NCBI GenBank assembly: GCA_045545295.1
Contig: JAZQAO010000054.1
Span: 20,826-84,825 of the forward strand
Source: Clostridia bacterium
GTDB lineage: Bacteria; Bacillota; Clostridia; UMGS1883
Direction: 5' to 3'
DNA: 64,000 nt
Shown: positions 1 to 64,000 of the stretch, piece by piece
How positions within the stretch are numbered: position 1 is the first letter of the stretch
How the letters are laid out: each line of letters begins with the position of its first letter
The notes under the pieces: model-generated
What the model was told of the DNA's origin: nothing
Seen by the model: only the letters and a program-made list of their open reading frames with translations
The model's database searches: none
Position numbers and translations under genes: made by a program

Positions 1-511
1 GAAGATCCCTCTGTCTGTAGCAGGCATACTGCACTCTTCCCTGATTAAGTCCATTTTCTTCGTCCATTTCAATAGCCATCATTTCAGGAGTATTAAAGAG
101 GTCGCAAACCTCAAAAATCAGGTCACGGACAACTTCATAATATTTCGGCGTTGACACCATACGGGAATAAATCCCGAGCCATACATCGTGACCTGCCGAG
201 AAGTTAAGGCGCGGATAAGCCTTAAGTCCTTTGGAATAAATATACGAAAGTTCTTCTTTAAGTTCATCCGTTGTCCATGCACCTTCAATTGCAATTTCGG
301 GATGAGATTCATAGCGGATGCCATTTGCAAGGTTTATGTAAAGGCTGTCGATTCCGTTTTCCGCTGCCATATCAACAACCTCTCTCCACGCTTTTTTCTC
401 TGTCAGAAGTTTTGTGTTAAAAAGCTCACCCGTACACCACGCCTCTGTATCAGAATCATTCCAACAGTTACCTGCAAGATATAAAATAAGACACCAGTTG
501 TCATTTATCAT
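1..511 (-). CDS. TIM-barrel-like putative carbohydrate-active hydrolase, paralog 1 of 5 (5' end in window, C-terminus cut by window edge)
   Basis: Manual translation of the minus strand from ATG at 511-509 gives MINDNWCLILYLAGNCWNDS...EENGLNQGRVQYACYRQRDL, co-linear with the paralogs at 513..1469 and 1470..2429; GGAGG RBS at 521-525. Confidence 0.7.
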   Translation of the reverse strand, partial: MINDNWCLILYLAGNCWNDSDTEAWCTGELFNTKLLTEKKAWREVVDMAAENGIDSLYINLANGIRYESHPEIAIEGAWTTDELKEELSYIYSKGLKAYPRLNFSAGHDVWLGIYSRMVSTPKYYEVVRDLIFEVCDLFNTPEMMAIEMDEENGLNQGRVQYACYRQRDL

Positions 512-512
512 A

Positions 513-1469
513 TTATTTTCCTCCGTTCATTTTATCAATAGAATACCTTGCCTGATTGATTGCATCAAGATTGTAGTTCACGGTTTCAGGCACAGGAGAT
601 TCCCAGCTGCCGCACATCTGAAGTCCGAGGATTTTACTTTCGTCAAGAGTTTCCTTTGCAAGCTTTATTAACTGCTCAAAATTAAAGCTGTTTATTCCTG
701 CACCGCAGAGGAATATATCATAACCCGCCTCTGTAAGTGCTTTAAAGCTTTTAAGCCTGTTATCGCTCCAGTAATCAGCAGGTCTGGGGTGTGCATCGTC
801 AAAAAAGAGTGTGTCATAATACCAGTTGGTAAGTGCAACATCCCTGGGTACATTTTGAAGAAATTCCTCGGGATGTGACCAGTAGTAATCGGCACACATA
901 CTGGGTCTTACTCCCTTTTCACGGATGCAGTCACAAAGATAGTTTACATCGTGCCAGATTAATTCACCCTGACGGTAGCATACATACTGCAATCTTCCCT
1001 GATTAAGTCCGTTTTCCTCGTCATATTCAAGACTGAAAAACTCGGGAGTGTCAAAAATTTCAATAATTTCGTGAATTAAATCCTTTGCAACCTTGTAATA
1101 CGTCTCGGTTGAAACCATTCTTGAATATTCACCGAGCCACGCATCATGTGCCGCAGAAAAATTAAGCATTGGGTACGGTGTAAGACCGATGCTTTTTAAA
1201 TAGTCAAGCTCACTTTTAAGAAAGGCAACCTCCCACGCGTTTTTTACTGCTATTTCAGGATGGGATTTATACTTTATACCGTTTGAAAGGTTTATAAATA
1301 TACTGTCACATCCGTTTTTTGCCGCGTGATCTACTGTTTTACGCCAACAGTCATAATCAAGACGCATCTCACGTCTAAATACGTTACCGTTACACCAGGG
1401 AACATCTACAGAGTCGTTCCAGCAATTCTCGGCAATCCATATCATCATAGAAAGTCTGTTAAGGCTCAT
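513..1469 (-). CDS. TIM-barrel-like putative carbohydrate-active hydrolase, paralog 2 (family not assignable from sequence alone)
   Basis: 318-aa ORF with shared motifs NCWNDS, YKSHPEIAV, NFSAAHDAWLGEYSRMVST, DEENGLNQGRL, DVNYLCDCIREKGVRP; start codon 1 nt from upstream stop. Confidence 0.8.
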   Translation of the reverse strand: MSLNRLSMMIWIAENCWNDSVDVPWCNGNVFRREMRLDYDCWRKTVDHAAKNGCDSIFINLSNGIKYKSHPEIAVKNAWEVAFLKSELDYLKSIGLTPYPMLNFSAAHDAWLGEYSRMVSTETYYKVAKDLIHEIIEIFDTPEFFSLEYDEENGLNQGRLQYVCYRQGELIWHDVNYLCDCIREKGVRPSMCADYYWSHPEEFLQNVPRDVALTNWYYDTLFFDDAHPRPADYWSDNRLKSFKALTEAGYDIFLCGAGINSFNFEQLIKLAKETLDESKILGLQMCGSWESPVPETVNYNLDAINQARYSIDKMNGGK

Positions 1470-2429
1470 TTAATTACCTTCTTTCATTTTCTCCCACGAA
1501 TATTTCCACTGATATATAGCATCAAGGTAATAGTGCTTGTTTTCCTCCATAGGTGCTTCCCAGCTGCCGCACATCAAAACACCGTTTATCTTGTTTTCAT
1601 CAAGCTTTTCACGGGCAAAACGGATTGTCTGCTCCGCATTATAGTTATTCTCATTTGCAGAAGGCTGAAGCATAATGTCAAAGCCTGCATTTGTAAGTGC
1701 CTCAAATGCACCGAGGCGGTTAAGCGACCAGGGATGTGTAGGCTTCGGATGTGCTTCATCAAAATAAAGAAGTCCGTAATGCCACGGGCATACAAGCACA
1801 TCTTTAGGTACATTTGCGATAAATTCTTCGGGATAAGACCAATAGTAGTCAGCACCTATACAGGGGCGTACTCCCTTTTCGCGGACACAGTCGCAAAGGT
1901 AATTAACATCGTGCCAGATAAGGTCAAACTGACGGTAGCAAGCATAGCGGAGCCTGCCCTGATTAAGTCCGTTTTCTTCATCAAGAACAAGTGACATAAT
2001 TTCGGGAGTATCAAAGATATCGCAAACCTCGTGAATCAGTTCTTTTGCAACCTCGTAATATTTTTTGGTTGAAACCATTCTTGAATATTCACAAAGCCAC
2101 ACATCGTGACCGGCACTGAAGTTAAGACGGGGGTAAAATTTAAGCCCTTTTTCCTTGTAACGCCTTACTTCTTCTTGCATAAATTCGGGAGTCCAAGCAC
2201 CCTCTACTGCAATTTCGGGATGTGATTTATACTTAATTCCGTTTGCAAGGTCAATAATTACGCTGTCAAAGCCACACTGGAGTGCTTTGTCGCATATTTC
2301 GCGGAATACATTTATATCTGCACGAAGCACAGGCTGATACAAATTACCATTGCACCACGGAATTTCTGCAGAATCATTCCAGCAGTTATCTGCAAGACAT
2401 ATAAGTAAACAAGTTCTGTCTGTAATCAT
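1470..2429 (-). CDS. TIM-barrel-like putative carbohydrate-active hydrolase, paralog 3
   Basis: 319-aa ORF, same motif set as neighbours; AGGAGA RBS; stop of the upstream GH105-like gene 3 nt upstream. Confidence 0.8.
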   Translation of the reverse strand: MITDRTCLLICLADNCWNDSAEIPWCNGNLYQPVLRADINVFREICDKALQCGFDSVIIDLANGIKYKSHPEIAVEGAWTPEFMQEEVRRYKEKGLKFYPRLNFSAGHDVWLCEYSRMVSTKKYYEVAKELIHEVCDIFDTPEIMSLVLDEENGLNQGRLRYACYRQFDLIWHDVNYLCDCVREKGVRPCIGADYYWSYPEEFIANVPKDVLVCPWHYGLLYFDEAHPKPTHPWSLNRLGAFEALTNAGFDIMLQPSANENNYNAEQTIRFAREKLDENKINGVLMCGSWEAPMEENKHYYLDAIYQWKYSWEKMKEGN

Positions 2430-2431
2430 TT

Positions 2432-4519
2432 TTATTCTCCTAACATATTCATAACGGCCACACCTGCGCCAAGAACGATACCTACGCCGTGGTCGTCATT
2501 TTTGATTGTACCAAGGTTAAGGTAGTATTTTTCTTCTTTATTACAACCTGAGCCCTGACATACTCCGTAAACGTTACCGTCACTGTCAATGCATTTTTCG
2601 CAAAGGGCATTCCACGCCTCAACAACAGTGTCTTTGATATTTTCATCAAGCCAACCGAATTTTACGCCGCGTGCTAGAGCAGTAATAAACATTGCACTGC
2701 CACTTGTTTCAACGTAGCTGTCGTGATTGTTTATAACCTGATGCCATATTCCCTGACGCTTGTCACGGCAACTAAGAACACCACCTGCAAAATTACGGAA
2801 AATCTCAAGAACTCTTTCTCTGTCCTTATGGTCTTTTGGCATAAGCATAAGAAGCTCACTCATAGCAAGGAGCACCCAGCCATTACCTCTGCCCCACGGA
2901 ACACGGTTTGCAAACTCTTCCGGGGGGAAGTAAATATGTGAGTATATGTTCTGGTCGTGCATATACATTCTTTCATAGAAGCCGAAAATCTGCCTTGCAG
3001 CTTCGTCAAAATACTTTTCTTCACTGAATATTGCACCAAGTCGTGCAAGGAACGGAAGACACATATACATATCGTCTGTCCACATTGTCTTTCCGCGGTG
3101 AAATGTACCATCCGGGAATCTTGGGACATTAGTCATCATTTTGTCAGCCATCATTTCAATAAGACGCTTTGCGTTGTTATCCCCTGTGATAAGGTAGTAT
3201 TCGCAAAGAGTTATACCGAATGTACCGATAGAGTCAAGATTATTGAAGTTGGCAGATGCAGAAAGATATGAAGAATATCCCGACACTCTGTCATCGTGCT
3301 TTGCATAGTCGCGGTGCTTTGCAATTGTCTCACCAAAGGAGATATAGTAATCGTAAAATTCTTTTATATCAAGCTTTGCGGCAGTCTGTCGCATACCCTC
3401 TACGCCGACCATAATTGCATAGAACCACTGTCCCCAGAAGCTTGTTTCAACGTTCTGGCGAAGATATGTACCTTTGCGGTAGAAATTCCAGTAACAGGTT
3501 TTTCCGCAGGCTGAAGGCATAGGCTCTGCAAAGTCAAGCTTCATTTCGGGCACATAAGGGTAGCTCGGGGGATCTGTTTCTCTACCGAAAGGTCCTGACC
3601 ATATCCACTGAAGGTCGGGGCAGGTATCCCCTGTTACAAACGAAAGCTGTGTTTCACCGTCAACAGTTGCGGTAAATCCCCATTCTTCCCCTTTTGCACT
3701 CTTTATAAGAAGAGGTGTGAAATCTTTAAATTCAGCCTCATACTTTCCTTTCTCTTCCGATATGTAAAGGGTTTTTCCTTCACTTATTATCTTAATAGGT
3801 GACTTATGCTCAATAACAATCTTACCCTTACATTCTGTATATACGTAAGCGGCTTTTCCCTCATTTTCACAAAGAGAGGTAAAGTCAAATTCTTTTACAT
3901 TTGACTGCTCCGGTTTTACGGGGAAAACCCAGTCAATATTTTCAAAAGTAGGCTCAAATACCTCGTCTTTTTTATAAAGGCGTGAATGTCTTATTACTGC
4001 CTGTCCTTCAAAGCCGTCATTATCAATGTACTGTCTTGTACAGTAAACGTAACTACCTGCACCCATACGAAGTCCGGGAATAAGTATGCGAAGATACCCC
4101 TCAAATCCTTCTTCATCTGCAACAAGCTTTACTACAATACGGTTTTTACCTTTTTTGAAAAGGATATCCGCATCAACTGCAGGAATATTTCTGAAATTCC
4201 CCTCATGTGTAGGAATTTTTTCACCGTTAAAGTAAACCTCTGCATTTTTATTTTTAGCTACATTTATAATAAGCTCTCTGTCATAAGGACCGTCTGCATC
4301 AACACTGATAAAAGCGTAATCACCAACTTCGTAAGAGGGAAAAATTTCGCTAAAATCCGGTCCTGCCTTATGAATGATATCCATTTCCTTGTAATAAGGG
4401 AACGGACGGTAACAAACCTTACTCTTCCCTCTTATTTCAAACATATGGTCGTAGATTTTTCTTAAAATTTCCGCATTTGTAGATGCAACAGTTCTGATAG
4501 ATTTTTCGCAGTATTTCAT
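2432..4519 (-). CDS. GH105/GH88-family unsaturated rhamnogalacturonyl/glucuronyl hydrolase with ~330-aa N-terminal extra domain
   Basis: C-terminal (alpha/alpha)6-type region with WTDDMYM catalytic-Asp motif typical of YteR/UGL enzymes; GGAGG RBS before ATG 4519. Confidence 0.75.
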   Translation of the reverse strand: MKYCEKSIRTVASTNAEILRKIYDHMFEIRGKSKVCYRPFPYYKEMDIIHKAGPDFSEIFPSYEVGDYAFISVDADGPYDRELIINVAKNKNAEVYFNGEKIPTHEGNFRNIPAVDADILFKKGKNRIVVKLVADEEGFEGYLRILIPGLRMGAGSYVYCTRQYIDNDGFEGQAVIRHSRLYKKDEVFEPTFENIDWVFPVKPEQSNVKEFDFTSLCENEGKAAYVYTECKGKIVIEHKSPIKIISEGKTLYISEEKGKYEAEFKDFTPLLIKSAKGEEWGFTATVDGETQLSFVTGDTCPDLQWIWSGPFGRETDPPSYPYVPEMKLDFAEPMPSACGKTCYWNFYRKGTYLRQNVETSFWGQWFYAIMVGVEGMRQTAAKLDIKEFYDYYISFGETIAKHRDYAKHDDRVSGYSSYLSASANFNNLDSIGTFGITLCEYYLITGDNNAKRLIEMMADKMMTNVPRFPDGTFHRGKTMWTDDMYMCLPFLARLGAIFSEEKYFDEAARQIFGFYERMYMHDQNIYSHIYFPPEEFANRVPWGRGNGWVLLAMSELLMLMPKDHKDRERVLEIFRNFAGGVLSCRDKRQGIWHQVINNHDSYVETSGSAMFITALARGVKFGWLDENIKDTVVEAWNALCEKCIDSDGNVYGVCQGSGCNKEEKYYLNLGTIKNDDHGVGIVLGAGVAVMNMLGE

Positions 4520-4544
4520 AAACTATTCCTCCAAATTAATTACT

Positions 4545-4728
4545 AAAAAAGAAGCGTGCCGCTTCACCCATGTCGCGTCCCAACAACATTCAATTTTCCA
4601 ATTGTTGCTCGCGATTGAATTACGCAAATTCCTATACGGTAAAAAAGAAGCGTGCCGCTTCACCCACGTCGCGCACGTACAAAGTGCAAACACAGTTTCA
4701 CGCGTACTAATTTACGCAAATTCCTATA
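4545..4728 (+). repeat. Two tandem copies of a ~93-bp modular interspersed repeat (left module AAAAAAGAAGCGTGCCGCTTCACCCAYGTCGCR, variable core, right module TTACGCAAATTCCTATACGGT)
   Basis: Direct sequence comparison with 7 other loci in this window; core subtypes A and B. Confidence 0.85.
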
Positions 4729-4837
4729 AAATAAAAACAGAAAACGGAAAACAGAATGAAAAGGTAGCTAAATGCTCTTAAAACCGATGTTTTGTTTTTG
4801 CGATTTTGTACCTCCAAATTCCGTTTTCCGTTTATTT

Positions 4838-7800
4838 TCAATTAATAAGTTCTGCCGTAACAGAAGCTATTTTCACATCTGTAAAACCGCTGATTGTAAA
4901 ATCAGTCTTTAAGCGTTCCATATTGTCAAGGCACGCCCCCGTAAGATTAAGGGTAACTGTTTTAAGCTCACCTGTTCCCGTACGGGTTATTTTTTCAGTA
5001 TTCTTAACAAGGCGGTTTCTTGTTTCACCTATTTCAAAGGTGTAATAGGTGAAGTTGAAATCAGTTGTTCCCTCGTCAAGATAAGTAATTGTAACCTTTA
5101 CATTTCCCTCGGTCTGATATGCGACTTCATTCTTGACATTTACACGCATAACGTTTCCTTTGGGAAGCTTATAAAGAGCCTGTCCATTATGAGTAATTAC
5201 TTCAACTTCACTGTCGCAGTCCGCATAGCTGAAGCTGTCGCAGCTACCTGAAAGGTCATACCAACCGCCGTCGGGAGCATTTGCAATAATGTCCGAAACA
5301 TCTGCCCAGCCGATTCTTATAATCTTACCTGTTTCGTCATAGTGACCAAACCACACCTTTGTACCGTCAAGATTAAATGCAGGATGGCAGTGTCCCGGAT
5401 TAATACCTGTCTGCTTTACTCTTGCAACAACATGGCTTACACCTGTGTAACAGTCAATAAGCACTATATCTGAATATTCACCGTTACTGTAACCCGTATC
5501 CGCTACTGCCCAGCGGTTACTTACGGGACTTGTTGCAACGTGGTTATATGCATAGTCACTGTTTATGTAATTACGTTCTGTCCCGTCATATTTAATGGAA
5601 ACAATACCTGGATAGCCGATTGCGGAGCTACCCGAAGATTTATGGAACACTATATGCTCACCGTCGTGTGTCCACATCTCATGGCAAGCAATTTCACCTG
5701 CAGATTTCGCAGAATAAAATCTTGGAACAAATACATTATAGTATTCGTCAGTATCTGTATTAAGCACCCACAATCTGTCATTTACGGAAGTACCTTCGTG
5801 ACAGAAAAGAAGAAGATTCGGCTTTACGGGGTTAATTGAAACATGGTTTGGATCATACCACTCTGTATCGAATACGTAGCTATGAGTAAGATCCCACTCC
5901 CCTGTTTCAATATCAAGTATGGGGAATCTTGAGCCTTCGGCAAGCTTCTTGTCCGACCACTCAACAGAAAGCTTTTCCTCCGTATCCATTACCTGAAGCA
6001 TACCTGCAGCATCTGCATATTCTTCCGGGATGACACCGACTACCTTTTTCTCATAAGTGTCAATATCCATTCTTATTATTTCACTGTCGCGGTTAATATA
6101 GAAAAGTCCGTTAAGTGGCGTTGTCACTATATTATGCTCTCTCTCACAATGGTCGATATACTTTACACTGCTTGTTGTTAAATTGTATTCATAAATCCTG
6201 AAATCGTCGTCACGGACAAAGAATTTATTTCCGTCCGCTGACCATCCCTGCATTGTAAAGTAGCTTCTTATCATATTTTTGCCGTTGAAATCTACCCAGT
6301 TATAGGATCTTCCCGAAACAGGGCAAGTCATTTCCCCTGATATTACTTCACGGTTAAGCTCATTCTTAAAGTAAAGCTGTTCTTGGTATGGATATGCAAT
6401 ATTCTTATCAAGTAAAAATACTTTAACAACCGAGTTTTCAGGATTTTCAGAAAGCTTGAAATCTTCAAATATAAGCTCTTCTGCGGTTGAGCTGTCTGTA
6501 TCAAGGTCAATGGACTTAAGACTGATATTTGTCAGTTCAGAATTCTGATATTCACATACTGCAACGCTGACTTTTTTAGCTTCCTCTGTCTGATTGTAAA
6601 GGCGGACATTCACATCAATAGTTCCGTCAAGTACCTCTTCAATAGCACCGACAGTCCTGCCGTCTGATGAGAATGTACTGTTTGAAACAACATCACCTGC
6701 CACTGTATATGCGGCAAAGTTATCAAAAGAAAGCTGACCTGACTGTGTTCTGAAGTTTGTGAAACGAATATCCTCAACGTTATAAAGTGCCTGGTCTTTT
6801 CTTGTAGTACATTCATAAAGGCCTATTGGAGTTTCGTTAATCTTCACACCATTAATAAAGTAGTCTGCCGTCTGGGTTGCTGTATTAATCTCAATTCTGA
6901 GAGTGAACCATTCATCAAGTATAGGTGCAGTTTCCATAAGATAAACGCTTCTTACTGTACCGGCATTGTCCTGACGTCTTGTGAACATAAATTCACGGTA
7001 ACCCTCGTAATAAAAACAGCAGTCAACTATCTGTGCCCTTTCTTTTGTGCCGTCAGGCAGAAGATAGTTTCCGTACATATGGAAGAAGTAATACTGTGGC
7101 GTATCAGAGTGATTAAATTTCAGGTCCGTTTCGAAAGCCACTTTGTACTGTGACGTTGTGGGGAATTTGTACTGAACAAATTTCTGTGACCCGCTTGTCC
7201 CTTCACGCCATGTATGCATAAAGTAGTTTTTGTTTTTATCAACTTCCAACGCTGTTTTGTAGGGGGCGTCACTGTACGTTGTTATTCCCATTTCAGATTC
7301 TGTAATCTGATGTATTCCCTTCCCTATGCTTTCGGGATAGTAAAATGAATCGGAATAATATACCGCTTTACCTTTAGAAAGAACTCTGTACTCAAGTTCT
7401 TTGTCTATAAGAATATTTTTTCCGTTTTGCATAATTGATGCGGTAATTTTAACAGTGGTATCTTCAAGGGGACGCTTTACAATACCCACTCCTTTTTCAC
7501 TGTTTACATCAATAACGGAAGGATTACTGCTTTCAAATGTGATTTCTACATCTGAAAAATCAATGCCGGAAAGCTTTGTGTAATCAAGGTCAAGATTTTT
7601 TGTTATGTGTTTTACAGACTCTGCCGTAAATACTTCCGGGGTAATAAGCTTTGCAATGTTTGATATTTTACTGTATTCATCACTACAAAGAACAGTGTAG
7701 CTTAACTCCTTTGTAACAGACGCACCGTTCTTTGAAATAGTTGCAGTAACAGTTACTGGCGTATCGTACTTCCCTCTTGTAACTGTGCCGTCACCGGAAA

Positions 7801-10135
7801 GAACATCTGTGTCACTTGAAGAGTAAGTCACTGTAATATCATTTTCACTGATGTAGTCAGCCCATTTGTGATTTTCAAAATCAAGGTCTGCGGTAACTGC
7901 ATCTTTATCCTCTGATGTAAAATCGGTTTCCTTAAGGTTGTTATAAAGATAGAAAATTTCGGGATTTTCGTTATACCATTTTGGGTTATCCGTAATACTT
8001 ACATCGTCTATAAAGAGGTTACCTTTTCCGTACTGACGGAATGTATTGAATTCAAAATCGTTGTAGCCTACAAATTCAGTTCTGTCAACAGATGGATTAA
8101 GAGCATCGTAAAAAGGAATAGGCTCACTGTTAACCTTTACATCATTTATAAATAGGTCAAGAGTCAATGAGTCTTCGTAGTATCTCCACTCAAAGTCTGC
8201 CCATTCTCCCACTTCCGGCAAATAATCCTTTGAAAAATATATTGTTTGACTTTTTTCACCGTTATGTACAGGCATATAAATGTTGTATGCACCGTTGGAT
8301 TCATATCGGAAGTTTGTTTCATTCAACCATACACGTTTGTTTTCACCGTTCACCTTAAATATGCCGTATGTTCTGAATACGTAAATCTGCGGTGCGTCAG
8401 TATGCTCAAACTTCATACGCATACGGTGAATAATATCACCCTTGGGCTTTTCACCTAGAATGTAGTAGGTACTGTTACCCTCTTCCATTCCCACTGGACG
8501 GTATGAATGAAGCAGATACTTCTCATCCTCTACATCAATATAGCTTTTAAATCTCTGTCCTGAGGTTGTATCCTCGGAAAGCTGTGTTGCATATCTTGAA
8601 GACCAGCCGTAAGTGCCTGCAATTGGAGGAGTGGCATTTGTTTCAGAACGTTTTATTCCCGGAACATCGTAAAGTATCATCCCTTTTCCTTCGGGATAAT
8701 AGAAGTTTTCAGACATATGTACCTTTGTGGTTTGTCTGAGCACAGTGAAATAAAGCTTATTAGTCCACGTCTTTCCGCCCCCGCTTACGGTTGCCGTTAT
8801 TTCTACGTTTGTATCACGGTAAAGGTCACGTGTAACGTAGCCTGTATTTTCACTTATAACAATAGCATCGTTATTACTTGTAAATGATACGGAATAACCA
8901 TCGGGAAGAAAATTTTCCGGATTAAGGTCAAGGTTTTCTGTTATAACGTCCCTTGGCTCATTTGTAAGCATTTCTTCCGTTACGTTAAAACGGTCTGTGT
9001 TATTTTCTTTTGTACTTGTTACAATTAAATCATCTATATACACTTTTCCGCCTGTAAATGTACGGAAAACGTTAAAGTCAATGTCATTTATATCTACAAA
9101 ATTTGTGCGGTTTGCATCCTCTTTATCTCTTTCGTAGAATGGTATACTTTCTTCTGTTACTTTTGTGCCGTTTATATACATATCCCATTCTTGGGCATCT
9201 GTATCAAAGAGCCATTCAAGCTCTGTTTCTTCCCCAACTTTGGACATATCTTCTTTTTTAATGTATGCAGACTTAACTTCACTACCGCTGTAATAGGACA
9301 TATAGGTTGAGGCAGCACCGTTTTGGTCATATTTATAGTTTATTTCAAAAATGCGTGCTCTTTCATAGCTACCGTCTACATAATAATTACCGAAAGCACG
9401 GAATACGTAAATCTGTGTGCCCGGCTCGTGGTCAAATGTGACATCAGCCTTGACGGACACTTTGCCCGATGGCTTGTCACCGAATACATAATGTAAAAAG
9501 TTATAGTCGCTGTCTACGGCAACATCACGGTATGCGTTAAGGAAATAATCACCGTTTACTTCGTCTGTAATTGCTTTAAATCTGTTTGCCGCTACGCTGT
9601 CACCCTCAAGCTCTGTTGCAAAGGCAAATGCCCATCCCTCCTCTGTTTCTCTTGTGGGAGATGGCATTGTTTTACTTACTGTAAGAGAGTCTTCCTCTGT
9701 AAAAAGGTTTCCTTTATTATTTGGATAATAGAAGTTTTCTGACAAATGAACTTTTGTAGTCTGTTTAAGAACTGTAAAATTAAGCTCCTTTTTTACACTT
9801 TCACTGCCGTGTGTTACAGTAGCTGTAAGTGTAACGGGAGTATCATGGTAGAGGTTGCGCACAACGTGCGCAACCTCACCGTCAATTGCTATGGCATTTG
9901 AGTTACTTTCAAAGCTTACACTGACACCTTCGGGAAGAATATCGCTTAAATCAAGGTCAAGATTTTTTGTAATAGCACCTGTAACCTCGTTTGTAAGCAT
10001 TTCTTCTGTAAGTGCATCGGCAAAAGAAGCCGCACTCACACTTGCCGCCATAGTTTTAAAACTAAAAGCACCAAACATAAGTGTAACTATGCATATAATT
10101 GCCGTTATTCTTTTAGAAAGCTTTGATTGTAACAT
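4838..10135 (-). CDS. Giant secreted surface protein: signal peptide, repeated Ig-like ~90-aa modules, PL22 oligogalacturonate-lyase-like beta-propeller domain, C-terminal shared module
   Basis: Signal peptide MLQSKLSKRITAIICIVTLMFGAFSF. Repeated LTNE..TENLDL..VSF.SNNDAI...TATV modules. FCHEGTSVNDRLWVLN, CHEMW, NPGHCHPAF motifs matching the Ogl/PL22 metal site. ATG at 10135 preferred over in-RBS GTG at 10144 (GAGGTGA-5nt-ATG). Confidence 0.85.
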   Translation of the reverse strand: MLQSKLSKRITAIICIVTLMFGAFSFKTMAASVSAASFADALTEEMLTNEVTGAITKNLDLDLSDILPEGVSVSFESNSNAIAIDGEVAHVVRNLYHDTPVTLTATVTHGSESVKKELNFTVLKQTTKVHLSENFYYPNNKGNLFTEEDSLTVSKTMPSPTRETEEGWAFAFATELEGDSVAANRFKAITDEVNGDYFLNAYRDVAVDSDYNFLHYVFGDKPSGKVSVKADVTFDHEPGTQIYVFRAFGNYYVDGSYERARIFEINYKYDQNGAASTYMSYYSGSEVKSAYIKKEDMSKVGEETELEWLFDTDAQEWDMYINGTKVTEESIPFYERDKEDANRTNFVDINDIDFNVFRTFTGGKVYIDDLIVTSTKENNTDRFNVTEEMLTNEPRDVITENLDLNPENFLPDGYSVSFTSNNDAIVISENTGYVTRDLYRDTNVEITATVSGGGKTWTNKLYFTVLRQTTKVHMSENFYYPEGKGMILYDVPGIKRSETNATPPIAGTYGWSSRYATQLSEDTTSGQRFKSYIDVEDEKYLLHSYRPVGMEEGNSTYYILGEKPKGDIIHRMRMKFEHTDAPQIYVFRTYGIFKVNGENKRVWLNETNFRYESNGAYNIYMPVHNGEKSQTIYFSKDYLPEVGEWADFEWRYYEDSLTLDLFINDVKVNSEPIPFYDALNPSVDRTEFVGYNDFEFNTFRQYGKGNLFIDDVSITDNPKWYNENPEIFYLYNNLKETDFTSEDKDAVTADLDFENHKWADYISENDITVTYSSSDTDVLSGDGTVTRGKYDTPVTVTATISKNGASVTKELSYTVLCSDEYSKISNIAKLITPEVFTAESVKHITKNLDLDYTKLSGIDFSDVEITFESSNPSVIDVNSEKGVGIVKRPLEDTTVKITASIMQNGKNILIDKELEYRVLSKGKAVYYSDSFYYPESIGKGIHQITESEMGITTYSDAPYKTALEVDKNKNYFMHTWREGTSGSQKFVQYKFPTTSQYKVAFETDLKFNHSDTPQYYFFHMYGNYLLPDGTKERAQIVDCCFYYEGYREFMFTRRQDNAGTVRSVYLMETAPILDEWFTLRIEINTATQTADYFINGVKINETPIGLYECTTRKDQALYNVEDIRFTNFRTQSGQLSFDNFAAYTVAGDVVSNSTFSSDGRTVGAIEEVLDGTIDVNVRLYNQTEEAKKVSVAVCEYQNSELTNISLKSIDLDTDSSTAEELIFEDFKLSENPENSVVKVFLLDKNIAYPYQEQLYFKNELNREVISGEMTCPVSGRSYNWVDFNGKNMIRSYFTMQGWSADGNKFFVRDDDFRIYEYNLTTSSVKYIDHCEREHNIVTTPLNGLFYINRDSEIIRMDIDTYEKKVVGVIPEEYADAAGMLQVMDTEEKLSVEWSDKKLAEGSRFPILDIETGEWDLTHSYVFDTEWYDPNHVSINPVKPNLLLFCHEGTSVNDRLWVLNTDTDEYYNVFVPRFYSAKSAGEIACHEMWTHDGEHIVFHKSSGSSAIGYPGIVSIKYDGTERNYINSDYAYNHVATSPVSNRWAVADTGYSNGEYSDIVLIDCYTGVSHVVARVKQTGINPGHCHPAFNLDGTKVWFGHYDETGKIIRIGWADVSDIIANAPDGGWYDLSGSCDSFSYADCDSEVEVITHNGQALYKLPKGNVMRVNVKNEVAYQTEGNVKVTITYLDEGTTDFNFTYYTFEIGETRNRLVKNTEKITRTGTGELKTVTLNLTGACLDNMERLKTDFTISGFTDVKIASVTAELIN

Positions 10136-10150
10136 CCGTGTCACCTCGAA

Positions 10151-12877
10151 TTATTTAAGAACTAATACACAGTCATTGATGTAGCCTGAGTATCTGTAAA
10201 TGTACATTGTTACACCATTATCAGTGAATGTGTAATCACCGTTTTCATCAAGTGATGCACTTACGGGAACATCATCGTATGTGCCCTGTCTTACCTCATG
10301 ATTTACATAGTCGATAATAACAGGCTTGGGACCGTTTGCGATTGCGTGTGATCTTACAGTTGCACCACGGTCTGTTGAAAGAACTACAGCAATGTTGTTT
10401 CTTGCATAAACATGGCCATAGAAATAGCCCTCACCTGTATCTTCGTTACCTGTTATTGACTGGAAAGGTGCTGAATCACTGGTTCTTACACGCAAGTTCA
10501 AATCAACGATATTGAAGTTTTCGTCAACCTTGATAGCTACGATATCACCAAACTTCAGTCCGCCGGGAACTACAGAATCAATAATTCCGGGGTGTTCTTC
10601 ACGGAATGTATATTCCTCGTCTTTATATCTGCCGGTTACCATATAGATATCTTCACCGTCTGCATTTACGCCCTTAACGCTCTTTATAACAGTCATAGCC
10701 TTGGGAAGGAAGCCTGTACCCTTCTGTGATACAACTTCAACTGCGCCTACTGTCCAGTACTGGTCTGCATCATACGCTCTTGCATTTGATCTTCTTGCAA
10801 GATCGTAAAGCTTTTCATGGGGAATTACCTTAATGTACTTTTCATCAAAATCAGCATCTGTTGGAACAAGGAAAATTGTTGTGTTCGCATCCATATTATA
10901 TTTACCGCTGAAAGAATTACGTTTTGCGTTATAATACTCGGAATAGCTTCCTGAGGGTGTCTTATATACAAGACAGAATCTTGTGGGGTCAAAACCTGTT
11001 GTCTTTGTACAGATTTCAGCATCTGTTGTGGTTTCGATTTCCTTAAGCTCACCGATTGCACTTAATTTAACCTTTACAACCTGTCTTCTGAAATCACCTG
11101 AAGTATTGCCGTCAACATAAAGGTCTGTTTCTGAAAGAATATCTGCACCGTTTTCTGTTGTAACACCGTTGATTTTAATTTTCTTTGCAGTTGCGATTGT
11201 AGCAATGTCGCCTGTGTTAAGGCACATTTTTACAAGGCACTTGCTTGCAAGCTTGGAGGTTGTGTCCTTACCTGCTTTAAGGAAATATGCGTACTGATAT
11301 TGGTCGTTATAATTTTCAATACCTGCAATTTTGCCCTGATAATCAAGACGGAGTGTAACCTCTGAACCAAGTACAGGCTTAACAAACCCATCTACACCGT
11401 TTTCATTATTTTCAAGGAATGTTGCACTGTATTCGTAAGGAGTGTCAACCTCTACCCCTTCAACCATGTGAGTAACAGTGATGATTTCCTTACCGTCTTC
11501 ATCTGTTTCAATAGCCTTTACTTTACAGTCAACCTTATCTTCTGTAACGATTATTTTAACTCTTGCATCATCCTTACTTGCAAAAACAGAAAGCACGCTG
11601 TTTGCTTTAAGAAGCGAAATAGCCTTTGTTTCACCGTTTGTTGTGAAGAATTCAAACTTTTTATAATCACCGTACTTGATTTCATTGCCGTTTTTGTCTG
11701 CAATAATCTGGTTTACCTGGTTATTTGTAAGGAGTAGGAAGTTTTCAAATTCTTCTGCAATAACTACATCATAGCTCTTGTCAAAATTCACATCAACAAA
11801 TGTAAGAGTACCTGATTTAATCTTAAGGTCATTTACCATAAATGCAGGATAGCTGCTTCCGTTATAGATAAAATCAGCATAGGGGCTTACCTCTACATTA
11901 ACTGTTTTGTTGCCGTTATTGTACACAACATTTTTCTTTGTAAACTTTGCTGAATCTGTCTGAAGGTCTTCTGCCTTTACAGTAAGAATAGTGTTTTTCT
12001 TCACGTCTTCTTCAATATAAACGAGCTTTTCCTCGTCTGTATTGTAATATGCGATTACGTTGTAACCAAGAAGTCCGTCAGTAACAACGCTGTCATTTTT
12101 GAGTTTAAGCTCACCAACTATAACATTATTTCCGGGAGCCTGTGACTCACCCTTAATATTTGTAAGACCGTCATCCTTTAACTGTGCCTCAATCTTTGTG
12201 ATGTTGTGATAAACCTCAAGAACTGTTTTTCCTTCTGATACAGAGAAAATCACATCTTCTGATTCAACACCGATTACCTGCATAATATCTGTTTCGCAGG
12301 CTTTTGTCATAAGCTCTACTACATCATAACGTGTTAACGCACTGTCTCTTCCTGCGCCTGTTGTAAGGTCAAGCTGAAGTGCTACAGAATAGAATCCGTC
12401 GGGATATCCGCCCTTTGAATTTGCAATACCGTCATAGCCGAGAGCAGTTACAACAGCCTTTGCAGCCTGATTGAATGTAATTTCTTCTTCAGGTCTGAAC
12501 TTATTATCGGAGCCAACCATAAGATTAGCCACGCCTACTGCATAGATAGAGTCAACATACTGTGTTTCTGCATTAACATCAGTATAAGTAAGCGGAATAT
12601 TTGCCGCTTTGTCAAGATTACAAAGTCCTGCAAGAGCAGTTGCAAACTCCGCTCTTGTAACTTTGTTTACAGGGTCTGTACCTGTTGATGTCCAGATTCC
12701 CACTGCTTTAAGAAAAGCAAGGTCTTTGTTGTATTTTTCAATCTGCGCTTCTGTATAAGTCACCGCAACTGCAGGAGCCTCTGTCTCCTCTGCCGCAAAT
12801 ACAGCAAATGAAGCAGACATTATGAAAATTACCATAACAAGTGAAATGCATTTTTTAAGCATATTCTTCATTTTCAT
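10151..12877 (-). CDS. Secreted cell-surface protein with N-terminal SLH domains
   Basis: Signal peptide; SLH-like segments (LAFLKAVGI...TRAEFATALAGL; YTDVNAETQYVDSIYAVGVANLMVGSDNKFRPEEEITFNQAAKAV); AGGAG RBS. Confidence 0.8.
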   Translation of the reverse strand: MKMKNMLKKCISLVMVIFIMSASFAVFAAEETEAPAVAVTYTEAQIEKYNKDLAFLKAVGIWTSTGTDPVNKVTRAEFATALAGLCNLDKAANIPLTYTDVNAETQYVDSIYAVGVANLMVGSDNKFRPEEEITFNQAAKAVVTALGYDGIANSKGGYPDGFYSVALQLDLTTGAGRDSALTRYDVVELMTKACETDIMQVIGVESEDVIFSVSEGKTVLEVYHNITKIEAQLKDDGLTNIKGESQAPGNNVIVGELKLKNDSVVTDGLLGYNVIAYYNTDEEKLVYIEEDVKKNTILTVKAEDLQTDSAKFTKKNVVYNNGNKTVNVEVSPYADFIYNGSSYPAFMVNDLKIKSGTLTFVDVNFDKSYDVVIAEEFENFLLLTNNQVNQIIADKNGNEIKYGDYKKFEFFTTNGETKAISLLKANSVLSVFASKDDARVKIIVTEDKVDCKVKAIETDEDGKEIITVTHMVEGVEVDTPYEYSATFLENNENGVDGFVKPVLGSEVTLRLDYQGKIAGIENYNDQYQYAYFLKAGKDTTSKLASKCLVKMCLNTGDIATIATAKKIKINGVTTENGADILSETDLYVDGNTSGDFRRQVVKVKLSAIGELKEIETTTDAEICTKTTGFDPTRFCLVYKTPSGSYSEYYNAKRNSFSGKYNMDANTTIFLVPTDADFDEKYIKVIPHEKLYDLARRSNARAYDADQYWTVGAVEVVSQKGTGFLPKAMTVIKSVKGVNADGEDIYMVTGRYKDEEYTFREEHPGIIDSVVPGGLKFGDIVAIKVDENFNIVDLNLRVRTSDSAPFQSITGNEDTGEGYFYGHVYARNNIAVVLSTDRGATVRSHAIANGPKPVIIDYVNHEVRQGTYDDVPVSASLDENGDYTFTDNGVTMYIYRYSGYINDCVLVLK

Positions 12878-12888
12878 GTTCTCCTTTC

Positions 12889-14598
12889 TTATCGGCTTAA
12901 AGCGCCGTAGATTAACTTAGCCGCCTGTGCACGTGTAAGCTTACCTGTAGGCTGGAACTGGGTTTCTGTCATACCGTTGATTACGCCTGCAGATGCAAGT
13001 GCATCAACGCTTTCCTTTGCATATTCTGCAATTTCGCCTGAATCGCTGAAGTTCTTTGCCTCACCGTTTTCAAGAGTGATACCCTTAAAATCAAGCACTC
13101 TCTTAAGCATTACTGCCGCATCCTGTCTTGTAATAGGCTGACCTACACCAAAAGTGAAGTTATCCTGACCTTTTACAATTCCTTTAACCTGTGCACTCGC
13201 AACATAAATATTTGCCCAGTGTCCTAAGAGGTCTGTGAAAATAGTAAGTGCTGTTTCATCATACATATCGAAAGCCATTACATACATCTTTACAAATGCT
13301 TCTCTTGTAACGTAGCTGTCAGGATCAAAGGTATTAAGTGCAATACCGTCGATTACACCAAGACTGTGAAGCTCGTTTACAGCCTCAAATGCCCAGTGGT
13401 CTACAGGAACGTCATTAAACATACTTGTTGAAGGAAGTGTAGGAAGAACTTCAAGGCTTTCATTTTTATTAAGAAGGTCTGAATCAACTATAACTTCCTT
13501 ATCGGGATTTTTCGCGGGGCCGCTGAATCCGCCACCGCCGCCACCGCCGCCACCGCCGGAGGGCTTTGAGTTTTCTTCATTATAGGAAACAACATCTTCA
13601 AACGCCTTTACAACTTCACCTGCAAGCACGAAATCCTGACCTACAAAGGCTTTGTTGATTTCACCTGCCCCGTATTTGTCGCAAGCATCTTCGTAATCCT
13701 GAAGAGTAATGCCGAAGTATTCGATGTACTTTTCAACAGTAGGACCGTTCTTTGTAGCATCAAGCTTATTAAGATTAGCTATTGCAATACTCTGGAAAAG
13801 GTCATTCTTTACATCAGTAATTGTTTCGGGAGCCTCGTTCTTTGCGTTAGCATAGAAAAGCTCATAAACTACATCTTTATTATCACTGTAGTCTCTGTCC
13901 TCTTTATCAAGTGTAAGAAGTGTGCTTTCATCCTCGCAAAGTGTCACGCACTCTTCATCGGTTGTTGTAGCGTTGATATCACGGATAAGCTGTACACCCG
14001 AAAGGATGTTTACTACAGTACCCATATCATTACATTCGTTATTGTAATCTGCTTCACGGATGTTAAGGAAAAGGTCACAGATTACATCTGTATTTTCTGC
14101 AAAATCTGTTTTGTCGATTGAAAGCATATCTGCCTTTTCAGAAAGAAGTGTTTCAATTTCTGCACGGTCTGCAGTTTCAATTGCCGGAAGTGTAACCTCT
14201 TCTATATAAGTCTGGCTTTCAAAGTAGATTTCTGTTGTATCCTTTGAAACAGCCGCTTTTGTACCGTTACCGGATGCAGCGATTACAAGGTAACCTGCCG
14301 GGTCATCTTCTGCAAGCTGAATTTCTGTTTCCACAAATCCGCTGCCGTCTGTTTTAACTTCAAGTGCACGTACGAAATCAGCAGGTGAAGATACCGTAGT
14401 TTCTTTTTCGTACATTACTATTGAAATTTTCTGCACATATTTTGCAGGTGTTGTAACCTGTATTGTAACTACAGATGTGTCGTAGTTTACAGATGCAGTT
14501 ACATCAAACTCTGTTTCTGCCGATACACTAAAGCACATAAGTGAAAGTGTCATAGTGCATACAACAATCATACAGAGGATTTTTTTAATATTCTTCAT
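12889..14598 (-). CDS. Secreted protein with poly-Gly linker and three C-terminal SLH domains (S-layer anchored)
   Basis: FNDVPVDHWAFEAVNELHSLGVIDGI...TREAFVKM and two further SLH copies. G10 linker. Start moved to ATG 14598 (AGAGGAG RBS) rather than the ORF-track Met at 14616, which lies inside that RBS. Confidence 0.8.
   Translation of the reverse strand: MKNIKKILCMIVVCTMTLSLMCFSVSAETEFDVTASVNYDTSVVTIQVTTPAKYVQKISIVMYEKETTVSSPADFVRALEVKTDGSGFVETEIQLAEDDPAGYLVIAASGNGTKAAVSKDTTEIYFESQTYIEEVTLPAIETADRAEIETLLSEKADMLSIDKTDFAENTDVICDLFLNIREADYNNECNDMGTVVNILSGVQLIRDINATTTDEECVTLCEDESTLLTLDKEDRDYSDNKDVVYELFYANAKNEAPETITDVKNDLFQSIAIANLNKLDATKNGPTVEKYIEYFGITLQDYEDACDKYGAGEINKAFVGQDFVLAGEVVKAFEDVVSYNEENSKPSGGGGGGGGGGFSGPAKNPDKEVIVDSDLLNKNESLEVLPTLPSTSMFNDVPVDHWAFEAVNELHSLGVIDGIALNTFDPDSYVTREAFVKMYVMAFDMYDETALTIFTDLLGHWANIYVASAQVKGIVKGQDNFTFGVGQPITRQDAAVMLKRVLDFKGITLENGEAKNFSDSGEIAEYAKESVDALASAGVINGMTETQFQPTGKLTRAQAAKLIYGALSR
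13527..13560 (-). repeat. (GGC/GGT)n simple repeat encoding a Gly10 linker
   Basis: gccaccgccgccaccgccgccaccgcc seen directly; translates to GGGGGGGGGG in the SLH protein. Confidence 0.8.
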
Positions 14599-14617
14599 AT
14601 CTGTAACTCCTCTCAAA

Positions 14618-17518
14618 TCACTTAACTTCCTTTACGAATACATCACGGATATACGCCTTTGACTGTACACCGCTTAACTTGAAGTCTGCACCAAGCTGGA
14701 ACATATTTTCAAGATTCATGTTTTTAAGATTAACCTTTACAGTCTTCCACTTACCGGTGTTATTACGCTGTATATATTCGACTCTGGGACGAAGCTTTCC
14801 GATACCTTCATAATAGTAGTCGGGGTGATTTTTCTCACGTTTAGCATAGGTGCTGATATTTTCCCATTCAAAGTAATCAATCTTTATGGGGAAATATGTA
14901 TTATCAAGATAAGTAATCTCGATTTCAACGTCGGTCTGTTCTTCTTCAAGGTAGTCAGGCTTAACCTTTACTTCCATAAAGTTGTTCTTGGGAATTTCAT
15001 AGTATGTACCCTTGTCATCCTTATGCTCGAGCATAAAGTGGTCTTCACCCTCGTAGCTGTATGTAGAACAAGCTTCGTTAAGGTCTATCTGACTGCCGGG
15101 AGTGGGATTTTCTGTAATGTCGCCTACGTAAGCCCAGCCGACTTCAACAGTCTTATAATCTTCACTCCAGAGACCGAAGAACGCAGTCTTTGCATCCCAG
15201 CTGAACTGCGGATGTGAATGTCCGGGGTTATTACCCTTTGTATGGTTTACAATAACTTTTGACCAGCCTGCCTCGGTATCCATAAGTACAAGCTTTGTAA
15301 AACCGTTTGCACTGTCGATACCAACGTCGGAAATAAGCCAGCGGTTGGAGTTAAGTGCAGTTGCACAGTGTGAGTAGTTGTGGTCACCGTTTACAAGGTA
15401 ACGGTCTTTTCCGTCCCAACGTGCAAAATAGATGCCTTCTTCTGCCGGCGTTTCTGTTTCTGCACCCCAGTTATAACGGATTTCATCGTGATGGGAGTCA
15501 CCTCTTACAGTAAGAAGATACTCACCGTCTGCAAGCCAGTATTCGTGAACACCTGTTTCACCTGTTCTTTCTGGTGAATACTTTTTCTGAGGGAAGCCTA
15601 CCCATCTTTCACCTGTGTCAATATCCATAACCCATGTTCTGTCATTTACATGTGCACCCTCGTGACAATAGAACACAAGATTTTTCTTTACGGGATTCTG
15701 ACAAAGATGTCCGGGATAAGTATAATCTGTTACAAAATCCTTTGAAAAATCAGGTATGAAAATATTTTTCCAGATGTTATTTTCGATATCGTACTGATGT
15801 ATTGAACCGCCCTGATCTCTCATTTCCCAATAACGGGCATCACGTACACCAATTGTAAGTGCCGTTTCATAAAAGTCAACCTGAAGCATTACACCTGTTG
15901 AAAGAGATATATCCTGATAAGCATCGGGAAGGTGTACTACAACAGTTTCTTCATAAGTGTCAAGGTTTATCTTGCAGATTCTTGAATATTTGTCAAGATA
16001 CCACAGATTGTTTTTCTTTGTAAGACAGAAGAAATGCTCAATACCGGGTCTACCACTGCACATATACTTAACCATATAGGTTTTCATATTATATTCGTAT
16101 ATGTTGGAATTCTTGTCACGGAAATAGAATCTGGTATCGTCTGTGGATGTCATAGGCATCGTATAGTAGTTTTTGATTGCATTTTCACCAAGAAGGTTGA
16201 TTGTGTAATAAGTTCTTCCTGTTTCGGGGTCATAGTGTTCTTCCGGGGGCATATAGAATTCACCCATCAGAAGCCAGTTGATAAGACTTGAATCGCCCGT
16301 TGCTCTGAAAGTATCAACTGTTACTCTGCCTGAATTGTAAAGGTCTGAAAGATAACACTTTTCTGTCTTTAAATTCTTCAAAGGAAGCATATTGTTTGCA
16401 AATGCAACAAGGTTATCCATAAGAACGGTCTTTGTAGGCTGGAATACCATGTTACCTGAATTGATAAGCTTAAGACCTGCTACAACAGAAAGAGGATTTG
16501 TCTTTAAATCTTCCCCTTCATAGCCCATAAAGTTTGCATACCACTCACAAAGCTCACTCTGCGGTAAAGGCTCCTTCGCACCGAGAGTCCCTGTGGTATT
16601 CTTTACGATACCGAGGCTTTCCGCCATACCGACATAAGGTTTGAAGTCTGCAGATACATCGACGAAGGAACAAGGAAGGTTCTGCTTCTCTGCCTCTTCC
16701 TTAAGACCTGCAAACTGAATCATATACTTAAGTGTTTCTTCTCTTGTAAGCTCTTTTCCGAGAATAGCATCTGCATTGTCTGCATTGTACTCATCGAAAA
16801 GGCCCATTACATTAAGAGAGTTTGCCGACTTCGAGTTAAAGAGGTCAAATGTTTCCTCTCCGGCATTACGGCTGAGGTTTGTAACCTCAATCTTTGAAAA
16901 CAAGTTATAACCGCCTGTTACAATACGCATATCGCCGCCGTATTCCATTGCCTGACGGAAAGATGCGTCAGAAATGTAGAATGTACATTCCCACCACTTT
17001 GCCTTTTCATATCGCTCTTCATCGGTACCACCCTTAGGGTCACCCATTTTAAGAACGGAGATACGACCATAGGTGTCGGTCGTACCGGGAATGGTGTAGT
17101 CAAAATGGATATAACCTGCACCACCGAAGTCGTAATAGTTGAATGTAATTTTGAAAGTTGTATCTTCAGGAGATGCGAAAGACGGGTCAAACTTCAGATA
17201 CATAATGTTCTGATAATAAACCTTTCTTCCGACGATACCCTTAAGCTCAACCTTTTCGTTATATGTAACGTCTTCCAGTACAGTCTTACCGAAACCATCT
17301 TCGAAAGTCATATGATTCTCTTCTGCGGTATCGGTGAATATGATATACGCATTATCCTTATCAACAGGCGTCGTCGCCTTGATTTCAGTCTGGGGCATAA
17401 TTACGGGATTCTGCCTGACTTCAATCTCTAATGCCAAAGCATTGATGCCGCCCATAAGAACAAGCATCGCAAACAGAGTGACTGCGCATACCAAACCTTT
17501 CTTAAATATTTTTTTCAT
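14618..17518 (-). CDS. Secreted surface protein with PL22 oligogalacturonate-lyase-like beta-propeller domain and C-terminal shared module
   Basis: Signal peptide; VFYCHEGAHVNDRTWVMD, VHEYW, NNPGHSHPQF motifs paralogous to the 1765-aa protein; GGGGGA RBS. Confidence 0.8.
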   Translation of the reverse strand: MKKIFKKGLVCAVTLFAMLVLMGGINALALEIEVRQNPVIMPQTEIKATTPVDKDNAYIIFTDTAEENHMTFEDGFGKTVLEDVTYNEKVELKGIVGRKVYYQNIMYLKFDPSFASPEDTTFKITFNYYDFGGAGYIHFDYTIPGTTDTYGRISVLKMGDPKGGTDEERYEKAKWWECTFYISDASFRQAMEYGGDMRIVTGGYNLFSKIEVTNLSRNAGEETFDLFNSKSANSLNVMGLFDEYNADNADAILGKELTREETLKYMIQFAGLKEEAEKQNLPCSFVDVSADFKPYVGMAESLGIVKNTTGTLGAKEPLPQSELCEWYANFMGYEGEDLKTNPLSVVAGLKLINSGNMVFQPTKTVLMDNLVAFANNMLPLKNLKTEKCYLSDLYNSGRVTVDTFRATGDSSLINWLLMGEFYMPPEEHYDPETGRTYYTINLLGENAIKNYYTMPMTSTDDTRFYFRDKNSNIYEYNMKTYMVKYMCSGRPGIEHFFCLTKKNNLWYLDKYSRICKINLDTYEETVVVHLPDAYQDISLSTGVMLQVDFYETALTIGVRDARYWEMRDQGGSIHQYDIENNIWKNIFIPDFSKDFVTDYTYPGHLCQNPVKKNLVFYCHEGAHVNDRTWVMDIDTGERWVGFPQKKYSPERTGETGVHEYWLADGEYLLTVRGDSHHDEIRYNWGAETETPAEEGIYFARWDGKDRYLVNGDHNYSHCATALNSNRWLISDVGIDSANGFTKLVLMDTEAGWSKVIVNHTKGNNPGHSHPQFSWDAKTAFFGLWSEDYKTVEVGWAYVGDITENPTPGSQIDLNEACSTYSYEGEDHFMLEHKDDKGTYYEIPKNNFMEVKVKPDYLEEEQTDVEIEITYLDNTYFPIKIDYFEWENISTYAKREKNHPDYYYEGIGKLRPRVEYIQRNNTGKWKTVKVNLKNMNLENMFQLGADFKLSGVQSKAYIRDVFVKEVK

Positions 17519-17532
17519 ATTTATCCCCCTTG

Positions 17533-19161
17533 TTATCTTGCGTCATATACGCGGATTGACTTAACACGGAAGTTTTCTCCTGTTGTTGTATTAATAGTCA
17601 AATCGTCTGTAGACACGGGAAGGTTATTACCAATAGCGAATTTTGCATTATCAATCTCTACAACTGCTTTTTTCCATTCGCCACTGTTTGTAAGTGTAAC
17701 AAGCTTGCAATCGTAACCTGACGCAGTCTTGTACATAATTGTAGCCTCACCCACACCCTCGTCAAGATACTCAATTTCAACATTTACTCTTCCGACACCG
17801 TTAAGGCGTGTGTCTGTTACGTCAAAATCAAGTGATTCGGAAGGATCAATTTCGATACAGTTAACACCGTCAACCTCTGTTGCTTCTGCCTTATCCATAT
17901 AGAAGATAACGTCACGGATTTCGGGAACGTCCTTTACACGAAGGCCTGCGGGGTCACCATCGTAGTCGCTTCTTTTTGCAACTGCAATGTCAGATACGTG
18001 AAGACCTGATGTTCCCTGCCAGAAACGGAAGTTACCCTGACCTGTACCATTATCCATGTAGTAGTGGAAATTAGCATTATTTACCCTAACGCTTGCAGTC
18101 TTCCACATCTGTGTTCCTGTTTTTTTCAAACTTACTGTAGTAGATTTAAGTGTGGTAGCTGTTGAAGCGTTATTTGTATATGTAAGGTTGATTTCCTGTG
18201 TATCATCGTCAAAATAAGTAAATTCCATAATTATGTCCTTATCATCAGCACTGATACGAGAAGGATCCACCTTAGCAGTAAATCTGCCTGACATCTTATC
18301 AGCACGGTTAGGTGCTGTAACTGCCGCACGGCACACTCTTCCGCCTGCTTCTGCTACTTCAGTCCAGCCGAGAGTTCCTCCATTTGCAGGAGTGGGACCT
18401 GTTTTATCATCACGTTTTACATTAACCCAAAGCCACAAACCATCTTCTTCAATTTCTGTTGTGTTTGTGGGGTCATCAGTTGTCATCTTGATATTCATAA
18501 CGTTTGCACTCTTTACATCTAATTCAGAAACTGCAGAAACAAGACCGCTTCCATCAACTGCTTCTACCTCGTAGTGATGCATAGAGTCCTTATCAAGATA
18601 CTTTTCCGTGAATGTTGTTTCATCAACAGCTTCTGCAATAAGTATACCGTCGCTGTAAACGTTGTAGTATGCTACATCGTCAAAATCGTCATACGCCTCA
18701 TCCCATGAAAGTTCAATTGCTGAAGGCATATTGTTGCTGTCATAAAGATTCTGGGGCTTTGCAGGCTCCATATTGTCAAGAGGTGTACATAATGTTACAC
18801 CGTCCCAAAGGAACACCTTGTATTCTTCTGTTGAAAGGCTGTTAACATTAACACCTGCTTTAAGAGTATCACTTACAAGCTCACCTGAAAGTGTTACTGA
18901 CTGTGAATCAGTTGCCTTAATCTTACCTGTTTCCTTATCGCAGAGCATAACGATAAGCATTACAGTCTGCGGTGAGGTACCGTTAAGATTTGCTGTTACC
19001 TGTGTGTACACAAGACCTGTCTGAACTTTGGGAATTTCACTCTCTCCTGCGTCCAGATACTTAAAATCTGTGAACTCCACTTTTGCGGCAGATGCCATTG
19101 CTATTGGTGCAAAGGAAAGCACCATTGCAAGAACTACCACTGTTGCCAATAGTTTTTTCAT
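17533..19161 (-). CDS. Secreted protein: Ig-like/FN3 domains plus two tandem copies of the shared C-terminal module
   Basis: Signal peptide MKKLLATVVVLAMVLSFAPIAMASA; FN3-like segment; two module copies (MEFTYFDDDTQEINLTY...WKTASVRV and VEIEYLDEGVGEATIMY...WKKAVVEI); GGAGGAG RBS. Confidence 0.75.
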   Translation of the reverse strand: MKKLLATVVVLAMVLSFAPIAMASAAKVEFTDFKYLDAGESEIPKVQTGLVYTQVTANLNGTSPQTVMLIVMLCDKETGKIKATDSQSVTLSGELVSDTLKAGVNVNSLSTEEYKVFLWDGVTLCTPLDNMEPAKPQNLYDSNNMPSAIELSWDEAYDDFDDVAYYNVYSDGILIAEAVDETTFTEKYLDKDSMHHYEVEAVDGSGLVSAVSELDVKSANVMNIKMTTDDPTNTTEIEEDGLWLWVNVKRDDKTGPTPANGGTLGWTEVAEAGGRVCRAAVTAPNRADKMSGRFTAKVDPSRISADDKDIIMEFTYFDDDTQEINLTYTNNASTATTLKSTTVSLKKTGTQMWKTASVRVNNANFHYYMDNGTGQGNFRFWQGTSGLHVSDIAVAKRSDYDGDPAGLRVKDVPEIRDVIFYMDKAEATEVDGVNCIEIDPSESLDFDVTDTRLNGVGRVNVEIEYLDEGVGEATIMYKTASGYDCKLVTLTNSGEWKKAVVEIDNAKFAIGNNLPVSTDDLTINTTTGENFRVKSIRVYDAR

Positions 19162-19497
19162 AAAAACTCCTCCTTAGAAAAAATGTATGATTAATAAAAT
19201 TATTTGCTTTTTCACAAGAACGGGTGTTTTTCTGAAATTCTGTATTTTACAGAAAAGCTCCCAAAAAAATCACCCAATCTTACCATTTTGTATTATATAT
19301 TATACAATAAAACAAAAAACTCCGCAATACACAATATTAATATTTTTGTGCTCAATATTAATATTTGGTTGATTTTTTAATTTTTTTGTTGTATTATATA
19401 AGCATAGTCTGGAAACGATGGAAATTATTATTAATAAAGGTGTTTAAAGACTTTTTCAATCGGTCTCAAACGCTTTGTTTTTACGGAGGCAGGATAT

Positions 19498-20703
19498 ATG
19501 CACGAACTTACGATTATAGACGACGACAGACAATTTTTAAACAATTTTTCTGTTTTCTTAAAAAAGAATATCAGTTCACAAATTAAATCCACTCTAATTA
19601 TGGAAACGGATTCGGCACTGATGCACCTTCGTATCCATTATCCCGATGTTATTATAATAAATGCAAGGTTTAACGGAGAAAGCGGACTTGACATAATCCG
19701 AAGCTGCAAAAAAACAAATAATACTTCAAAATTCATAGTCATAAGCGATGAAAAAGACTTTGAAGTGTTGCAGGAAGCCTTACGCCTTGGTGTATACGAT
19801 TTTTTCTTAAAACCTGTTGATTATTCCGTTCTGCTTGAATCTGCAAATAAGATTTTTTCAACTTTAGATAAAGAAACACCCAAGCATTCCGAAAATGACG
19901 TAAGACCTGTGAAAGACAGAATGTTTTCAGACCTTCTTGCAGGACGCATAAAAAATCCTGTTGACCTATCTCTCCGTCTTGCGGAATCTGAACTGAAATC
20001 CGACTACATAAATCGTCCGTGTGCCCTTGTAAACATACATATAAACAGCTTTTCAAGATGGCTTACAATGTGTTGGGATGAAGGTGCAGAAAGATTTTAC
20101 CGTGAAGTGAGCAATGCACTTGCAGGTATCAGCAAAAAGGCTGAGTTTGTTATTGCAAGAACGTTTTACAGCAACATTGAGTTACTTTGCATAAACAATT
20201 CCCAAATGTCTACCGAGGAACTTCTTGAAGAATGTATTCCGTTATTTTCAAAAATCATTCTTGACAAATTGGGAGTTTATTCAGAAATTCATGTAACAAA
20301 AATTTTCTCTTCCCTCTCAGAAATTATGAAATACAATCTGCAGGAACCTATCAATAATGATAACAAGTCAGAAGAAGTTATTGAAAAAGCCCTAAAATAT
20401 ATGCGGCACAACTATTTCCGTGAGTTTACACTTGATGATGTTGCAGATTATGTTAAACTTTCAAAAGAATATTTCTGCTCATACTACAAGAAAAAAACGG
20501 GGGAAAACTTTCTCGACTCACTTACCCGTCATCGCATAGAAATGTCTAAAAAGCTTCTCGCAAATACTACACTGACAATCAATCAGGTAGCGGAAAGTGT
20601 TGGCTATCGAAGTGCATCATATTATCATAAAACCTTCAAACTCTCATGCGGAATGTCACCATCTGATTTTCGTAAAAAAGCTACTGCTGCAAAAGCAGAA
20701 TAA
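19498..20703 (+). CDS. Response-regulator-like AraC-family transcription factor with Asp-less (Asn) receiver domain
   Basis: N-terminal CheY-like fold aligns (DD at 9-10, Ser ~87, Lys in FFLKP) but phospho-acceptor position is Asn55 (VIIINARFNGESG); C-terminal AraC HTH (LTINQVAESVGYRSASYYHKTFK). Confidence 0.8.
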   Translation: MHELTIIDDDRQFLNNFSVFLKKNISSQIKSTLIMETDSALMHLRIHYPDVIIINARFNGESGLDIIRSCKKTNNTSKFIVISDEKDFEVLQEALRLGVYDFFLKPVDYSVLLESANKIFSTLDKETPKHSENDVRPVKDRMFSDLLAGRIKNPVDLSLRLAESELKSDYINRPCALVNIHINSFSRWLTMCWDEGAERFYREVSNALAGISKKAEFVIARTFYSNIELLCINNSQMSTEELLEECIPLFSKIILDKLGVYSEIHVTKIFSSLSEIMKYNLQEPINNDNKSEEVIEKALKYMRHNYFREFTLDDVADYVKLSKEYFCSYYKKKTGENFLDSLTRHRIEMSKKLLANTTLTINQVAESVGYRSASYYHKTFKLSCGMSPSDFRKKATAAKAE

Positions 20704-20836
20704 TCACTGTTTTTATTATACCATTCGTGAATTTTGCTGTAAATATTTTCAATATATTTTGCCGTAAACTGCAAAAAACGACACAGTCAAATCAAAAAAA
20801 CTGCACATTTGAGTATAAGTCTCAAATATGCAGTTT

Positions 20837-21637
20837 TTATTTGTTTTCAGCCATATCCCACTGAAGCCCTGTGTTTATTACATAACGAAGGGTTCTCGCA
20901 TCAAGTCTTTCAGTCCAGGGATAATTTTCGTGGTATATGTCACAGTAGTCTGTACGATAGAGTTCTAACTTTATCTCCGCAGGCATAGTCGGTTTATATG
21001 GGAGAAATTTCTTCCCTTCCTTAAGTGCTTTCACAGTGCGGAAGGATGCATCATAAATTTCCTGCCGTGATTTTTTTGTATCGTAAAGCTGTGCCGTGTT
21101 TCTGCAGTTAGCTCCTTTAACGCTGACACACTCAATATCTCCGAAAAAGCTATGTGCTTCACGGACTGCCGCATCATCTCCCGACATCATGGCAAGAGGT
21201 ACACCGAAATGACCTGCCACCATTGCCCACTGACCAAGTTCCCCGACTTTTCTGCCGTTTATGTAATAATTAAACCACTCTATACTCGACTGGGTATGGT
21301 CAAGGAAAGCATTTTGTGTACCTGCCATAGCGTGAGCACCTATAAAGAAGGTTGCATCAAAGCTTTCATCAAGGCTCTGCCACCAATGTTTGTGTCCCCC
21401 GTCAAGAACGGCACGGCTGTCGATAAGACTCTTATCAATATTATCCCCGGGGCCGTGGCAGTCAAGAACATACACTTCGTCCGCACCTGAGTCAAACGCA
21501 CCCTTGATTGCCGCATCGGTATCATAGGCAAGCGCTCGGCACGCCTCTTTATTTTCAGGTGTGTAAAAAGGGAAAACCTGATTTATGGAATTAACCTCCG
21601 TTGCACCTTCAAGGTCGGTATGGATATAAATTTTCAT
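20837..21637 (-). CDS. Peptidase M55 family D-aminopeptidase (DppA-like)
   Basis: MKIYIHTDLEGATEV N-terminus and GELG...AGHFGVPLAMMSGDDAAVREA pattern like B. subtilis DppA; start at internal Met 21637. Confidence 0.7.
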   Translation of the reverse strand: MKIYIHTDLEGATEVNSINQVFPFYTPENKEACRALAYDTDAAIKGAFDSGADEVYVLDCHGPGDNIDKSLIDSRAVLDGGHKHWWQSLDESFDATFFIGAHAMAGTQNAFLDHTQSSIEWFNYYINGRKVGELGQWAMVAGHFGVPLAMMSGDDAAVREAHSFFGDIECVSVKGANCRNTAQLYDTKKSRQEIYDASFRTVKALKEGKKFLPYKPTMPAEIKLELYRTDYCDIYHENYPWTERLDARTLRYVINTGLQWDMAENK

Positions 21638-21713
21638 AATAAACAATCCTTTCAAAATAAATTTATATTGCAAAAAGTCCACTGTTGTGTTACTATTCTC
21701 ATAGGGTGATTTT

Positions 21714-22520
21714 ATGATACGTAATACGATTTCCGAGTTTTATAATGACATATTAAAATATGACCATATCTCCTTTGAGGATATGTCCTGGCCGGGTATT
21801 GAAACCCAGTCACATACGGGGTATGAAATGATTTTTTTGAAATCGGGCGATGCTACCTTCATTGCCGATGAAAAAATTTTCAGTGTAAAACCCGGCAGCA
21901 TAATCCTTACCCCACCTAATACCCGTCACATCATAAACTTTAACGAAACGGCGTATTATGACAGATTTGATGTGATTTTTGACCCATCTGTAATTCACCC
22001 CGAAGTATATGAAGAAATTCCCTCTGGGGCAAATGTTTTTTGTACGGAAAAGCCTGAATATTTCCTCTCCTTGTTTGAAAAAATTGATTTTTACTGCAGA
22101 CATTTTTCGGGTGATTCTCTTTGCAAAATCATCTTGAATGTAGTTGAGGAAATCTTTTACAATATCGCGATAGAAACAAAGGAAACCTCCGGAATTGTGC
22201 CGTACGACAACTACATTTCCGATTCAACATTTACGAAAATCATTGAATTTATAAGTAAAAACATCACTAACCCTTTCACCCTCGAAGATATGTGCGATGA
22301 ACTTTATATTTCAAAAAGCAATCTTCACAAGCTTTTTTCAAAACACCTCGGTAAAAGCCCCAAAAAATATATTACCGAAAAACGTCTTGCCATAGCACGC
22401 CTTGAAATCCTTTCAGGGTCACTTCCTACAGAGGTTTTCCATAAATACGGATTTTCTGACTATTCCTCTTTTTACAGAAGCTATCGGGCGTATTATGGAC
22501 ATTCACCGTCGGAAACCTAA
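21714..22520 (+). CDS. AraC-family transcriptional regulator (cupin N-domain + HTH)
   Basis: C-terminal AraC HTH signature (ITEKRLAIARLEIL...YGFSDYSSFYRSYRAYYGHSPSE). Confidence 0.8.
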   Translation: MIRNTISEFYNDILKYDHISFEDMSWPGIETQSHTGYEMIFLKSGDATFIADEKIFSVKPGSIILTPPNTRHIINFNETAYYDRFDVIFDPSVIHPEVYEEIPSGANVFCTEKPEYFLSLFEKIDFYCRHFSGDSLCKIILNVVEEIFYNIAIETKETSGIVPYDNYISDSTFTKIIEFISKNITNPFTLEDMCDELYISKSNLHKLFSKHLGKSPKKYITEKRLAIARLEILSGSLPTEVFHKYGFSDYSSFYRSYRAYYGHSPSET

Positions 22521-22642
22521 ATATCCGGGGATAAAAAAATGCTTCAGAATGGACAAACTAAGCTATTGCAAATTCGAAATGTGAAGTTCGAAATTCGAAA
22601 TGATGGATGATTTTCTCTGAATAGAAAATCCTTTTATTAAAA

Positions 22643-22673
22643 TGAAGATTTTTGCTTCAGCAAAAATTCACCT
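22643..22673. terminator. Weak hairpin between convergent genes, inside a larger imperfect inverted-repeat region (22565..22710)
   Basis: tttttgcTTCAgcaaaaa palindrome seen directly; flanked by TTCGAAAT-type repeat arms. Confidence 0.35.
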
Positions 22674-22757
22674 TCACTTCGCACTTCGCACTCCGAATTT
22701 CGCATTTAAAAAGTTACCTTTTTGCTTTCTGGACTTTTTTACATCTCCTTTATAGCT

Positions 22758-24761
22758 TCATCTGTTTGCGGTGATTTTATAATACAGAGTCTTAAGTTGT
22801 GATCTTGTAAGTGCATCCTTTAATTGAGTATCAGGCTCATAGTCAAGATAAACTATACCATAAGTGTATTCGCTCATACGCTCCGCAAGCGAGGAAATTT
22901 CGGAATACAGTTTTTCTTCATCATCACGTTTTTCATAAAGACAGTTGTAATAATCAAGGCAAAGCACCATCATCCTGAAAACATCAACACCGTACAAAAT
23001 TCCGCGGATATCTTCGTTGATTTTTGAAAGCAGTGCCTCTCCCTCGGGCTTTTTTCTCATATCCTGAGGGTTAAGGGCAGTGCTTTCGTCAGTAAAAAGT
23101 TCGGGAGAAAGAGATTCTGTTTCTTCCGTTCTTATTTTCCGAAGTTCCCTCAAAGCTTTTTCAAGCTTTTTTACAGTTTCATAACCGCTTGCTACGGCAT
23201 TTTCTCCCAGGTGGGATTCGTTATAAAAAGGCTTTGCGGGGATTTTTCCGTCCCACTCGGAAAGGTGTGTGAGAATACTTGTGTCAAACCAGTTACGCCA
23301 TGATCCGCAATAGCTCACGGCGTCCTCGATAAGTCGGTAAGCCTCTTTTGCACGCTCTGCATATTTTCCGTACATATCGTCAAAATACTTGCCGATAAGC
23401 TTGTCAGTATCGCAGTTTCTGTCACGGCTGATATTAGCAAGCACATATTGATTAAGACTTCTCACTCCCCAGTCGAGGACGGGGGTGTGCATATACTCAA
23501 TTTCCGTCACACCGCAGTCTATGTAATACTTAACGTCGTTTATTATCCTCTCCGTGAAAAGAAGCGGCAAATCCTCATATTTTGAAACGTTATAATACTC
23601 ATTCATCGCAAGCATCATACCTGTTTTTGTCCAGTCATTGAGAGTACGTTTATATATTCTGTTTTTGCCGCAAGTATCGTCGCTTAAATCGTGGTGGTAG
23701 CACCTTAAAATCGGGCAAAAAAGCGGATAGTCTCCCGCTTTTATAAGATTCTCGGGAACGGGATTCTCAGGTGCTTCAAGGGTATCTGTACCCTCATAAG
23801 CATCGAATGAAAGTCTTATATTATGGTCAATAATACCATCACGATACGCCTGGTCAATTCTTTTTCTTATATGTGAAAGATAATGCAGAGTTCTGTCCGT
23901 TCCGTTTCCGAGGGCACTGCATTTTTCACAATTACAACTTGCCCCCCAGGTATCAAAGCCTGCAAGTTCAAACACCGATTGGTCTTTCCAGTCGGTCTTT
24001 ATTTTATCAATGACAGTTTCCGCAAGCTTGTCAAGTAATTCTTCATTGGTAACACAGAACTGAACGTTAATGGCATTTTTCTCATTTATTTCGCCTTCAC
24101 GCTTACCGTACCAGTCTTTGTGCACTTCAATATAATATCCGCCGTTCTCATCAACGTTTTTCGGATTAAGAATTTTTGTAAAAACGTGGCCACCTGTTTT
24201 AAGAGTGAAGCACAGCTTCTGCTGAAGTTTTTTCGTATTCGGAAAACAAGCGTGTATGTTCATTCTGTTTCTCGCCATCCATACGGTAAGGCTCATTGAT
24301 TCTTTGAGAAGTCCTTCAAAATGAAACCCTCTGCCGTCAGGCATATCGTATTTATAATTTTTACATTCAACGGCAATAAGTTTCTTCAATTCAGGGACAA
24401 ATTCCTCTGTAGGAGAATACCAGCGAATTCCCTGTGCTTCAAGGAATTCATACACTGCATAAAGCAGTCCTTTTCTAGAATTGCCTTCCAGAACAGCATC
24501 ACTGCCGTCAGTGTATATTCTGAATTCTTCTCCGTCTTTGTCAAGACACTTGAGAATAATGTTTCTATCGCCTTTTTCGTGAGATACAGAGGTCTTTATT
24601 CCGCATTTATTAAGATAAACACAAAGTTCCTCTGCCGCATAAGAAACCGTACATCTTACGGCAGATTCCTTGTCGTTTTCAAAATCAATTTTATTTTCAT
24701 CATGTGCCCAAAGTTCATAATACTTTTCCGCATCGGGATATGGAAGCACTATTGTCAACAA
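22758..24761 (-). CDS. Large hypothetical protein, possibly glycoside-hydrolase-like (DUF4838-like impression); TTG start
   Basis: 667-aa ORF, no recognisable catalytic motif; LYAVYEFLEAQGIRWYSP N-terminal pattern; Cys cluster CNCEKCSALGNG; start codon is TTG at 24761-24759. Confidence 0.55.
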   Translation of the reverse strand: MLTIVLPYPDAEKYYELWAHDENKIDFENDKESAVRCTVSYAAEELCVYLNKCGIKTSVSHEKGDRNIILKCLDKDGEEFRIYTDGSDAVLEGNSRKGLLYAVYEFLEAQGIRWYSPTEEFVPELKKLIAVECKNYKYDMPDGRGFHFEGLLKESMSLTVWMARNRMNIHACFPNTKKLQQKLCFTLKTGGHVFTKILNPKNVDENGGYYIEVHKDWYGKREGEINEKNAINVQFCVTNEELLDKLAETVIDKIKTDWKDQSVFELAGFDTWGASCNCEKCSALGNGTDRTLHYLSHIRKRIDQAYRDGIIDHNIRLSFDAYEGTDTLEAPENPVPENLIKAGDYPLFCPILRCYHHDLSDDTCGKNRIYKRTLNDWTKTGMMLAMNEYYNVSKYEDLPLLFTERIINDVKYYIDCGVTEIEYMHTPVLDWGVRSLNQYVLANISRDRNCDTDKLIGKYFDDMYGKYAERAKEAYRLIEDAVSYCGSWRNWFDTSILTHLSEWDGKIPAKPFYNESHLGENAVASGYETVKKLEKALRELRKIRTEETESLSPELFTDESTALNPQDMRKKPEGEALLSKINEDIRGILYGVDVFRMMVLCLDYYNCLYEKRDDEEKLYSEISSLAERMSEYTYGIVYLDYEPDTQLKDALTRSQLKTLYYKITANR

Positions 24762-24791
24762 TAAAATTCACTACCTTCTCATTCGTTGTTT

Positions 24792-25742
24792 TTATAACAG
24801 TTTGCTCCATTTATTTTTCGCACTTGAAGCCGCCTGAATTGCCGCAAAAATGCGGAATTTATTTCTTTCTGTTGTACTGCGTCCGGTAACAATAAGAAGT
24901 CCCTGTGCTTTATCCTGAACGGCATTTTCAAGAGTAAATCTTAAATTATGTTCAAGGTTAAAGGTTGAATCTATGGAGCCGGCAGGAATAATATCGTATC
25001 CTGCCTCGGTAAGTTTTCTGTAGCTTTCACGCTTTTTTATATCGTAAGGGTCATCGGGAAGCGGTGCCGAAACATCCGGGAACATATGACCGAAATACCA
25101 CGGACTTACCACAACATCCTTTCCGATGTTTTTTTCAAAAGTTTCAAAGTCTTTCCAAAAAGCATCCGCCCACATCCATGGTCTTACCCCTTTATCTCTT
25201 ACGCACTGAAGCATAAACTTAACATCGTGAAGCAGTAGTTCGTGCTGTCGGTAGCACGCATAGGTGAGGTTACGCTGACTGTCCTCCCCTTCTTCATTCA
25301 TACCGATGTGGAAAAGTTCGGGAGTTTCAAATATATCGCACACCTCATAAATAAGGTCTTTAACTACTTCATAATAATCAGGGGTGGAAAGCATTCTGCC
25401 GTAAATACCGAGCCAAGCATCGTGTGCCGCGGAAAAATTCAGTTTCGGATAGACCTTGAAGCCCATAGAACGAAGACGTCTTACTTCCTCCGTCATATAT
25501 TCAGGAGTCCATCCCCCTTCAATCCACAGTTCGGGATGGGATTTATAGCAAATTGCATCACCGATATTTATAACAAGAGCTTCTACGCCATTTTCCTTTG
25601 CAAAGTCCACAACCTGATCCCAGGCTGCCTTCTCGGTAATTATTCTTGTATTGAACACATTACCTGCATAATCGGCACGGGTGGTTGAATCTATGCCGAA
25701 ATTATCTCCAAGAGAGAGCATTAAATAGAGTGTGTCTTTCAT
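24792..25742 (-). CDS. TIM-barrel-like putative carbohydrate-active hydrolase, paralog 4 (divergent C-terminus)
   Basis: Start at internal Met (MKDTLYLMLSLGDNFGIDS), aligned to paralog N-termini; GGGAGG RBS at 25752-25757; motifs YKSHPE, NFSAAHDAWLGIYGRMLST. Confidence 0.8.
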   Translation of the reverse strand: MKDTLYLMLSLGDNFGIDSTTRADYAGNVFNTRIITEKAAWDQVVDFAKENGVEALVINIGDAICYKSHPELWIEGGWTPEYMTEEVRRLRSMGFKVYPKLNFSAAHDAWLGIYGRMLSTPDYYEVVKDLIYEVCDIFETPELFHIGMNEEGEDSQRNLTYACYRQHELLLHDVKFMLQCVRDKGVRPWMWADAFWKDFETFEKNIGKDVVVSPWYFGHMFPDVSAPLPDDPYDIKKRESYRKLTEAGYDIIPAGSIDSTFNLEHNLRFTLENAVQDKAQGLLIVTGRSTTERNKFRIFAAIQAASSAKNKWSKLL

Positions 25743-25743
25743 A

Positions 25744-26706
25744 TTATTTACCTCCCAAAAGCTTTTCCCTTGCGTACTTTGCCTGGTATATGGCATCCAT
25801 ATACCAATACTTGCTGTCATCCATAGGCGCCGCCCAGCTTCCGCAGATAATCATACCGCGAATTTTGTCCTGATTAAGGTTTTCAAGAGCGTAGCGGATT
25901 GTATGCTCAAAATTATGAGTGTTTACATTTGCTCCGCCCTGAAGCATAATATCAAATCCGTTTTCAGTGAGAAGCTTGAAGCTTTTGTAGCGGTTTGTGC
26001 TCCATTCGTCAGTCGGAAGTGGATTTTGTGCATCACCGTAAAAACTGCCGTAAAGCCAGTTACACACAAGGACATCCTTTTTGACATTCTTTATAAACTC
26101 TTTGGGATATGACCAGCAATAGTCACCGCCAATGGCAGGTCTTACGCCTTTTTCTCGGATGCAGTTACACAGGTATTCCACATCGTGCCACACAAGATCA
26201 AACTGACGATAGCAGGCAAAATCGTACCGCTGCTGATTTGTCCAGTTTTCCTCATCAAGGACAAGTGAAAAGAATTCGGGGGTGTCAAAAATGTCGCAAA
26301 CTTCGTGAATAAGCTCCCTCGCCACCTCATAATATCGTTGTGTTGAAACCATTCTGGAATATTCCTCAAGCCACGCATCGTGACCTGCAGAAAAGTTAAG
26401 TCGGGGATACAGTTTTATCCCCTTTTCGTCACGAAGACGCTTTACCTCTGACCGCATAAATTCAGGTGTCCACGCCCCCTCAACGGCAATTTCGGGGTGG
26501 GAATCAAACCTTATACCGTTTGCAATATCAAGAAGAATACTGTCGCAGCCGTTTTCAGCCGCACAATCAACTATTTCGTTCCATGCCTTTACATCTGCCC
26601 TCAGTTTTTTATAATAAATCTCTCCCTGACAGTCAGGTCTTGTGGGAGAATCGTTCCAGCAGTTGTCCGCAAGACAAACAAGCAAACACCATTTTTCAGC
26701 AATCAT
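25744..26706 (-). CDS. TIM-barrel-like putative carbohydrate-active hydrolase, paralog 5
   Basis: Start at Met 26706 (MIAEKWCLLVCLADNCWNDS) with GGAGG RBS; the ORF-track 370-aa extension lacks RBS and family support. Confidence 0.8.
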   Translation of the reverse strand: MIAEKWCLLVCLADNCWNDSPTRPDCQGEIYYKKLRADVKAWNEIVDCAAENGCDSILLDIANGIRFDSHPEIAVEGAWTPEFMRSEVKRLRDEKGIKLYPRLNFSAGHDAWLEEYSRMVSTQRYYEVARELIHEVCDIFDTPEFFSLVLDEENWTNQQRYDFACYRQFDLVWHDVEYLCNCIREKGVRPAIGGDYCWSYPKEFIKNVKKDVLVCNWLYGSFYGDAQNPLPTDEWSTNRYKSFKLLTENGFDIMLQGGANVNTHNFEHTIRYALENLNQDKIRGMIICGSWAAPMDDSKYWYMDAIYQAKYAREKLLGGK

Positions 26707-26830
26707 AGCTTTTCCTCCATAAAAAGATTGAAAAATTTCTTTTATAATCATTTTACCACGATAAATTTTCCTTGTAAATTGCAAAAATAAGAAAAGCACA
26801 TTGCAAAAAGTCCACTGAATTCTATCTCTA

Positions 26831-26923
26831 AAAAAGAAGCGTGCCGCTTCACCCACGTCGCACCCTCACAGGAGTGCAAACAAAGTTTCCTGCGTCATAA
26901 TTTGACGCAAATTCCTATACGGT
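26831..26923 (+). repeat. Single copy of the modular interspersed repeat (core subtype C)
   Basis: aaaaaagaagcgtgccgcttcacccacgtcgca...ttgacgcaaattcctatacggt. Confidence 0.85.
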
Positions 26924-26971
26924 AAAAAAAATTGTACATTTTGGGGACTGTCCCCAAAATGTACAATTTTT
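26924..26971. terminator. 48-bp perfect palindrome (24-bp stem) flanked by A/T runs: bidirectional intrinsic terminator at the spoVT stop
   Basis: aaaaaaaattgtacattttggggac t gtccccaaaatgtacaatttttttt read directly. Confidence 0.8.
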
Positions 26972-27517
26972 TTATTCTTCCATGTGCTTTCCCAAAAATC
27001 CTGCCGCACTCTGGCAAAGCTTTTTTTCAACTTCACCCACAGGCATAGACTCTCTTTCTGACACCATCATTACAGAGCCTATTGAATCGCCTTCGCTTAT
27101 AATGGGGGCAATTACGCCTGCAAAATACTTTTCAGAGCCTTTTACTACCGGGAGTCCTTCCCCTCCCGTTGAATCAATAACAAAGATATTTTTCTTTTCC
27201 ATTGTTTTTTCAACATCTTCGCTGATTCTCTTTTCAACAAGTTCCTTTTTAGGCGCTCCCGAAACAGCAATTACACTGTCCTTATCAGTGATAACAACGG
27301 CTAAACCGCTTGTTTTGGAAAGAGTTTCTGCATAACCTGCAGCAAACTCACCAAGCTCTCCAATCGGTGAGTATTTTTTGAAGATTACTTCCCCATCGCG
27401 CTCCGTGAATATCTCAAGTGGATCGCCCTCGCGGATGCGGAGAACACGACGGATTTCTTTGGGTATAACTACACGACCTAGGTCGTCTATTCTTCTTACA
27501 ATTCCTGTTGCTTTCAT
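26972..27517 (-). CDS. spoVT: Stage V sporulation protein T (AbrB-type N-domain + GAF-like C-domain)
   Basis: MKATGIVRRIDDLGRVVIPKEIRRVLRIREGDPLEIF swapped-hairpin AbrB motif; ~181 aa like B. subtilis SpoVT; AGGAG RBS. Confidence 0.8.
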   Translation of the reverse strand: MKATGIVRRIDDLGRVVIPKEIRRVLRIREGDPLEIFTERDGEVIFKKYSPIGELGEFAAGYAETLSKTSGLAVVITDKDSVIAVSGAPKKELVEKRISEDVEKTMEKKNIFVIDSTGGEGLPVVKGSEKYFAGVIAPIISEGDSIGSVMMVSERESMPVGEVEKKLCQSAAGFLGKHMEE

Positions 27518-27799
27518 TATATAAATGCTCCTTTTGGTTTGATTTACATTTCTATTGTGTGCAACCGTGGAATTTTTATGTAAGGAAAAAGGTGGGATTT
27601 GTACAATTGACAAAACAACCAAACTGTAATTCATTATTGAATTAGTACATTGTACACAAAAGCTTATTTTTTACAAATTTTAGAACATATTGACATATTT
27701 CACCAACACAGTATATTAAATATATCAAACAACACCCAACAACAAAATTTTTCTCTATATTTATTCCACAATAAATCAAACCAAATAACAGCTGACAAA

Positions 27800-28924
27800 T
27801 CACATAGGTAATCTGTCAATTATGTCTTTTGCCTGAGGATGTCCGTTTTTTGCTGCGGCTTTCAGCAATTCTACAGCCTCAAAGAAATTTTGCTCTACTC
27901 CGTCACCATTCATCAAAAGAACCGCAAGATTATATTGGGCATACATATCATTCTGTTCTGCCGAAAGACGGAAAAGCCTTGCCGCTTCTGTATGGTCAGG
28001 TGCTATTCCATATCCGTTAAAATAGCATAATCCCAAATTGTGCTGTGCCTTTGCATTTCCCTGCTCCGCAGACTTTTTATACCAATACACAGCCTGCTTA
28101 AAATCTTGTGTTACACCATCTCCACGCTCATAGCAAACGCCAAGATTATACTGTGCATCGTCAATTCCCATTTTGGCAAGCTCTGTATACATTTTTACTT
28201 CGTCTGACATTTGAACATCATCAGCCCCTTCGTTCTGATGAATATCAATTATTTCGTTATCCGAACTTACTGTAACATAGATTCCATCAGGAATATCTGA
28301 AAGTTCACATTCTCTTGCAATCTGAAAAAATTCCTTTGTTTTTTCATAGCATAAATCATAAATAAAGTCAAATTCGTCCTTATCCGGATCACTTTTTGCA
28401 GCTTGCAAAATTAAACCCATCTTGTCATCCAAAGAAAAATGCTGCAAGCTGTTTTGATTTGCCCTTTTCAGAAAATTTTGCAAATATTTTGGAAGTTTGA
28501 CATTTCGTGAGATTATATAATCACTGTTGTGAGTATCTGAAAAGATGAAGATTATTTCGTCAACCGGAGCTTCCGCATCGTTATGAAGCTTACTGAAATT
28601 ATGAAGAGTTGTTATTACATCTCCCCAATTCCCACCGATTTTAATACTGAACTGAACGCATTGACAGGGATGTATAGCCAATTCTATTTCTCCTTGTTCA
28701 AAAAGATCCATTTCGTCTTCGGTTATATCCGCCCATCTGGTTACAATTATAAGCTTATTTCCGAAAAAATATGCATTTGTTCCATCCGGAACAAGCATCG
28801 GATTCATACCGCAAAAATCAGCCAGAATATATACCCCGTCCGGTTTTGATATTTTAAGGCAGTTTCCTCTTTTTGGCATTTCTTCGGTTTTAACAGTTAC
28901 ATCTCCATACTTTTGACAGAACAT
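27800..28924 (-). CDS. Sel1-repeat (TPR-like) protein with uncharacterised N-terminal domain
   Basis: C-terminal Sel1 repeats (AQYNLGVCYERGDGVTQDFKQAVYWYKKSAEQGNAKAQHNLGLCYFNGYGI...). Confidence 0.7.
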   Translation of the reverse strand: MFCQKYGDVTVKTEEMPKRGNCLKISKPDGVYILADFCGMNPMLVPDGTNAYFFGNKLIIVTRWADITEDEMDLFEQGEIELAIHPCQCVQFSIKIGGNWGDVITTLHNFSKLHNDAEAPVDEIIFIFSDTHNSDYIISRNVKLPKYLQNFLKRANQNSLQHFSLDDKMGLILQAAKSDPDKDEFDFIYDLCYEKTKEFFQIARECELSDIPDGIYVTVSSDNEIIDIHQNEGADDVQMSDEVKMYTELAKMGIDDAQYNLGVCYERGDGVTQDFKQAVYWYKKSAEQGNAKAQHNLGLCYFNGYGIAPDHTEAARLFRLSAEQNDMYAQYNLAVLLMNGDGVEQNFFEAVELLKAAAKNGHPQAKDIIDRLPM

Positions 28925-28941
28925 ATCATTTTTCCTCCTGA

Positions 28942-31401
28942 TTAAGATTTATATAAAGTTACATTTCCGTTAAAGAAGTAATCATACTTACTTTTAAAAG
29001 CATTAAGCTGCATTGTAAGCTCATTCGCCTCCTGAATATTTCCGACACTTTTATGTGCAGCAATAAGCGTTGTATAGCTCTCAGCTACCAGCAGTACATG
29101 TGCATTTTTATAAAAAGCATTTAAAACAAGATTGTGTCTTTTTTCAAAACATTCCAACGCTTCATCAAATTCCCATTGTTTTTTAAGCATTTCTCCCTTT
29201 GTTTTCAAAGCTTCAGCCATTTCAAGTTTATAAATCGACAATGGGGTTTCCATTATAATTGCACTGTTAATCTCAAGCCCCTTATCAAGTAACGAATATG
29301 CTTTTTCCGTGAGTTTTAAATCCGTATATATTTCTGAGGCCATATAGTAACATTTATAAAGTTGCTGTTTTAACGGGATTGTATGAATATCCTCAGAAAT
29401 TTCACTATACAACCGAAGTGCGGTCTTTAAATATTCAACAGTATCTTCTTCGTTTTTCAGTCTGTGCCGTACACGGGCAAGATTCAGATAGCTTTCTGCA
29501 ACAATCATGCGAATTTCAACAGTTTTGCTTCTGTCAATTAACTTCAGTGCAACATCATGAGCCTTTGAAAAAGCTAATTCTGCAGCGTTAAGGTGGTTTT
29601 CAACGTTTATTCCGATATGCTGCTCACCATCGTTCTTAAAGGTATTATAGGCAATAATATTTGTGCTTGAATCATTATAGTATTTATTTATTGCCTCTGA
29701 AAGATTTGCTGCAGCACCTATGAAAACAAAAGCCTGTTCCTCCATATCTAACCGATTGTAGTATTCTCCTATACTGCTGAGGTTGAACAAGACTTTTTTA
29801 AGCGTTTGCAGTGAGTTTGAAGGCACACCTGAACCCCTGTATTCAAGAAGCTTTTCTTTAAGCTCTTTAAGATTCACTTTTATGGTCGTTTTAAGCCCGA
29901 TTATGTTATCGCTCTCATACTGACATTTTGCAAGTAATATATAAGCATAAATAAGGTCTACCACAGAGTTTTCAACAGTATCTGACATATATATTTCTCT
30001 TCGGATTCCGATAGCTTTTTCTATGTAACTATAGCAATTTTCACTGTAATTTCCTGTTTTAATAAGAAGAAGCGCTGCCGATTCATAAGCCTCCGCAATA
30101 TGAATTTTCGCAAAATTTTCGTTTACAAACACTGATGCAGACATAAATCTGACTATTTCCATAAAAGACGCAGCAGCCGCATCTGTATTTTTGCCGCAGA
30201 CATAAATATCAGCCAATTCTTTGTATGCTGCAATAACATTTTCTGCATTTTCCTTAGTTGAAGAATTCTCAAAGTCGAATTTTCTTTGGTCTATATATTT
30301 TTTTTGCCATAAAGCCGCATTTTCTGTATCAATTGCACAACCGTCACCGTACTTATACATTGAAACCAAAGCGGGTATTGCATCTGATACCCCTTCCATA
30401 GCTGCGCTGCTTATCATTTTCATTGCTATGTCAGCGTTCTTTTCTACATATATTCCTTTAAGAAAAGCCAAGCCGATAAAGAAGTCCCGTTCGGGAGTTT
30501 TCTCGCTGATAACAATTCCATTTTCTGCAAGTAGCTTTTTTATAATATCTTTTATACGATCAGTTTCCGAAGACGATATTATTTCCGGAAGTGCAGGATA
30601 GTTTGACTTAACCTCATCTGCATTGGTCTTCACTGCCTCTATCGGAACAATCGTTTTATGCAAAGACTTTGCAATGGGATATTCTACAATTTTGATATAG
30701 TTTTCCTCTTCCAGTATGCTGGGGGTTACCATAAGAATAAAAATTGCACTATTCTGAAGTTCCGATTTTATACTGTCATTAAAATCTTCTCCGGGAACCA
30801 AAAACTCGTCATACCAGATTGCAATATTTTTCAGTTCATCGCTTGAATGAATGATATCAAACAGCTTTTGGGTATACTTCCTGTCTTTTTTTCTGTAACT
30901 GAGGAATATCGTGGCATCGAAAGACTTACGAAGTTTACCAAAGTCATACGCAAGCGAAAGTGCCTGTGTTAAAAAGAGGCGGATTTTTTCCAAATATGGG
31001 ATTGCAGTAAAATCAACATTTTCAATGCAAGCGTTTATACACTGTATATTTGCAAATTTTTCGTTAAAAATTGCTTCAAGACCGTTTTCAACCATAATCG
31101 GAAGAACCGGGATTTTAGCTTCGATTGCTGCATCAAATCTCCGCCTGTCAAAACCTGAATCAAACAGGACGCTTGAAGAAACTATCAGCACATAAAGGTT
31201 TACTTTTGAAACGTCAAAATCATAATCCGTTTTATAAAGCTCCTTGTTCTCTTTGTCATCATAAAAAATTGTACACTTGCAAATGTCAAAAATATCATTC
31301 TTGATTTTAAGGAAATGGTCTGAATCTTTTTCATAGAAATCACAAAACAATTTATAATGAGACTGTGACATATCCTGAACATTGCTTAAATACTTTATCA
31401 T
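28942..31401 (-). CDS. TIR-domain protein with Sel1/TPR-repeat C-terminal region
   Basis: TIR-like segment IFLSYRKKDRKYTQKLFDIIHSS...AIFILMVTPSILEEENYIKIVEYPIA; preceding degenerate TIR-like segment; Sel1/TPR helices downstream; locally AT-rich. Confidence 0.7.
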   Translation of the reverse strand: MIKYLSNVQDMSQSHYKLFCDFYEKDSDHFLKIKNDIFDICKCTIFYDDKENKELYKTDYDFDVSKVNLYVLIVSSSVLFDSGFDRRRFDAAIEAKIPVLPIMVENGLEAIFNEKFANIQCINACIENVDFTAIPYLEKIRLFLTQALSLAYDFGKLRKSFDATIFLSYRKKDRKYTQKLFDIIHSSDELKNIAIWYDEFLVPGEDFNDSIKSELQNSAIFILMVTPSILEEENYIKIVEYPIAKSLHKTIVPIEAVKTNADEVKSNYPALPEIISSSETDRIKDIIKKLLAENGIVISEKTPERDFFIGLAFLKGIYVEKNADIAMKMISSAAMEGVSDAIPALVSMYKYGDGCAIDTENAALWQKKYIDQRKFDFENSSTKENAENVIAAYKELADIYVCGKNTDAAAASFMEIVRFMSASVFVNENFAKIHIAEAYESAALLLIKTGNYSENCYSYIEKAIGIRREIYMSDTVENSVVDLIYAYILLAKCQYESDNIIGLKTTIKVNLKELKEKLLEYRGSGVPSNSLQTLKKVLFNLSSIGEYYNRLDMEEQAFVFIGAAANLSEAINKYYNDSSTNIIAYNTFKNDGEQHIGINVENHLNAAELAFSKAHDVALKLIDRSKTVEIRMIVAESYLNLARVRHRLKNEEDTVEYLKTALRLYSEISEDIHTIPLKQQLYKCYYMASEIYTDLKLTEKAYSLLDKGLEINSAIIMETPLSIYKLEMAEALKTKGEMLKKQWEFDEALECFEKRHNLVLNAFYKNAHVLLVAESYTTLIAAHKSVGNIQEANELTMQLNAFKSKYDYFFNGNVTLYKS

Positions 31402-31496
31402 TTATAAACTCCCATCACATTTCGCACTCTTAAAAGCATAACAAAACACGCACAAAAGGCCAATAAACTCCGTATATTTCAGCCATATAGCAAAAC

Positions 31497-31540
31497 AACA
31501 ATGCCTTTTGAGACTGCAACAGTTGCAATTCCAAAAGGCA
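31497..31540 (-). terminator. Compound hairpin downstream of the GT2 gene
   Basis: aatgccttttg ...loop... caaaaggcatt 11-bp stem read directly; weak T-tract. Confidence 0.35.
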
Positions 31541-31545
31541 TTCTT

Positions 31546-32496
31546 TTAATCTTCTTCAGTTCTTTCGCTGATAATATACCGGGGTCTGTTTTTCACTTCC
31601 ATATATATTTTACCTATATATTCCCCGATAATACCTATGCATATAAGCTGTACAGAAGAAAGCAAGCAAATAGCTGCAACGATACTTGCCCAGCCCGCCT
31701 CAGTTATCCCGACAAATTTTGCTACAATAGCCCATATCAAGCCAATCACACTACCGGCTGACATAATTATGCCAAGGGTTGAAATCAATCGGAGAGGTTT
31801 GACAGAAAGGCTTGTAATTCCGTCAATTGCAAGTGCAAGCATCTTACTGAGAGGATAATGAGTTTCACCGGCAAATCTTTCTTTACGCTCATAGTAAACT
31901 GAGCTTGATTTAAATCCCACAAGAGGAATCATTCCGCGCAGGAACAGATTAACTTCCCTGAAGTTTGCAAACTCCTTCAAAACTCTGGAAGAAATCAGTC
32001 GGTAGTCCGCATGATTGAACACCACCTCTGCCCCCATAGCATTCAGGAACTTGTAAAAACCTTCAGCAGTAGCTCTTTTGAAAAAGGTATCTGTTTTCCT
32101 GCTGCTTCTTACGCCGTAAACCACTTCCGAGCCGGATAAATATTCTTCAACCATCTGCGTCATAACAGAAATATCATCCTGTCCGTCGCAATCAATTGAG
32201 ATAGTAATGTCACATTTGTCCTTTGCTTCCATAAGTCCGGCAAGAACAGCGTTCTGATGTCCGCGGTTACGGCTCTGAGAAATGCCGACAAACGACTTGT
32301 TTTCACTGGCAAGATTCTTTATAATTTCCCATGTTGTGTCCTTACTGCCGTCATTCACAAACATTATTTTGCTTTCTTGTGAGATCAGATTTTTCTCCTG
32401 CATTAGCTCAAGCTGTTCAAGAAAAAGCGGTGCCGTGATTGGCAATACTTTTTCCTCGTTATAACAGGGAATTACCATATATAATATCGGTTTCAT
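31546..32496 (-). CDS. GT2 polyprenyl-phosphate sugar transferase (GtrB/CsbB-like) with C-terminal TM helices
   Basis: VIPCYNEE, FVNDGSKDTT, DCDGQDD motifs; two C-terminal hydrophobic helices. Confidence 0.8.
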   Translation of the reverse strand: MKPILYMVIPCYNEEKVLPITAPLFLEQLELMQEKNLISQESKIMFVNDGSKDTTWEIIKNLASENKSFVGISQSRNRGHQNAVLAGLMEAKDKCDITISIDCDGQDDISVMTQMVEEYLSGSEVVYGVRSSRKTDTFFKRATAEGFYKFLNAMGAEVVFNHADYRLISSRVLKEFANFREVNLFLRGMIPLVGFKSSSVYYERKERFAGETHYPLSKMLALAIDGITSLSVKPLRLISTLGIIMSAGSVIGLIWAIVAKFVGITEAGWASIVAAICLLSSVQLICIGIIGEYIGKIYMEVKNRPRYIISERTEED

Positions 32497-33959
32497 TTCT
32501 TTTCACCTTCAGGCATAATGCCTTCCTTTCTTTTTCTGAATAGATAAAATTGAGATATTATTATAAGAAAAGGTATAACACTGTAATGATATCTTCCCGC
32601 AACCTCAACAAGCATCTGAGCACATATTATACCAATTACATACAACGGTAAAATATATACCGGAGATTTGTTGGAGGTTTTCAGCATTTTACATGCACCT
32701 AAAATACTCAATAATACTGTAAAATAATAAAAGATATTACAAATTGAATTCATATATCCAACTTCCGGAATTATAGTCTTACAATACTCTACGCAAGCAG
32801 TATCATCACCCAGAAAAACGTATAGCTTACTCATGAAAAGTCTGACAAAATCAATGTTACCGGAAGTTATTCTGGTTTTAGCTTCACCCAGCATCTGCTT
32901 TTGCGCCCAGTCAGCCGTTGCTCCCTCCTGGTCGTTGTAGTAGGAAAGCAAAGCGGAATCTTCCTGATTCCACGATCCCTTCGACTGTTCATTGAAACCT
33001 ACATAAATATTATATCCAGGTACAGATGCGGCTGCTTCCCCTATTCTGGAGGTAAAATGCACATTCCACAAACTTCCCAGAGAAAAATACACAACAAACA
33101 ATGCCGCAAAAAAAGATAGCCACTTACAAAAAAAAGCTTTATGAAACAGCTCTTTGAATCTTAATACAAAAATCCAGATAAGCATTGCAATAACAAGCAC
33201 CATTGCAATGGGTCTGCTTACGTTAATGCACTGTAAAATAACGGCCGCTAAAGCACCGTAAAACAGCATTTTTTTCCAGTTTAAAGCTTCTTCTTTCTGT
33301 GATATCACAATGACAAGATATACAAATCCAAGTATAAATGTTGTATAAAGCGGGTCAGACAACACCAGGCAGTTATATATCGTCTGCGAAGGACAAATTG
33401 TCCACAAAGAAAAAGCTAATACTGCAGAAGTGGTTGAAATTAAATTCTTGACAATTTTATATATAAAAACACCGGAAATTACAGACAAAACGACATTCAG
33501 CATTGTTGCCAAAAATACGCTCTGTCCGAAAATTTTCATAAAAATACTTAAAAATGTCGAATATCCCAATATATGCGGAAACAAAGCAACATAACGGTTT
33601 GGTGTTTTCCACGATTCTGACAAAGCAGCAGCTACATCATAAAAAGTTTCGTAATCCACCTGTGGCTCTATTCTCTTAAAATAAATCCACGCAAATTTGA
33701 AAACGAAACAAATCAAGGACAAAACTATCAACAATCTAGCATCCGATGATGAGTCGAAATATGTTTCATATTTTTTTGATACTTTCACAACGGCAAAAGC
33801 CAGCAAAATCGCTCCGAGCATTGCCGAAGTTGCATAAAAATTACCCATAAATGTTATAAATGCAAATGCCCCCATAAAAGCCATAAGCATTAACCTGTAT
33901 AAGTAACACGGTATTTGTTCATTAAGACTCCTCTTAATTTTTTTTGTAGTCATAACCAT
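32493..33959 (-). CDS. Polytopic membrane protein, probable GT-C-fold glycosyltransferase partner of the GtrB-like enzyme
   Basis: 488 aa, >10 predicted TM segments; 4-bp overlap with downstream GT2 gene (translational coupling). Confidence 0.55.
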   Translation of the reverse strand: MVMTTKKIKRSLNEQIPCYLYRLMLMAFMGAFAFITFMGNFYATSAMLGAILLAFAVVKVSKKYETYFDSSSDARLLIVLSLICFVFKFAWIYFKRIEPQVDYETFYDVAAALSESWKTPNRYVALFPHILGYSTFLSIFMKIFGQSVFLATMLNVVLSVISGVFIYKIVKNLISTTSAVLAFSLWTICPSQTIYNCLVLSDPLYTTFILGFVYLVIVISQKEEALNWKKMLFYGALAAVILQCINVSRPIAMVLVIAMLIWIFVLRFKELFHKAFFCKWLSFFAALFVVYFSLGSLWNVHFTSRIGEAAASVPGYNIYVGFNEQSKGSWNQEDSALLSYYNDQEGATADWAQKQMLGEAKTRITSGNIDFVRLFMSKLYVFLGDDTACVEYCKTIIPEVGYMNSICNIFYYFTVLLSILGACKMLKTSNKSPVYILPLYVIGIICAQMLVEVAGRYHYSVIPFLIIISQFYLFRKRKEGIMPEGEKK

Positions 33960-33989
33960 TTTCTCCTTATATAATTATCCGTATGATTT

Positions 33990-34463
33990 TTACGGATAGT
34001 CAAAACCACCGTTATCAATGTTGCATCTTTTTAATCTGCCTGCTCCCTTTTTTAATCCCTTTACAAGACCATACTTCTCTATGGATAATCTCATATATTC
34101 AGAGCAGGAAGGTTCAAACCTGCATTTATTCCTTATGTGCGCCGGAGCGTATCTTTGATATATTTGTATCATTAAAACGGCTGTCTTTTTCAGATATATC
34201 ACCATAAAAATAAAAAAGACCAGACAAGCAGTCACACTACTGACAATCAAAGATCGGCTTACAAAGTAAGAAGCAAAAAAACACACGCCCAAAAGCACTA
34301 CATTCCCCACCAGAATCAGCAGAATTTTAATCCAGTTAATTTTAGGTCTGACTAGTATTCTTTTGTAGTTGCACGACGTAGGATTGTTTTCATCACTGAA
34401 TAATTGTTGTGCCAAAACATTCATATTTCCAAAATCTTCTTCAGAAAATTCAATACTTTTCAC
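33990..34463 (-). CDS. YidD-family (membrane protein insertion efficiency factor-like) protein with ~90-aa N-terminal 2-TM extension; GTG start
   Basis: IYQRYAPAHIRNKCRFEPSCSEYMRLSIEKYGLVKGLKKGAGRLKRCNIDNGGFDYP matches YidD CRFxPxCS...RC.P..GG.D.P; GGAGG RBS 8 nt before GTG. Confidence 0.65.
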   Translation of the reverse strand: MKSIEFSEEDFGNMNVLAQQLFSDENNPTSCNYKRILVRPKINWIKILLILVGNVVLLGVCFFASYFVSRSLIVSSVTACLVFFIFMVIYLKKTAVLMIQIYQRYAPAHIRNKCRFEPSCSEYMRLSIEKYGLVKGLKKGAGRLKRCNIDNGGFDYP

Positions 34464-34514
34464 CGAAAATCCTCCGTTTTACAAAAATCCACACATAAGC
34501 ATTGTTTTTATAGA

Positions 34515-34736
34515 TTATGCTTCTTTTTCAAATATCAACATATAGTAGTTCACGGGTGTCGGCTGCTGAAAACAACCGGGAGCTTCAGTTACGGTAATTG
34601 TTTCCATTGAATGGTATGTCCAACCATTTCTTGCTTCACCGTTAATAATATCTGCAAACATATCGAATGCTGCCTGTGTGTTACCTTTGTCAACACTAAC
34701 GCTCTTAGGACCTGCTACTGCTTTATACTGTTTCAT
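34515..34736 (-). CDS. Small hypothetical protein (DUF4177-like impression)
   Basis: Start chosen at internal Met MKQYKAV with AGGGGA RBS; the longer ORF-track form lacks RBS. Confidence 0.45.
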   Translation of the reverse strand: MKQYKAVAGPKSVSVDKGNTQAAFDMFADIINGEARNGWTYHSMETITVTEAPGCFQQPTPVNYYMLIFEKEA

Positions 34737-34920
34737 AAAATCCCCTCTTCTTTCGTAGTTGCTTATGTGTGAATTTACTGTATCATTTTCATCGACGACT
34801 GCCTTTTTTATTTTAACACTTTTTTCAAAAATTGTCAATTAAAAACAGTGCTTATTATGCTTATTCAATTTTTCCTTTTTTAAATTTCTATTTTACTTTT
34901 TCCGCTTACTGTGTTACAAT

Positions 34921-35108
34921 AAAAAAGAAGCGTGCCGCTTCACCCACGTCGCGTCCAAACTTAACTTAAAACCCACAAATATTGCTCGCGATAAAAAACG
35001 CAATTTCCTATACGATAAAAAAGAAGCTTGCCGCTTCACCCATGTCGCGCACCTGCAAATGTCGAACATAGCTTCACGCGAATAAAATTACGCAAATTCC
35101 TATAAGGT
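34921..35108 (+). repeat. Two tandem copies of the modular interspersed repeat (core subtypes A and D)
   Basis: Direct sequence identity of left and right modules with other loci. Confidence 0.85.
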
Positions 35109-35130
35109 AAAAAAGGGTGGTGATTCTGCA

Positions 35131-35973
35131 ATGAAACTGTGCGATTTACACACACATTCCGTTTATTCCGACGGAACAGATACTCCTGCCGGAATTGTTT
35201 CCATCGCATTAAAATCCGGTCTTAGTGCAGTTGCTTTATGTGACCACAACACGGTTGACGGTCTGTCTGAATTTATAAAAGCAGCAAACGGTAAAAAAAT
35301 CAAAGCTATTGCAGGAGCAGAATTTTCTGTTGATTATCTTGGAACAGAGCTGCATCTTCTCGGTCTTTTCATACCGGAAAGCTCTTTCCCTCAGGTATCT
35401 TACCTGATGCAGGATGTAAAAAAGCGAAAAGAAAAAAGTAATTTTGAGTTAATTCATCTGCTTAACAAAGCAGGTTATTCCATAGATTTTGAACGGATAA
35501 AAAGCTCTACCCCCTCAGGATCTTTCAATAGAGCACATATTGCCGAAGAACTTACAAGGAAAGGCTACACAGCATCTATTTTGGAAGCTTTCAGGACACT
35601 TTTGTCACCTGAATGCGGTTTTTATAAAGAGCCAAAGAGGATATCAGTTTTTGAAATGCTGGACTTTTTAAAGAATATAGGCGCAGTTCCCGTTCTTGCA
35701 CATCCTTTTCTAAACTTAAACGAAAAAAATCTCAGGGAGCTTTTGCCTCAACTTACAAAAAAAGGGCTTATCGGAATGGAGTGCCTTTACTCTTCCTACA
35801 GCTCTGAGGAAACCGAGAAATCCCTGCTTTTAGCAAAGGAATTTGGACTGAAGTGCAGCGGTGGAAGTGATTATCACGGCAACAGAAAGCCGGATATAGA
35901 ACTTGGAACAGGAAAAGGAAATCTGGCAGTCCCGTACACATGGGCAGAAGAGCTTGAAGACTTCATAAAATAA
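35131..35973 (+). CDS. PHP-domain phosphoesterase (TrpH/YciV-like)
   Basis: DLHTHSVYSDGTDTP and CDHNTVDG metal-binding motifs. Confidence 0.8.
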   Translation: MKLCDLHTHSVYSDGTDTPAGIVSIALKSGLSAVALCDHNTVDGLSEFIKAANGKKIKAIAGAEFSVDYLGTELHLLGLFIPESSFPQVSYLMQDVKKRKEKSNFELIHLLNKAGYSIDFERIKSSTPSGSFNRAHIAEELTRKGYTASILEAFRTLLSPECGFYKEPKRISVFEMLDFLKNIGAVPVLAHPFLNLNEKNLRELLPQLTKKGLIGMECLYSSYSSEETEKSLLLAKEFGLKCSGGSDYHGNRKPDIELGTGKGNLAVPYTWAEELEDFIK

Positions 35974-35990
35974 ATTACGGAGGAAATTTA

Positions 35991-36419
35991 ATGGATGATT
36001 TTAACCTGAAAAGATTTCACGACGCACAAAGCTTCAGCTATGAAACAGCTCTCAGAGAAATGCAAAACGGTTCAAAACAAACCCACTGGATATGGTATAT
36101 CTTCCCTAATTTAAAAGGGCTCGGAAAGAGCTACAATGCTGAATTTTACGGAATCAGCGGTCTTGAAGAAGCCATAGCTTATATGCAGGACCCTATTCTA
36201 AGCGGAAGATTGATTGAAATTGCCAAAGCCGTTACGCAGCATAGCGAAAAAACCGCTTTAGAAATAATGGGCTCTTCTATTGACGCAATAAAACTTCGTT
36301 CCTGTATGACCTTATTCAGAGAAGCTGCACCTGAAATTGAAGTGTTTGATGATGTGCTCAGAATTTTTTATAACGGAAAGCCGGATTTCAAAACATTTAG
36401 TATGTTGAAAAAAAGCTAG
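35991..36419 (+). CDS. DUF1810-family protein
   Basis: HWIWYIFPNLKGLGKS signature; GGAGG RBS. Confidence 0.65.
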   Translation: MDDFNLKRFHDAQSFSYETALREMQNGSKQTHWIWYIFPNLKGLGKSYNAEFYGISGLEEAIAYMQDPILSGRLIEIAKAVTQHSEKTALEIMGSSIDAIKLRSCMTLFREAAPEIEVFDDVLRIFYNGKPDFKTFSMLKKS

Positions 36420-36518
36420 AATCCGCATCAAAAAATATTTTTATCAAAAGACAATTTATTTACTATTGATTTTATATTTCTTATATGCTATTATAACCGA
36501 CAGAAAGGATGTTTTTAA

Positions 36519-36782
36519 ATGAAAATAAAAGACGGTTACATATTGAGCTCAGTCGCAGGGAAAAACATTGTCGTTTCCGTTGGCAGCGATGCGGATTTTT
36601 CCGGAATGCTGACACTTAATGAAACAGGAATGTTTTTCTGGAAGCTGCTTGAAAACGAAACAACAAAAGAAGAAATGATTTCAGCAGTTATGGCAGAGTA
36701 TGATGTTGACGAAAAAACAGTTTCCGAAGACATAGAAGAGTTTTTGACAAAAATAAGAGAAAAAGGAATACTGGAGGAATAA
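36519..36782 (+). CDS. PqqD-like small protein (RiPP-recognition-element type)
   Basis: 87 aa; LTLNETGMFFWKLLENETTKEEMISAVMAEYDVDEKTVSEDIEEFLTKIREKGIL matches PqqD pattern (LN.tg..iW.l.dG..t.eei...l...y.v......dv..fl..L...gl). Confidence 0.5.
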   Translation: MKIKDGYILSSVAGKNIVVSVGSDADFSGMLTLNETGMFFWKLLENETTKEEMISAVMAEYDVDEKTVSEDIEEFLTKIREKGILEE

Positions 36783-36785
36783 ATT

Positions 36786-38018
36786 ATGGAAATAAAGCAA
36801 GAGATAAGACTGCTTGCGCAAGAGGTAGAAAAAGAGATTGCTCCCCTCCTTGACAAAGTTGACAAAACAGCAATGGCAAATCAGGAGAAGGTGCTTGATG
36901 CATTTATAAAGCACCGTGTAGGTGAAAATTGTCTCTATCCCTCAACCGGATACGGTTACGGAGATGTTGGTCGGGAAACACTTGAAAGCATTTATGCCGA
37001 TGTTTTCGGTGCGGAGGACGCAATTGTAAGGCACAACATTGTAAACGGTACACACTGTCTTGCAATTTCTCTGTTTTCTGTTCTGAGACCCGGTGACACC
37101 CTTCTTGCCGGTGCAGGAAAACCATACGATACTCTTGAGGAAGTTATTGGCATTTCAGGAAATGCAGGAGGAAATCTTAAAGAATTCGGCATCGGATATA
37201 AGCAGGTTGACCTGATAGATGGAAAAATTGATCTTGATGGAATAAAAAAAGCCCTTACTCCCGATGTAAGGGCAGTTATTCTTCAGCGTTCAAAAGGATA
37301 TGACTGGAGGGATACCTTAAGCAGCCAGGCACTTGGAGAAGCTATTTCTTTTGTTCACGGGATAAATCCCGATATTTGCTGTATTGTTGATAACTGCTAC
37401 GGGGAATTTGCAGAAACAACCGAACCAACACAGTTCGGAGCAGATATGGTAGTTGGCTCGCTTATAAAAAACACCGGTGGCGGAATTGCTCAGACAGGAG
37501 GTTATATTGCAGGCAAAGCAAAATATATTGAGCTTGCCGCAAACAGAACTACTGCACCGGGAATAGGCAAAGAATGTGGCGCAACAATCGGGCAGAACAG
37601 ATTTATGTATCAGGGGCTTTTTATGGCTCCTCACACCGTTGCACAGGCGATTAAAAGTGCAATTTTCGCCGGAGCGCTTCTTTCTAAAATGGGCTACGAG
37701 GTTAATCCTCTCCCCGACGGGAATCATTATGATATAATACAGGCCATTAAATTTAACGACAAGGATAAGCTTATAAGGTTTATTCAGGGCATTCAGAAAG
37801 CATCTCCCATTGACAGCTATGCTATTCCGATGCCTTGGGATATGCCGGGTTATCAGCATCAGGTAATTATGGCGGCAGGTACGTTTGTATCCGGCGCGAG
37901 CATTGAATTAAGTGCAGATGCACCGATTAAGGAGCCGTATGTAGGATTTTTACAGGGCGGACTTACTTATGAAAGCGCAAAGCTTGCTATTATGTACGCC
38001 GCAGGCGAAATACTATAA
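36786..38018 (+). CDS. YnbB / aluminium-resistance family PLP-dependent enzyme (Met-gamma-lyase-like fold)
   Basis: PSTGYGYGDVGRETLESIYADVFGAE, GKPYDTLEE, RSKGY, VDNCYGEF, SLIKNTGGGIAQTGGYI motifs; start 4 nt after the pqqD-like stop, with its RBS inside that gene. Confidence 0.75.
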   Translation: MEIKQEIRLLAQEVEKEIAPLLDKVDKTAMANQEKVLDAFIKHRVGENCLYPSTGYGYGDVGRETLESIYADVFGAEDAIVRHNIVNGTHCLAISLFSVLRPGDTLLAGAGKPYDTLEEVIGISGNAGGNLKEFGIGYKQVDLIDGKIDLDGIKKALTPDVRAVILQRSKGYDWRDTLSSQALGEAISFVHGINPDICCIVDNCYGEFAETTEPTQFGADMVVGSLIKNTGGGIAQTGGYIAGKAKYIELAANRTTAPGIGKECGATIGQNRFMYQGLFMAPHTVAQAIKSAIFAGALLSKMGYEVNPLPDGNHYDIIQAIKFNDKDKLIRFIQGIQKASPIDSYAIPMPWDMPGYQHQVIMAAGTFVSGASIELSADAPIKEPYVGFLQGGLTYESAKLAIMYAAGEIL

Positions 38019-38032
38019 ATCATAAATTAAAA

Positions 38033-38078
38033 AGTTGGAGTAAAGAGCCGAGTTCTCTACTCCAACTTTTTAATTTAA
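38033..38078. terminator. Bidirectional hairpin terminator between convergent genes
   Basis: aaaaagttggagta ...15 nt... tactccaactttttaa; 10-bp perfect stem with A/T runs both sides. Confidence 0.65.
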
Positions 38079-38293
38079 CTGAAAATTGCGGTAAGTATTG
38101 CTATAACCAGCGCAATAACCATAACAACTGCACAAACTTTCGCCAGTGTTATGAGAAAAACTATTCTTGTAATCCAGTAAAGCAGCAAAAGTCCCAGTGC
38201 AACTACTCCGGAAGCTATTACGACTTTCCCGAAAACAGAATCAAGAAATGCCGCAATAATTGCAACTACGATTATTAAAACTACCCAAGTCAT
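38075..38293 (-). CDS. Small two-TM membrane protein (hypothetical)
   Basis: 72 aa, hydrophobic; AGGAG RBS before ATG 38293. Confidence 0.45.
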   Translation of the reverse strand: MTWVVLIIVVAIIAAFLDSVFGKVVIASGVVALGLLLLYWITRIVFLITLAKVCAVVMVIALVIAILTAIFS

Positions 38294-38384
38294 AATAAAT
38301 CTCCTTTTTCTCAACAAATTGCTCTGTTATTAAGCATATTAACACATTTTTCTCCTTTTGTCAAAACTTTACTTTCATACAATT

Positions 38385-38476
38385 AAAAAAGAAGCGTGCC
38401 GCTTCACCCATGTCGCGCACCTGCAAATGTCGAACATAGCTTCACGCGAATAAAATTACGCAATTTCCTATACGGT
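38385..38476 (+). repeat. Single copy of the modular interspersed repeat (core subtype D)
   Basis: Identical core to the second copy at 35017..35108. Confidence 0.85.
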
Positions 38477-38511
38477 AAAAAAAGGTTGATGCGATGCATC
38501 AACCTTTTTTG
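38477..38511 (-). terminator. Intrinsic terminator overlapping the stop codon of the GRE activase gene
   Basis: aaaaaaaggttgatgc gat gcatcaacctttttt; 9-bp stem plus T6. Confidence 0.7.
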
Positions 38512-39314
38512 TCGGAAATAATATTTTTTAATTCTTCAATTTTATCTTTGTCGGGAATATTGAAACTTTGAACTTTCCTGCCAAGTGCAGTATATTTATG
38601 CTCTCCCATAGCATGATATGGAAGGAGTTCAACTTCTTCCGGATATCCGTTTGTGTCAAAAAATGCTTTGATTTTTTTCAGTTCTTCTTCGCTGTCATTT
38701 ACATCGGGGATAACGGGAATTCTTACCCGTACACAAGCAGCGGATTTCAGGAGCTTTGCAAGATTTTCAAGAATAAGAGTATTCGAAACACCCGTATATT
38801 CTTTATGAATTTCGTTGTTCACAGCCTTGATATCATACAAAAACAAATCGGTGTAGGGGCGTATCTCTTCAAAGTTGTCCCACGGCACACATCCTGCGGT
38901 ATCAACTGCGGTATGTATGCCGTTTTCTTTGCATTTTTTTAAAATTTCAAAAAGAAAATCTATCTGCAGCATACATTCTCCGCCCGAAAATGTTACGCCA
39001 CCGCCCGAGGTTTCGTAAAAGGTTTTATCTTTTATAATTTCATTAAAAACTTCATTAACTGTATATTCTTTTCCGCAGATTTCCTTTGCGTCGTTAAAGC
39101 AGAAAAAGTTTTCGTTATCTGCCGTAATATCCTTGCATTTTCCGCAATTTGTGCACTTATTTTTATAAAACAAGATTTCTTTTTTGAAATTCTGACTTTC
39201 TGGATTATGACACCATTTACATCTTAAATTACAACCCTTGAAAAACACCGTTGTACGTATTCCGGGACCGTCAACATATGAATTTCTTTCTATGTCAAAT
39301 ATTGTTGCTTTCAT
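38499..39314 (-). CDS. Glycyl-radical-enzyme activating enzyme (PflA family radical SAM)
   Basis: DGPGIRTTVFFKGCNLRCKWCHNPES (CxxxCxxC) and GGVTFSGGEC motifs; extra CTNCGKC auxiliary-cluster segment; GGAGG RBS. Confidence 0.85.
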   Translation of the reverse strand: MKATIFDIERNSYVDGPGIRTTVFFKGCNLRCKWCHNPESQNFKKEILFYKNKCTNCGKCKDITADNENFFCFNDAKEICGKEYTVNEVFNEIIKDKTFYETSGGGVTFSGGECMLQIDFLFEILKKCKENGIHTAVDTAGCVPWDNFEEIRPYTDLFLYDIKAVNNEIHKEYTGVSNTLILENLAKLLKSAACVRVRIPVIPDVNDSEEELKKIKAFFDTNGYPEEVELLPYHAMGEHKYTALGRKVQSFNIPDKDKIEELKNIISDKKG

Positions 39315-39369
39315 TGTTTACCTCCTGAATTGCACACTTCAACATTCCAAAATATCGCCCAAAACCGTT

Positions 39370-40125
39370 TTAAATTGTTGCACAATTATCTCCTCCGTCT
39401 GCCACAACCGTGTGCCCGCAGATAATTTCACCGAAATCACTCATAAGGTAAAAAGCAAGCTCTGCAATTTCGTCAGGTCTTATAAAACGTTCTATTGCGT
39501 GACGTTCGTATTTTGCATTTATGTCGTTTGCATAATGTGAAATCATTGGCGTAAATGTTGCCCCGGGGGCTATGCCGTTGATTATAATGCCATTATGCCC
39601 GTATCGTTTTCCAAATGCTCTTGTCCACTTGATAGTTGCTTCCTTGGAAGCTCCGTAACTGCCGACTATATCCATACATACCGCATTTGAAGCGATGTTT
39701 AAAATGTTGCCCCGCACATTGTTTGCAAGCATATAATCAATTTCGTTACGCATAAGGAAAAATGCTGCTTTGAAATTTATATCAGTCAGAGTGTCCCACT
39801 CATCCTCTGTAATATCCCACGGCTCATAGCCTCTGCCCGTGTACTGGCTTGTTCCCAAAGCTGCGGCATTTACAAATCCGTTAAGTCCCCCTAAAGTTTC
39901 AGCTACTTCATCAAATAATGTAATATGGTCGTTTACCTTTGTAATATCAAAAGCCTTGTAATACAAATTTCCGCTGTTTATTTCATTTGCGGCATCTTTT
40001 AATTTTTTCTCATTTCTTCCGGCAATAAGCACCTTTGCGCCGGCGTCGCAAAACCTTTTTGCGATAGCCTTTCCGATACCGCTGCCACCGCCGAAAACCA
40101 GTATTTTATTATTTCTCAGATTCAT
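39370..40125 (-). CDS. Short-chain dehydrogenase/reductase (SDR)
   Basis: GGGSGIGKAIA Rossmann motif; YGASK catalytic-type motif; 4-bp overlap with upstream GRE gene. Confidence 0.85.
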   Translation of the reverse strand: MNLRNNKILVFGGGSGIGKAIAKRFCDAGAKVLIAGRNEKKLKDAANEINSGNLYYKAFDITKVNDHITLFDEVAETLGGLNGFVNAAALGTSQYTGRGYEPWDITEDEWDTLTDINFKAAFFLMRNEIDYMLANNVRGNILNIASNAVCMDIVGSYGASKEATIKWTRAFGKRYGHNGIIINGIAPGATFTPMISHYANDINAKYERHAIERFIRPDEIAELAFYLMSDFGEIICGHTVVADGGDNCATI

Positions 40126-42242
40126 TTTTGAGTAGTCCTTTCGATAATATTATCCTGTAATGCTTCATTAAGCTTGACAAAGTAGTCAGAAAATCCCGAC
40201 ACTCGAACACGCAGGTTTTTATAATCTTCGGGGGTCTTCTTAGCGTTAATCAAATCTTCTTTTGAGACGTAGGTAAGCTGAAAATGCACGCCACCGTTTT
40301 TGAAATAGGTTTCAAGCATATCAACAGTTTTTTCAAAGTTGTCATCGTTTTTAACAAGCTGTTCGTCGATAGTGATGTTAGTAACCGTTGATCCGCATCC
40401 GATAGCATTGGGGTCAATCTTGGCAATGGAATTTAAAAGTGCAGTCAGCCCATTTCTGTCCTTGCCTTCGCCTTGCCCGAGACCGAATTTGAGGGCGTCA
40501 CCTTTCTGTCTTCCGTCGGGGGTGGCTTCTGTTTTCTCGCCAAACCACTTATAGTGCTGATGGTATCCCGTAAGGTCGCCCACAAGCCAGTGGTAGCCGA
40601 AGAGGTTGGTTTTATCCTTTAAGAATTCATACAAGCTCTGATATAGCTTCTGTGCTACATAGTTAGACCTGTCGGTGTCGTTCCCGAAAAAGTCACCTTT
40701 TTTCAGAATTACGGCACGGAGCTCTTCGTATCCCTGCCAGTTGTTCTTAAGTGCATCAATAAGCTCTGCCATTGTGATAATTTTCTCGTCAAATACAAAC
40801 TGCTTTACGATTATGAGCGAATCAATAACATTTGCAATTCCCATATACATGGGGGAGGCAATCACAACATCGCCTGCACCTTGTGTAAGACTTTTTGCTT
40901 TTTCAATGCACCCCTGAAAGAAAATGCTTGAAAGGTAGTTTATATCCTTTGCGCGAATACTGTTATATTTGTTGTCGTATTCATAAGCAATTTCAAGGTC
41001 GGAAAACATTTCTTCAAGAAATGCCCGGTAAAATTCGTCGAAGCTTTTTGTGCTTATTATTTTTTCTGATTTTCTGTGAAAGAGTGTTTCGATACTGCGG
41101 ACAAAATTTATTTTTGAGTTACTACCTGCGATTGCACCAAGAAAAGCCGGCTCATTACAACCTACGGTTGTGTAGCCTACAGCCTTTTCAAATGGGAAAC
41201 CACAGATTTCGGTATAGCACTTCATTCGCTTTTCATCATTCTGGAAAGCAATTCGCTTATGTGGGTCCTTTCTTTCACAGTCAAGTGCAAAACGGAATAC
41301 TTCTCTTGGAGTTTTCTTTGTCCAGCGAAGCGTTACTTGCGGAATCCAGGTGGGAAGCTCAAGAAGGCTCTCAAGTATAAGCTCCGATACTTCGTTGAAT
41401 CCGTCTTCGCCGTTTTCTAAATATCCGCCTATGCAAAAGTGTGACTCGCCACCTCTTGTAAAATTAGGGTTATCTATATGTGTTGCCGCCTGAAGCATAA
41501 GGAAAAGCTCCTGCAGATATTCTTTTGCTTCTTCTTTTGTAAGAGTACCATTTTTAATATCAGTTTCATAAAACGGGGTAAGGTATCTGTCAAGTGTTCC
41601 TACACTGTCGGGGTCTGCGGAAAAACATACGTAAATTGTAAGAACTGCCTCGTAAAAAGAGGAGGGCTTATTTTCAGGAACCCTGAGAAGTGCTTCGGAC
41701 AATTTTGTGAGGTTTTGTCTGTGCTTTTCGTTGCTTGTAATTTTCGATAATTCCAGAGCTTTGTCGGAGCATTTGTGTGCCCATTTAATAAATGTGTTTG
41801 CAACATTTTTTAAAGCATTCAAAAACTCTATTTCTTCGGGAATTGTATGCTTTTTCAATGAATCTTCAATCTCGTCAATTATTCCTGAAAGCCCTTTTTC
41901 AAGAACTTTCTTATAATCTGCAGTTGCATGCTGCCATTCAAAGGTAGAAAGGTTGTCAATGGGCTTTTTGTAAAATTCTTCGGCAAGAATCTGGAAGGAT
42001 TTATGTCCTATACGGTGGAAAGCATCGCCAACAACTGTGTTGTCGCAGTTGAAAAAACCCGTCATAGCGGAATATTCTGTCAAAACAGGCTCCTGATTTA
42101 ATATAAATTCGCAAAGCCTTTTTGACTCTCGCTGTTGTTTTGAAAGAAATAAATCCTCTCTGTCAAATCTCGTTTCTGTGGTGTGTGCATACATCTTTCC
42201 TTCAAGTGTCAATTTGGCAAGTGCCGTGATTCTTTCGTTCAT
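40122..42242 (-). CDS. Glycyl radical enzyme, PFL fold, Cys-x-Glu (eliminase-type) active-site loop, substrate unknown; unusually short (706 aa)
   Basis: C-terminal glycyl radical motif RVRVSGFSDYF, ATPDGRQKGDAL and GGVHFQLTYVS segments as in PFL/DhaB; active-site loop VGCNEPA; AAAGGCGG RBS before ATG 42242. Confidence 0.8.
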   Translation of the reverse strand: MNERITALAKLTLEGKMYAHTTETRFDREDLFLSKQQRESKRLCEFILNQEPVLTEYSAMTGFFNCDNTVVGDAFHRIGHKSFQILAEEFYKKPIDNLSTFEWQHATADYKKVLEKGLSGIIDEIEDSLKKHTIPEEIEFLNALKNVANTFIKWAHKCSDKALELSKITSNEKHRQNLTKLSEALLRVPENKPSSFYEAVLTIYVCFSADPDSVGTLDRYLTPFYETDIKNGTLTKEEAKEYLQELFLMLQAATHIDNPNFTRGGESHFCIGGYLENGEDGFNEVSELILESLLELPTWIPQVTLRWTKKTPREVFRFALDCERKDPHKRIAFQNDEKRMKCYTEICGFPFEKAVGYTTVGCNEPAFLGAIAGSNSKINFVRSIETLFHRKSEKIISTKSFDEFYRAFLEEMFSDLEIAYEYDNKYNSIRAKDINYLSSIFFQGCIEKAKSLTQGAGDVVIASPMYMGIANVIDSLIIVKQFVFDEKIITMAELIDALKNNWQGYEELRAVILKKGDFFGNDTDRSNYVAQKLYQSLYEFLKDKTNLFGYHWLVGDLTGYHQHYKWFGEKTEATPDGRQKGDALKFGLGQGEGKDRNGLTALLNSIAKIDPNAIGCGSTVTNITIDEQLVKNDDNFEKTVDMLETYFKNGGVHFQLTYVSKEDLINAKKTPEDYKNLRVRVSGFSDYFVKLNEALQDNIIERTTQK

Positions 42243-42377
42243 ATTAATACCGCCTTTCACCATAAGTATATCTGTATTATCGGAAATGTAAATACACAAA
42301 ACACTCCGTTTATACTTTTCGCTACAAAATTATTGACTTAATACTATGAATATGGCATTATAAGAGAAGGTGATAGT

Positions 42378-43160
42378 ATGAATAATAACTTTATCATAAC
42401 AGAAATCGGCAGAGCCATACTTGTGGGTAAAGATGAATATCCTGCCGCGAAAGTAACCTTCGGCGGAAAATTGAAATATAACGAACTTATATATCATTTA
42501 AGCGGAAAATCAACAGTTCATTTCGATGGAAAAATTCTTGAAACAGAGGAAGATACGATTCGCTTTTTGCCCAAAGGAGAAAATGGAGAATATATTGTTG
42601 AAAAAAAAGCAGCGGGAGAGTGTATAGATGTATTTTTCGATACTGATATTCCCGTGTCGGAAGAAGCTTTTGTAGTGAAAGTCGCCCAAAGTGCAACTGT
42701 TTCAAGCTTGTTCAAAAAACTTTTTTCAGTATGGGTTGCTAAAAACGATGGCTATTATTATGAATGTATATCACTGCTTTACAGAATTCTTGCCGAAATG
42801 CAAAAGCAAAACTACATTCCACCCAATCAGTACGACACAATAAAACCTGCGATTGAGTATATAATGGAAAATTTCCTTAAAAGCAAAATTTCAGTTCCTT
42901 TTTTAGCTGAAAAATGTGGTATAAGTGAGGCGTACCTTAAAAAATTGTTTGTCAAAAAGTTCGGAATGTCACCCCTTCGGTATATTATTCGATTGAAAAT
43001 AAATCACGCCTGCGATCTTCTGCATTCAAATCAGTATTCAGTAACGCAGGTTGCAGAGCTTTGCGGATATGACAATGTATATTTTTTCAGCCGCCAGTTT
43101 AAAGAATATGTCGGTATCACCCCCACAGAGTTTGTTGAAAAATATAAGTCTTCAAAATAA
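42378..43160 (+). CDS. AraC-family transcriptional regulator, divergent from the GRE operon
   Basis: C-terminal AraC HTH (NQYSVTQVAELCGYDNVYFFSRQFKEYVGITPTEF). Confidence 0.8.
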   Translation: MNNNFIITEIGRAILVGKDEYPAAKVTFGGKLKYNELIYHLSGKSTVHFDGKILETEEDTIRFLPKGENGEYIVEKKAAGECIDVFFDTDIPVSEEAFVVKVAQSATVSSLFKKLFSVWVAKNDGYYYECISLLYRILAEMQKQNYIPPNQYDTIKPAIEYIMENFLKSKISVPFLAEKCGISEAYLKKLFVKKFGMSPLRYIIRLKINHACDLLHSNQYSVTQVAELCGYDNVYFFSRQFKEYVGITPTEFVEKYKSSK

Positions 43161-43248
43161 AAAGCCCGCCGCTTCACCCATGTCGCACCCTCGCAGGAGT
43201 GCAAACAAAGTTTCCTGCGTCATAATTTGACGCAAATTACTATACAGA
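43159..43248 (+). repeat. Degenerate copy of the modular interspersed repeat (core subtype C), then hairpin terminator 43253..43276
   Basis: aaaaagcccgccgcttcacccatgtcgcaccctcgcaggagtgcaaacaaagtttcctgcgtcataatttgacgcaaattactatacag. Confidence 0.7.
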
Positions 43249-43275
43249 AACAAAAAAACGGCTAAAGCCGTTTTT

Positions 43276-43950
43276 TCACTTACAAAGGTTTATAAAATTT
43301 TCAAAAAACCTGTTTTCAATGGGATTTCCTTCTACAAAGCTTTTTTCAGGATGCCACTGAGTTGCAAAGATGCGTTTTTCTTTCCATTCAACAGCTTCAA
43401 TAACACCGTCATCTGATACTGCAACAGTTCTGAGTCCGGGTGCAAGCTTATCTATTGCCCAATAGTGATATGAATTGACCTCTGCAAAGTCCGAATTAAA
43501 CACATCGTAAACAAAGGAATTCTTTTCTATGCTTATTTTATGGTTTCTTGACATGGGATTACTGTGTATACTTTCATCAATCTCTTTCAGGTTTCCACCT
43601 AAATACACGTTTATCGCCTGAAGTCCGCCACAGATTCCTAGTATTGGTTTGTTGTTTTTTACAAACCAATCAATTAATTTTGCATCCAGAGAATATTCAT
43701 CATAGGCTTGTTCTTCACGAAATGGCTCTCCTCCCCAGTATGATGGGTTGATATTCGTACTGCTTCCCGGAACTATAAGTCCGTCACATTTTTCACAGAT
43801 TTCAGTGAAGCCGTATTCTGTCATGATACAATTCATCCCTACCTTATATTTTTCAGCCATAAGCTCCCAGAAACAAGGTATAGAAAAACGCTCATCCCAA
43901 CCATCGCCACGTCCCATATTGACATATCTTAAAACAGTTGCAAAATTCAT
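43276..43950 (-). CDS. Peptidase C26 / class-I glutamine amidotransferase-like gamma-glutamyl hydrolase
   Basis: GICGGLQAINVYLGGNL (nucleophile Cys) and ATQWHPE motifs; AAGGTGA RBS. Confidence 0.75.
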   Translation of the reverse strand: MNFATVLRYVNMGRGDGWDERFSIPCFWELMAEKYKVGMNCIMTEYGFTEICEKCDGLIVPGSSTNINPSYWGGEPFREEQAYDEYSLDAKLIDWFVKNNKPILGICGGLQAINVYLGGNLKEIDESIHSNPMSRNHKISIEKNSFVYDVFNSDFAEVNSYHYWAIDKLAPGLRTVAVSDDGVIEAVEWKEKRIFATQWHPEKSFVEGNPIENRFFENFINLCK

Positions 43951-43966
43951 AAATTCACCTTGCCTA

Positions 43967-46438
43967 TTATAATACTTTATATCCCTGTGCTTCTACAGCA
44001 CTTTTTAATACTTCAACTGTTACGCTGTCGTCGTGTTTTACAATTGCAGTACCTTTTTCGTGGCTGGGTATCGCCTCTGAAACACCTGATATTCCTTCAA
44101 GTGTCTGCTTTACTCTTGCCTCACAGTGAGGGCACATCATACCTTCAATTTTAAGTGTTGTTTCCATTGTTTCTGTCTCCTTTTCTTTATATGTTTTAAA
44201 TAAATTTAATCTTAACGCATTTGATATAACACAGACACTGGAAAGACTCATTGCCGCAGCACCGAACATAGGATTTAACGTCCAGCCTGTTATATTAATC
44301 CACACACCGGCAGCAAGGGGAATTCCCACTACATTATAGAAAAATGCCCAGAAAAGATTTTCGTGAATATTTTTTAGGGTTTTACGGCTTAGTCTGATTG
44401 CCTCAACTACTCCCATAAGGCTCTTTCCTGTAAGAACAATGTCAGCTGATTCCACTGCCACATCTGTTCCTTTTCCTATTGCAACACCTACGTCAGCACG
44501 GGTAAGTGCGGGAGCATCGTTGATACCGTCACCCACCATCATTACTTGACCTTTTTCCTGAAGTTTGCGGATTACCTCTTCTTTTCCGTCGGGTAACACA
44601 TCAGAAATAACGTTCGTGATACCAAGTTCTGATGCAATTGCCGTGGCGGTATTTTTGTTGTCACCGGTAAGCATAACAACCTCTAACCCTAGACCTGTAA
44701 GGATTTTTACTGTATCCTTGCTGTCATCTTTAACCGTATCTGCTATGGCTATAATGCCTGCAATTTCTTTTTCTTTTACAAATATAACCGGGGTTTTCCC
44801 CTGACGTGCAAGCCTATTAAGATTTTCACGGATAGCGTCATTTACAAAAGTAAGCTCTTCAACCATTTTCAGATTTCCACCACAGATGTTTTCTCCAAAG
44901 ACACTGCCCTTTACTCCGTTTCCCGGAAGAGATGTAAAGGAGTCTGCCTTTATCGACTCAATCCCTTTTTCTGAGCAATAAAGGTTAATTGCCTTTGCAA
45001 GCGGATGCTCGCTCTGAATTTCAAGAGCGTAAGCAATCTTAAGAACATCGTCTTTTGAAAAGTTGCCAAAGGAAATCACATCTGTAACCTTTGGCTCACC
45101 TTTTGTAAGGGTGCCTGTTTTATCAAGGGCTACAAACTTTACTTTTCCTGCGTTTTCCAGAACTTCGGAAGTTTTGTAAAGTATTCCATGTTTAGCCCCT
45201 ACACCACTGCCTACCATTATGGCAACCGGTGTTGCAAGACCTAACGCACAAGGGCAACTGATTACAAGCACTGAAATTCCCCTAGCCAGTGAAAATCCAA
45301 AGCTCTTTCCCAAAATGAGCCATATAAGCATACTCACAAGAGCAATAATTATGACAGTCGGAACAAAAATGCCCGAAACCTTATCTGCAATTTTTGCAAC
45401 AGGTGCTTTTGTTGATGCCGCATCACTTACCATTTTAATTATTTTTGAAATAGTTGTGTCTTCCCCAACACTTATGGCACGGCATCTGAGATAACCTGAC
45501 TGATTGATTGTTGCAGCCGAGACCTTGTCTCCGGAAGTTTTATCCACTGGCATACTTTCTCCGGTAAGTGCCGTTTCATTAACTGCACTGCTACCTTCAA
45601 TTACTATGCCGTCTGCCGGAATGCTTGCTCCCGGTTTTACGACGAAAATATCATCAACAACAACATCCCTTGAATCTACTGTAATTTCTTTTCCGTCACG
45701 GATAATTGTTGCAGTTTTCGGAGAAAGCTCCATAAGACTTTTTATGGCATTTGTGGTTTTTCCCTTTGAATATGCCTCAAGCAGCTTTCCAACTGTGATA
45801 AGAGTAACAATCATTGCAGCTGATTCAAAATAAAGCTCATGCATATACTTATGTGCAACGTGAATATCTCCGTTTATATATGCACTGCACATCACAAAAA
45901 GAGCATATACACTGTAACAAAAGGATGCAAGCGACCCAAGCGATACAAGCACATCCATATTCGGAGCACGGTGAATTGCACTTTTAAATCCGCTTATGAA
46001 AAACTTTTGATTTATTACCATAATTATGCCTGAAAGAAGCAGCTGCGCAATACCTACGGCAAGGGGATTATCCTTGAAAACACCGAAATAAGGCAAACCA
46101 AAGAGCATATTCCCCATTGAAAAATACATCAGCACCACTAAGAGCGCGACAGAGAATATGAGCCTGTATTTCATAGCAGTAATTTCTCCTTTTTCGCTTA
46201 AGTCACTGCCTTGTGTTTCCTTCTTTTCTCCTGCTACTGATGCTTTGTAACCAGCATTTTCTACTGCACTGATAATACTCTGATGCGATGCAGTTCCCTC
46301 TGTTATCATAGTATTTGTAAGAAGATTTACACTGCAGCTTGTAACACCGTTAACTTCTGATACTGCTTTTTCCACGCGGGCACTGCACGCAGCACAGGAC
46401 ATACCTGTAACTATATACTTATTCATAATCTGTTTCAC
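43967..46438 (-). CDS. copA: Copper-translocating P1B-type ATPase with N- and C-terminal HMA domains; GTG start
   Basis: GMSCAACSARVEKAV and GMMCPHCEARVKQTL HMA motifs; CPC in SCPCALGLATP; DKTGTLT; GDGINDAPAL. Confidence 0.9.
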   Translation of the reverse strand: MKQIMNKYIVTGMSCAACSARVEKAVSEVNGVTSCSVNLLTNTMITEGTASHQSIISAVENAGYKASVAGEKKETQGSDLSEKGEITAMKYRLIFSVALLVVLMYFSMGNMLFGLPYFGVFKDNPLAVGIAQLLLSGIIMVINQKFFISGFKSAIHRAPNMDVLVSLGSLASFCYSVYALFVMCSAYINGDIHVAHKYMHELYFESAAMIVTLITVGKLLEAYSKGKTTNAIKSLMELSPKTATIIRDGKEITVDSRDVVVDDIFVVKPGASIPADGIVIEGSSAVNETALTGESMPVDKTSGDKVSAATINQSGYLRCRAISVGEDTTISKIIKMVSDAASTKAPVAKIADKVSGIFVPTVIIIALVSMLIWLILGKSFGFSLARGISVLVISCPCALGLATPVAIMVGSGVGAKHGILYKTSEVLENAGKVKFVALDKTGTLTKGEPKVTDVISFGNFSKDDVLKIAYALEIQSEHPLAKAINLYCSEKGIESIKADSFTSLPGNGVKGSVFGENICGGNLKMVEELTFVNDAIRENLNRLARQGKTPVIFVKEKEIAGIIAIADTVKDDSKDTVKILTGLGLEVVMLTGDNKNTATAIASELGITNVISDVLPDGKEEVIRKLQEKGQVMMVGDGINDAPALTRADVGVAIGKGTDVAVESADIVLTGKSLMGVVEAIRLSRKTLKNIHENLFWAFFYNVVGIPLAAGVWINITGWTLNPMFGAAAMSLSSVCVISNALRLNLFKTYKEKETETMETTLKIEGMMCPHCEARVKQTLEGISGVSEAIPSHEKGTAIVKHDDSVTVEVLKSAVEAQGYKVL

Positions 46439-46722
46439 CTCATAAGTTTTTTCAGTATATCGAGCAGTTCATCAACTGTTGATTCTTTACCGTCTTTTAT
46501 ATCTTTTTCAACACAGGTTTTTATATGATTGGAAAGAATTTCCCGATTCAAGGCATCCAGCGCAGCATTTGCCGCAGTTATCTGCGTTATAACATCGGTG
46601 CAGTAAGCATCCTCATCAATCATCCTGCCAATTCCTCTTATTTGCCCCTCAATACGCTTTATTCTGTTTAAAAGCAGCTTTTTTTCGTTATCAGTTCTTT
46701 CTTTTTTTCTGCAGCAATCCAT
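46435..46722 (-). CDS. csoR: CsoR-family copper-sensing transcriptional repressor
   Basis: LLNRIKRIEGQIRGIGRMIDEDAYCTDVITQITAANAALDAL matches CsoR/DUF156; 4-bp overlap with copA. Confidence 0.8.
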   Translation of the reverse strand: MDCCRKKERTDNEKKLLLNRIKRIEGQIRGIGRMIDEDAYCTDVITQITAANAALDALNREILSNHIKTCVEKDIKDGKESTVDELLDILKKLMR

Positions 46723-46751
46723 ACCCTCACCTCACAGCTATTATATACCCC

Positions 46752-46772
46752 CTAGGGGTATATTGTCAACAA
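46752..46772. promoter_or_regulatory. Candidate CsoR operator: perfect palindrome TATATACCCCTAGGGGTATAT upstream of csoR-copA
   Basis: Read directly; resembles TACCC-N-GGGTA type CsoR operators. Confidence 0.55.
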
Positions 46773-46890
46773 AAAATTAGTACTTACACAACTTTTATCT
46801 TAAGAAATCTTATTTTAACGTAATTAAGGGAGATATAAAGAAATCGAATTTCTTTATATCCCCTTTAATTCAATCTTCTGATATATTTTT

Positions 46891-47075
46891 TAATTTAGAG
46901 GAATTTGCGTAAATTAGTACGCGTGAAACTGTGTTTGCACTTTGTACGTGCGTGACGTGGGTGAAGCGGCACGCTTCTTTTTTAATTTATAGGAATTTGC
47001 GTAAATTAGTACGCGTGAAACTGTGTTTGTACTTTGTACGTGCGCGACGTGGGTGAAGCGGCACGCTTCTTTTTT
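46891..47075 (-). repeat. Two tandem copies of the modular interspersed repeat in reverse orientation (core subtype B), abutting the stop of the transglycosylase gene
   Basis: ...gacgtgggtgaagcggcacgcttctttttt repeated twice. Confidence 0.85.
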
Positions 47076-47769
47076 ATTGCTGACTCAAAATATCAGAAGC
47101 CTCTTCTTCGGAAAGTTTTCCATTTTCCACCATAGCCTCAACAACAGTCTTTTGCCTTTGTTTTGCAAGATCGGGGTTGTTATCAAGAGAATATACTGAC
47201 GGCGCATTTGGAATCCCTGCAAGAAGTGTTGCTTCATAATCGCTCATATCAGCAGGCTCTTTCCCGAAATAGCCCACGGAAGCATCCCGGATTCTGTAAT
47301 ATCCGCTTCCGTAGTATATATTATTAAAATAAAGTTCCAATATTTCATCCTTTGAAAACTTTGCTTCAAGCTTAAAGGCAACAAACGACTCTGCTACTTT
47401 TCTTGTAAGAGAATCATCATTTATGAAATAAATATTTTTCGCAAGCTGCTGTGTTATTGTACTGCCACCTTCTGCAAAAGTTTTCTTTTCAAAATTTGAC
47501 TTAAATGCTCTTATTATGCCCTTTATATCTATCCCCTTATGCTCATAAAAACGCCTGTCCTCAACGCAGACCATAGCATCCTTAAAAGTTGGATTGATAT
47601 CGGAAATCTTTGTATAGGAGCTGTAAGTTTGGATTTTCTTTACAGCATCGTCAAGTGACAACTGACTTATTGCCTGTTTGTACTTTCCGTAACCTGCGGC
47701 AACTACTCCGACGATAATCAAAAGTGCCAGTGTTAATATAGTCGATATTATTCTTTTTATAAATTTCAT
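47074..47769 (-). CDS. Monofunctional peptidoglycan glycosyltransferase (GT51, MtgA-like) with N-terminal TM anchor
   Basis: EDRRFYEHKGID and GGSTITQQLAKN GT51 motifs. Confidence 0.8.
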   Translation of the reverse strand: MKFIKRIISTILTLALLIIVGVVAAGYGKYKQAISQLSLDDAVKKIQTYSSYTKISDINPTFKDAMVCVEDRRFYEHKGIDIKGIIRAFKSNFEKKTFAEGGSTITQQLAKNIYFINDDSLTRKVAESFVAFKLEAKFSKDEILELYFNNIYYGSGYYRIRDASVGYFGKEPADMSDYEATLLAGIPNAPSVYSLDNNPDLAKQRQKTVVEAMVENGKLSEEEASDILSQQ

Positions 47770-48575
47770 ACTGTTTCACCCCGTTTTTTTCTTACTTTGC
47801 CCGGAGAAATTCCCCGCACCTTTTTAAAGACAGCGGCAAAGTAGCTGCTGCTGTTAAATCCGCAGTTCTGTGCAATCTCCGTAATGGGCAAATCTGTCGT
47901 TATAAGAAGCTTTTCCGCGTTTTTTATACGCACCGTTGCAATATACTCATTTACTCCAAATCCGGTATACGCTTTGAACTGTCTTGAAAAATGGCTCTCA
48001 CTGAGTGCAAACTCCCCGGAAAGCGACGAAAGTGAAAGCTCCTGATGGTAATTGTCCCGTATATGCAGAACTGCTTTTTGAATTATGGTATCGTTAAACG
48101 ATACCTCTCCTTGCTTATCTGCATCTGTCATACGGCAGAGGGAAACAAGAATTTCCCTTATATATCCTGCAATAAGATCATCCGAGTAGCTATCCTTATT
48201 ATAATACTCCGATGCAGCTTTTTCAATAGTTTCCTTCAGCGGCGGAGCTTTAAAATATCTTTCCTTAAAGCATCTGAATATTCTGTCAGATGCGGCACAC
48301 ATTATATACTCATTTGTAAAAGCTATCAGAATTCTCTCTGCACCTTCATTCATAAGAGCTGCAGTCCTGTGGATAGTATGAGGAGGAATCAGTATAACAT
48401 CACCCTCAGAAAGGTCATAAATTCTTTCATCGACAAAATAGCGCACTCTTCCCTTTTTAAGAAAATATATCTCATAATGATCGTGATAATGAGCGCTCGG
48501 CATATTAAAAGCACTTGACCTGTGTTTTTCATTTATTTCAACATTTTCTATAATTTCATCTACTGCGATCCCCAT
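47766..48575 (-). CDS. AraC-family transcriptional regulator (cupin + HTH)
   Basis: Start at Met 48575 with GGAGGG RBS; AraC HTH (ITEIAQNCGFNSSSYFAAVFKKVRGISPGK). Confidence 0.8.
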   Translation of the reverse strand: MGIAVDEIIENVEINEKHRSSAFNMPSAHYHDHYEIYFLKKGRVRYFVDERIYDLSEGDVILIPPHTIHRTAALMNEGAERILIAFTNEYIMCAASDRIFRCFKERYFKAPPLKETIEKAASEYYNKDSYSDDLIAGYIREILVSLCRMTDADKQGEVSFNDTIIQKAVLHIRDNYHQELSLSSLSGEFALSESHFSRQFKAYTGFGVNEYIATVRIKNAEKLLITTDLPITEIAQNCGFNSSSYFAAVFKKVRGISPGKVRKKRGETV

Positions 48576-48719
48576 AAAATTCCCTCCATAATTGAATATA
48601 TCAGTTTCTATTCTTTTTTTCAAGCAAAAATTTAACATTTTTAGCGGATTTAAGCAAATTATTGATAGAAATTAAAAATTTTTTGATATATACTGTAATT
48701 TGAATGGAGGTATGTAATT

Positions 48720-49985
48720 ATGAAAGAAAAAATAATACAGTTTGGTGAAGGCGGATTTTTAAGAGGCTTTGTTGACTGGATGATTCAGATAATTAACGAA
48801 AAAACTGATTTTGGTGCAAAAGCAGTAGTTGTTCAACCGATTGATAAAGGAATGTGCGATATGCTTTCCTCTCAGGGCTGCAAGTACACTCATATATGTC
48901 GCGGAAGTGAAGGTGTCGATATAAGAAAGATCGACGTTATTTCGCGTTGCGTAAAACCCTATGAAGATTTTGAAGCATATCTGAAGCTTGCGGAAAATTC
49001 TGATTTCCGTTTCATTGTTTCAAACACTACTGAAGCCGGCATTGTTTTTAACGAAAGCGACAAATTTACAGACACACCGGCATTATCTTTCCCTGGAAAG
49101 CTTACGCAGCTTCTTAAAAAGAGATTTGACCTCAAGCTTCCGGGATTTGTATTTCTTCCCTGTGAGCTTATTGACAAAAACGGTGAAAACCTAAAAAAGA
49201 CAATTCTTCAGTACATCAAGCTCTGGAATCTTGGAGACGATTTTAAAAGCTGGATAGAAAACGAAAATATTTTCTGCAACACTCTTGTTGACAGAATCAA
49301 CACGGGATTTCCTAAGGACGAATATGACGAGCTTGGTATTGACGACCAGATGCTCAACACTTCAGAGTATTTCCACCTTTGGGTAATTGAGGGATACAAC
49401 GGACTTTTCAGCGAAATTCCTTTTGATAAATGCAACCTTAACGTAATTGTAACCGATAATCTTGAAATGTACAGAACAAGAAAAGTCCGCATCCTTAACG
49501 GGGCTCACACATCACTTGTTCCTTACGCTCTTCTCGAAGGCTTTGATACTGTTAAATCATGCGTTGATGACGAAGGGATGCTCGGTCACATCAAAAAGTG
49601 TGTATATGATGAAATAATCCCCACACTTGACCTTCCTAAAGAGGAGCTTATTCAGTATGCGGATGATGTTATAACACGTTTTTCAAATCCATATATAAAG
49701 CATTATCTTTCATCAATCGCACTTAACTCTGTAAGTAAATTCAAAGTCAGAGTTCTCCCCTCAATTCTTGAATATATAAACCGTTTTGGAAAAATGCCCG
49801 AAACTCTCATTTTCTCATTTGCAAAATTAATTGATTTTTACAGAACAGATATGACAAACGATGATAAAGCTGTTTGCGAATTTATGAAAAAAGCATCAGT
49901 AAAAGAAATTCTCTCAAACAAGGAACTTTGGGATTATGACCTCTCCTATCTTTGCGAGGAGGTAGAAAAATATGTTAATAAATAA
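48720..49985 (+). CDS. uxaB: Tagaturonate reductase / altronate oxidoreductase
   Basis: IIQFGEGGFLRGFVDW, FIVSNTTEAG, CNTLVDRI, RKVRILNGAHTSLVP, RFSNPYIKHYLSSIALNS co-linear with E. coli UxaB (mannitol dehydrogenase family). Confidence 0.8.
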   Translation: MKEKIIQFGEGGFLRGFVDWMIQIINEKTDFGAKAVVVQPIDKGMCDMLSSQGCKYTHICRGSEGVDIRKIDVISRCVKPYEDFEAYLKLAENSDFRFIVSNTTEAGIVFNESDKFTDTPALSFPGKLTQLLKKRFDLKLPGFVFLPCELIDKNGENLKKTILQYIKLWNLGDDFKSWIENENIFCNTLVDRINTGFPKDEYDELGIDDQMLNTSEYFHLWVIEGYNGLFSEIPFDKCNLNVIVTDNLEMYRTRKVRILNGAHTSLVPYALLEGFDTVKSCVDDEGMLGHIKKCVYDEIIPTLDLPKEELIQYADDVITRFSNPYIKHYLSSIALNSVSKFKVRVLPSILEYINRFGKMPETLIFSFAKLIDFYRTDMTNDDKAVCEFMKKASVKEILSNKELWDYDLSYLCEEVEKYVNK

Positions 49986-51342
49986 GATTGACAACGTAGA
50001 AGTTAATCTTGAAAACGGTCACAAATATGCCCGCACAGATATTAAAATCGGAGAAAACATCATAAAGTACGGTCAGCCTATCGGTCACGCTACTGAGGAT
50101 ATAAAAAAAGGCGAGCATGTGCACACACATAATATGAAAACAAACCTCTCCGGGGAGCTTGAGTATACTTACGAGCCGGGAGAGGTTATGCGGGATAAAA
50201 TCGAAACTGACAGAACCTTTATGGGGTACAGACGAAAAAACGGCTCTGTCGGAATCAGAAACGATGTGTGGATTATTCCTACTGTTGGCTGTGTAAACAG
50301 CCAGGCTAAGGTAATTGCCGAAAAGACAGGAGCTAAGGCATTTACACATCCTTTCGGTTGCTCACAGCTGGGTGATGACCAGACAGTTACTCAGCTTATT
50401 CTCCGTGGACTTGTAAACCACCCCAATGCCGGAGGAATACTTGTTCTTGGACTTGGTTGCGAAAACAATCATATTGATTTGTTCAAGTCTGTTCTCGGCA
50501 CTTGGGATGACGAGCACGTTAAATTTCTCAACGCTCAGGACACAACAGACGAGATTGAAGAAGGTATAAAAATTGTAAAGGCACTTCAGAAAAGAGCCGC
50601 AGGTTTCACACGTGAACCTATACATATAAGCGAGCTTAAGATAGGTCTTAAATGCGGTGGAAGCGATGGTTACAGCGGTATAACTGCAAACCCTCTTGTC
50701 GGAAGACTTTCTGACTACCTTATTTCTATGGGTGGCAGTTGTGTACTGACGGAAGTACCTGAAATGTTTGGTGCGGAGCATCTTTTGATGAAACGTTGCA
50801 GGAACAGAGAGATTTTTGATAAAACAGTTGAACTCATCAATAATTTCAAAAAATACTTTATCCGCCACAATCAGGTTGTATATGAAAATCCCTCTCCGGG
50901 TAATAAAGCCGGTGGAATTACAACTCTTGAGGAAAAATCCCTCGGATGTGTGCAAAAAGGTGGTCTTGGCGAGGTTGTAGATGTACTTGACTACGGTGAT
51001 GTACTTAAAGAAAGCGGTCTCTCGCTCCTTAACGGTCCCGGTAATGACATCGTTGCAGTAACAAATCTTACTGCATGCGGAGTTCACATGATTCTCTTCA
51101 CAACAGGCAGAGGAACTCCACTTGGTGCACCTGTTCCTACAATTAAGATTGCTACAAACAAGGCTTTGGCAAAAAGAAAGCCCGGCTGGATTGATTTTGA
51201 TGCAAGCGGTCTCCTTGACGGTGAGGAGCTTACAGAAGCATTGCTTGACTACTGCATAGATATTGCCGAAGGAAAGCAAGCTAAAAACGAAATTAACAAG
51301 TGTGAGGAAATCTCTATTTTCAAAGATGGAGTTATGTTATAA
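49972..51342 (+). CDS. uxaA: Altronate dehydratase
   Basis: SAF N-domain (MLINKIDNVEVNL) plus GD_AH C-domain; overlaps uxaB by 14 nt. Confidence 0.8.
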   Translation: MLINKIDNVEVNLENGHKYARTDIKIGENIIKYGQPIGHATEDIKKGEHVHTHNMKTNLSGELEYTYEPGEVMRDKIETDRTFMGYRRKNGSVGIRNDVWIIPTVGCVNSQAKVIAEKTGAKAFTHPFGCSQLGDDQTVTQLILRGLVNHPNAGGILVLGLGCENNHIDLFKSVLGTWDDEHVKFLNAQDTTDEIEEGIKIVKALQKRAAGFTREPIHISELKIGLKCGGSDGYSGITANPLVGRLSDYLISMGGSCVLTEVPEMFGAEHLLMKRCRNREIFDKTVELINNFKKYFIRHNQVVYENPSPGNKAGGITTLEEKSLGCVQKGGLGEVVDVLDYGDVLKESGLSLLNGPGNDIVAVTNLTACGVHMILFTTGRGTPLGAPVPTIKIATNKALAKRKPGWIDFDASGLLDGEELTEALLDYCIDIAEGKQAKNEINKCEEISIFKDGVML

Positions 51343-51387
51343 TCAAATGTTTCCTACGTCTTAATTTTACTCAATTTTCCGTAATAC

Positions 51388-51575
51388 AAAAAAGAAGCGT
51401 GCCGCTTCACCCATGTCGCACCCTCGCAGGAGTGCAAACAAAGTTTCCTGCGTCATAATTTGACGCAAATTCCTATACGGTAAAAAAGAAGCGTGCCGCT
51501 TCACCCATGTCGCACCATCACAGAAGTACATACACGGTTTCCTGCGACATAATTTTGCGCAAATTCCTATACGGC
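51388..51575 (+). repeat. Two tandem copies of the modular interspersed repeat (core subtypes C and E)
   Basis: Direct comparison; subtype E carries compensatory stem atgtcgca/tgcgacat. Confidence 0.85.
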
Positions 51576-51617
51576 AAAAAAGAAAGTCGCATCACAAATG
51601 ATGCGACTTTCTTTTTT
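51576..51617. terminator. Bidirectional intrinsic terminator between uxaA (+) and the aldolase operon (-)
   Basis: aaaaaagaaagtcgcatcacaaatgatgcgactttcttttttg; 14-bp stem, A6/T6 flanks. Confidence 0.8.
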
Positions 51618-51626
51618 GTGTTTAAA

Positions 51627-52574
51627 TTATTTCTTAAGGTATTTTGCAATCTCTTCTGTAACAAGCTTTGTAACAAGATCAATGTTATCCTGTGACATTG
51701 AGAAGTTCTTGTTAATATCAGCTTTGCCTGTGCTGCTGAAGAGCTCAAGCTTCTTTGTTGTTTCAAGCTTAACAGCTTCAACTGCTGCAGGAATAAGGTC
51801 GATAATACCTTTGTCCATACTGTGGAACTTTCTGAATTCCGCCTCAACTGCAGCAACGTTAATATCTGTGAAAATGTTAACCTTGCTGATACCCTCAGCA
51901 ATTGCCTGCTTGAAATCGTTATCTGTAAGACCTGATCCACCATGAAGAACAAGGGGAACATCTACAGTATTTGCGATTGTGCGGATTCTTTCAAAGTCAA
52001 GTTTTGGGGGCAATTTGTAAGCACCATGTGCGTTACCAACTGCGATTGCAAGTGCATCAACACCTGTCTTGTCTACGAAATCCTTTGCAAGCTTAGGATC
52101 TGTAAAGAAAGCAGAAGGATCTGCAAGGTGATCGCTACCCTCAGCTGAACCCTCATTATCACCAACGTGACCAAGCTCACCCTCGATTGTTGCACCGTAA
52201 GAATGTGCAATATCTGCCATTTCCTTAACTTTTCTCACGTTTTCTTCGTAGCTGTCTGTTGAACAGTCATACATAACTGATGAGAAACCAAGCTTAAGAG
52301 CTTTGATACAAGTATCATAAGTAAGACCATGGTCAAGATGTACAACTACGGGAACAGATGCCTTCTTAGCCATAGGAATGAGGTAGTAAGAAACTTCCTC
52401 AAGAGGACCGTAAGGCAAAAGTACCTCTGCAGTACCCATAATAACCGGTGAACGTGTGCTTTCTGCAGCTGCAATGATACCGCGTGCAAGTTCAAGGTTT
52501 ACTGCATTAAACAGACCAACAGCATATTTATTAGCTTTTGCCGGTCTGAGAACTTCGTTCATATTAACTAACAT
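51627..52574 (-). CDS. Class II fructose/ketose-bisphosphate aldolase family protein
   Basis: KYAVGLFNAVNLE, PVVVHLDHG, LVLHGGSG motifs aligned with class II FBA. Confidence 0.8.
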   Translation of the reverse strand: MLVNMNEVLRPAKANKYAVGLFNAVNLELARGIIAAAESTRSPVIMGTAEVLLPYGPLEEVSYYLIPMAKKASVPVVVHLDHGLTYDTCIKALKLGFSSVMYDCSTDSYEENVRKVKEMADIAHSYGATIEGELGHVGDNEGSAEGSDHLADPSAFFTDPKLAKDFVDKTGVDALAIAVGNAHGAYKLPPKLDFERIRTIANTVDVPLVLHGGSGLTDNDFKQAIAEGISKVNIFTDINVAAVEAEFRKFHSMDKGIIDLIPAAVEAVKLETTKKLELFSSTGKADINKNFSMSQDNIDLVTKLVTEEIAKYLKK

Positions 52575-52609
52575 TTGTTTTCCTCCTTTAAGTAATAGAG
52601 TTTTATATT

Positions 52610-53743
52610 TTAGTCAATAACTTCAACAGTCTTGTTGTAGAATGACTTAAGTGCTGCTGTAGCAAGAGTATGTGAAAGAACAGTTTCTTCAGGTCTGAAG
52701 AGACCAAAGGGAACTTCCACACCTGAATATTCAAGCATAAATGCCGCAATCTGCTGCTGAATAGCATCAGTAAAACCAAACTCGAATATAGGACCTGTAA
52801 TTGTAGGAATCATAGGCTTGTAACCGATAATGATACGATTCCAGGACTGTTCCTTACCCCATGAGGATGTGTAGTAGAATGCGTTTGCATCGTCTGAAGA
52901 GAAACGGGCACTGCAATCCATACCGTAAATTTCAAAGAACCAACGGTTTGTTGAACCGGGACACATTCTCTTTGTTTCGAATGTAATCGGGATTTCGTCA
53001 CCATCAGAATTAAGAGTTGTACAGAAAATTGTGCAGTTATCAAATGTATCACAAACTGCTGTACCGCCCTTACCGTCGGGACGCTCCTTAATGATATTAC
53101 TGAAATGAGCTCTTACAGTCTTGGGTTTGAAGCCAAGGCGGAAAGGAACGTGCTGTGTGTGAATACCAAGGTCACCAAGGCAACCGTACTCACCGTTGAA
53201 CTTCACCATTCTCTTCCAGTTGATAGGCTTATTTGTATCCATATCACTGCAGTGATTAAAACCGCAATGAACTTCAAGGATTTTACCGAACTTACCTTCG
53301 TTAAACCAATTTATCATTGTCTGCATAGCGGGATAATAAGGGAACTCGCTGCAGCAACGAACAAAAGTATTGGGATTTTCCTCAATAGCCTTCATAATAT
53401 TTTCGTTAGCCTTTTTATCAATACCGAAAGGCTTTTCACCAAGAAGTGCTTTACCACTCTTGATAATATCAATATAGAACTGTTCGTGCAGATTATGAGG
53501 AACTGCACAGTAAATAGCATCAATATCTTCCTTATCAAGAAGTTCCTTATAGTCTGAAACTGCATACTTGATATCGGGGAAGTTCTTCTGGAACCATTCC
53601 ATTTCCTTGGGAACAACTGAGCAGATACCAACTATTTCAGGTCTGGGAACATCTTCTGTAAGATGACACCATCTTGCTGCAGCTGAAGCAAATTCTCTTG
53701 CCATAAGACCGCAACCTATAAGACCGAATCTTACTGTTTTCAT
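52610..53743 (-). CDS. Gfo/Idh/MocA-family NAD(P)-dependent oxidoreductase
   Basis: MKTVRFGLIGCGLMAREF N-terminal Rossmann. Confidence 0.85.
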   Translation of the reverse strand: MKTVRFGLIGCGLMAREFASAAARWCHLTEDVPRPEIVGICSVVPKEMEWFQKNFPDIKYAVSDYKELLDKEDIDAIYCAVPHNLHEQFYIDIIKSGKALLGEKPFGIDKKANENIMKAIEENPNTFVRCCSEFPYYPAMQTMINWFNEGKFGKILEVHCGFNHCSDMDTNKPINWKRMVKFNGEYGCLGDLGIHTQHVPFRLGFKPKTVRAHFSNIIKERPDGKGGTAVCDTFDNCTIFCTTLNSDGDEIPITFETKRMCPGSTNRWFFEIYGMDCSARFSSDDANAFYYTSSWGKEQSWNRIIIGYKPMIPTITGPIFEFGFTDAIQQQIAAFMLEYSGVEVPFGLFRPEETVLSHTLATAALKSFYNKTVEVID

Positions 53744-53829
53744 AGTGTTTTTCCTTTCATTTTTACATACTTAATAAAGTGCACAAGGGCTGTCGCATAA
53801 CTGCGACGGCCCTTTGTGATTTTTAGTTA

Positions 53830-55200
53830 TTAATAACCGAAATGCTTTTCAGTTTCAGCTACTGCTTCTTCAATGATTGCAAGACCCTTAAGCGCAGCTT
53901 CGTCGTCGAGAATCATCGGAGGTGACATACGAAGGATGTGACCTGACGGTACCCAAGCAAGACCCTTTTCGAAAGCCTTCTGGTAAATCATTGTACCAGC
54001 TTCTGCGAAAGGTTCCTTAGTATCGCGATCCTTAACGATTTCCATAGCCTGAAGACATCCGATAGCACGAACATCACCGATAATGGGATGAGCAGCCTTC
54101 ATCTCTTCCATCTTCTTAAGCATGATTTCACCAAGGTGAGCAGAACGCTCGTTAAGCTGTTCTTCTTCGATAACCTTGATTGATTCAAGAGCTGCAGCAC
54201 AAGCCATGGGGTTACCACCGTAGCTTGAAGATGCAGAAATCTTTTCAATTGCGGGAGCAAGGTCTTCTGATACTGCAAGTGCTGTAACAGGGAAACCGTT
54301 ACCGAAGCCCTTACCAAGTGTTGTGATATCTGCAGTTACATTCCAGTGATCCATAGCAAGGTACTTACCTGTTCTAGCCATACAGTTAAGAACTTCGTCT
54401 GCGAAGAGAAGGATGCCGCGCTTGTCGCAAAGAGCACGAAGTGCGGGAAGGAAATCTGCAGGAGGAATGATTGTACCGCCCCAACCCTGAATAGGCTCGA
54501 GAACGATTGCAGCAACATTCTTACCGCCTGAAGCACACTGATTATCAAGTGTACCTTCAATCATTCTGATGTAGGGTGATGAATCCTTCCAAGCTTCTTC
54601 AGGAGTTCTGCCAAAGAAGTCACGGTAAGGATTAGGTCTGGGAACGAGCATAAATCCGGGAGCTCTCATATGTGTGTCGGGGCCAACAACAGCAAGTGAG
54701 TTAGCACCATAAGTCTTACCGTGGAAGTCTCTCCAGAAAGAGATGAATTCCTGCTTGCCCGTAGCAGCTCTTGCACAACGAAGACCTGCTTCAACAGCAG
54801 TCGTACCTGAATCGTAGAACTGGAAACCACCGAAACGGCCGCCTGTGATTTCGTGAAGCTTTTCAACAAGCTCCATCTTTACTTTTGTAGTAAAGTCGTG
54901 GCAGTTCATAAGGTTCTTAGCGTGGAAAGCAACAGCTTCACTGATCTTGGGATGACAGTGACCGAGACCTGTTACATAAATACCTGATGAGAAGTCGAGG
55001 TATGTATTTCCGTCAACGTCTTTAAGTGTGTAACCGTAACCTGATTCAAATGTTACGGGGAAAAGTTTAACCTGGCTTGAGTAACCCTTCATGTACTTAG
55101 CACATCTCTCGTGGTACTCGATTGATTTGGGACCGGGAACTGTTTCCGATACCATGTTGGGAACTGTTGTAAGATCAACGCTTGCCCAATTCTTACTCAT
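53830..55200 (-). CDS. Class-III (omega) PLP-dependent aminotransferase
   Basis: GIYVTGLGHCHPKI and ADEVLNCMARTGKYLAMDH...TLGKGFGNGFP motifs. Confidence 0.85.
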   Translation of the reverse strand: MSKNWASVDLTTVPNMVSETVPGPKSIEYHERCAKYMKGYSSQVKLFPVTFESGYGYTLKDVDGNTYLDFSSGIYVTGLGHCHPKISEAVAFHAKNLMNCHDFTTKVKMELVEKLHEITGGRFGGFQFYDSGTTAVEAGLRCARAATGKQEFISFWRDFHGKTYGANSLAVVGPDTHMRAPGFMLVPRPNPYRDFFGRTPEEAWKDSSPYIRMIEGTLDNQCASGGKNVAAIVLEPIQGWGGTIIPPADFLPALRALCDKRGILLFADEVLNCMARTGKYLAMDHWNVTADITTLGKGFGNGFPVTALAVSEDLAPAIEKISASSSYGGNPMACAAALESIKVIEEEQLNERSAHLGEIMLKKMEEMKAAHPIIGDVRAIGCLQAMEIVKDRDTKEPFAEAGTMIYQKAFEKGLAWVPSGHILRMSPPMILDDEAALKGLAIIEEAVAETEKHFGY

Positions 55201-55510
55201 AGCAAAAACCTCTTTCTTTTTATAATTTAGCCCCCTTGCAGATTGCGCGGGGAAATTGTTTACAATATAATTATATACGAAATGAAGATGATGTCAATAA
55301 AATTTTTCACTTTTTTTGATGATTTTCTTCATTTTTTTACCGATATATCCCCATTTTCCCTATTTTTAGCCGTTTTCGTTTTTTATTTTCATTCTTTCGT
55401 TTATCTTTCGTTTAGTTTATTATCGTCTTTTGATTTTCTTTATTTAGGCTTTCGCATCTTTTTTATTTACCTTTCGGAAAATCATAGTGCATTACATTTT
55501 CAATTATCTA

Positions 55511-55539
55511 TTGACAGACGTGTCGCATTATGTTAAAAT
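55511..55539 (+). promoter_or_regulatory. Sigma-A-type promoter TTGACA-17-TAAAAT driving the lysine riboswitch leader
   Basis: Read directly at 55511-55516 and 55534-55539. Confidence 0.55.
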
Positions 55540-55552
55540 ATGTAAAAACAGA

Positions 55553-55775
55553 TTTGGTAGAGGTGCGGAATCTATCAGTACGATATGCAACTCGGGACAT
55601 TCCTGCATATCTGAAAGGAGCTTCCGCCGAAGTTTTGGGAGGCAATGTCCGTTTCCCGGGCTGGGCTGCAGTACAACATATTGCAGACTGTCACGTAAGT
55701 GGAGCGCTATCGTATATTTATGGCACTTTTTGTGTCTTTTTGCGGTACAGGCTCTGCCTGTACCATTTTTGTTTA
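55553..55775 (+). promoter_or_regulatory. Lysine riboswitch (L-box) with terminator-type expression platform
   Basis: GGTAGAGGTGCGG, CTGAAAGGAGCTTCCGCCGAAG, ACTGTCA, GGAGCGCTATCG segments match conserved L-box elements (as in B. subtilis lysC leader); terminator ggtacagg-ctctg-cctgtacc + atttttgttt at 55745-55775. Confidence 0.65.
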
Positions 55776-55795
55776 ATTAAATAGGAGGGTTTAAA

Positions 55796-57418
55796 ATGAA
55801 ATTTTTAAACAAAAAGAACATTCTCTCCTTCTTCACATTTATCCTTATTCTTGCAACAGCAATCATTGCTTTTGCAGAAGGTGAAGAAGCAGAACACGTA
55901 AGCAAATTTGCTTCAACATTCTGGGCACTTGTTCCCCCGGTTGTAGCAATCGTGCTTGCGCTCATCACTAAAGAAGTGTACTCTTCCCTTTTTGTAGGTA
56001 TTCTTTCAGGCGCACTTCTTTTCGCAAACTTTGATCTGGAGATTGCAATGAACCACATGCTCGTGGATGGATTCATTGCATCACTTTCCGACAGCTGGAA
56101 CGTAGGTATCCTTGTATTTCTCGTTATCCTCGGTGCTATCGTTGCTCTTATGAATAAGGCAGGCGGCAGCGCAGCGTTCGGAAGATGGGCTTCCACAAGA
56201 ATCAAGACAAAGTTTGGTGCACAGTGCGCAACAATCGCACTTGGCGTACTTATCTTCATCGACGACTACTTCAACTGTCTCACAGTTGGTTCGGTAATGC
56301 GTCCTGTTACAGACAAGTTCAAGATTTCAAGAGCAAAGCTTGCTTACCTTATTGATGCTACAGCAGCTCCTGTTTGTATCATCGCTCCCATTTCTTCATG
56401 GGCTGCAGCAGTTGCAGGTTTTGCAGAGGGTTCAGGAATGAACGGTCTTGAGCTTTTCATCAGAGCTATCCCCTATAACTTCTACGCTCTTCTCACAATT
56501 GTAATGATGTTTACTCTTGCGATTATGAAGTTTGAGTTTGGCCCCATGAAAAAGCATGAAGCTAACGCTGAAAACGGTGACCTCTTCTCTTCAGATGATG
56601 CAGAAGTTTTCAAGGCTCTTGAAAATAATAACCCCGATTCCAAGGGCAAGGTTATTGATCTTGTTCTCCCTGTTATTGTACTTATCATCACTTGCGTAAT
56701 CGGTATGATTTACACAGGCGGTTTCTTCAGCGGTGAAAGCTTTGTTGACGCTTTTGCAAACAGCGACGCTTCCGTTGGTCTTGTAATCGGTTCTTCAATC
56801 GCACTTGTATTCACAATTATTTATATGTTCGCTCGCAGAGTGCTTACGTTTAAAGAATGTATGGGCTGCGTTCCAGAAGGTTTCAAAGCTATGGTACCTG
56901 CAATAATGATTCTTACATTTGCATGGACTCTTAAGGCTATGACAGACTCTCTCGGTGCTGCAGATTACATTGCAGGTCTTGTTCAGGGTTCTGCTGAAGG
57001 TTTTGTTAACTTCCTTCCCGCAATTGTATTCCTTGTTGCTTGCGTACTTGCATTTGCATCAGGTACTTCATGGGGTACATTCGGTATCCTTATTCCCATT
57101 GTTGTAGCAGCATTTGGTGGCTTCAGCAGCGAAATCACAATCATTGCAGTTTCTGCTTGTATGGCAGGTGCAGTTTGCGGCGACCACTGCTCACCCATTT
57201 CAGACACAACAATTATGGCATCTGCGGGAAGCCAGTCAAACCATATTAACCACGTTAACACACAGCTTCCCTATGCTATATTGGTTGCTGCAATTTCTTT
57301 TGTATGTTATCTTATCGCAGCGTTTATACAGAATCCGTTCATTCTTCTTCCCATCGGCATTGTTATTACAATAGTAACACTTTTTGTAATAAAGAAGATA
57401 ACAACAAAGAACGCGTAA
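55796..57418 (+). CDS. NhaC-family transporter, probably a lysine transporter given the L-box leader
   Basis: 540 aa, ~12 TM; NhaC-family architecture; AGGAGGG RBS. Confidence 0.8.
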   Translation: MKFLNKKNILSFFTFILILATAIIAFAEGEEAEHVSKFASTFWALVPPVVAIVLALITKEVYSSLFVGILSGALLFANFDLEIAMNHMLVDGFIASLSDSWNVGILVFLVILGAIVALMNKAGGSAAFGRWASTRIKTKFGAQCATIALGVLIFIDDYFNCLTVGSVMRPVTDKFKISRAKLAYLIDATAAPVCIIAPISSWAAAVAGFAEGSGMNGLELFIRAIPYNFYALLTIVMMFTLAIMKFEFGPMKKHEANAENGDLFSSDDAEVFKALENNNPDSKGKVIDLVLPVIVLIITCVIGMIYTGGFFSGESFVDAFANSDASVGLVIGSSIALVFTIIYMFARRVLTFKECMGCVPEGFKAMVPAIMILTFAWTLKAMTDSLGAADYIAGLVQGSAEGFVNFLPAIVFLVACVLAFASGTSWGTFGILIPIVVAAFGGFSSEITIIAVSACMAGAVCGDHCSPISDTTIMASAGSQSNHINHVNTQLPYAILVAAISFVCYLIAAFIQNPFILLPIGIVITIVTLFVIKKITTKNA

Positions 57419-57425
57419 ATTCAAA

Positions 57426-57459
57426 CAAAAAACTCCCGTAGAAAGCGGGAGTTTTTTTT
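57426..57459 (+). terminator. Intrinsic terminator after the NhaC-family gene
   Basis: aaaaaactcccgtagaaagcgggagtttttttt. Confidence 0.8.
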
Positions 57460-57649
57460 ACCGTATAGGAATTTGCGCAAAATTATGTCGCAGGAAACCG
57501 TGTATGCACTTCTGTGATGGTGCGACATGGGTGAAGCGGCACGCTTCCTTTTTAATTTATAGAAAATTGCGTTTTTTATCGCGAGCAATATTTGTGGGTT
57601 TTAAGTTAAGTTTGGACGCGACGTGGGTGAAGCGGCACGCTTCTTTTTT
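57460..57649 (-). repeat. Two tandem copies of the modular interspersed repeat, reverse orientation (core subtypes E and A)
   Basis: accgtataggaatttgcgcaaaattatgtcgcaggaaaccgtgtatgcacttctgtgatggtgcgacatgggtgaagcggcacgcttcc... and second copy. Confidence 0.85.
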
Positions 57650-57742
57650 ATTCAAAATTCCCTTCTTAATATATTGACCTTTTATTCTTGTTGATGTATA
57701 ATTATACATATATGTGTATTTTTCAGCAAGGAGGTTGTCTGC

Positions 57743-58567
57743 TTGAAAAAAATTGCTCTTATAGTTAATTTTGACAAACCAAACGCACAGGCGGTTACTA
57801 ATAATCTAATACAGCTTCTTTGCGACAAAGCCGAAGTTTTTTCTTTGCCTGAATATGCCTCACGTCTTAAAGGAGTAAAGGCGCTTGAAGAATCCGAGCT
57901 TTTTTCTCTGTGCCCTGTTGTCGCAGTACTCGGTGGTGACGGAACAATTATTGATGCGGCAAAAAAATGTGCGCCCTACAAAAATATTCTTGTTGGAATA
58001 AACACAGGCAATCTCGGTTACTTATCCACGATTGAGGGAACTAACCTTACAACTGCTGCAGATATTCTTACAAGTGATAATATTTCATACGACAACCGAT
58101 ATATGCTTTGTGTCAAAATATACTCAAAAGGTGTTCTCTCAGCAACATATCACGCGCTTAACGAGGTTGTTCTGAGCCGCACCGACGCTTCAAAGCTTAT
58201 GGATATTACGGCATACAGCAATGGTGAGACAGTCTGCCATTACAGGGCTGACGGCATTATTGCAGCGACACCTACCGGTTCTACAGCCTATTCCCTTTCC
58301 GCAGGCGGTCCTGTTGTATCACCCGATGCCGATGCGATGCTTCTTACCCCCATTTGTCCGCACATGCTCCGAGCAAGATGCATTGTTCTTCCGCCGAAGC
58401 TTCTTACAATCAAATCAGAAGCATTATCAACAGTTTCAGTAGACGGGCAGATATTTTCTTCACTGGATAAAGACGGTTATATAACTGTTGAAAAATCCAC
58501 CTATTCAGCAAGGCTTGTCCGCAGTAAGGACACAAGCTTTTACGATATTCTTCAAAAAAAGCTGTAA
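57743..58567 (+). CDS. nadK: NAD(+) kinase; TTG start
   Basis: GGDGT, NEVV, ADGIIAATPTGSTAYSLSAGGP motifs; AGGAGG RBS 8 nt before TTG. Confidence 0.85.
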   Translation: MKKIALIVNFDKPNAQAVTNNLIQLLCDKAEVFSLPEYASRLKGVKALEESELFSLCPVVAVLGGDGTIIDAAKKCAPYKNILVGINTGNLGYLSTIEGTNLTTAADILTSDNISYDNRYMLCVKIYSKGVLSATYHALNEVVLSRTDASKLMDITAYSNGETVCHYRADGIIAATPTGSTAYSLSAGGPVVSPDADAMLLTPICPHMLRARCIVLPPKLLTIKSEALSTVSVDGQIFSSLDKDGYITVEKSTYSARLVRSKDTSFYDILQKKL

Positions 58568-58581
58568 AGGATTGAATTAAA

Positions 58582-59034
58582 ATGAGAAATAAAAGACATG
58601 ATGCAATTATTAGTCTTATAAACGAAAAAAACATAGAAACACAACAGGAGCTTACTTTTGAGTTGTCTGCAGTCGGTTTTGAAGTTACCCAGGCGACGGT
58701 TTCCAGAGATATAAAAGAACTGCGCCTTATAAAAAAGCTCAATAAAGACGGCAGATATGTTTATGCCACAAACACAGTTGGCGAAACCTCTGTCGTTACA
58801 GACGAAATGTCTATTATACTTGCAAAAAGCATTGTCCGCGTTGACTATGCTCTCAACACGGTTGTTATCAAAACGCTTACCGGAATGGCTCAGGGCGCTG
58901 CAAGCGTGCTTGATGCAATGAATGTTCCGGAATGTCTCGGCACAATTGCCGGTGATGATACGATTTTTGTTGTAACTCGCAGTGAAAGCGCATCTGAAAA
59001 GCTTTGTAAAAAGTTAAAAAACATGATTGATTGA
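58582..59034 (+). CDS. argR: Arginine repressor
   Basis: QQELTFELSAVGFEVTQATVSRDIKEL wHTH; C-terminal GTIAGDDTIFVV. Confidence 0.9.
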   Translation: MRNKRHDAIISLINEKNIETQQELTFELSAVGFEVTQATVSRDIKELRLIKKLNKDGRYVYATNTVGETSVVTDEMSIILAKSIVRVDYALNTVVIKTLTGMAQGAASVLDAMNVPECLGTIAGDDTIFVVTRSESASEKLCKKLKNMID

Positions 59035-59044
59035 GGAATAGTTT

Positions 59045-60727
59045 ATGCTTATTCAGCTTGACATTGAAAATGTCGCCGTAATAGAACGCGCGTCAATAGA
59101 ATTTGATACAGGTCTCAACGTCATAACCGGTGAAACGGGTGCAGGTAAATCTCTGCTCATAAATTCACTCAACATGGTGCTCGGCAGTCGCAGCACGCGC
59201 GACATTATCCGCGAAGGTGCAGATTCGGCAAGGGTCAGCGCAGTATTTTTCTTTAAGGATGCGGACTCAATACTCGAAGATGCCGGAATAGCTCCCGACG
59301 ACGGAAACATTGTTATTACAAGAAAGCTTTTCCGCGATGGAAGAAATGTCTGTCACATAAATGGTTGTGCAGTAAATGTTTCCCTTCTTCGCTCAATCGG
59401 AGAAAAGCTTGTTGTTATCCACGGACAACACGACAGCAGTGTGCTTATGGATACAACATCTCACATTCATTTTCTTGATGCATTTGCCAAAAATGAAGAT
59501 TTACTTTCCTGTTACAAAGAAATTTACAGGAATTTAATGAGTGCACAAAAGCAGTTAAAAGAGTTAAATGACGACGCTGCATCCAGGCAGAATGAAATAG
59601 ATTACCTCACCTATCAGACTGATGAAATAGAAAAGGCAGAGCTTTATCCCGAAGAAGAGGACGAGCTGATCGCCAGAAGAACAATCCTTGAAAATTCAGA
59701 GCTGATTGCAGACCTTGCACAAAAAGTATATCTTGCTCTCGGCAGTGATGCAGGTGCAAAATCGCGCCTTTATGATGCAAAAAAAGCTCTTGAGAAGCTT
59801 TCGGATATAGATAGCGACACAATTGAAAAATGCGAAAAAATCAGCGAGATTTATTATGAAACGGAAGAGCTTGCACATGATATATATTCATATTTGTCGT
59901 CTGTTGAATACAACCCTGCTGAACTCAGCAAAATTAATGACAGACTTTCTGTCATAAGCGCTCTTAAACGAAAATACAACGGTGATGTAAAAGCTATACT
60001 TGAATTCTACGACTCAGCATCGGAAAGGCTGTGTTTTCTTAAATCTTTTGATGAAAACAAAGATGAGCTTACAGCCCTCTGCACCAAGCTTGAAAAAGAT
60101 GCCAAAGAGCTTGCACAGAAACTTACAGATTCCCGCAAAAAAAGTGCAGTACTTCTTTCTGAAAGGCTCACCGCTGAGCTTGAAAATCTCGATATGCCAA
60201 AATGTAAAATTGAATTTTCACTTATTCCAACACCCCTTTCTGAAAACGGTAGTGAAAACGCAGAGCTTCTTATATCTACAAATGCAGACACACCGAAGAG
60301 TCTTTCAAAAATTGCCTCCGGAGGTGAAATCAGCAGAGTGATGCTTGCAATTAAATCCGTTTTTTCTTATTTCGACAAAATCCCTACTCTTTTATTTGAT
60401 GAAATCGACACCGGTGTTTCGGGGCGTGCCGCAGAAAAAATCGGTCTTAAAATGCAGACTCTGTCAAAAAGCTATCAGATTATATCAGTAACACATTTGC
60501 CGGTAATTGCAGCATGTGCAGGTCGTCACCTATTGCTCGAAAAGAATTTTGACGGTGATGGATTCAAAACGGAAATCAAAGTTCTTGACAAGGAAGAACG
60601 AATAAATGAAATTGCCCGTATCATAAGCGGTGATAAGATAAGCGATATTTCACGTAAAAATGCGCTTCAGATGCTTTCTTTTCATTCTGAAGAGCAATTA
60701 TCGGACGATTCAAACCCTTTTAAGTAA
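59045..60727 (+). CDS. recN: DNA repair protein RecN
   Basis: Walker A GETGAGKS; SMC-like coiled coil; conserved nadK-argR-recN order. Confidence 0.9.
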   Translation: MLIQLDIENVAVIERASIEFDTGLNVITGETGAGKSLLINSLNMVLGSRSTRDIIREGADSARVSAVFFFKDADSILEDAGIAPDDGNIVITRKLFRDGRNVCHINGCAVNVSLLRSIGEKLVVIHGQHDSSVLMDTTSHIHFLDAFAKNEDLLSCYKEIYRNLMSAQKQLKELNDDAASRQNEIDYLTYQTDEIEKAELYPEEEDELIARRTILENSELIADLAQKVYLALGSDAGAKSRLYDAKKALEKLSDIDSDTIEKCEKISEIYYETEELAHDIYSYLSSVEYNPAELSKINDRLSVISALKRKYNGDVKAILEFYDSASERLCFLKSFDENKDELTALCTKLEKDAKELAQKLTDSRKKSAVLLSERLTAELENLDMPKCKIEFSLIPTPLSENGSENAELLISTNADTPKSLSKIASGGEISRVMLAIKSVFSYFDKIPTLLFDEIDTGVSGRAAEKIGLKMQTLSKSYQIISVTHLPVIAACAGRHLLLEKNFDGDGFKTEIKVLDKEERINEIARIISGDKISDISRKNALQMLSFHSEEQLSDDSNPFK

Positions 60728-60740
60728 AGGAGGATAATTA

Positions 60741-61151
60741 ATGGAACAAATCGGAGAAGTTGTTGAACTCAAAGGCAAACGTGCCATTATAAGAATATAC
60801 CGTGCATCAAGTTGTGGCGAAAACTGCGCTCATTGCAGTGGTGAATGCAAACCTACCGCTGCAATGGTGGAAGCAATAAACGGAATCAGTGCAAAAGTTG
60901 GCGATACGGTTAAACTTGAGATGAATTCCGGTAGTTTTCTTCTGTTGGCTTTCACGGGGTACATCCTCCCCATCCTTGTATGTATAGCCACATACTTTAT
61001 TGCAGAGCATTTTACTTCAAATACCGTTATCGCAGATATAAGCGCAATAGCTTCGCTGGTACTGGTGCTGGCAGTATTCTTCTTAGTTGACAAGCTGCTG
61101 CATTTTAAATCCACAAGATTTTCAAGCCGGGTTATTAAAATTTTAAGATAG
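60741..61151 (+). CDS. RseC/MucC-family membrane protein (SoxR-reducing-system component-like)
   Basis: N-terminal Cys cluster SSCGENCAHCSGEC followed by two TM helices. Confidence 0.55.
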   Translation: MEQIGEVVELKGKRAIIRIYRASSCGENCAHCSGECKPTAAMVEAINGISAKVGDTVKLEMNSGSFLLLAFTGYILPILVCIATYFIAEHFTSNTVIADISAIASLVLVLAVFFLVDKLLHFKSTRFSSRVIKILR

Positions 61152-61160
61152 GAGAAAAAT

Positions 61161-61820
61161 ATGATTAAAGCTTGTATTTTTGATATGGACGGCACAGTCG
61201 TCAATACAATTAATTCGATAGCTTACTTTGCAAACACCGCTTTAAACAGTGCCGGACTTGCATCAATAGACACCGCAGAATATAACTACTTAGTAGGAAA
61301 CGGTGCAAAGACGCTTATAGAACGTGCGTTAAACAAGGTTGACGCTGATAATTCTCTTTTTGAGAAAGTATACACAAAGTACACTACCGACTACAATAAT
61401 GATTTCCTGTATCTTACAGAGCCGTATGAGGGAATCCTTGATATGCTAAAGGCAATAAAGGACAAGGGCATTAAAACAACAATTCTTTCAAACAAACCCC
61501 ATATCACTGCCGTTAAAGTCAGCAATGCACTTTTCGGGGATGAGCTTATCGATATATGCTACGGTGCACGCGACGGGATCGCTCTTAAGCCTGACCCCGC
61601 AGGTGTTTATGACATTCTCAACGAGCTTGGCATTTCCAAAGATGAATGCATATATATTGGAGACACTTCTACCGATATGAAAACCGGCAAAAGTGCAGGA
61701 CTTTACACAGTAGGAGTATTGTGGGGTTTCCGCAAGCGTGATGAGCTGGAAGATAACGGAGCAGACACGATTATTGCCCATCCGTCTGAACTTCTTCACA
61801 TTATAGATAACCTTTCTTAA
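61161..61820 (+). CDS. HAD-superfamily hydrolase (subfamily IA)
   Basis: FDMDGTVVNT motif I; ILSNKP; GDTSTDMKTGKSAG motif IV. Confidence 0.8.
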   Translation: MIKACIFDMDGTVVNTINSIAYFANTALNSAGLASIDTAEYNYLVGNGAKTLIERALNKVDADNSLFEKVYTKYTTDYNNDFLYLTEPYEGILDMLKAIKDKGIKTTILSNKPHITAVKVSNALFGDELIDICYGARDGIALKPDPAGVYDILNELGISKDECIYIGDTSTDMKTGKSAGLYTVGVLWGFRKRDELEDNGADTIIAHPSELLHIIDNLS

Positions 61821-61835
61821 GGAGGATTTAAGTTT

Positions 61836-63590
61836 ATGGACATTTTTTCAATACTGACCCTTATCGGAGGTCTTGCACTTTTCCTTTATGGAATGGATGC
61901 AATGGGCGACGGACTTAAGAAGCTTTCCGGTGGTAAGCTTGAAAGCATTCTTGCCACTCTTACCTCAACAAGACTTCGTGCATTTTTCCTCGGCTTTGCA
62001 GTTACGGCCATTATTCAATCATCTTCTGCCACAACCGTAATGCTCGTCGGTTTTGTTAATGCAGGTATTATGTCACTCGGACAGACAATCGGCATTATTC
62101 TGGGAGCAAATATCGGTACAACAGTTACCGCATGGCTTCTCAGTCTTACGGGAATCAGCGGTGAAGCATCATTTATTTTAAAGCTTTTTAAACCCTCATC
62201 ATTCACTCCCATACTTGCTGCAATCGGTGTTATTATGACAATGGTCGGAAAAAAGGACAAGCATAAAAACCTTGGAATTATTTTTATCGGTTTTGCTGTT
62301 CTTATGTTCGGTATGGACACTATGAGTGATGCTATGGAAGGTCTTGGTGAATCACAGAAATTCAAAGACCTTCTTGTAATGTTTGAAAACCCCATTCTCG
62401 GCATTCTTTCAGGCACGATACTTACCGCTATCCTTCAGTCTTCATCTGCTTCGGTGGGTATTTTACAGGCGCTCTCTCTGGCAAGCTTTATCCCCGTTTC
62501 CACAGCGTTTCCGATTATTCTCGGTCAGAATATAGGCACAACAATTACGCCTGTTCTCTCATCTATAAGCGGTAACACAGATTCTAAACGTGTTGCGCTT
62601 GCTTGCGTTTACATCAAAATAATCGGTGTTGTTGTAATTACAGTAGCGTTCTATGCACTTCATTCAGCTATGGATTTTTCATTTATGCATATTAATTCAA
62701 CTCCGCTTAATATCGCTATCATACACACTGCCTTTAATATTCTTTCAACTATAGTTCTTATGCCTTTCTGTAAGCTTATTGAAAAGCTGGTAATATTCAG
62801 CATAAGAGGAAAGAAAGACGAAGAGCAGAACGCTTTTGGTGCACTTGACGACAGATTCCTTACTATGCCGGCATTCGCAGTTGAAAACTGCCGCCAGCTT
62901 GTTAACGAAATGGCTACACGTGCAAAAAAGGCACTTCTTGACTCTATACAGCTTCTGGAAAATTATGATGAAGAAGTTGCAAAACAAATTCTTGAAAGCG
63001 AATCTGAAATTGACCAGTACGAGGATAAGATAAGCTCGTATCTTCTTAAGATTTCGGAACATACTCTTTCCCAGAAGGATAGCCGTGAGGTTTCGCAGCT
63101 TCTCCATGTTATAGGCGATATTGAAAGAATATCTGACCACTCTGTCAACATTCTTGAAGCCGCACAGGAAATACACGAAAAGGGTATAAATTTCTCAGAA
63201 GAAGCACAGCACGAAATTTCAATAATCGCAAACGCAACAAGAGAAATTCTTGCTCTTTCTGTTGAAGCACTTGTACGCGAAGACCTTAATGTTGCAAAGA
63301 AGGTTGAACCTCTTGAGCAGATTATTGATAAACTTAAATACAAAATCAAAAATAACCACGTGCAGAGACTCCGCCAAGGTAACTGTACAATAGAACTCGG
63401 GTTTGTACTCTCCGATCTTATTAATAATTTCGAGAGAGTTTCTGACCACTGCTCAAATATCGCGGTTTGTCTTATCGAAATTGAGCATAATTCATTTGAC
63501 ACACACGAATACTTGAGCAATGTCAAAGAAACCGGTGCAAACGAATTCTTTGAATATTACGATATGTATAAACAGCGCTATTCACTGTAA
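61836..63590 (+). CDS. Na/Pi cotransporter family protein (NptA/YjbB-like) with C-terminal PhoU-like domains
   Basis: Duplicated QSSSATTVMLVGF / QSSSASVGILQAL motifs; PhoU-like helical C-terminus. Confidence 0.85.
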   Translation: MDIFSILTLIGGLALFLYGMDAMGDGLKKLSGGKLESILATLTSTRLRAFFLGFAVTAIIQSSSATTVMLVGFVNAGIMSLGQTIGIILGANIGTTVTAWLLSLTGISGEASFILKLFKPSSFTPILAAIGVIMTMVGKKDKHKNLGIIFIGFAVLMFGMDTMSDAMEGLGESQKFKDLLVMFENPILGILSGTILTAILQSSSASVGILQALSLASFIPVSTAFPIILGQNIGTTITPVLSSISGNTDSKRVALACVYIKIIGVVVITVAFYALHSAMDFSFMHINSTPLNIAIIHTAFNILSTIVLMPFCKLIEKLVIFSIRGKKDEEQNAFGALDDRFLTMPAFAVENCRQLVNEMATRAKKALLDSIQLLENYDEEVAKQILESESEIDQYEDKISSYLLKISEHTLSQKDSREVSQLLHVIGDIERISDHSVNILEAAQEIHEKGINFSEEAQHEISIIANATREILALSVEALVREDLNVAKKVEPLEQIIDKLKYKIKNNHVQRLRQGNCTIELGFVLSDLINNFERVSDHCSNIAVCLIEIEHNSFDTHEYLSNVKETGANEFFEYYDMYKQRYSL

Positions 63591-63648
63591 GGATTCATTA
63601 ACGGATTTTTCGAACCTTACCTGCAACAAATTTTACGAGGATACACTT

Positions 63649-64000
63649 ATGAATCAGAAAAGATTGGTTACAATACAAGATTTATCATGCTTTGGGAAGT
63701 GCTCCATAACGGCGGCACTTCCCGTTATCTCTGCCTTGGGAACAGAAGCCGTGGTGCTTCCCACCGCCGTTCTTTCCACACATACGGGAGAGTTTGAAAA
63801 TTATACGTTCCACCCACTTTACAGTGAATTCGGTAAGATAACAAGCCACTGGAAAGAACTCGGAATAGAGTTTGACGCAATCTATATAGGCTACATCGGC
63901 TCTGAGGAGCTTATTGATTCCGTTAATTCCTTCCTCGACAGTTTTTCGGGCAATGCTGTAATTTTCCTCGATCCGGCAATGGCTGATAATGGGAAATATT
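63649..64000 (+). CDS. Pyridoxal/pyridoxamine kinase-like (PdxK/PdxY family), 5' fragment running off the window
   Basis: LVTIQDLSCFGKCSITAALPVISALG...PTAVLSTHTG; GAGGA RBS. Confidence 0.7.
   Translation, partial: MNQKRLVTIQDLSCFGKCSITAALPVISALGTEAVVLPTAVLSTHTGEFENYTFHPLYSEFGKITSHWKELGIEFDAIYIGYIGSEELIDSVNSFLDSFSGNAVIFLDPAMADNGKY

What the first reader, a model, noticed from the sequence alone, without database searches (positions are those of the whole stretch)
4545..57649. A ~93-bp modular interspersed repeat family: 13 copies at 8 intergenic loci in 64 kb
Loci (all verified by eye): 4545-4728 (x2), 26831-26923, 34921-35108 (x2), 38385-38476, 43159-43248 (degenerate), 46891-47075 (x2, reversed), 51388-51575 (x2), 57460-57649 (x2, reversed). 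Each unit has a near-invariant left module AAAAAAGAAGCGTGCCGCTTCACCCAYGTCGCR, which contains a GAAGCG/CGCTTC hairpin flanked by A6. A ~40-50 bp variable core falls into at least five related subtypes. The right module TTACGCAAATTCCTATACGGT is near-invariant. Copies always sit between genes, often directly abutting a stop codon (43158, 47074) and often just before a separate strong terminator. The conserved-flanks/variable-core architecture resembles BOX/RUP/REP-type elements or a small-RNA family. I do not recognise this particular sequence as a described element. The density, one locus per ~8 kb, is striking.
Basis: seen in the sequence. Interest (0 to 1): 0.7.

Follow-up and report, generated by a model that had tools for sequence, protein, structure and literature searches.

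The report
Terminator-seeking mini repeat in gut Clostridia
The window carries 13 copies of an undescribed ~90-bp repeat that looks like a small parasitic DNA element: it inserts, always in the same orientation, into the A-rich tract beside transcription terminators, and it has recently multiplied in one lineage of uncultured gut Clostridia.

Summary
There are 13 full-length units of 85-89 nt at 8 intergenic loci, each flanked or separated by a TAAAAAA heptamer, where chance predicts none. The units fall into six subfamilies.

The family is not local. Its left 20-mer occurs in at least 91 loci of many uncultured Clostridia/Oscillospiraceae MAGs. It matches nothing in Rfam, phage, plasmid or viral collections, or the literature searched.

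The evidence favours a mobile, non-autonomous DNA element over an RNA gene:
- Close relatives have empty orthologous sites with the same terminator and promoter.
- The flanking heptamers co-vary, consistent with a ~7-bp target duplication.
- The units have no terminal inverted repeats.
- Insertion is strictly orientation-specific. The right end faces a strong terminator hairpin in 63 of 77 arrays, against 5 of 77 on the left.
- Orientation relative to transcription is random (19:19).
- Promoter regions are avoided.

The "abutting stop codon" feature arises because TAA is the start of the TAAAAAA target.

The conserved left hairpin keeps its stem through compensatory changes. On the reverse strand it reads as a weak terminator.

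The mobilising enzyme is unknown, and an RNA-mediated (SINE-like) route is not excluded. I rate it a new variant of the interspersed-repeat kind, of moderate to good interest.

The parts
4551..4639 (+). unit, subfamily A (89 nt), first of a head-to-tail dimer; flanked by TAAAAAA on both sides
4647..4731 (+). unit, subfamily B (85 nt), second of the dimer. The array lies between the stop of the 1768-aa surface-protein gene and the RBS of the GH88 gene (both on the - strand), so it is reverse-oriented relative to transcription
26836..26922 (+). unit, subfamily C (87 nt), singleton. Its right end abuts the A-run of the SpoVT-gene terminator hairpin (26930-26968)
34927..35015 (+). unit, subfamily D (89 nt), first of a dimer in a divergent intergenic region; 100% identical to a copy in MAG JAZUOX (L016)
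35023..35107 (+). unit, subfamily E (85 nt), second of the dimer; its left hairpin carries a G-to-T change (GAAGCT)
38391..38475 (+). unit, subfamily E (85 nt), singleton, followed directly by TAAAAAAA + hairpin GGTTGATGC..GCATCAACC + T-run
43161..43247 (+). degenerate unit, subfamily C (87 nt; 3 mismatches in the left module). The TAA stop of the AraC-family gene (43158-43160) abuts it; terminator hairpin ACGGCTAAAGCCGT follows
46893..46977 (-). unit, subfamily B (85 nt), second unit of a dimer on the - strand
46985..47069 (-). unit, subfamily B (85 nt), first unit of the dimer. The TAA stop of the transglycosylase gene (47074-47076 on the - strand) is the start of its left heptamer
51394..51480 (+). 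unit, subfamily C (87 nt), first of a dimer. The outer flanks of the dimer are CAAAAAA on both sides, while the inner junction is TAAAAAA
51488..51574 (+). unit, subfamily F (87 nt), second of the dimer, followed by the shared bidirectional terminator 51575-51618 of the aldolase and altronate-dehydratase genes
57461..57547 (-). unit, subfamily F (87 nt). Its right end abuts the T-run of the antiporter-gene terminator (57427-57457). Absent at the orthologous site of relatives L123 and L127
57555..57643 (-). unit, subfamily D (89 nt), first unit of the dimer on the - strand, upstream of the conserved NAD-kinase promoter (57674-57702)

Best explanation
The repeats are copies of a small, non-coding, non-autonomous mobile element of 85-89 bp.

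Anatomy. The left end is an almost invariant module: the hairpin GAAGCG-TGC-CGCTTC followed by ACCCA. The core is variable and subfamily-specific, and is closed by a short CGCG/CGCG helix. The right end is a conserved module, ..ACGCAAATTCCTATACGG. There are no terminal inverted repeats.

Shown here. The element inserts in a single orientation into the heptamer TAAAAAA, and the heptamer ends up on both sides as a ~7-bp target duplication. In these genomes such A-tracts are mainly the A/T tracts that flank intrinsic-terminator hairpins, so the element lands in one of two places. It sits either between a stop codon (the TAA of the target) and the gene's terminator, or, seen from the other strand, directly after the terminator's T-run. 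Both positions are harmless to genes. Repeated hits into the duplicated heptamer build head-to-tail arrays, and recombination between units reshuffles cores and changes copy number. The family has expanded recently in the window's lineage, and the same subfamilies occur in other species.

Inferred. The left hairpin + ACCCA is the part shared by otherwise different repeat families. These include a high-GC Eubacteriales MAG and a contig labelled Gastranaerophilales. It is therefore probably the site recognised by the mobilising enzyme, which is encoded elsewhere and remains unidentified.

Favoured mechanism (inference, about 25-30% likely). Mobilisation runs through a single-stranded, strand-specific intermediate whose end pairs with the A-tract. 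The most economical version is a reverse-strand transcript that ends at the element's own hairpin + U6. Its U-tail anneals to a nicked A-tract and is copied by a reverse transcriptase.

Side effect. Each reverse-oriented copy adds a weak terminator-like hairpin + T6.
For: Real and widespread. There are 13 copies against 0 expected. The same 20-mer occurs in at least 91 loci of many Clostridia/Oscillospiraceae MAGs.

Gain and loss. In the antiporter / NAD-kinase intergenic region, relatives L127 and L123 keep the same terminator hairpin + T-run and the same TTGACC..TATAAT promoter but lack the two units. In the window the insert is exactly 2 x (unit + heptamer), placed at the T-run. Downstream of the aldolase gene, L123, L129, L130 and L131 have only a terminator. 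Relatives with 94-99% identical aldolase carry 0-1 copies in 10-21 kb, against 7 copies in the corresponding part of the window.

Target duplication. Flank heptamers agree more than permuted pairs do: 5.28 vs 4.95 +/- 0.065, with 0 of 2000 permutations reaching the observed value. The rare C variant co-occurs on both sides (8/6/3/55, Fisher p = 3e-5). Individual cases include TAAGAAA, TAAATAA, ATATAAA and an 11-mer TAAAAAAGTAA.

No terminal inverted repeats.

Polarity. A hairpin of <= -8 kcal/mol starts within ~15 nt of the right end in 63 of 77 arrays, against 5 of 77 on the left.

Context. Convergent 28, divergent 3, co-directional 19 forward and 19 reverse. In 30 of 39 array-first copies whose left neighbour points inward, the stop codon lies 0-13 nt before GAAGCG.

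Free sites. Only 1 of the 7 unoccupied intergenic TAAAAAA sites in the window is hairpin-adjacent.

Recent spread. Subfamily copies at unlinked loci are 96-99% identical. Subfamily D is 100% identical to a copy in JAZUOX, whose orthologous DNA is only 88.7% identical.

Hairpin is structural. L127 carries GCAGGC-TGC-GCCTGC, three compensatory pairs with the same loop, and L078 carries GCAGCG/CGCTGC.

Modular core. The 20-mer occurs alone or with unrelated tails next to housekeeping genes such as gyrB, adhE, alaS and ffh.

For the RNA route. On the reverse strand the left module is flagged as terminator-like, GAAGCGGCACGCTTC + T6. Truncated copies keep the left end and lose the right end (L019, L026, L048, L072, L074). 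The dimer at 51394-51574 has new outer CAAAAAA flanks but an inner TAAAAAA, as if it moved as one piece.
Against: - No transposase, reverse transcriptase or HUH gene was found next to any copy, and no long autonomous version with both ends was seen in about 1.2 Mb of fetched DNA.
- The duplicated heptamer is low-complexity. 17 of 72 arrays differ at the informative first base, so the duplication is supported statistically rather than case by case.
- The loci were selected by the left 20-mer. Its invariance and the excess of left-retaining truncations are therefore partly ascertainment.
- Orphan right-end fragments also exist (L012, L035, L127), and the right module occurs with a different left part (L065, L048). 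A simple SINE-like picture does not predict either.
- High-GC variants have no A/T tract beside the hairpin.
- Near-identity of whole subfamilies across species could also reflect selection on a function.
Confidence: 0.7

Rival explanations
1. DNA-only mobilisation by a hairpin-recognising single-strand (HUH/Y1) transposase. The units would be REP/REPIN-like or IS200/IS605-derived palindrome-associated elements, served in trans by a RAYT or TnpA encoded elsewhere.
For: There are no terminal inverted repeats, and insertion is strictly orientation-specific next to a fixed short target. The conserved module is a hairpin plus a 5-nt single-stranded tail that ends sharply at ACCCA, as in HUH recognition sites. 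The stem is kept by compensatory changes. The distribution is REP-like: 3' ends and intercistronic regions, rarely promoters.
Against: To my knowledge, HUH transposition leaves no target duplication, whereas the flanks co-vary. Arrays are head-to-tail only, never the inverted pairs that define REPINs and BIMEs (PMC3337134). There is no GTAG/CGTC tag 5' of the hairpin (PMC3733652). The hairpin abuts the element boundary with no room for a guide/cleavage-site arrangement like that of IS608. No Y1 gene was seen in the fetched loci, although most genes there were not screened.
Confidence: 0.15
2. A family of functional RNA elements kept by selection. Candidates are a 3'-UTR or intercistronic element acting right after stop codons (mRNA stabiliser, processing site, ribosome-release or recoding signal), or a multicopy small RNA ending at the adjacent terminator.
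For: - The left hairpin starts 0-13 nt after the stop codon in 30 of 39 first units with an inward-pointing left gene, including TGA|GAAGCG and TAG|GAAGCG cases without an A-run.
- A unit plus the following terminator would give an RNA with protective hairpins at both ends.
- Forward strands fold somewhat better than shuffles (z = -3.1, -2.5, -1.8, -0.2).
- The stem shows compensatory changes.
- Subfamily sequences are more conserved across species than coding DNA.
- Copies sit at the same gene ends in species 69-77% identical to the window (L072, L043).
Against: - Orientation relative to transcription is 19:19 in co-directional regions, and 22 of 69 copies have the left gene pointing away.
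- No promoter-like site was found.
- Close relatives lack the units at orthologous sites with no visible replacement.
- The only consensus structure is the 6-bp hairpin. G-U versus A-C counts give no strand call (43 vs 31).
- Unit lengths vary by non-multiples of 3, so the units are not coding.
- Rfam has no match.
- The cores have no complementary targets in the window.
Confidence: 0.1
3. The copies are exapted by the host as extra or back-up terminators and transcriptional insulators. The reverse-strand hairpin + T6 stops read-through between neighbouring genes. This reading is compatible with a mobile origin.
For: Every unit is flagged as a terminator-like site on its reverse strand, GAAGCGGCACGCTTC + T6. 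Reverse-oriented copies sit directly after an existing terminator, giving two or three terminators in series. Copies cluster at convergent gene ends.
Against: The hairpin is weak: 6 bp, 3-nt loop, about -7 kcal/mol. Half of the co-directional copies are in the orientation with no T-run after the hairpin. In several operon contexts the hairpin + T6 lies 15-30 nt upstream of the next gene's start with no room for a promoter (window 4551, L001, L018, L051), so efficient termination there would be harmful. Relatives manage without the units.
Confidence: 0.2
4. Assembly or local-duplication artefact confined to this contig.
For: None beyond the high local density.
Against: Independent assemblies from many studies and hosts carry the same element in different gene contexts.
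Confidence: 0.01

Closest known systems
REP / REPIN / BIME elements with RAYT transposases (Enterobacteria, Pseudomonas)
   Same: Both are short, non-coding and hairpin-bearing. Both are highly abundant in 3' and intercistronic regions, are rare in promoters and can lie within a few nt of stop codons. Both have mosaic or modular arrays, lineage-specific expansions and a mobilising gene encoded elsewhere.
   Different: REPs are 20-40-nt palindromes with a GTAG/CGTC tag, and they move as inverted pairs (PMC3337134, PMC3733652). Here the units are 85-89 nt, asymmetric, arranged only head-to-tail, flanked by a duplicated heptamer and tied to terminator A/T tracts. No RAYT is known for them.
Bacterial MITEs (Correia/NEMIS, RUP, BOX, ERIC, bcr1)
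   Same: Similar size class, intergenic location, target duplication, subfamilies, non-autonomous nature and possible effects on neighbouring transcripts.
   Different: MITEs are defined by terminal inverted repeats matching a parent IS (PMC3184786, PMC10969869) and insert in either orientation. These units have no TIRs and a fixed orientation relative to an asymmetric target. They share no sequence with any of those families.
Group IIC introns
   Same: Group IIC introns are the best known mobile elements that home to intrinsic terminators, inserting just after the hairpin + T-run in a fixed orientation (PMC1702495, PMC4748821). The safe-haven logic is the same.
   Different: Introns are several hundred nt or longer (from my own knowledge), carry ribozyme domains and usually a reverse-transcriptase ORF, and to my knowledge leave no duplication. 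The units have no intron-like Rfam signal and none of the GUGYG/domain V features.
Eukaryotic SINEs (functional analogy only)
   Same: Both are short and non-coding, lack TIRs, have a homopolymer tract at one end and target duplications, include truncated copies that retain one end, and have one conserved end shared between otherwise different families.
   Different: No bacterial counterpart is known. No partner reverse transcriptase or internal promoter was found. The homopolymer here would be a U-tail made by an intrinsic terminator, not a poly(A) tail.
MIRUs of Mycobacterium (from memory)
   Same: Head-to-tail tandem units of 40-100 bp, dispersed in intergenic regions of operons and touching the stop and start codons of neighbours.
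   Different: MIRUs are oriented with the operon and contain small coupled ORFs. The units here are orientation-neutral relative to genes, non-coding and terminator-associated.

Membership tests
MITE | Terminal inverted repeats at both ends | tested here: not met
   An inverted-repeat search of whole units finds only internal hairpins and no end-to-end complementarity. By eye, the ends GAAGCGTGCC.. and ..CCTATACGG are unrelated.
MITE | Target-site duplication flanking the element | tested here: met
   Flank heptamers co-vary. The empty site holds one T-run where the filled site has one on each side of the insert.
MITE | Parent insertion sequence with the same ends | tested here: inconclusive
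   No left and right modules separated by 0.5-4 kb in the fetched DNA, but no whole genome could be searched.
REP / REPIN (RAYT-mobilised) | Short palindrome with a conserved 5' GTAG/CGTC tag | tested here: not met
   The hairpin is preceded by the A-run or stop codon and followed by ACCCA; there is no GTAG/CGTC tag (definition from PMC3733652).
REP / REPIN (RAYT-mobilised) | Two REPs in inverted orientation forming the mobile unit | tested here: not met
   All five arrays in the window and all arrays in the loci are head-to-tail (definition from PMC3337134).
REP / REPIN (RAYT-mobilised) | Cognate RAYT (Y1 transposase) gene in the genome, flanked by the repeats | not testable with these tools
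   Only 8-21-kb loci were available. The ten genes screened next to variant copies are housekeeping genes.
IS200/IS605-derived palindrome-associated element | Subterminal hairpins at both ends, insertion 3' of a fixed tetra/pentanucleotide, no target duplication | tested here: not met
   The left hairpin is terminal rather than subterminal. A right hairpin is present only in some subfamilies. A duplication is supported.
Group IIC intron | Insertion after a terminator hairpin + T-run in a fixed orientation | tested here: met
   63 of 77 arrays abut a strong hairpin at the right end only; see also the empty-site comparison.
Group IIC intron | Group II ribozyme domains (I-VI) and a 5' GUGYG | tested here: not met
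   The 85-89-nt unit gives no group II Rfam hit at any threshold. The sequence lacks GUGYG at either end.
Any Rfam RNA family | Score at or above the family gathering threshold | tested here: not met
   At gathering thresholds the whole window yields only the lysine riboswitch. E-value scans of three arrays give nothing above about 18-33 bits, and those hits overlap the host terminator.
Intrinsic (Rho-independent) terminator | GC-rich hairpin followed by a T-run on the transcribed strand | tested here: met
   The reverse strand of every unit reads GAAGCGGCACGCTTC + TTTTTT and is flagged by the consensus scan. Strength is low, about -7 kcal/mol. Function was not tested.
SINE-like retroposon | RNA intermediate and a partner reverse transcriptase | not testable with these tools
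   Only indirect features are available: no TIRs, a duplication, a homopolymer junction, one-end-retaining truncations.

The most novel reading that the evidence does not exclude
The element is a bacterial retroposon of SINE type. A read-through transcript of the reverse strand terminates at the element's own hairpin + U6. The U-tail anneals to a nicked A-tract beside another terminator, and a host or intron-encoded reverse transcriptase copies the RNA into the chromosome. This would produce the heptamer duplication, the fixed orientation, the right-end truncations and the dimers that move as one piece. The shared left hairpin would be the 3'-end recognition site, as in SINE-LINE partnerships. 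No such element is known in bacteria.
Probability: 0.12. Interest if true: 0.9.

Novelty: new variant of a known kind. Interest (0 to 1): 0.6.

Why it matters
- Small interspersed repeats are well studied in Proteobacteria, streptococci and neisseriae. They are hardly studied in the uncultured Oscillospiraceae-type Clostridia that dominate gut and rumen communities.
- This family combines several features that no characterised bacterial repeat class shows together: no inverted ends, fixed orientation, a heptamer duplication, homing to the A/T tract of terminators, and a modular hairpin shared across divergent lineages. It therefore points to a mobilisation mechanism that is not yet identified, possibly RNA-mediated.
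- At the density seen here (13 copies in 64 kb), a whole genome would hold hundreds of copies if the density were uniform. That is an extrapolation.
- The units lengthen 3' UTRs, add terminator-like hairpins and provide substrates for recombination. They are also a likely cause of contig breaks in MAGs.
- The presence/absence differences seen between closely related species suggest the units could serve as strain markers in metagenomes.

Tried and rejected
- Exact-protein look-ups for four proteins found nothing, so the source genome could not be named: three translated from the window, plus P0001, the 100%-identical aldolase hit.
- The viral-contig scan and the phage and plasmid blastn searches gave no hits.
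- The metagenome scan with the UxaB-like protein returned only relatives at 60-82% identity. They had no units and no conserved synteny, so it gave no clean empty sites.
- All-against-all comparison of the loci gave several apparent 90-100-nt indels that turned out to be other sequences (L069 vs L056, L070 vs L023). It also showed a 1-kb Fic-like gene insertion.
- Small-ORF idea rejected. One unit has a 19-codon reverse-strand ORF, but unit lengths differ by non-multiples of three and the frame is not kept.
- Frameshift-signal idea rejected. A AAA AAG + hairpin resembles dnaX/IS3 sites, but the heptamer follows the stop codon and the copies are orientation-neutral.
- tRNA-like acceptor mimic (hairpin + ACCCA), dif/Xer site, attC site and CRISPR-like or guide-RNA readings were all considered and dropped. 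The evidence was the absence of complementarity between the ends, identical 'spacers' in tandem copies and the absence of core matches elsewhere in the window.
- Strand assignment from G-U versus A-C counts was inconclusive.
- A Pfam scan of about 290 neighbouring ORFs for transposases was planned and abandoned. The alignment-mode summary would hide single hits; only ten genes were scanned.


Full report

Yes. No occurrence is expected in dinucleotide-preserving shuffles. The right module occurs 9 times at <=3 mismatches, and the other four copies carry more diverged versions. A profile HMM built from 77 units finds exactly these 13 copies, all full length, and nothing else in the window.

Mapped onto a family alignment, each unit is 85-89 nt, from GAAGCG to ..CCTATACGG. 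Each is flanked or separated by a heptamer, nearly always TAAAAAA, which explains the 92-96-nt period. There are five head-to-tail dimers and three singletons. The cores fall into six subfamilies: A x1, B x3, C x3, D x2, E x2, F x2. Copies are 96-99% identical within a subfamily and 57-90% between subfamilies.

The window is ordinary chromosome of a spore-forming Clostridium-class bacterium with 39.7% G+C. Its genes include SpoVT, GH88, a pectate-lyase-like protein, SLH proteins, aldolase and NAD kinase. All copies are intergenic. The single overlapping ORF is an over-extended GTG start.

**2. Is it known, and is it local?**

Rfam 15 at gathering thresholds reports only a lysine riboswitch in the window. 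Permissive scans of three arrays give nothing beyond weak hits on the neighbouring host terminator. Literal searches for the module sequences in 8 million papers find nothing. There is no match in 2.9 million viral contigs, in phage records or in plasmids.

Almost all of these loci come from uncultured Clostridia, Oscillospiraceae, Acutalibacteraceae or Eubacteriales MAGs of gut origin. One contig is labelled Gastranaerophilales.

**3. Anatomy.**

Among 129 left-module hits in the window plus the 91 loci, 77 carry the whole unit.

- *Left module.* It is a 6-bp hairpin with a TGC loop followed by ACCCA. It is preserved through compensatory change: L127/L128 have GCAGGC-TGC-GCCTGC-ACTCA attached to an otherwise typical unit (three double changes, same loop), and L078 has GCAGCG/CGCTGC.
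- *Core.* It is closed by UCGCG/CGCGA, or CGCA/UGCG in one group, and holds a variable inner hairpin that is paired in 69% of cells. Some subfamilies add a third hairpin (GCGUCA..UGACGC or GCGUA..UACGC) that overlaps the closing helix.
- *Consensus structure.* Across all 85 distinct units, RNAalifold retains only the left hairpin. G-U versus A-C counts (43 vs 31) do not identify a transcribed strand.
- *Ends.* There are no terminal inverted repeats.
- *Reverse strand.* The left module plus the flanking heptamer reads GAAGCGGCACGCTTC-TTTTTT. The consensus scan flags this as terminator-like at every copy, although the hairpin is weak at about -7 kcal/mol.

**4. Where the units sit.**

Taking the element's own orientation as reference, the gene contexts are: convergent 28, co-directional 19 forward and 19 reverse, divergent 3. 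The units therefore avoid promoter regions but are indifferent to the direction of transcription.

There is a strong polarity of another kind. A hairpin of <= -8 kcal/mol starts within ~15 nt after the right-end A-run in 63 of 77 arrays, usually at offset 0-1 and followed by a T-run. Only 5 of 77 arrays have such a hairpin on the left.

On the left side, when the neighbouring gene points inward, its stop codon lies 0-13 nt before GAAGCG in 30 of 39 array-first copies. Typically it is the TAA of TAAAAAA. When the gene points away, its ribosome-binding site can lie directly beside the hairpin (L001, L018, L051).

Of the seven unoccupied intergenic TAAAAAA sites in the window, only one is hairpin-adjacent. 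That one is the far side of a terminator that already carries a unit.

**5. Evidence for mobility.**

(a) *Empty sites.* In the intergenic region between the lysine-riboswitch-controlled antiporter gene and the NAD-kinase gene, relatives L127 (Oscillospiraceae MAG CAYLPQ) and L123 keep the terminator hairpin + T-run and the TTGACC..TATAAT promoter at the same spacing. The window has exactly two units plus one extra T-run inserted at the T-run. Downstream of the aldolase gene, L123, L129, L130 and L131 have only a terminator, the window has two units, and L127/L128 have the variant unit.

(b) *Copy density differs sharply.* Relatives with 94-99% identical aldolase have 0-1 copies in 10-21 kb, where the window has seven. 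About 170 kb from relatives at 60-82% protein identity has none.

(c) *Flank duplication.* The heptamer before the first unit and the one after the last unit of an array agree more than permuted pairs do: 5.28 vs 4.95 +/- 0.065 matches of 7, with 0 of 2000 permutations as high. The uncommon first base C co-occurs on both sides (8/6/3/55, Fisher p = 3e-5). Non-consensus examples include TAAGAAA (L084), TAAATAA (L062), ATATAAA (L005/L081), ATAAAAAAG (L087) and an 11-mer in L055. The length therefore seems mostly 7 with some spread.

(d) *Recent copies.* Subfamily members at unlinked loci are 96-99% identical. Subfamily D is 100% identical to a copy in MAG JAZUOX, whose orthologous DNA is 88.7% identical to the window.

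(e) *Recombination.* L051 carries a single chimeric unit where the 94%-identical L082 carries two. The junction lies at a short internal repeat.

**6. Interpretation.**

*Shown:* this is a discrete insertion/deletion unit with a duplicated A-rich heptamer, a fixed orientation relative to that asymmetric target, no inverted ends and recent lineage-specific amplification.

These properties fit a non-autonomous mobile element that targets TAAAAAA. Such tracts are mainly the A/T tracts of bidirectional terminators, and an A-tract lies 5' of the hairpin on either strand. Simple A-tract targeting with fixed polarity therefore reproduces the rule that the right end faces the hairpin. It also reproduces the two observed placements: between stop codon and terminator, or just after the terminator. 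The stop-codon contact then needs no special function, because TAA is part of the target and is regenerated by the duplication. Extra recognition of the hairpin, or selection against other sites, may add to the bias.

*Inferred:* the left hairpin + ACCCA is the recognition module. It is the only part shared with otherwise unrelated repeat families:

- 39-105-nt GC-rich mosaic units in Eubacteriales MAG JAZRVE;
- 64-nt tandem units after gyrB in the Gastranaerophilales contig, and after adhE in UMGS1924;
- solitary copies in L019 and L026.

A caveat applies: those loci were found through that 20-mer, so its invariance is partly ascertainment. The L127 variant shows that it can change.

**7. Mechanism.**

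Known bacterial routes fit poorly.

- DDE transposons need inverted ends and insert in both orientations.
- To my knowledge, HUH/Y1 elements (IS200/IS605, REPINs) leave no duplication. REPINs are inverted pairs with a GTAG tag (PMC3337134, PMC3733652).
- Group IIC introns share the terminator homing (PMC1702495) but are large ribozymes.
- Tyrosine-recombinase integration would require a ~90-bp double-stranded circle.

The features point to a strand-specific, single-stranded intermediate whose end pairs with the A-tract. The most economical version is RNA-mediated. A reverse-strand transcript ends at the element's own hairpin + U6, and its U-tail primes on a nicked A-tract. This would also explain three further observations:

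- copies that keep the left end but lose the right end (L019, L026, L048, L072, L074);
- the dimer at 51394-51574, with new CAAAAAA outer flanks and an old TAAAAAA inner junction;
- one shared end among different families.

Against this model:

- no reverse transcriptase or any other partner was found;
- no promoter defines the RNA 5' end;
- high-GC variants lack the T-run;
- orphan right-end fragments exist, and a second family shares only the right module (L012, L035, L127, L065, L048).

I give the general mobile-element reading about 0.7. Within it, I give the RNA route about 0.25-0.3 and an HUH-type ssDNA route about 0.15-0.2. The remainder goes to an enzyme type not considered.

**8. Rivals.**

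A selected RNA element or sRNA family is unlikely (about 0.1). Orientation is random, close relatives lack the units, there is no promoter, and covariation is minimal. Its main support is the cross-species conservation of whole subfamilies and the recurrence of copies at the same gene ends in species only 69-77% identical (L072, L043). Target-site reuse or horizontal spread can also explain both.

Exaptation as back-up terminators is possible and not exclusive (about 0.2). The hairpin is weak, however, and sometimes lies just upstream of a start codon with no room for a promoter. An artefact is excluded.

**9. Novelty and interest.**

The kind of thing, an abundant small interspersed repeat, is familiar. 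This family meets neither the MITE nor the REPIN definition. Its combination of properties (asymmetric, TIR-less, heptamer-duplicating, terminator-tract-seeking, modular hairpin shared across distant lineages) has no described equivalent that I could find. I classify it as a new variant of a known kind, with interest 0.6. The most novel reading still open, a bacterial SINE-like retroposon, has roughly a 0.12 probability and would be of high interest.

Noticed in passing
window 55550-55717 (+): Lysine riboswitch (RF00168, 95.9 bits) upstream of the Na_H_antiporter-family gene 55796-57418. The terminator of that gene is one of the sites occupied by two units.
   Followed up: partly
window ~4735-4830: Long-range inverted repeat GAAAACGGAAAAC ... 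CCGTTTTCCGTTT between the unit dimer and the stop of the 1768-aa aBig_2 surface-protein gene. It may be that gene's terminator or another repeat.
   Followed up: no
L006, L030, L046, L061, L064, L078 (MAG JAZRVE, 53-59% G+C): The same 20-mer is one module of complex GC-rich mosaic repeat arrays with units of 39-105 nt. Each 20-mer is preceded or followed by strong GC hairpins, with no A/T tracts. This looks like a separate, richer repeat system built around the same hairpin.
   Followed up: partly
L031 2505-2714 (contig labelled Gastranaerophilales); L044 ~5000-5084: In L031, four tandem 64-nt units begin with the 20-mer, starting 3 nt after the gyrB stop codon. A related pair lies directly after adhE in UMGS1924 (L044). 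The cross-phylum attribution rests on the record titles only.
   Followed up: partly
L065 5807-5865; L048 1830-1883: A second repeat family shares only the right module (GCGCAATTTCCTATATTATAAAAA + terminator hairpin) and has a different left part (..GTTCGCTACGCTCACCTTTTTTT..).
   Followed up: no
L127 11055-11075 and L128 (other side of the aldolase terminator): An orphan 13-15-nt right-module fragment (ACCGTATAGGAAT) lies directly after the T-run. The same terminator is therefore flanked on both sides by right modules facing it.
   Followed up: partly
L122 2581-4840 (MAG JAZPYX): A small mobile insert (TnpW-like, NikA-like, HTH and DNA methylase genes) occupies the NAD-kinase/antiporter intergenic region that holds two units in the window. 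This spacer may be a recurrent insertion hot spot.
   Followed up: no
L045 4151-5223 vs L076 6271-6276: A 1-kb insertion carrying a 332-aa Fic/DOC-like ORF lies between a gene and its terminator, about 100 nt from a unit. It is present in one of two MAGs that are 94-96% identical in the flanking DNA.
   Followed up: no
window 43161-51574: Two subfamily-C units in direct orientation bracket an 8.4-kb segment (GATase, CsoR, transglycosylase, uxaB/uxaA). In relatives the aldolase gene has different downstream neighbours (YbbR/CdaA, or AraC/PFL), so the units coincide with synteny breakpoints.
   Followed up: partly
window 55374-55441 and 13529-13558: Two minor tandem repeats: a 33-nt x2.1 repeat just upstream of the lysine riboswitch, and CCGCCACCG x3.3 inside the SLH-protein gene.
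   Followed up: no

Follow-up and report, generated by a model that had tools for sequence, protein, structure and literature searches.

A conserved five-gene cassette of predicted surface proteins with PL22-like propellers in an uncultured gut Clostridia bacterium

Introduction

Among the oligogalacturonate lyases (Ogl) of family PL22 are YeOGL (PDB 3PE7, Mn complex), Vibrio VPA0088 (PDB 3C5M) and Dickeya Ogl. Ogl enzymes are reportedly cytoplasmic proteins of about 390 aa that act on short oligomers, and to our knowledge every characterized PL22 enzyme is small, cytoplasmic and active at the final stage of the pectin pathway. The literature was searched for extracellular or SLH-borne PL22 proteins, and nothing relevant was found. 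In Firmicutes, SLH domains are found in the glycosidases of Thermoanaerobacterium and Caldicellulosiruptor and in the anchoring scaffoldins of Clostridium thermocellum, and SLH-bearing pectinases have been reported for Monoglobus pectinilyticus; our literature search for Monoglobus SLH proteins found nothing relevant.

Here we analyzed a five-gene locus of an uncultured gut Clostridia bacterium, contained in a 64,000-nt stretch of DNA (GCA_045545295.1, JAZQAO010000054.1:20826-84825; hereafter the window). Unlike PL22 Ogl, its PL22-like propellers invariably precede a beta-sandwich module and lie in predicted exported proteins of 900-1800 aa, which bear SLH, aBig_2 and other modules. Like the SLH enzymes of Firmicutes, the cassette combines a signal peptide and an SLH triplet that would tether a catalytic module to a monoderm wall, but this module is PL22-like, the five genes form a fixed set that encodes two dedicated SLH proteins with no catalytic role, and there is no cohesin-dockerin pair. 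Gram-positive polysaccharide utilization loci are similar in having an adjacent AraC-type response regulator, a cytoplasmic GH105 downstream and, at related cassettes, ABC components; they differ in that the window has no transporter beside the operon and the conserved core consists of surface proteins, not of transporter and enzymes. New in this work are the SLH triplet of the fourth gene product, the conserved five-gene plan, the existence of at least five cassette types, and the recurring GH105, GH20-like and ABC neighbors.

Results

Organization of the operon

The minus strand of positions 4838-19161 contained five ORFs, transcribed in the order g5-g4-g3-g2-g1. The intergenic gaps, counted from the g1 side to the g5 side, were 6, 11, 1 and 14 nt; the gap upstream of g3 is 1 nt with a TTG start and 19 nt if the first ATG is used. 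The original prediction of tight packing on one strand was thus correct, except that its range of 5-15 nt does not cover the gap of 1 nt at the TTG start. A single promoter region was found upstream of the five-gene unit, in which g5 is preceded by an AAGGAGG ribosome-binding site, and terminators were found solely after g1. These are two identical terminator-like hairpins (4551-4661, minus strand), GAAGCGGCACGCTTC followed by a T run, which sit within a tandem 96-nt duplication. An Rfam scan of the duplicated terminator region gave nothing credible, and NCBIfam models gave nothing useful.

Signal peptides were called by a hydropathy heuristic applied to the N-terminal sequences. All five N-termini had 2-4 Lys/Arg, a 12-residue stretch of hydropathy 2.7-3.1 and Ala-rich cleavage-like sites, and all five products are therefore predicted to be exported on the basis of these signal-peptide-like regions. 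Signal peptides had been proposed for the two PL22-like proteins, g1 and g4, and the data extended this to the whole set.

Domains of the five proteins

The first gene, g5 (17533-19161, minus strand), encodes a 542-aa protein with a signal peptide, an N-terminal Ig-like region, an FN3 domain at about aa 134-221 (E 4e-16) and two copies of a beta-sandwich module shared with g4 and g1 (aa 295-395 and 421-538). No SLH was found in g5. The g3 protein (575 aa; 12889-14616, minus strand; probable ATG start at 14598) has a signal peptide, an Ig-like and helical region, a poly-Gly linker and three C-terminal SLH repeats at about aa 405-570 (Pfam E 1.7e-30, three stretches). The g2 protein (908 aa; 10151-12877, minus strand) has a signal peptide, an N-terminal SLH triplet at about aa 41-195 (profile against SpaA-SLH, E 1e-10) and a body of about 700 aa made of beta-rich domains without known relative. 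The AF2 model of g2 had a pLDDT of 82.5, and its Foldseek matches were SLH structures only (SpaA and Sap, TM 0.7-0.8). The two SLH-domain proteins and the FN3-containing protein that had been predicted beside the propeller proteins were thus recovered in g3, g2 and g5.

The g4 protein (966 aa; 14618-17518, minus strand) consists of a signal peptide, a beta-sandwich (aa 39-218), an SLH triplet, a PL22-like propeller (aa 431-811; 15086-16228) and a C-terminal beta-sandwich module (aa 812-965; 14624-15085), which is common to g1 and g5 and had high pLDDT in the model. A profile search of the PDB with this shared module gave no match. The internal SLH-like region (aa 222-419; 16262-16855) was detected in two ways: the family profile matched the SLH region of SpaA (6cwm) at E 5.5e-4, and an HMM built from the region matched the SLH repeats of g3 (E 2e-8) and those of g2. 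These matches indicate that g4 carries an internal SLH triplet, weaker and more degenerate than those of g2 and g3. Because g4 also has an SLH triplet, three of the five proteins (g4, g3 and g2) would be wall-anchored. The SLH region of g4 had been overlooked earlier, as had the repeated, anciently duplicated nature of the cassette.

The last gene, g1 (4838-10144, minus strand), encodes 1768 aa from a GTG start, or 1765 aa from the first ATG. It has a signal peptide, four aBig_2 domains (Pfam), which agree with the Ig-like repeats noted before, three copies of a 260-aa module, a PL22-like propeller (aa 1275-1625; 5270-6322, minus strand; found by its 3c5m and PF14583 matches) and a C-terminal beta-sandwich module (aa 1630-1766; 4847-5257; HMM E 6e-37). 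The three 260-aa modules, found by jackhmmer, lie at 8960-9769 (aa 126-395), 7964-8740 and 6695-7372, all on the minus strand. No SLH was found in g1, and a profile search of the PDB with the 260-aa module gave no match.

PL22 homology of the propellers

The propeller regions of g1 (aa 1275-1753) and g4 (aa 431-950) were 34% identical (E 4e-81), which confirmed that two paralogous propellers lie inside these long proteins. By phmmer, the g1 propeller matched 3c5m at E 6.9e-9 and the g4 propeller matched 3pe7 at E 8.8e-6, while the family profile detected both oligogalacturonate lyases of solved structure at E 1e-18, aligning to residues 13-369 of the chain. The AF2 model of g4 aa 425-966 had a pLDDT of 83.9 and a pTM of 0.85; in a Foldseek search it matched 3c5m at E 4e-19 and 3pe7 at E 1e-18 (TM 0.76), and the next match was TolB at 3e-9. 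A propeller of the TolB or DPP-IV type was rejected, because in Foldseek it trailed Ogl by ten orders of magnitude; the profile and the model both favor Ogl. The predicted fold is therefore the seven-bladed PL22 type, as originally proposed. However, identity to characterized PL22 enzymes was only 17-18%, and membership of PF14583 was borderline: with a cut-off of 30 bits, g4 scored 25.4 bits and the g1 propeller alone 30.9 bits, and 20 of 41 relatives matched the model at E<1e-3. By sequence profile and predicted fold, both propellers are remote but real PL22 homologues.

The active-site residues were then compared. In YeOGL we take Arg217 and His242 (the base) to be catalytic and His287, His353, His355 and Gln350 to be the metal ligands; the 3pe7 sequence has the expected residue type at all six positions. 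YeOGL R217, H242, H287, H353 and H355 aligned with R627, H658, H717, H767 and H769 of g4, for which the g1 equivalents are R1457 and H1488 (catalytic) and H1535, H1585 and H1587 (metal ligands). H604 and H619 of g4 and H1434 and H1449 of g1 were also among the key residues. The GH.., CHEG and HE.W motifs of Ogl were present in both proteins, and the motifs quoted in the original prediction were all located: FCHEG at g1 1447 (YCHEG in g4), CHEMW at g1 1487, VHEYW at g4 657, and NPGHCHPAF and NPGHSHPQF. The five aligned columns of g4 were invariant in 17-19 family members. Among 118 wider relatives, R627, H658, H717 and H769 were kept in 113-117, with the base His (H658) in 117 and the Arg (R627) in 113, and the H767 position was His in 83 and Gln in 30. 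In contrast to Ogl, the equivalent of Gln350 is Asn in both proteins (g4 N764, g1 N1582); relatives have Asn, Asp or His, all of which can still bind metal. The histidine metal site thus appears conserved in both propellers. Of the His3-Gln Mn site that had been predicted, the three metal histidines stood, together with the catalytic Arg and His, but the Gln did not, as the fourth ligand is Asn.

Conservation of the cassette in related loci

Sixteen related loci, labeled Oscillospiraceae or Clostridia in NCBI, were compared. The five-gene plan was complete, with matching gene sizes, in 12 of them; two loci (L011 and L013) break off within the fifth gene, one (L015) is cut before g5, and in one (L016) no fifth ORF was found. 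The gene order g5-g4-g3-g2-fifth gene was kept in all 16 as far as the fetched DNA extends, although identity between cassette types was only 25-37%. This synteny agrees with the five genes forming one tightly packed unit, as had been suggested. For the 15 loci other than L015, the g4-like proteins fell into five orthologous types, each found in more than one MAG. The types shared only 30-50% identity, and four MAGs had several loci (2, 3, 3 and 5). The cassette has at least five ancient types and was duplicated long ago. In loci without a g1-type propeller, the fifth gene product was still secreted by prediction; it carried aBig_2 and matched the 260-aa module weakly, over the C-terminal part of that module. 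About 150 representative relatives were mostly large and signal-peptide-bearing. Those retrieved or looked up had no name in the sources; one had a stray backslash only.

Neighboring genes and regulation

A response regulator gene with an AraC-type HTH (19498-20703, plus strand; Pfam) is divergent from g5, and such a gene also adjoins the cassette in L001-L004 and L019. Between these two divergent genes, the promoter region carries the palindrome AATATTAATATT twice, at a distance of 21 nt (19333-19365), and the pair was present with identical spacing in the orthologous loci L001-L004. We consider the palindrome pair a candidate operator and the response regulator a candidate regulator of the operon.

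Downstream of the operon, the predicted GH105-type unsaturated uronyl hydrolase was confirmed (695 aa; 2432-4519, minus strand; PF07470 E 5e-65). It has no signal peptide and forms a separate unit with two tandem GH20-like genes (318 and 319 aa; 513-2429, minus strand), which belong to an uncharacterized, weakly GH20-like cytoplasmic family with two further paralogs at 24792-26856. These are the genes earlier described as tandem TIM-barrel paralogs; the tandem paralogy was borne out, but for the TIM barrel there was a weak GH20-like signal alone. The closest solved relatives of the GH105 protein were YteR-type, and its PDB relatives also include the ulvan-specific 4ce7. The uxaB/uxaA genes, which had been described as flanking the operon, lie at 48720-51342; because some 30 kb with unrelated genes separate them from the operon, they do not flank it and were rejected as part of the locus.

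GH28, PL1, PL9 and CE8 were absent from the families listed for the ORFs of the window and from the 25 commonest among the 66 families beside paralogous cassettes. GH88/105 and GH20-like proteins and ABC permeases and binding proteins recurred beside paralogous cassettes, with an ABC binding protein and permeases in or next to the cassettes of L017 and L014. Taken over the window and the paralogous cassettes, the neighbors comprised GH105, GH20-like proteins, DUF4838, Amidohydro_2 and GFO/IDH/MocA oxidoreductases.

Discussion

The locus is probably one copy of a conserved cell-surface cassette that encodes an exported lyase-type machine for acidic polysaccharide. The g4, g3 and g2 proteins would be tethered to the wall via their SLH triplets, and g5 and g1, which lack SLH and share a module with g4, would bind the anchored proteins or be released. 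We infer a physical complex of the five proteins solely from their synteny and shared modules. In g1, the substrate would be held by the aBig_2 domains and the 260-aa modules. The propellers of g4 and g1 would most likely act outside the cell as metal-dependent lyases that cleave an acidic polysaccharide at a uronic-acid residue by beta-elimination. After import, the resulting unsaturated oligosaccharides would be shortened in the cytoplasm by the GH105 hydrolase encoded next to the operon and by the GH20-like proteins, and the divergent response regulator would set expression via the conserved palindrome pair.

A surface complex for pectin or oligouronides had been proposed for this operon. 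Predicted export, SLH signals and synteny are in line with a surface machine; its pectic part fared less well. Because none of the GH28, PL1, PL9 and CE8 families was among those listed, pectin is suggested only by PL22 likeness and the GH105 gene, and a pectic substrate is our leading guess, but a tentative one. The same surface lyase cassette might instead act on something other than homogalacturonan or its oligomers, such as rhamnogalacturonan, arabinogalactan-protein or gum-arabic side chains, glucuronan, a microbial exopolysaccharide or a host glycosaminoglycan, and the five cassette types would then differ in specificity. We regard this as a serious though doubtful alternative. It would fit the lack of classical pectinases among the families listed for the window and the commonest families beside paralogous cassettes, the set of neighboring families, the ulvan-specific enzyme among the GH105 relatives and the retention of five diverged types in parallel. 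However, oligogalacturonides are the substrate of the only characterized relatives, the genome does contain uxaB and uxaA, albeit 30 kb off, and the GH105 protein is closest to enzymes of the YteR type.

The propellers could also have kept the PL22 fold and metal site without being lyases, either catalyzing another metal-dependent reaction (for example as a hydrolase, lactonase or esterase) or serving as glycan-binding modules in an S-layer-associated assembly. The very low identity to real lyases, the changed Gln ligand, the Gln that replaces the first His of HxH in 30 of 118 relatives, and the large non-catalytic share of the cassette (g2, g3 and g5) would agree with such a role. It is nevertheless unlikely, as the lyase-specific Bronsted-base His and the charge-neutralizing Arg are almost always conserved, and GH105, which needs unsaturated products, adjoins the operon and several paralogous cassettes. 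That the five genes are merely adjacent, with no joint function and with ordinary Ogl fused by chance, is highly improbable, since the order and sizes kept in 16 related loci (complete in 12) despite low identity between types, the gaps of 1-14 nt, the one promoter region and the terminators after g1 only rule out chance adjacency, and the signal peptides rule out a cytoplasmic Ogl role for g1 and g4.

If the propellers are indeed exported, wall-anchored PL22-like enzymes, the fold would also serve in breaking down acidic glycans at the initial, extracellular step, and an unannotated enzyme class would be added to gut Firmicutes. More speculatively, the exported lyase-type machine may perhaps be an undescribed Gram-positive system for surface glycan capture and depolymerization, with at least five specificities per lineage and with extracellular PL22-like lyases that found a new PL subfamily or family. 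Such a machine would consist of two dedicated SLH scaffolds, one SLH-anchored lyase and two accessory proteins, would be analogous in function to the Sus-like systems of Bacteroidota, and its PL22-like lyases would possibly act on non-pectic acidic glycans. The repeated five-gene cassette offers a defined unit for studying surface glycan capture in monoderm gut bacteria, and, among its modules, the body of g2, the 260-aa module and the beta-sandwich common to g1, g4 and g5 are candidate new carbohydrate-binding or assembly domains. Finally, the recurring Amidohydro_2, GFO/IDH/MocA and GH20-like neighbors do not correspond to the classical pectin route.

Relationship of the g4 and g1 propellers to PL22

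First, the propeller regions of g4 and g1, which had originally been predicted to be oligogalacturonate lyase domains of family PL22, were compared with each other and with known families. Residues 1275-1753 of g1 and 431-950 of g4 were 34% identical (E 4e-81), which showed that the two regions are paralogous, and the motifs on which the prediction was based were present. The PL22 profile PF14583 scored 25.4 bits against g4, under the cut-off of 30, and 30.9 bits against the isolated g1 propeller. In a phmmer search of PDB sequences, the two solved oligogalacturonate lyases, Vibrio VPA0088 (3c5m) and YeOGL (3pe7), were the sole matches (g1 to 3c5m, E 6.9e-9; g4 to 3pe7, E 8.8e-6), and a profile built from 19 family members matched both structures at E 1e-18 over chain residues 13-369. 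The AlphaFold2 model of g4 aa 425-966 (pLDDT 83.9, pTM 0.85) consisted of a propeller part of about 26 strands followed by a 12-strand beta-sandwich. Foldseek ranked 3c5m (E 4e-19) and 3pe7 (1e-18) at the top for this model, with a TM-score of 0.76 and 17-18% identity. An unrelated propeller family was also considered for both proteins; TolB, the next structure in the Foldseek ranking, reached 3e-9, and since sequence profile and structure both favored the oligogalacturonate lyases, this alternative was rejected. The fold and the predicted chemistry of the two propellers are those of PL22, with borderline Pfam membership and one differing metal ligand.

The active site was then examined by profile alignment to 3pe7. 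In YeOGL, His242 is said to be the base, a role is also attributed to Arg217, and three histidines and a glutamine reportedly form the Mn site; the 3pe7 sequence carried the expected residue type at all six positions. YeOGL R217, H242, H287, Q350, H353 and H355 corresponded to R627, H658, H717, N764, H767 and H769 in g4, and to R1457, H1488, H1535, N1582, H1585 and H1587 in g1. Thus, the three histidines of the proposed His3-Gln site were retained, while its glutamine was replaced by asparagine in both proteins. Residues H604, H619, R627, H658, H717, H767 and H769 (g4 numbering) were invariant in the close family, and among 118 wider relatives R627 was kept in 113, H658 in 117, and H717 and H769 in 116 each; the position of Gln350 was occupied by His, Asn, Asp or Gln. 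Because they are kept in both sets, the lyase-specific residues are under selection, with the fourth ligand as the sole difference.

Relatives of g4 were also searched for. A word-indexed search returned only 17, none of them named, and an exhaustive search of 1.84 billion representatives returned 148 at E<=1e-3, most of which were 900-1700 aa long with signal-peptide-like starts. PF14583 matched 20 of the 41 relatives scanned at E<1e-3, and the same 41 contained aBig_2 domains (10 proteins), GDSL esterase (two), dockerin (one) and SLH (one). Small proteins (350-400 aa) that lack a signal peptide linked the g4 clade to canonical Ogl-type proteins (84-118 bits).

Operon organization and predicted export

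The five genes are long ORFs on the minus strand, transcribed in the order g5 (17533-19161, 542 aa), g4 (14618-17518, 966 aa), g3 (12889-14616, 575 aa), g2 (10151-12877, 908 aa) and g1 (4838-10144, 1768 aa), with successive gaps of 14, 1, 11 and 6 nt. Upstream of g5 is an intergenic region of 336 nt with a ribosome-binding site, AAGGAGG, and two identical terminators, each a hairpin with a T-run, lie on the 3' side of g1. By this anatomy, g1-g5 form a single transcription unit. The terminators belong to a sequence that is duplicated in tandem with a period of 96 nt (4544-4689), in which each copy ends in the hairpin GAAGCGGCACGCTTC and T6; Rfam gave no credible match in this duplicated region.

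A heuristic check of the N-termini showed 2-4 Lys/Arg, a 12-residue stretch with a hydropathy of 2.7-3.1 and Ala-rich cleavage-like sites in all five proteins, which are therefore all predicted to be exported.

Domain composition

In g4, the propeller is preceded by a beta-sandwich (aa 39-218) and a degenerate SLH region (aa 222-419). Over this region the family profile matched SpaA SLH structures, and an HMM built from the region detected the g3 SLH repeats (E 2e-8). Three clear SLH repeats form the C-terminal end of g3, and a run of about ten Gly at aa about 350-360 (window about 13540-13570) is the linker between the N-terminal part and the SLH triplet. The SLH triplet of g2 is N-terminal (profile E 1e-10; model TM 0.7-0.8 to SpaA and Sap SLH), and no match was found for the body that follows it, about 700 aa of beta-rich domains. 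These domains predict that g2, g3 and g4 are anchored to the wall through SLH. The g1 and g5 proteins are without SLH and share with g4 a beta-sandwich module of about 140 aa, which is present in two copies in g5, beside an FN3 domain (E 4e-16), and at the C-terminal end of g4 and g1. This module weakly resembles the g4 N-terminus and had no sequence relative in the PDB. In addition, g1 gave four aBig_2 matches and contains three copies of a 260-aa module (aa 126-395, 469-727 and 925-1150), for which no PDB relative was found.

Conservation and duplication of the cassette

A scan of species-representative genomes yielded 16 related loci, which are spread over seven MAGs with the labels Clostridia, Oscillospiraceae or Clostridiales. 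The order g5-like, g4-like, g3-like, g2-like and fifth gene was constant as far as the fetched DNA reached, and was complete in 12 of the 16 loci; the fifth gene is cut off in L011 and L013, the g4-like gene is already incomplete at the start of L015, and a search of L016 showed no fifth ORF. Sizes were also conserved (g5-like 507-554, g4-like 960-974, g3-like 559-611 and g2-like 903-1028 aa). Two kinds of gene occupied the fifth position, encoding a g1-type propeller protein (1412-1776 aa) or a secreted protein (817-849 aa) that has aBig_2 and weakly matches the C-terminal part of the 260-aa module. Five groups were formed by the g4-like proteins of 15 loci (all except L015); members of one group from different MAGs were 60-95% identical and members of different groups 30-51%, and the four multi-locus MAGs carried 2, 3, 3 and 5 loci. 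On this evidence, the cassette is an ancient unit that was duplicated and kept whole, and no other observation argues as strongly for a joint function of the five proteins.

Genomic context

The terminators are followed on the downstream side by the originally predicted GH105-type hydrolase (695 aa, no signal peptide) and by two paralogs, in tandem, from a widespread unnamed family whose members are about 320 aa long. The pair had been described as TIM-barrel paralogs; the tandem paralogy was borne out, and for the barrel type the sole similarity was a weak GH20-like one (8bal E 3e-4; PF00728 E 7e-3). Four members, all without signal peptides, are present in the window (513-1469, 1470-2429, 24792-25820 and 25744-26856), two of them beside a 667-aa DUF4838 protein (22758-24761), an arrangement kept in L001 and L004. 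In metagenomes the family gave 187 matches at E<=0.001, mostly unnamed or 'hypothetical', with one 'Tat pathway signal protein'. Since it recurs beside paralogous cassettes and GH105 (L008 7454-8419 and 22220 onward; L009 13575-14576), it may be an uncharacterized glycosidase of the cassette's pathway.

A gene for a response regulator that contains an AraC HTH lies upstream of the operon and points away from it. Two copies of the perfect palindrome AATATTAATATT with a spacing of 21 nt lie between this gene and g5 (19333-19365), and the pair was found with the same spacing in four orthologous loci (L001 8156-8188, L002 3881-3913, L003 1664-1696 and L004 8162-8194), although identity of the regulator fell to as low as 56%. 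The pair is a likely operator candidate.

ABC permeases and binding proteins, Amidohydro_2, GH88/105, GFO/IDH/MocA oxidoreductases and AraC regulators were recurrent beside paralogous cassettes. In the metagenomic locus L017 (JGI 3300004151, 2917-20674), the g4-like gene is separated from the g3-like gene by inserted genes for two ABC permeases and a binding protein. Before these come a PL22-like protein of 1098 aa and an FN3/GDSL-esterase protein of 1211 aa, and the arrangement suggests a coupling of deacylation and uptake to the cassette.

Proposed function

We propose that, with g2, g3 and g4 attached to the wall by their SLH domains, the g4 and g1 propellers would act at the cell surface and cleave an acidic glycan by metal-dependent beta-elimination, because the catalytic residues are conserved and GH105, which needs unsaturated products, is adjacent. 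The repeated g1 modules might hold the substrate, and the products would be imported and then trimmed in the cytoplasm by the GH105 and GH20-like proteins, as the gene context suggests. The conservation of the AATATTAATATT pair is consistent with control of the operon by the response regulator through these sites.

In contrast to the known PL22 enzymes, the cassette proteins have a predicted extracellular location and SLH anchoring, and their propellers carry an obligatory C-terminal beta-sandwich and are embedded in a fixed five-gene surface cassette, of which several types occur per genome. We know of no PL22 enzyme with an extracellular location, such a beta-sandwich, SLH anchoring or a five-gene surface cassette, and a literature search found no description of an extracellular or SLH-anchored PL22-like cassette. 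That the whole cassette represents a new kind of Gram-positive glycan-utilization apparatus is a tentative reading with a fair chance of being right, though less likely than not.

Substrate and distant genes

Among candidate substrates, a pectic one ranks first on account of PL22 and GH105. The neighbors, however, do not resemble those of a classical pectin locus; GH28, PL1, PL9 and CE8 were absent from the families listed for ORFs of the window and from the 25 most frequent of 66 families beside paralogous cassettes. The genes uxaB (mannitol-dehydrogenase family) and uxaA (altronate dehydratase), at 48720-51342, had been thought to flank the operon. They lie 30 kb from it, divergent from a preceding AraC regulator (all three genes within 47766-51342), and are separated from it by unrelated sporulation, TIR/TPR, glycosyltransferase, glycyl-radical and metal-ATPase genes. 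Since both are present, the genome has the galacturonate/altronate route.

Among the intervening genes, an 819-aa TIR-domain/TPR protein adjoins a 374-aa Sel1-repeat protein (27800-31401); this pair is unrelated to the operon and may act in defence or signalling. A PFL-like glycyl-radical enzyme (725 aa), a radical-SAM activase and a short-chain dehydrogenase are encoded at 38499-42299, and this cluster is followed by an AraC regulator at 42378-43160.

Follow-up and report, generated by a model that had tools for sequence, protein, structure and literature searches.

TIR-II is a defence system in which a single protein with TIR and TPR parts protects E. coli against phages and requires its TIR active site; TIR and TPR may be carried on one or two proteins, extra genes sometimes occur, and the system has been reported in phages (PMC11350192). 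Thoeris, described as types I-XI, combines a TIR signal generator with a separate effector (bioRxiv 10.64898/2025.12.03.692087). BcTir/BcTpr, the type VIII Thoeris, acts as a complex of an inactive TIR (with K in place of the catalytic Glu) and ThsI, a MilB-like CMP-hydrolase-TPR protein; the MilB-like N-glycosidase, a TIR-like domain that cleaves NAD, occupies 189 aa of the 415-aa BcTpr, and the parts are distributed over two genes. The “Group 6” bacterial TIRs, which are mainly actinobacterial, have an N-terminal TIR and multiple TPRs in proteins of >700 aa (PMC7075850). DSR2/DSR1 has an N-terminal SIR2 NADase, and the long arm of helical repeats at its C-terminus is reported to bind a phage protein.

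Here we analyzed a pair of genes in a 64,000-nucleotide stretch of DNA from a Clostridia bacterium (hereafter the window). Gene 1 (28942..31401, minus strand) encodes an 819-aa cytoplasmic tandem-TIR/Sel1/TPR protein, and gene 2 (27800..28924, minus strand), directly downstream, encodes a 374-aa partner with an orphan N-domain and Sel1 repeats. Direct reading of the ORFs reproduced these coordinates and lengths exactly. The stop codon of gene 1 (28942-28944) and the start of gene 2 (28924) are separated by a 17-nt spacer that contains an AGGAGG ribosome-binding site (28934..28939, minus strand), and a GGGAG ribosome-binding site (31409..31413, minus strand) lies 7 nt ahead of the gene 1 ATG. 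The two genes form a tight operon, in which gene 2 appears to be translationally linked to gene 1. A hairpin (AATGCCTTTTG ... CAAAAGGCATT) with a T-rich tail follows the upstream GT2 gene (31491..31542, minus strand). A simple terminator scan did not return this hairpin, so its role in insulating the operon from upstream transcription is inferred from the sequence as read. At the other end, a consensus scan identified a terminator-like hairpin of 12 pairs, 3 of them G-C, that overlaps the partner stop codon (27792..27819, minus strand); this is weak evidence, because such sites are no more numerous in the window than in shuffled sequences.

From N- to C-terminus, the gene 1 protein consists of a degenerate TIR copy, a TIR_2 domain, Sel1-like repeats and a TPR solenoid. 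A preliminary description of this DNA had recognized a TIR_2-type domain from the motif IFLSYRKKD...NYIKIVEYPIA. The motif is present, within a catalytic-type TIR domain (aa ~160-267; 30601..30924, minus strand) that matches Pfam TIR_2 (PF13676) over aa 165-254 with 41.7 bits, above the gathering cutoff of 28. The preliminary description had named a TIR-like region below HMM thresholds as an outcome that would refute it, and this score goes against that outcome. In the AF2 model of the protein (pLDDT 87) this domain has the flavodoxin-like TIR fold, and at least 15 solved TIR domains matched it in Foldseek with a probability of 1.0, among them AbTir, BtTir, PdTIR, BtpA, SPARTA TIR-APAZ, SARM1 and TLR1. 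The closest solved relatives by sequence are AbTir (profile match 4.5e-5), BtTir (1.6e-4) and TIR-1 (3e-4), whose chains are deposited as NAD+ hydrolases; MilB (4jem) gave only a generic TIR-fold match (Foldseek, E=2.4e-3). The BB-loop motif WYDEFLVPGE (aa 196-205; 30787..30816, minus strand), whose WYDEF portion is identical in the alignments to AbTir and BtTir, was evaluated in 87 family members diverging to about 35% identity. W196, Y197 and D198 occur in all 87, P203 and G204 in 85, and E199 and E205 in 84. The Glu previously assigned to the NADase catalytic position, E240 in NYIKIVEYPIA (30682..30684, minus strand), is kept in 86/87 members, the remaining one having a gap, and aligns identically with the catalytic Glu of TIR-1, the SARM1-family protein of C. 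elegans, which is equivalent to human SARM1 E642. In HMMER alignments to AbTir and PdTIR the register of E240 is off by 2, and the alternative position 238 is fully variable. The near-invariance of E240 and of the BB-loop residues argues for a maintained enzyme, and we consider the gene 1 TIR a probable NAD-cleaving enzyme.

The degenerate TIR-like segment noted earlier at the N-terminus (aa ~12-152; 30946..31368, minus strand) gave no match in a Pfam search but is recognizable by comparison with its neighbor: hhalign of aa 12-152 against aa 158-296 returned a probability of 96.4% (E=1e-9), and AF2 models aa 16-116 as a beta-alpha-beta-alpha unit. This copy lacks the PGE loop and the catalytic Glu, whose position is taken by a variable residue. 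Downstream of the active-type TIR, a linker of 38 aa (aa 263-300) leads to the Sel1-like repeats (aa ~300-378; 30268..30504, minus strand), where the family profile matched PDB Sel1 proteins at positions 304-379 (E=3.6e-43 to 1e-18) and phmmer matched 6onw, 6ok3 and 6ur7. The remainder is a TPR-type alpha-solenoid (aa 379-819; 28945..30267, minus strand), presumably the sensor arm, with sub-threshold Pfam matches to TPR_12, TPR_1, TPR_2 and TPR_8, and profile matches at positions 530-800 to kinesin-light-chain, LGN and consensus TPR structures. The Pfam and profile matches thus agree with the long Sel1/TPR solenoid of the preliminary description. Mean pairwise identity is highest in the TIR (66%), lower in the pseudo-TIR (48%) and Sel1 region (45%), and lowest in the fastest-evolving part, the TPR (33%). 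Such a gradient would be expected if a conserved effector were coupled to a sensor that diversifies.

The partner ends in Sel1 repeats, as reported (aa ~246-370; 27815..28189, minus strand), which Pfam places in the Sel1 family with 116.4 bits against a threshold of 30.7 (3 repeats, in 3 stretches). Its N-domain (aa 1-232; 28229..28924, minus strand), described before as uncharacterized, is modelled with confidence by AF2 (pLDDT 91.7, pTM 0.88) as a beta-rich core and three helices followed by a hairpin. Searches against Pfam, NCBIfam, PADLOC and PHROG returned no match to this domain, nor did a sequence search of the PDB, and comparison of the fold with PDB and BFVD gave best E-values of 0.09 and 0.14. 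The predicted fold is thus one not seen before among the PDB and viral structures compared. It is also rare, with 66 clusters in one large library and 34 among 1.84 billion representatives in another. Twenty N-domain residues are invariant, including K18, C22, D47, N56, R63, Q91, N115, D130, R140, D183 and D186. The partner has neither a transmembrane segment nor any domain recognizable as an effector or a toxin.

As reported earlier, the pair does not correspond to a named system: PADLOC gave a weak, partial ThsB1 match to the gene 1 TIR (5.9e-6, profile positions 2-72 of 319) and no match to the partner. Like TIR-II, gene 1 joins a NADase-type TIR to a TPR array within a single cytoplasmic polypeptide, an agreement at the level of architecture only. 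It differs in having a degenerate TIR in front, Sel1 repeats between TIR and TPR, no ATPase, a dedicated orphan-domain partner, and a family that is restricted to Clostridia and has no phage relatives. The architecture and size class also match those of Group 6, but the sequence boxes differ (RDFFVSY and WDAVPG versus FLSYRKKD and WYDEFLVPGE), and neither a tandem TIR nor a partner is described for that group. AbTir, BtTir, PdTIR and BtpA are the best sequence and structure matches and share the WYDEF..G[DE] BB loop and the alphaC Glu region, but they are coiled coil plus TIR proteins of ~150-300 aa, with no tandem TIR or solenoid, at 20-24% identity. The DSR2/DSR1 design, an N-terminal NADase with a helical-repeat arm, is functionally analogous; it is built on a SIR2 rather than a TIR fold, with no homology to gene 1 and no partner gene described.

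The comparison with Thoeris is closer in organization. The pair is a two-gene TIR operon whose adjacent gene could encode a signal receptor, but the place of a small ThsB is taken by the 819-aa gene 1 protein, which carries a solenoid sensor itself, a defence-island context is missing, and the partner has no PADLOC match or recognizable effector domain, with Sel1 as its only match in Pfam and NCBIfam. PADLOC-DB dates from 2023 and predates Thoeris types V-XI, which were set apart by Pfam domain content. No described type could be assigned, as the partner has no domain of the SLOG-SIR2, Macro, caspase-like, SLATT, DUF2270 or CMP hydrolase-TPR type. Type VIII was rejected, with no MilB-like CMP-hydrolase domain detected by Pfam in either protein. 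Gene 1 resembles BcTir/BcTpr in combining a Glu-less TIR, here together with an active-type TIR, and a TPR array, in this case in a single polypeptide; it differs in having a true TIR_2 domain followed by a solenoid of about 520 aa, and gene 2 is unrelated to the Bc proteins. We also considered Avs/STAND NTPases with a TIR effector and rejected this assignment: only the 38-aa linker separates TIR and Sel1, and Pfam, NCBIfam and PADLOC detected no P-loop NTPase or other NTPase domain in gene 1 or gene 2.

Our preferred reading, to which we assign a probability of roughly 45%, is that the operon is a cytoplasmic TIR-based conflict module, most likely anti-phage, and a variant of TIR plus TPR systems, for which the anti-phage activity of TIR-II sets a precedent. 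Gene 1 would be a sensor-enzyme whose fast-evolving Sel1/TPR solenoid responds to a trigger that is presumably a foreign protein, such as one from a phage, and recognition would bring the TIR domains together. Because the NADase site of a TIR is completed by contact with a second TIR, the Glu-less N-terminal copy may supply the non-catalytic side of this interface or may keep the catalytic TIR autoinhibited. The active TIR, with its WYDEF..PGE loop and E240, would then cleave NAD+ to ADP-ribose or a cyclic ADPR isomer, deplete NAD+, or both. Gene 2 could be a clade-specific accessory that most likely binds the gene 1 Sel1/TPR arm through its own Sel1 repeats, and its pocket-like N-domain could receive or regulate what the TIR produces, or take part in sensing. 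The suggestion made previously, of a defence or signalling module, is a reasonable one, although unproven.

The gene 1 family comprises >1,050 homolog clusters in Clostridia MAGs, all with TIR_2 and Sel1/TPR, and its members are otherwise solo TIR-TPR genes; the partner marks one clade, which contains all partner-bearing members and within which co-occurrence is strict. In the window and at L001, L002, L003, L004-6, L011 and L019, the partner gene comes immediately after the TIR-TPR gene. Seven independent locus types thus have the pair, with identities as low as 30% for the TIR-TPR protein and 47% for the partner, and at least 12 further pairs are probable, because the two genes were located on contigs of equal length. 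Its flanks differ between locus types; a PHP phosphoesterase flank is common to the window and to L001, a 58%-identical ortholog locus with which the window is partly syntenic on that side.

These distributions bear on the alternative that the pair serves NAD signalling in the housekeeping or development of spore-forming Clostridia rather than immunity, a module in which the TIR-TPR protein makes or consumes a NAD-derived metabolite on an endogenous protein cue and the partner is an adaptor. We regard this as unlikely, though deserving of serious attention. A single bacterial class accounts for this very large family, spoVT adjoins the pair in the window, spoVT, yabP, yabQ, divIC and mfd are near it at L011, and a solo member (P0112) has the same context in four metagenome samples. 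Ordinary GC and GC3, the shared PHP-phosphoesterase flank and the lack of mobility or defence genes nearby fit this alternative as well. However, the flanks of the pair otherwise vary, and its clade is uncommon, with about 50 clusters of Sel1-bearing partners in a total of 5.8 billion. The sensor arm changes rapidly, and elsewhere in the family genes occur as tandem paralogs, at the edge of a prophage, or close to genes of McrBC, Wadjet and MADS. These features are more in line with accessory conflict genes than with core regulators.

The neighborhood support for defence is absent for the paired clade and modest for the wider family. Among 55 neighbors of the window pair and the other paired-clade loci we identified no recognized defence system, only a PDC-S29 candidate match, a mad3 match (2e-21) and generic subtilase and radical-SAM matches. 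In the wider family, one solo relative adjoins a prophage integrase with endolysin genes and another adjoins McrBC. The 148 nearest family neighbors include JetD, MADS, Dpd, AriA/PtuA-like ATPase, AbiLi and ThsB matches, and Wadjet is among the systems near some members. The defence-type matches number ~10 of the 148 (about 7%), a raw, uncontrolled fraction in which PADLOC single-HMM matches overcount.

A gene for a membrane RyR-domain protein recurs next to the TIR-TPR gene, often in one operon with it, in at least five locus types of other clades, and this adds to the family-level context in favor of a conflict module. RyR-domain proteins bind or hydrolyse 2′/3′cADPR (PMC13232231), and this pairing in sister clades, plausibly with a cADPR-isomer-binding protein, is a further likeness to Thoeris. 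A bolder possibility, which we hold to be rather improbable, is that the pair is an undescribed Thoeris-like system, in which the beta-rich domain of the partner has a novel fold that receives a signal derived from ADP-ribose and made by the TIR, and that the TIR-TPRs of the family feed interchangeable receivers, including the membrane proteins with a C-terminal RyR domain. If so, these loci would natively connect a bacterial TIR, through a cADPR isomer, to a membrane effector with an RyR domain, and such circuits would parallel in prokaryotes the cADPR and ryanodine-receptor axis of animals.

We give little weight to a toxin/immunity or toxin-antitoxin-like pair, in which the TIR-TPR protein is a potentially lethal NADase and the partner its cognate inhibitor, which keeps it inactive until it is set free. 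Such a pair would account for the immediately downstream, apparently translationally linked partner, for its strict co-occurrence inside the clade and for its stronger conservation than the TIR-TPR protein (75 versus 62% and 47 versus 30% identity); distant stand-alone homologs of the partner N-domain, which occur with no TIR neighbor, resemble orphan immunity genes. But the partner is missing at 79/80 broader-family loci, where the catalytic residues are the same and near-invariant, so the enzyme is tolerated without it. In addition, we found no secretion or delivery domain and no sign that the N-domain contacts the TIR. At L011 and L019 the partner has no Sel1 repeats, which are evidently dispensable there; this fits a toxin/immunity pair or its alternative.

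The preliminary description had placed the genes in an AT-rich region, with roughly 25-30% GC in sampled stretches, and proposed a horizontally acquired accessory island. The idea of a recently acquired AT-rich genomic island carrying defence cargo would suit the variation of the pair's neighbors between genomes and the GC of the TIR-TPR gene, the lowest of 43 genes examined (35.2%, z=-1.9); it has very little left in its favor and is already largely refuted. The region measures 35.6-36.9% GC per kb against a window mean of 39.7%, and only isolated 200-nt windows drop to 27.5%. The partner has 37.7% GC (z=-0.9), five other window genes, at 35.4-35.8%, lie within 0.6% of the TIR-TPR gene, and GC3 is inside the normal spread for both genes (TIR-TPR 32.0%, z=-1.3; partner 31.5%, z=-1.5). 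The window contains no tRNA, and no integrase or transposase is present among the genes scanned around the pair (spoVT, glycosyltransferases, YidD, PHP phosphoesterase, glycoside-hydrolase-like and metabolic genes). Moreover, one flank is shared with L001, and homologs were not identified in sequenced phages and plasmids.

Finally, a non-enzymatic scaffold, with the TIRs as mere interaction modules in a TPR/Sel1 assembly, is highly improbable: TIR domains can be pure adaptors, as established for animal TLR signalling, and one of the two copies has clearly lost its catalytic residue, but the second keeps E240 in 86/87 members along with an almost invariant AbTir-type WYDEF..PGE loop, and is the most conserved part of the protein.

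The TIR-TPR protein (gene 1; minus strand, 28942-31401, 819 aa) is followed on the same strand by its partner, a protein with an orphan N-terminal domain and Sel1 repeats (gene 2; minus strand, 27800-28924, 374 aa), and both ORFs match exactly the coordinates of the preliminary description. Direct reading of the sequence revealed an AGGAGG ribosome-binding site (28934-28939, minus strand) in the 17-nt spacer between the two genes and a GGGAG site 7 nt 5′ of the gene 1 ATG. A strong hairpin with a T-rich tail (31500-31542, minus strand) lies 3′ of the upstream glycosyltransferase gene; gene 1 starts ~90 nt downstream of this hairpin, and a weak hairpin overlaps the stop codon of gene 2. Because terminator and promoter scans returned site counts no higher than those of shuffles, the operon boundaries are placed by direct reading, and by this reading the two genes have the layout of a self-contained operon. 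Direct reading showed no signal peptide or transmembrane segment in either protein, so both are read as cytoplasmic.

Within gene 1, Pfam TIR_2 matched aa 165-254 (41.7 bits, cutoff 28), and the TPR and Sel1 Pfam matches were each below threshold. A profile of the gene 1 family matched solved Sel1 proteins (E = 3.6e-43, positions ~304-379) and solved TPR proteins (about 1e-11, positions ~530-800). Searching the PDB with the full protein (phmmer) gave nothing beyond Sel1/TPR matches; AbTir and its relatives were reached only with a TIR-only profile (AbTir 4.5e-5, BtTir 1.6e-4, Caenorhabditis elegans TIR-1 3e-4, PdTIR 1.7e-3). No NTPase domain was found in gene 1 using Pfam, NCBIfam or PADLOC. 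The AlphaFold2 model of aa 1-300 (pLDDT 87) contains two successive beta-alpha units (aa 16-116 and 163-267), and Foldseek matched this model with probability 1.0 to AbTir, BtTir, PdTIR, BtpA, SPARTA TIR-APAZ, SARM1 and TLR1. A degenerate TIR-like segment had been proposed ahead of the TIR domain, and hhalign bears this out: the N-terminal segment aligns to the TIR segment over 91 columns (96.4% probability, E = 1e-9), which identifies it as an internal duplicate. In this pseudo-TIR the residue at the catalytic-Glu position is variable and the PGE loop is absent.

The second, catalytic-type TIR shares the BB-loop motif WYDEF..G[DE] with AbTir and BtTir. The putative catalytic residue, E240, falls exactly opposite the Glu of TIR-1 (SARM1 family) in the alignment; against AbTir and PdTIR, HMMER places it two residues out of register. 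We take E240 as the catalytic-equivalent Glu because it is kept in 86 of 87 non-identical family members (the other has a gap), while position 238, to which the shifted register would point, shows no conservation among the same 87. BB-loop residues are similarly constant in this set (W196, Y197 and D198 in 87; P203 and G204 in 85; E199 and E205 in 84). Mean pairwise identity within the paired clade, i.e., the TIR-TPR relatives that have the partner gene, is 66% for the TIR, 48% for the pseudo-TIR, 45% for Sel1 and 33% for TPR. Judged from these alignments, gene 1 is a conserved putative enzyme joined to a fast-evolving arm. One PDB entry of nearly identical length, the 824-aa “Tetratricopeptide repeat protein” 9m0n_A (also 9umd), matched the BB-loop region of the TIR profile weakly through its residues 28-68 (E = 0.22); it was absent from the 60 best matches of the full-length profile, and we found no paper on it.

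In gene 2, Sel1 repeats are clear (116 bits, aa ~246-370), and residues 1-240 had no match in Pfam, NCBIfam, PADLOC or PHROGs. This N-domain is modeled with very high confidence (pLDDT 91.7, pTM 0.88); its beta-rich core (aa 3-143) leads into three helices and then a hairpin. An alignment of 37 sequences has 20 invariant positions, many of them polar, including K18, D47, N56, R63, Q91, N115, D130, R140, D183 and D186. A papain-like Cys-His arrangement (C22, H85) was considered, and is unsupported as the model puts C22 within a beta-strand. The domain is rare: it is present in 66 of 5.8 billion clusters, and scanning 1.84 billion representatives exhaustively with HMMER retrieved 34. It is always N-terminal; in proteins of ~370 aa Sel1 repeats come after it, and in those of 233-287 aa it is the sole domain. 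Stand-alone 233-aa homologs occur at four other loci (L013:7001-8216, L014:5614-6829, L015:7001-7705 and L016:4836-5537) amid glycoside hydrolase and central-metabolism genes, with no TIR gene; a 147-aa ORF without a family match follows the homolog in L013 and L014. As these distant homologs (34-38% identity) have no TIR neighbor, the domain also exists outside the TIR pairing.

Homologs of gene 1 fall into more than 1,050 clusters, whose named sources are Clostridia, Oscillospiraceae, Lachnospiraceae or Ruminococcaceae MAGs. TIR_2 is present in all of the matches listed, and Sel1/TPR in nearly all, and many homologs align to the N-terminal 45-60% of the query only. The partner lies directly downstream in L001 (Acutalibacteraceae MAG, 58% identity), L002 (sheep-colon Clostridia MAG, 62%), L003 (35%) and L004-6 (30%), as well as in L011, where it lacks Sel1, and L019, where it has 282 aa. 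At least 12 more pairs were inferred from contigs of identical length in the homolog lists of the two genes. Flanks differ between locus types, with the exceptions of L001, which has the PHP phosphoesterase flank of the window, and L011, which is near spoVT as in the window. Sequence identity is consistently higher for the partner than for the TIR-TPR protein (e.g., 74-75% vs. 62%, and 47% vs. 30%). In a neighbor-joining tree of the N-terminal module, all partner-bearing members, including that of the window, form one clade. Immediately upstream of the TIR-TPR gene, L003 and L019 have same-strand genes without a Pfam match (L003:2803-4752, 649 aa, 9-nt gap; L019:8429-9805, 459 aa, 108-nt gap). 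In those subclades they may represent a third component, for which the window lacks a counterpart.

In the published structures of SARM1, AbTir, SPARTA and plant TNLs, the NADase site is assembled where two TIRs meet. We tentatively propose, with a probability of roughly 0.45 for the mechanism as a whole, that the TPR solenoid is a sensor whose ligand binding would trigger assembly of the TIRs. The pseudo-TIR would either provide the non-catalytic face of a composite active site or mask that site. E240-dependent NAD+ cleavage would then yield ADPR or a cADPR isomer and/or deplete NAD+, and the partner, docked via its Sel1 repeats, may act through its orphan domain as a receptor or regulator.

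A role in NAD signaling outside immunity is unlikely, yet it is the alternative that survives best, and gene neighborhoods bear on it. Among 55 neighbors of paired-clade loci we found no recognized defense system. The wider family (the remaining TIR-TPR genes) consists mostly of solo genes in mixed surroundings (365 neighbors in 279 clusters). Searching its 148 nearest neighbors with PADLOC identified JetD (5e-105), mad3 in three members (3e-71), DpdF (3e-51), an AriA/PtuA/GajA-type ATPase, AbiLi and ThsB. Such matches comprise ~10 of the 148 proteins, most of the others being housekeeping, and this share of ~7% is indicative, as it comes from single-HMM matches and aggregate counts without a matched background. 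Support from defense islands is thus modest for the family but absent for the paired clade. Two IMG/VR contigs also hold family members. In one (L018:6499-10496) a solo homolog comes immediately after a Tn916-type integrase where a prophage ends, with endolysin and tail genes upstream, and in the other (L017:126-10802) a homolog is downstream of McrB/McrC and a 1,325-aa M4 peptidase; the layout of L089 resembles that of L017. Overall, the survey shows that a large TIR family of gut and rumen Clostridia sits outside classical defense islands, and it has probably been missed by island-based discovery screens, one of which explicitly left out stand-alone TIR proteins.

Seven wider-family loci have two TIR hits each (L025, L036 at 684-4139 and 6843-, L057, L062, L071, L074 and L077). 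Each appears to hold adjacent TIR-TPR paralogs in tandem, which suggests local expansion of the gene family, as seen for diversifying sensors.

A toxin-inhibitor pair is a reading of the two genes that we consider improbable. Of 80 wider-family metagenome loci (35-42% identity over the tandem-TIR module), only L019 has the partner domain.

The preliminary description framed the pair as an AT-rich island (roughly 25-30% GC in sampled stretches) that may have been acquired horizontally; a recently acquired island now appears very doubtful. GC per kb across the region is 35.6-36.9% vs. a window mean of 39.7%, and 27.5% is reached only in isolated 200-nt windows. Gene 1 has 35.2% GC (z = -1.9) and gene 2 has 37.7% (z = -0.9); five other window genes have 35.4-35.8%, and the GC3 of the pair (32.0% and 31.5%) is inside the normal spread. 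There is no tRNA within the window and no integrase or transposase among the genes scanned around the pair, whose flanks encode spoVT, a GT2 glycosyltransferase, a PMT_2-type membrane glycosyltransferase, YidD-domain, DUF4177, PHP phosphoesterase, DUF4838 and GH20-like proteins. Using tblastn, no relative was detected in 50,697 phage records, and one plasmid matched at the TIR-domain level only. The finding itself is genuine and its domain reading correct; the island description is wrong. Least credible is a pure scaffold, given the near-invariance of E240.

We found no description of the gene 1/gene 2 architecture in the literature searched, and tandem TIRs were mentioned only for an amoeba protein. 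The nearest functional precedent for gene 1, likened by architecture description alone, is TIR-II, an experimentally validated single-protein TIR and TPR anti-phage system of Escherichia coli, in which TIR and TPR may be on one or two proteins (PMC11350192). BcTir/BcTpr (type VIII Thoeris) pairs an inactive TIR with a protein in which an NAD-cleaving, MilB-like domain is joined to TPR; the concept resembles the dead TIR, putatively live TIR and TPR of gene 1, but other parts are used and they are split over two genes. Assignment to type VIII Thoeris was ruled out by the absence of the MilB-like domain, to Avs/STAND by the absence of an NTPase, and to Thoeris in general by the absence of a recognized effector domain in the partner (Pfam, NCBIfam and PADLOC). 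A polymorphic-toxin reading was ruled out because a delivery domain is absent and both proteins read as cytoplasmic. The TIR-TPR proteins of “Group 6” come mainly from actinobacteria, and their motifs differ from those of gene 1 (PMC7075850).

The commonest Pfam match among wider-family neighbors was RyR, in a protein of ~477-530 aa that has transmembrane helices at its N terminus, a Rossmann-like region in the middle and, at its C terminus, a RyR domain that matched PDB 6uhi (9e-6) and the bacterial “putative ryanodine receptor” entries 6uag and 3nrt. It is directly beside TIR-TPR genes in at least five locus types, often operonically. The RyR gene is upstream with a 14-nt overlap in L070 (8416-9951), a 24-nt gap in L038 (4526-6118), L039 and L041, and a 105-nt gap in L081 (6646-8079); it is downstream and convergent in L032/L034 (13456-14919), and two genes away in the paired-clade locus L003 (1237-2670). 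By eye, the H/W spacing (three residues) of its C-terminal EHIRW equals that of H75/W78, mutated in phage RyDEP. Phage RyR-domain proteins bind or hydrolyze 2′cADPR and 3′cADPR (2026 preprint, PMC13232231), and our literature search found no paper on bacterial TM-RyR proteins in TIR operons. From this gene context, which lies outside the window, we infer that family TIRs make cADPR-type products that are read or removed by a separate protein.

TIR enzymes that convert NAD+ to immune signals are common to bacteria, plants and animals, and new bacterial TIR configurations have tended to uncover a new signal, sensor or effector. Gene 1, in which a dead and a putatively live TIR are naturally fused, could reveal how composite TIR active sites are pre-organized or kept off. 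The partner domain has a confidently predicted fold without a known relative, and would be a new nucleotide-receptor fold if it bound the TIR product. The association of TIRs with bacterial RyR-domain membrane proteins in sister clades would open the long-debated cADPR-RyR connection to direct tests in a simple system.

Elsewhere in the window, adjacent paralogs of 342 and 370 aa (24792-25820 and 25744-26856) are visibly similar, have a faint GH20-like signal only and adjoin a DUF4838 protein (22758-24761); they look like an uncharacterized glycan-processing pair. The two listed ORFs share 77 nt, so one of them probably starts at a more downstream codon. On the minus strand, a series of large genes (2432-19161) encodes a 695-aa GH88 fusion, an aBig_2-domain protein of 1,768 aa, a 575-aa SLH-domain protein and proteins of 908, 966 and 542 aa without clear families. 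These genes lie next to an AraC-type response regulator (19498-20703) and probably form a cell-surface cluster for polysaccharide degradation. YidD proteins are usually much shorter than 157 aa, and in the 157-aa ORF at 33990-34463 the domain of this membrane-insertion efficiency factor is confined to the C-terminal 64 aa, with a hydrophobic stretch in the N-terminal extension.
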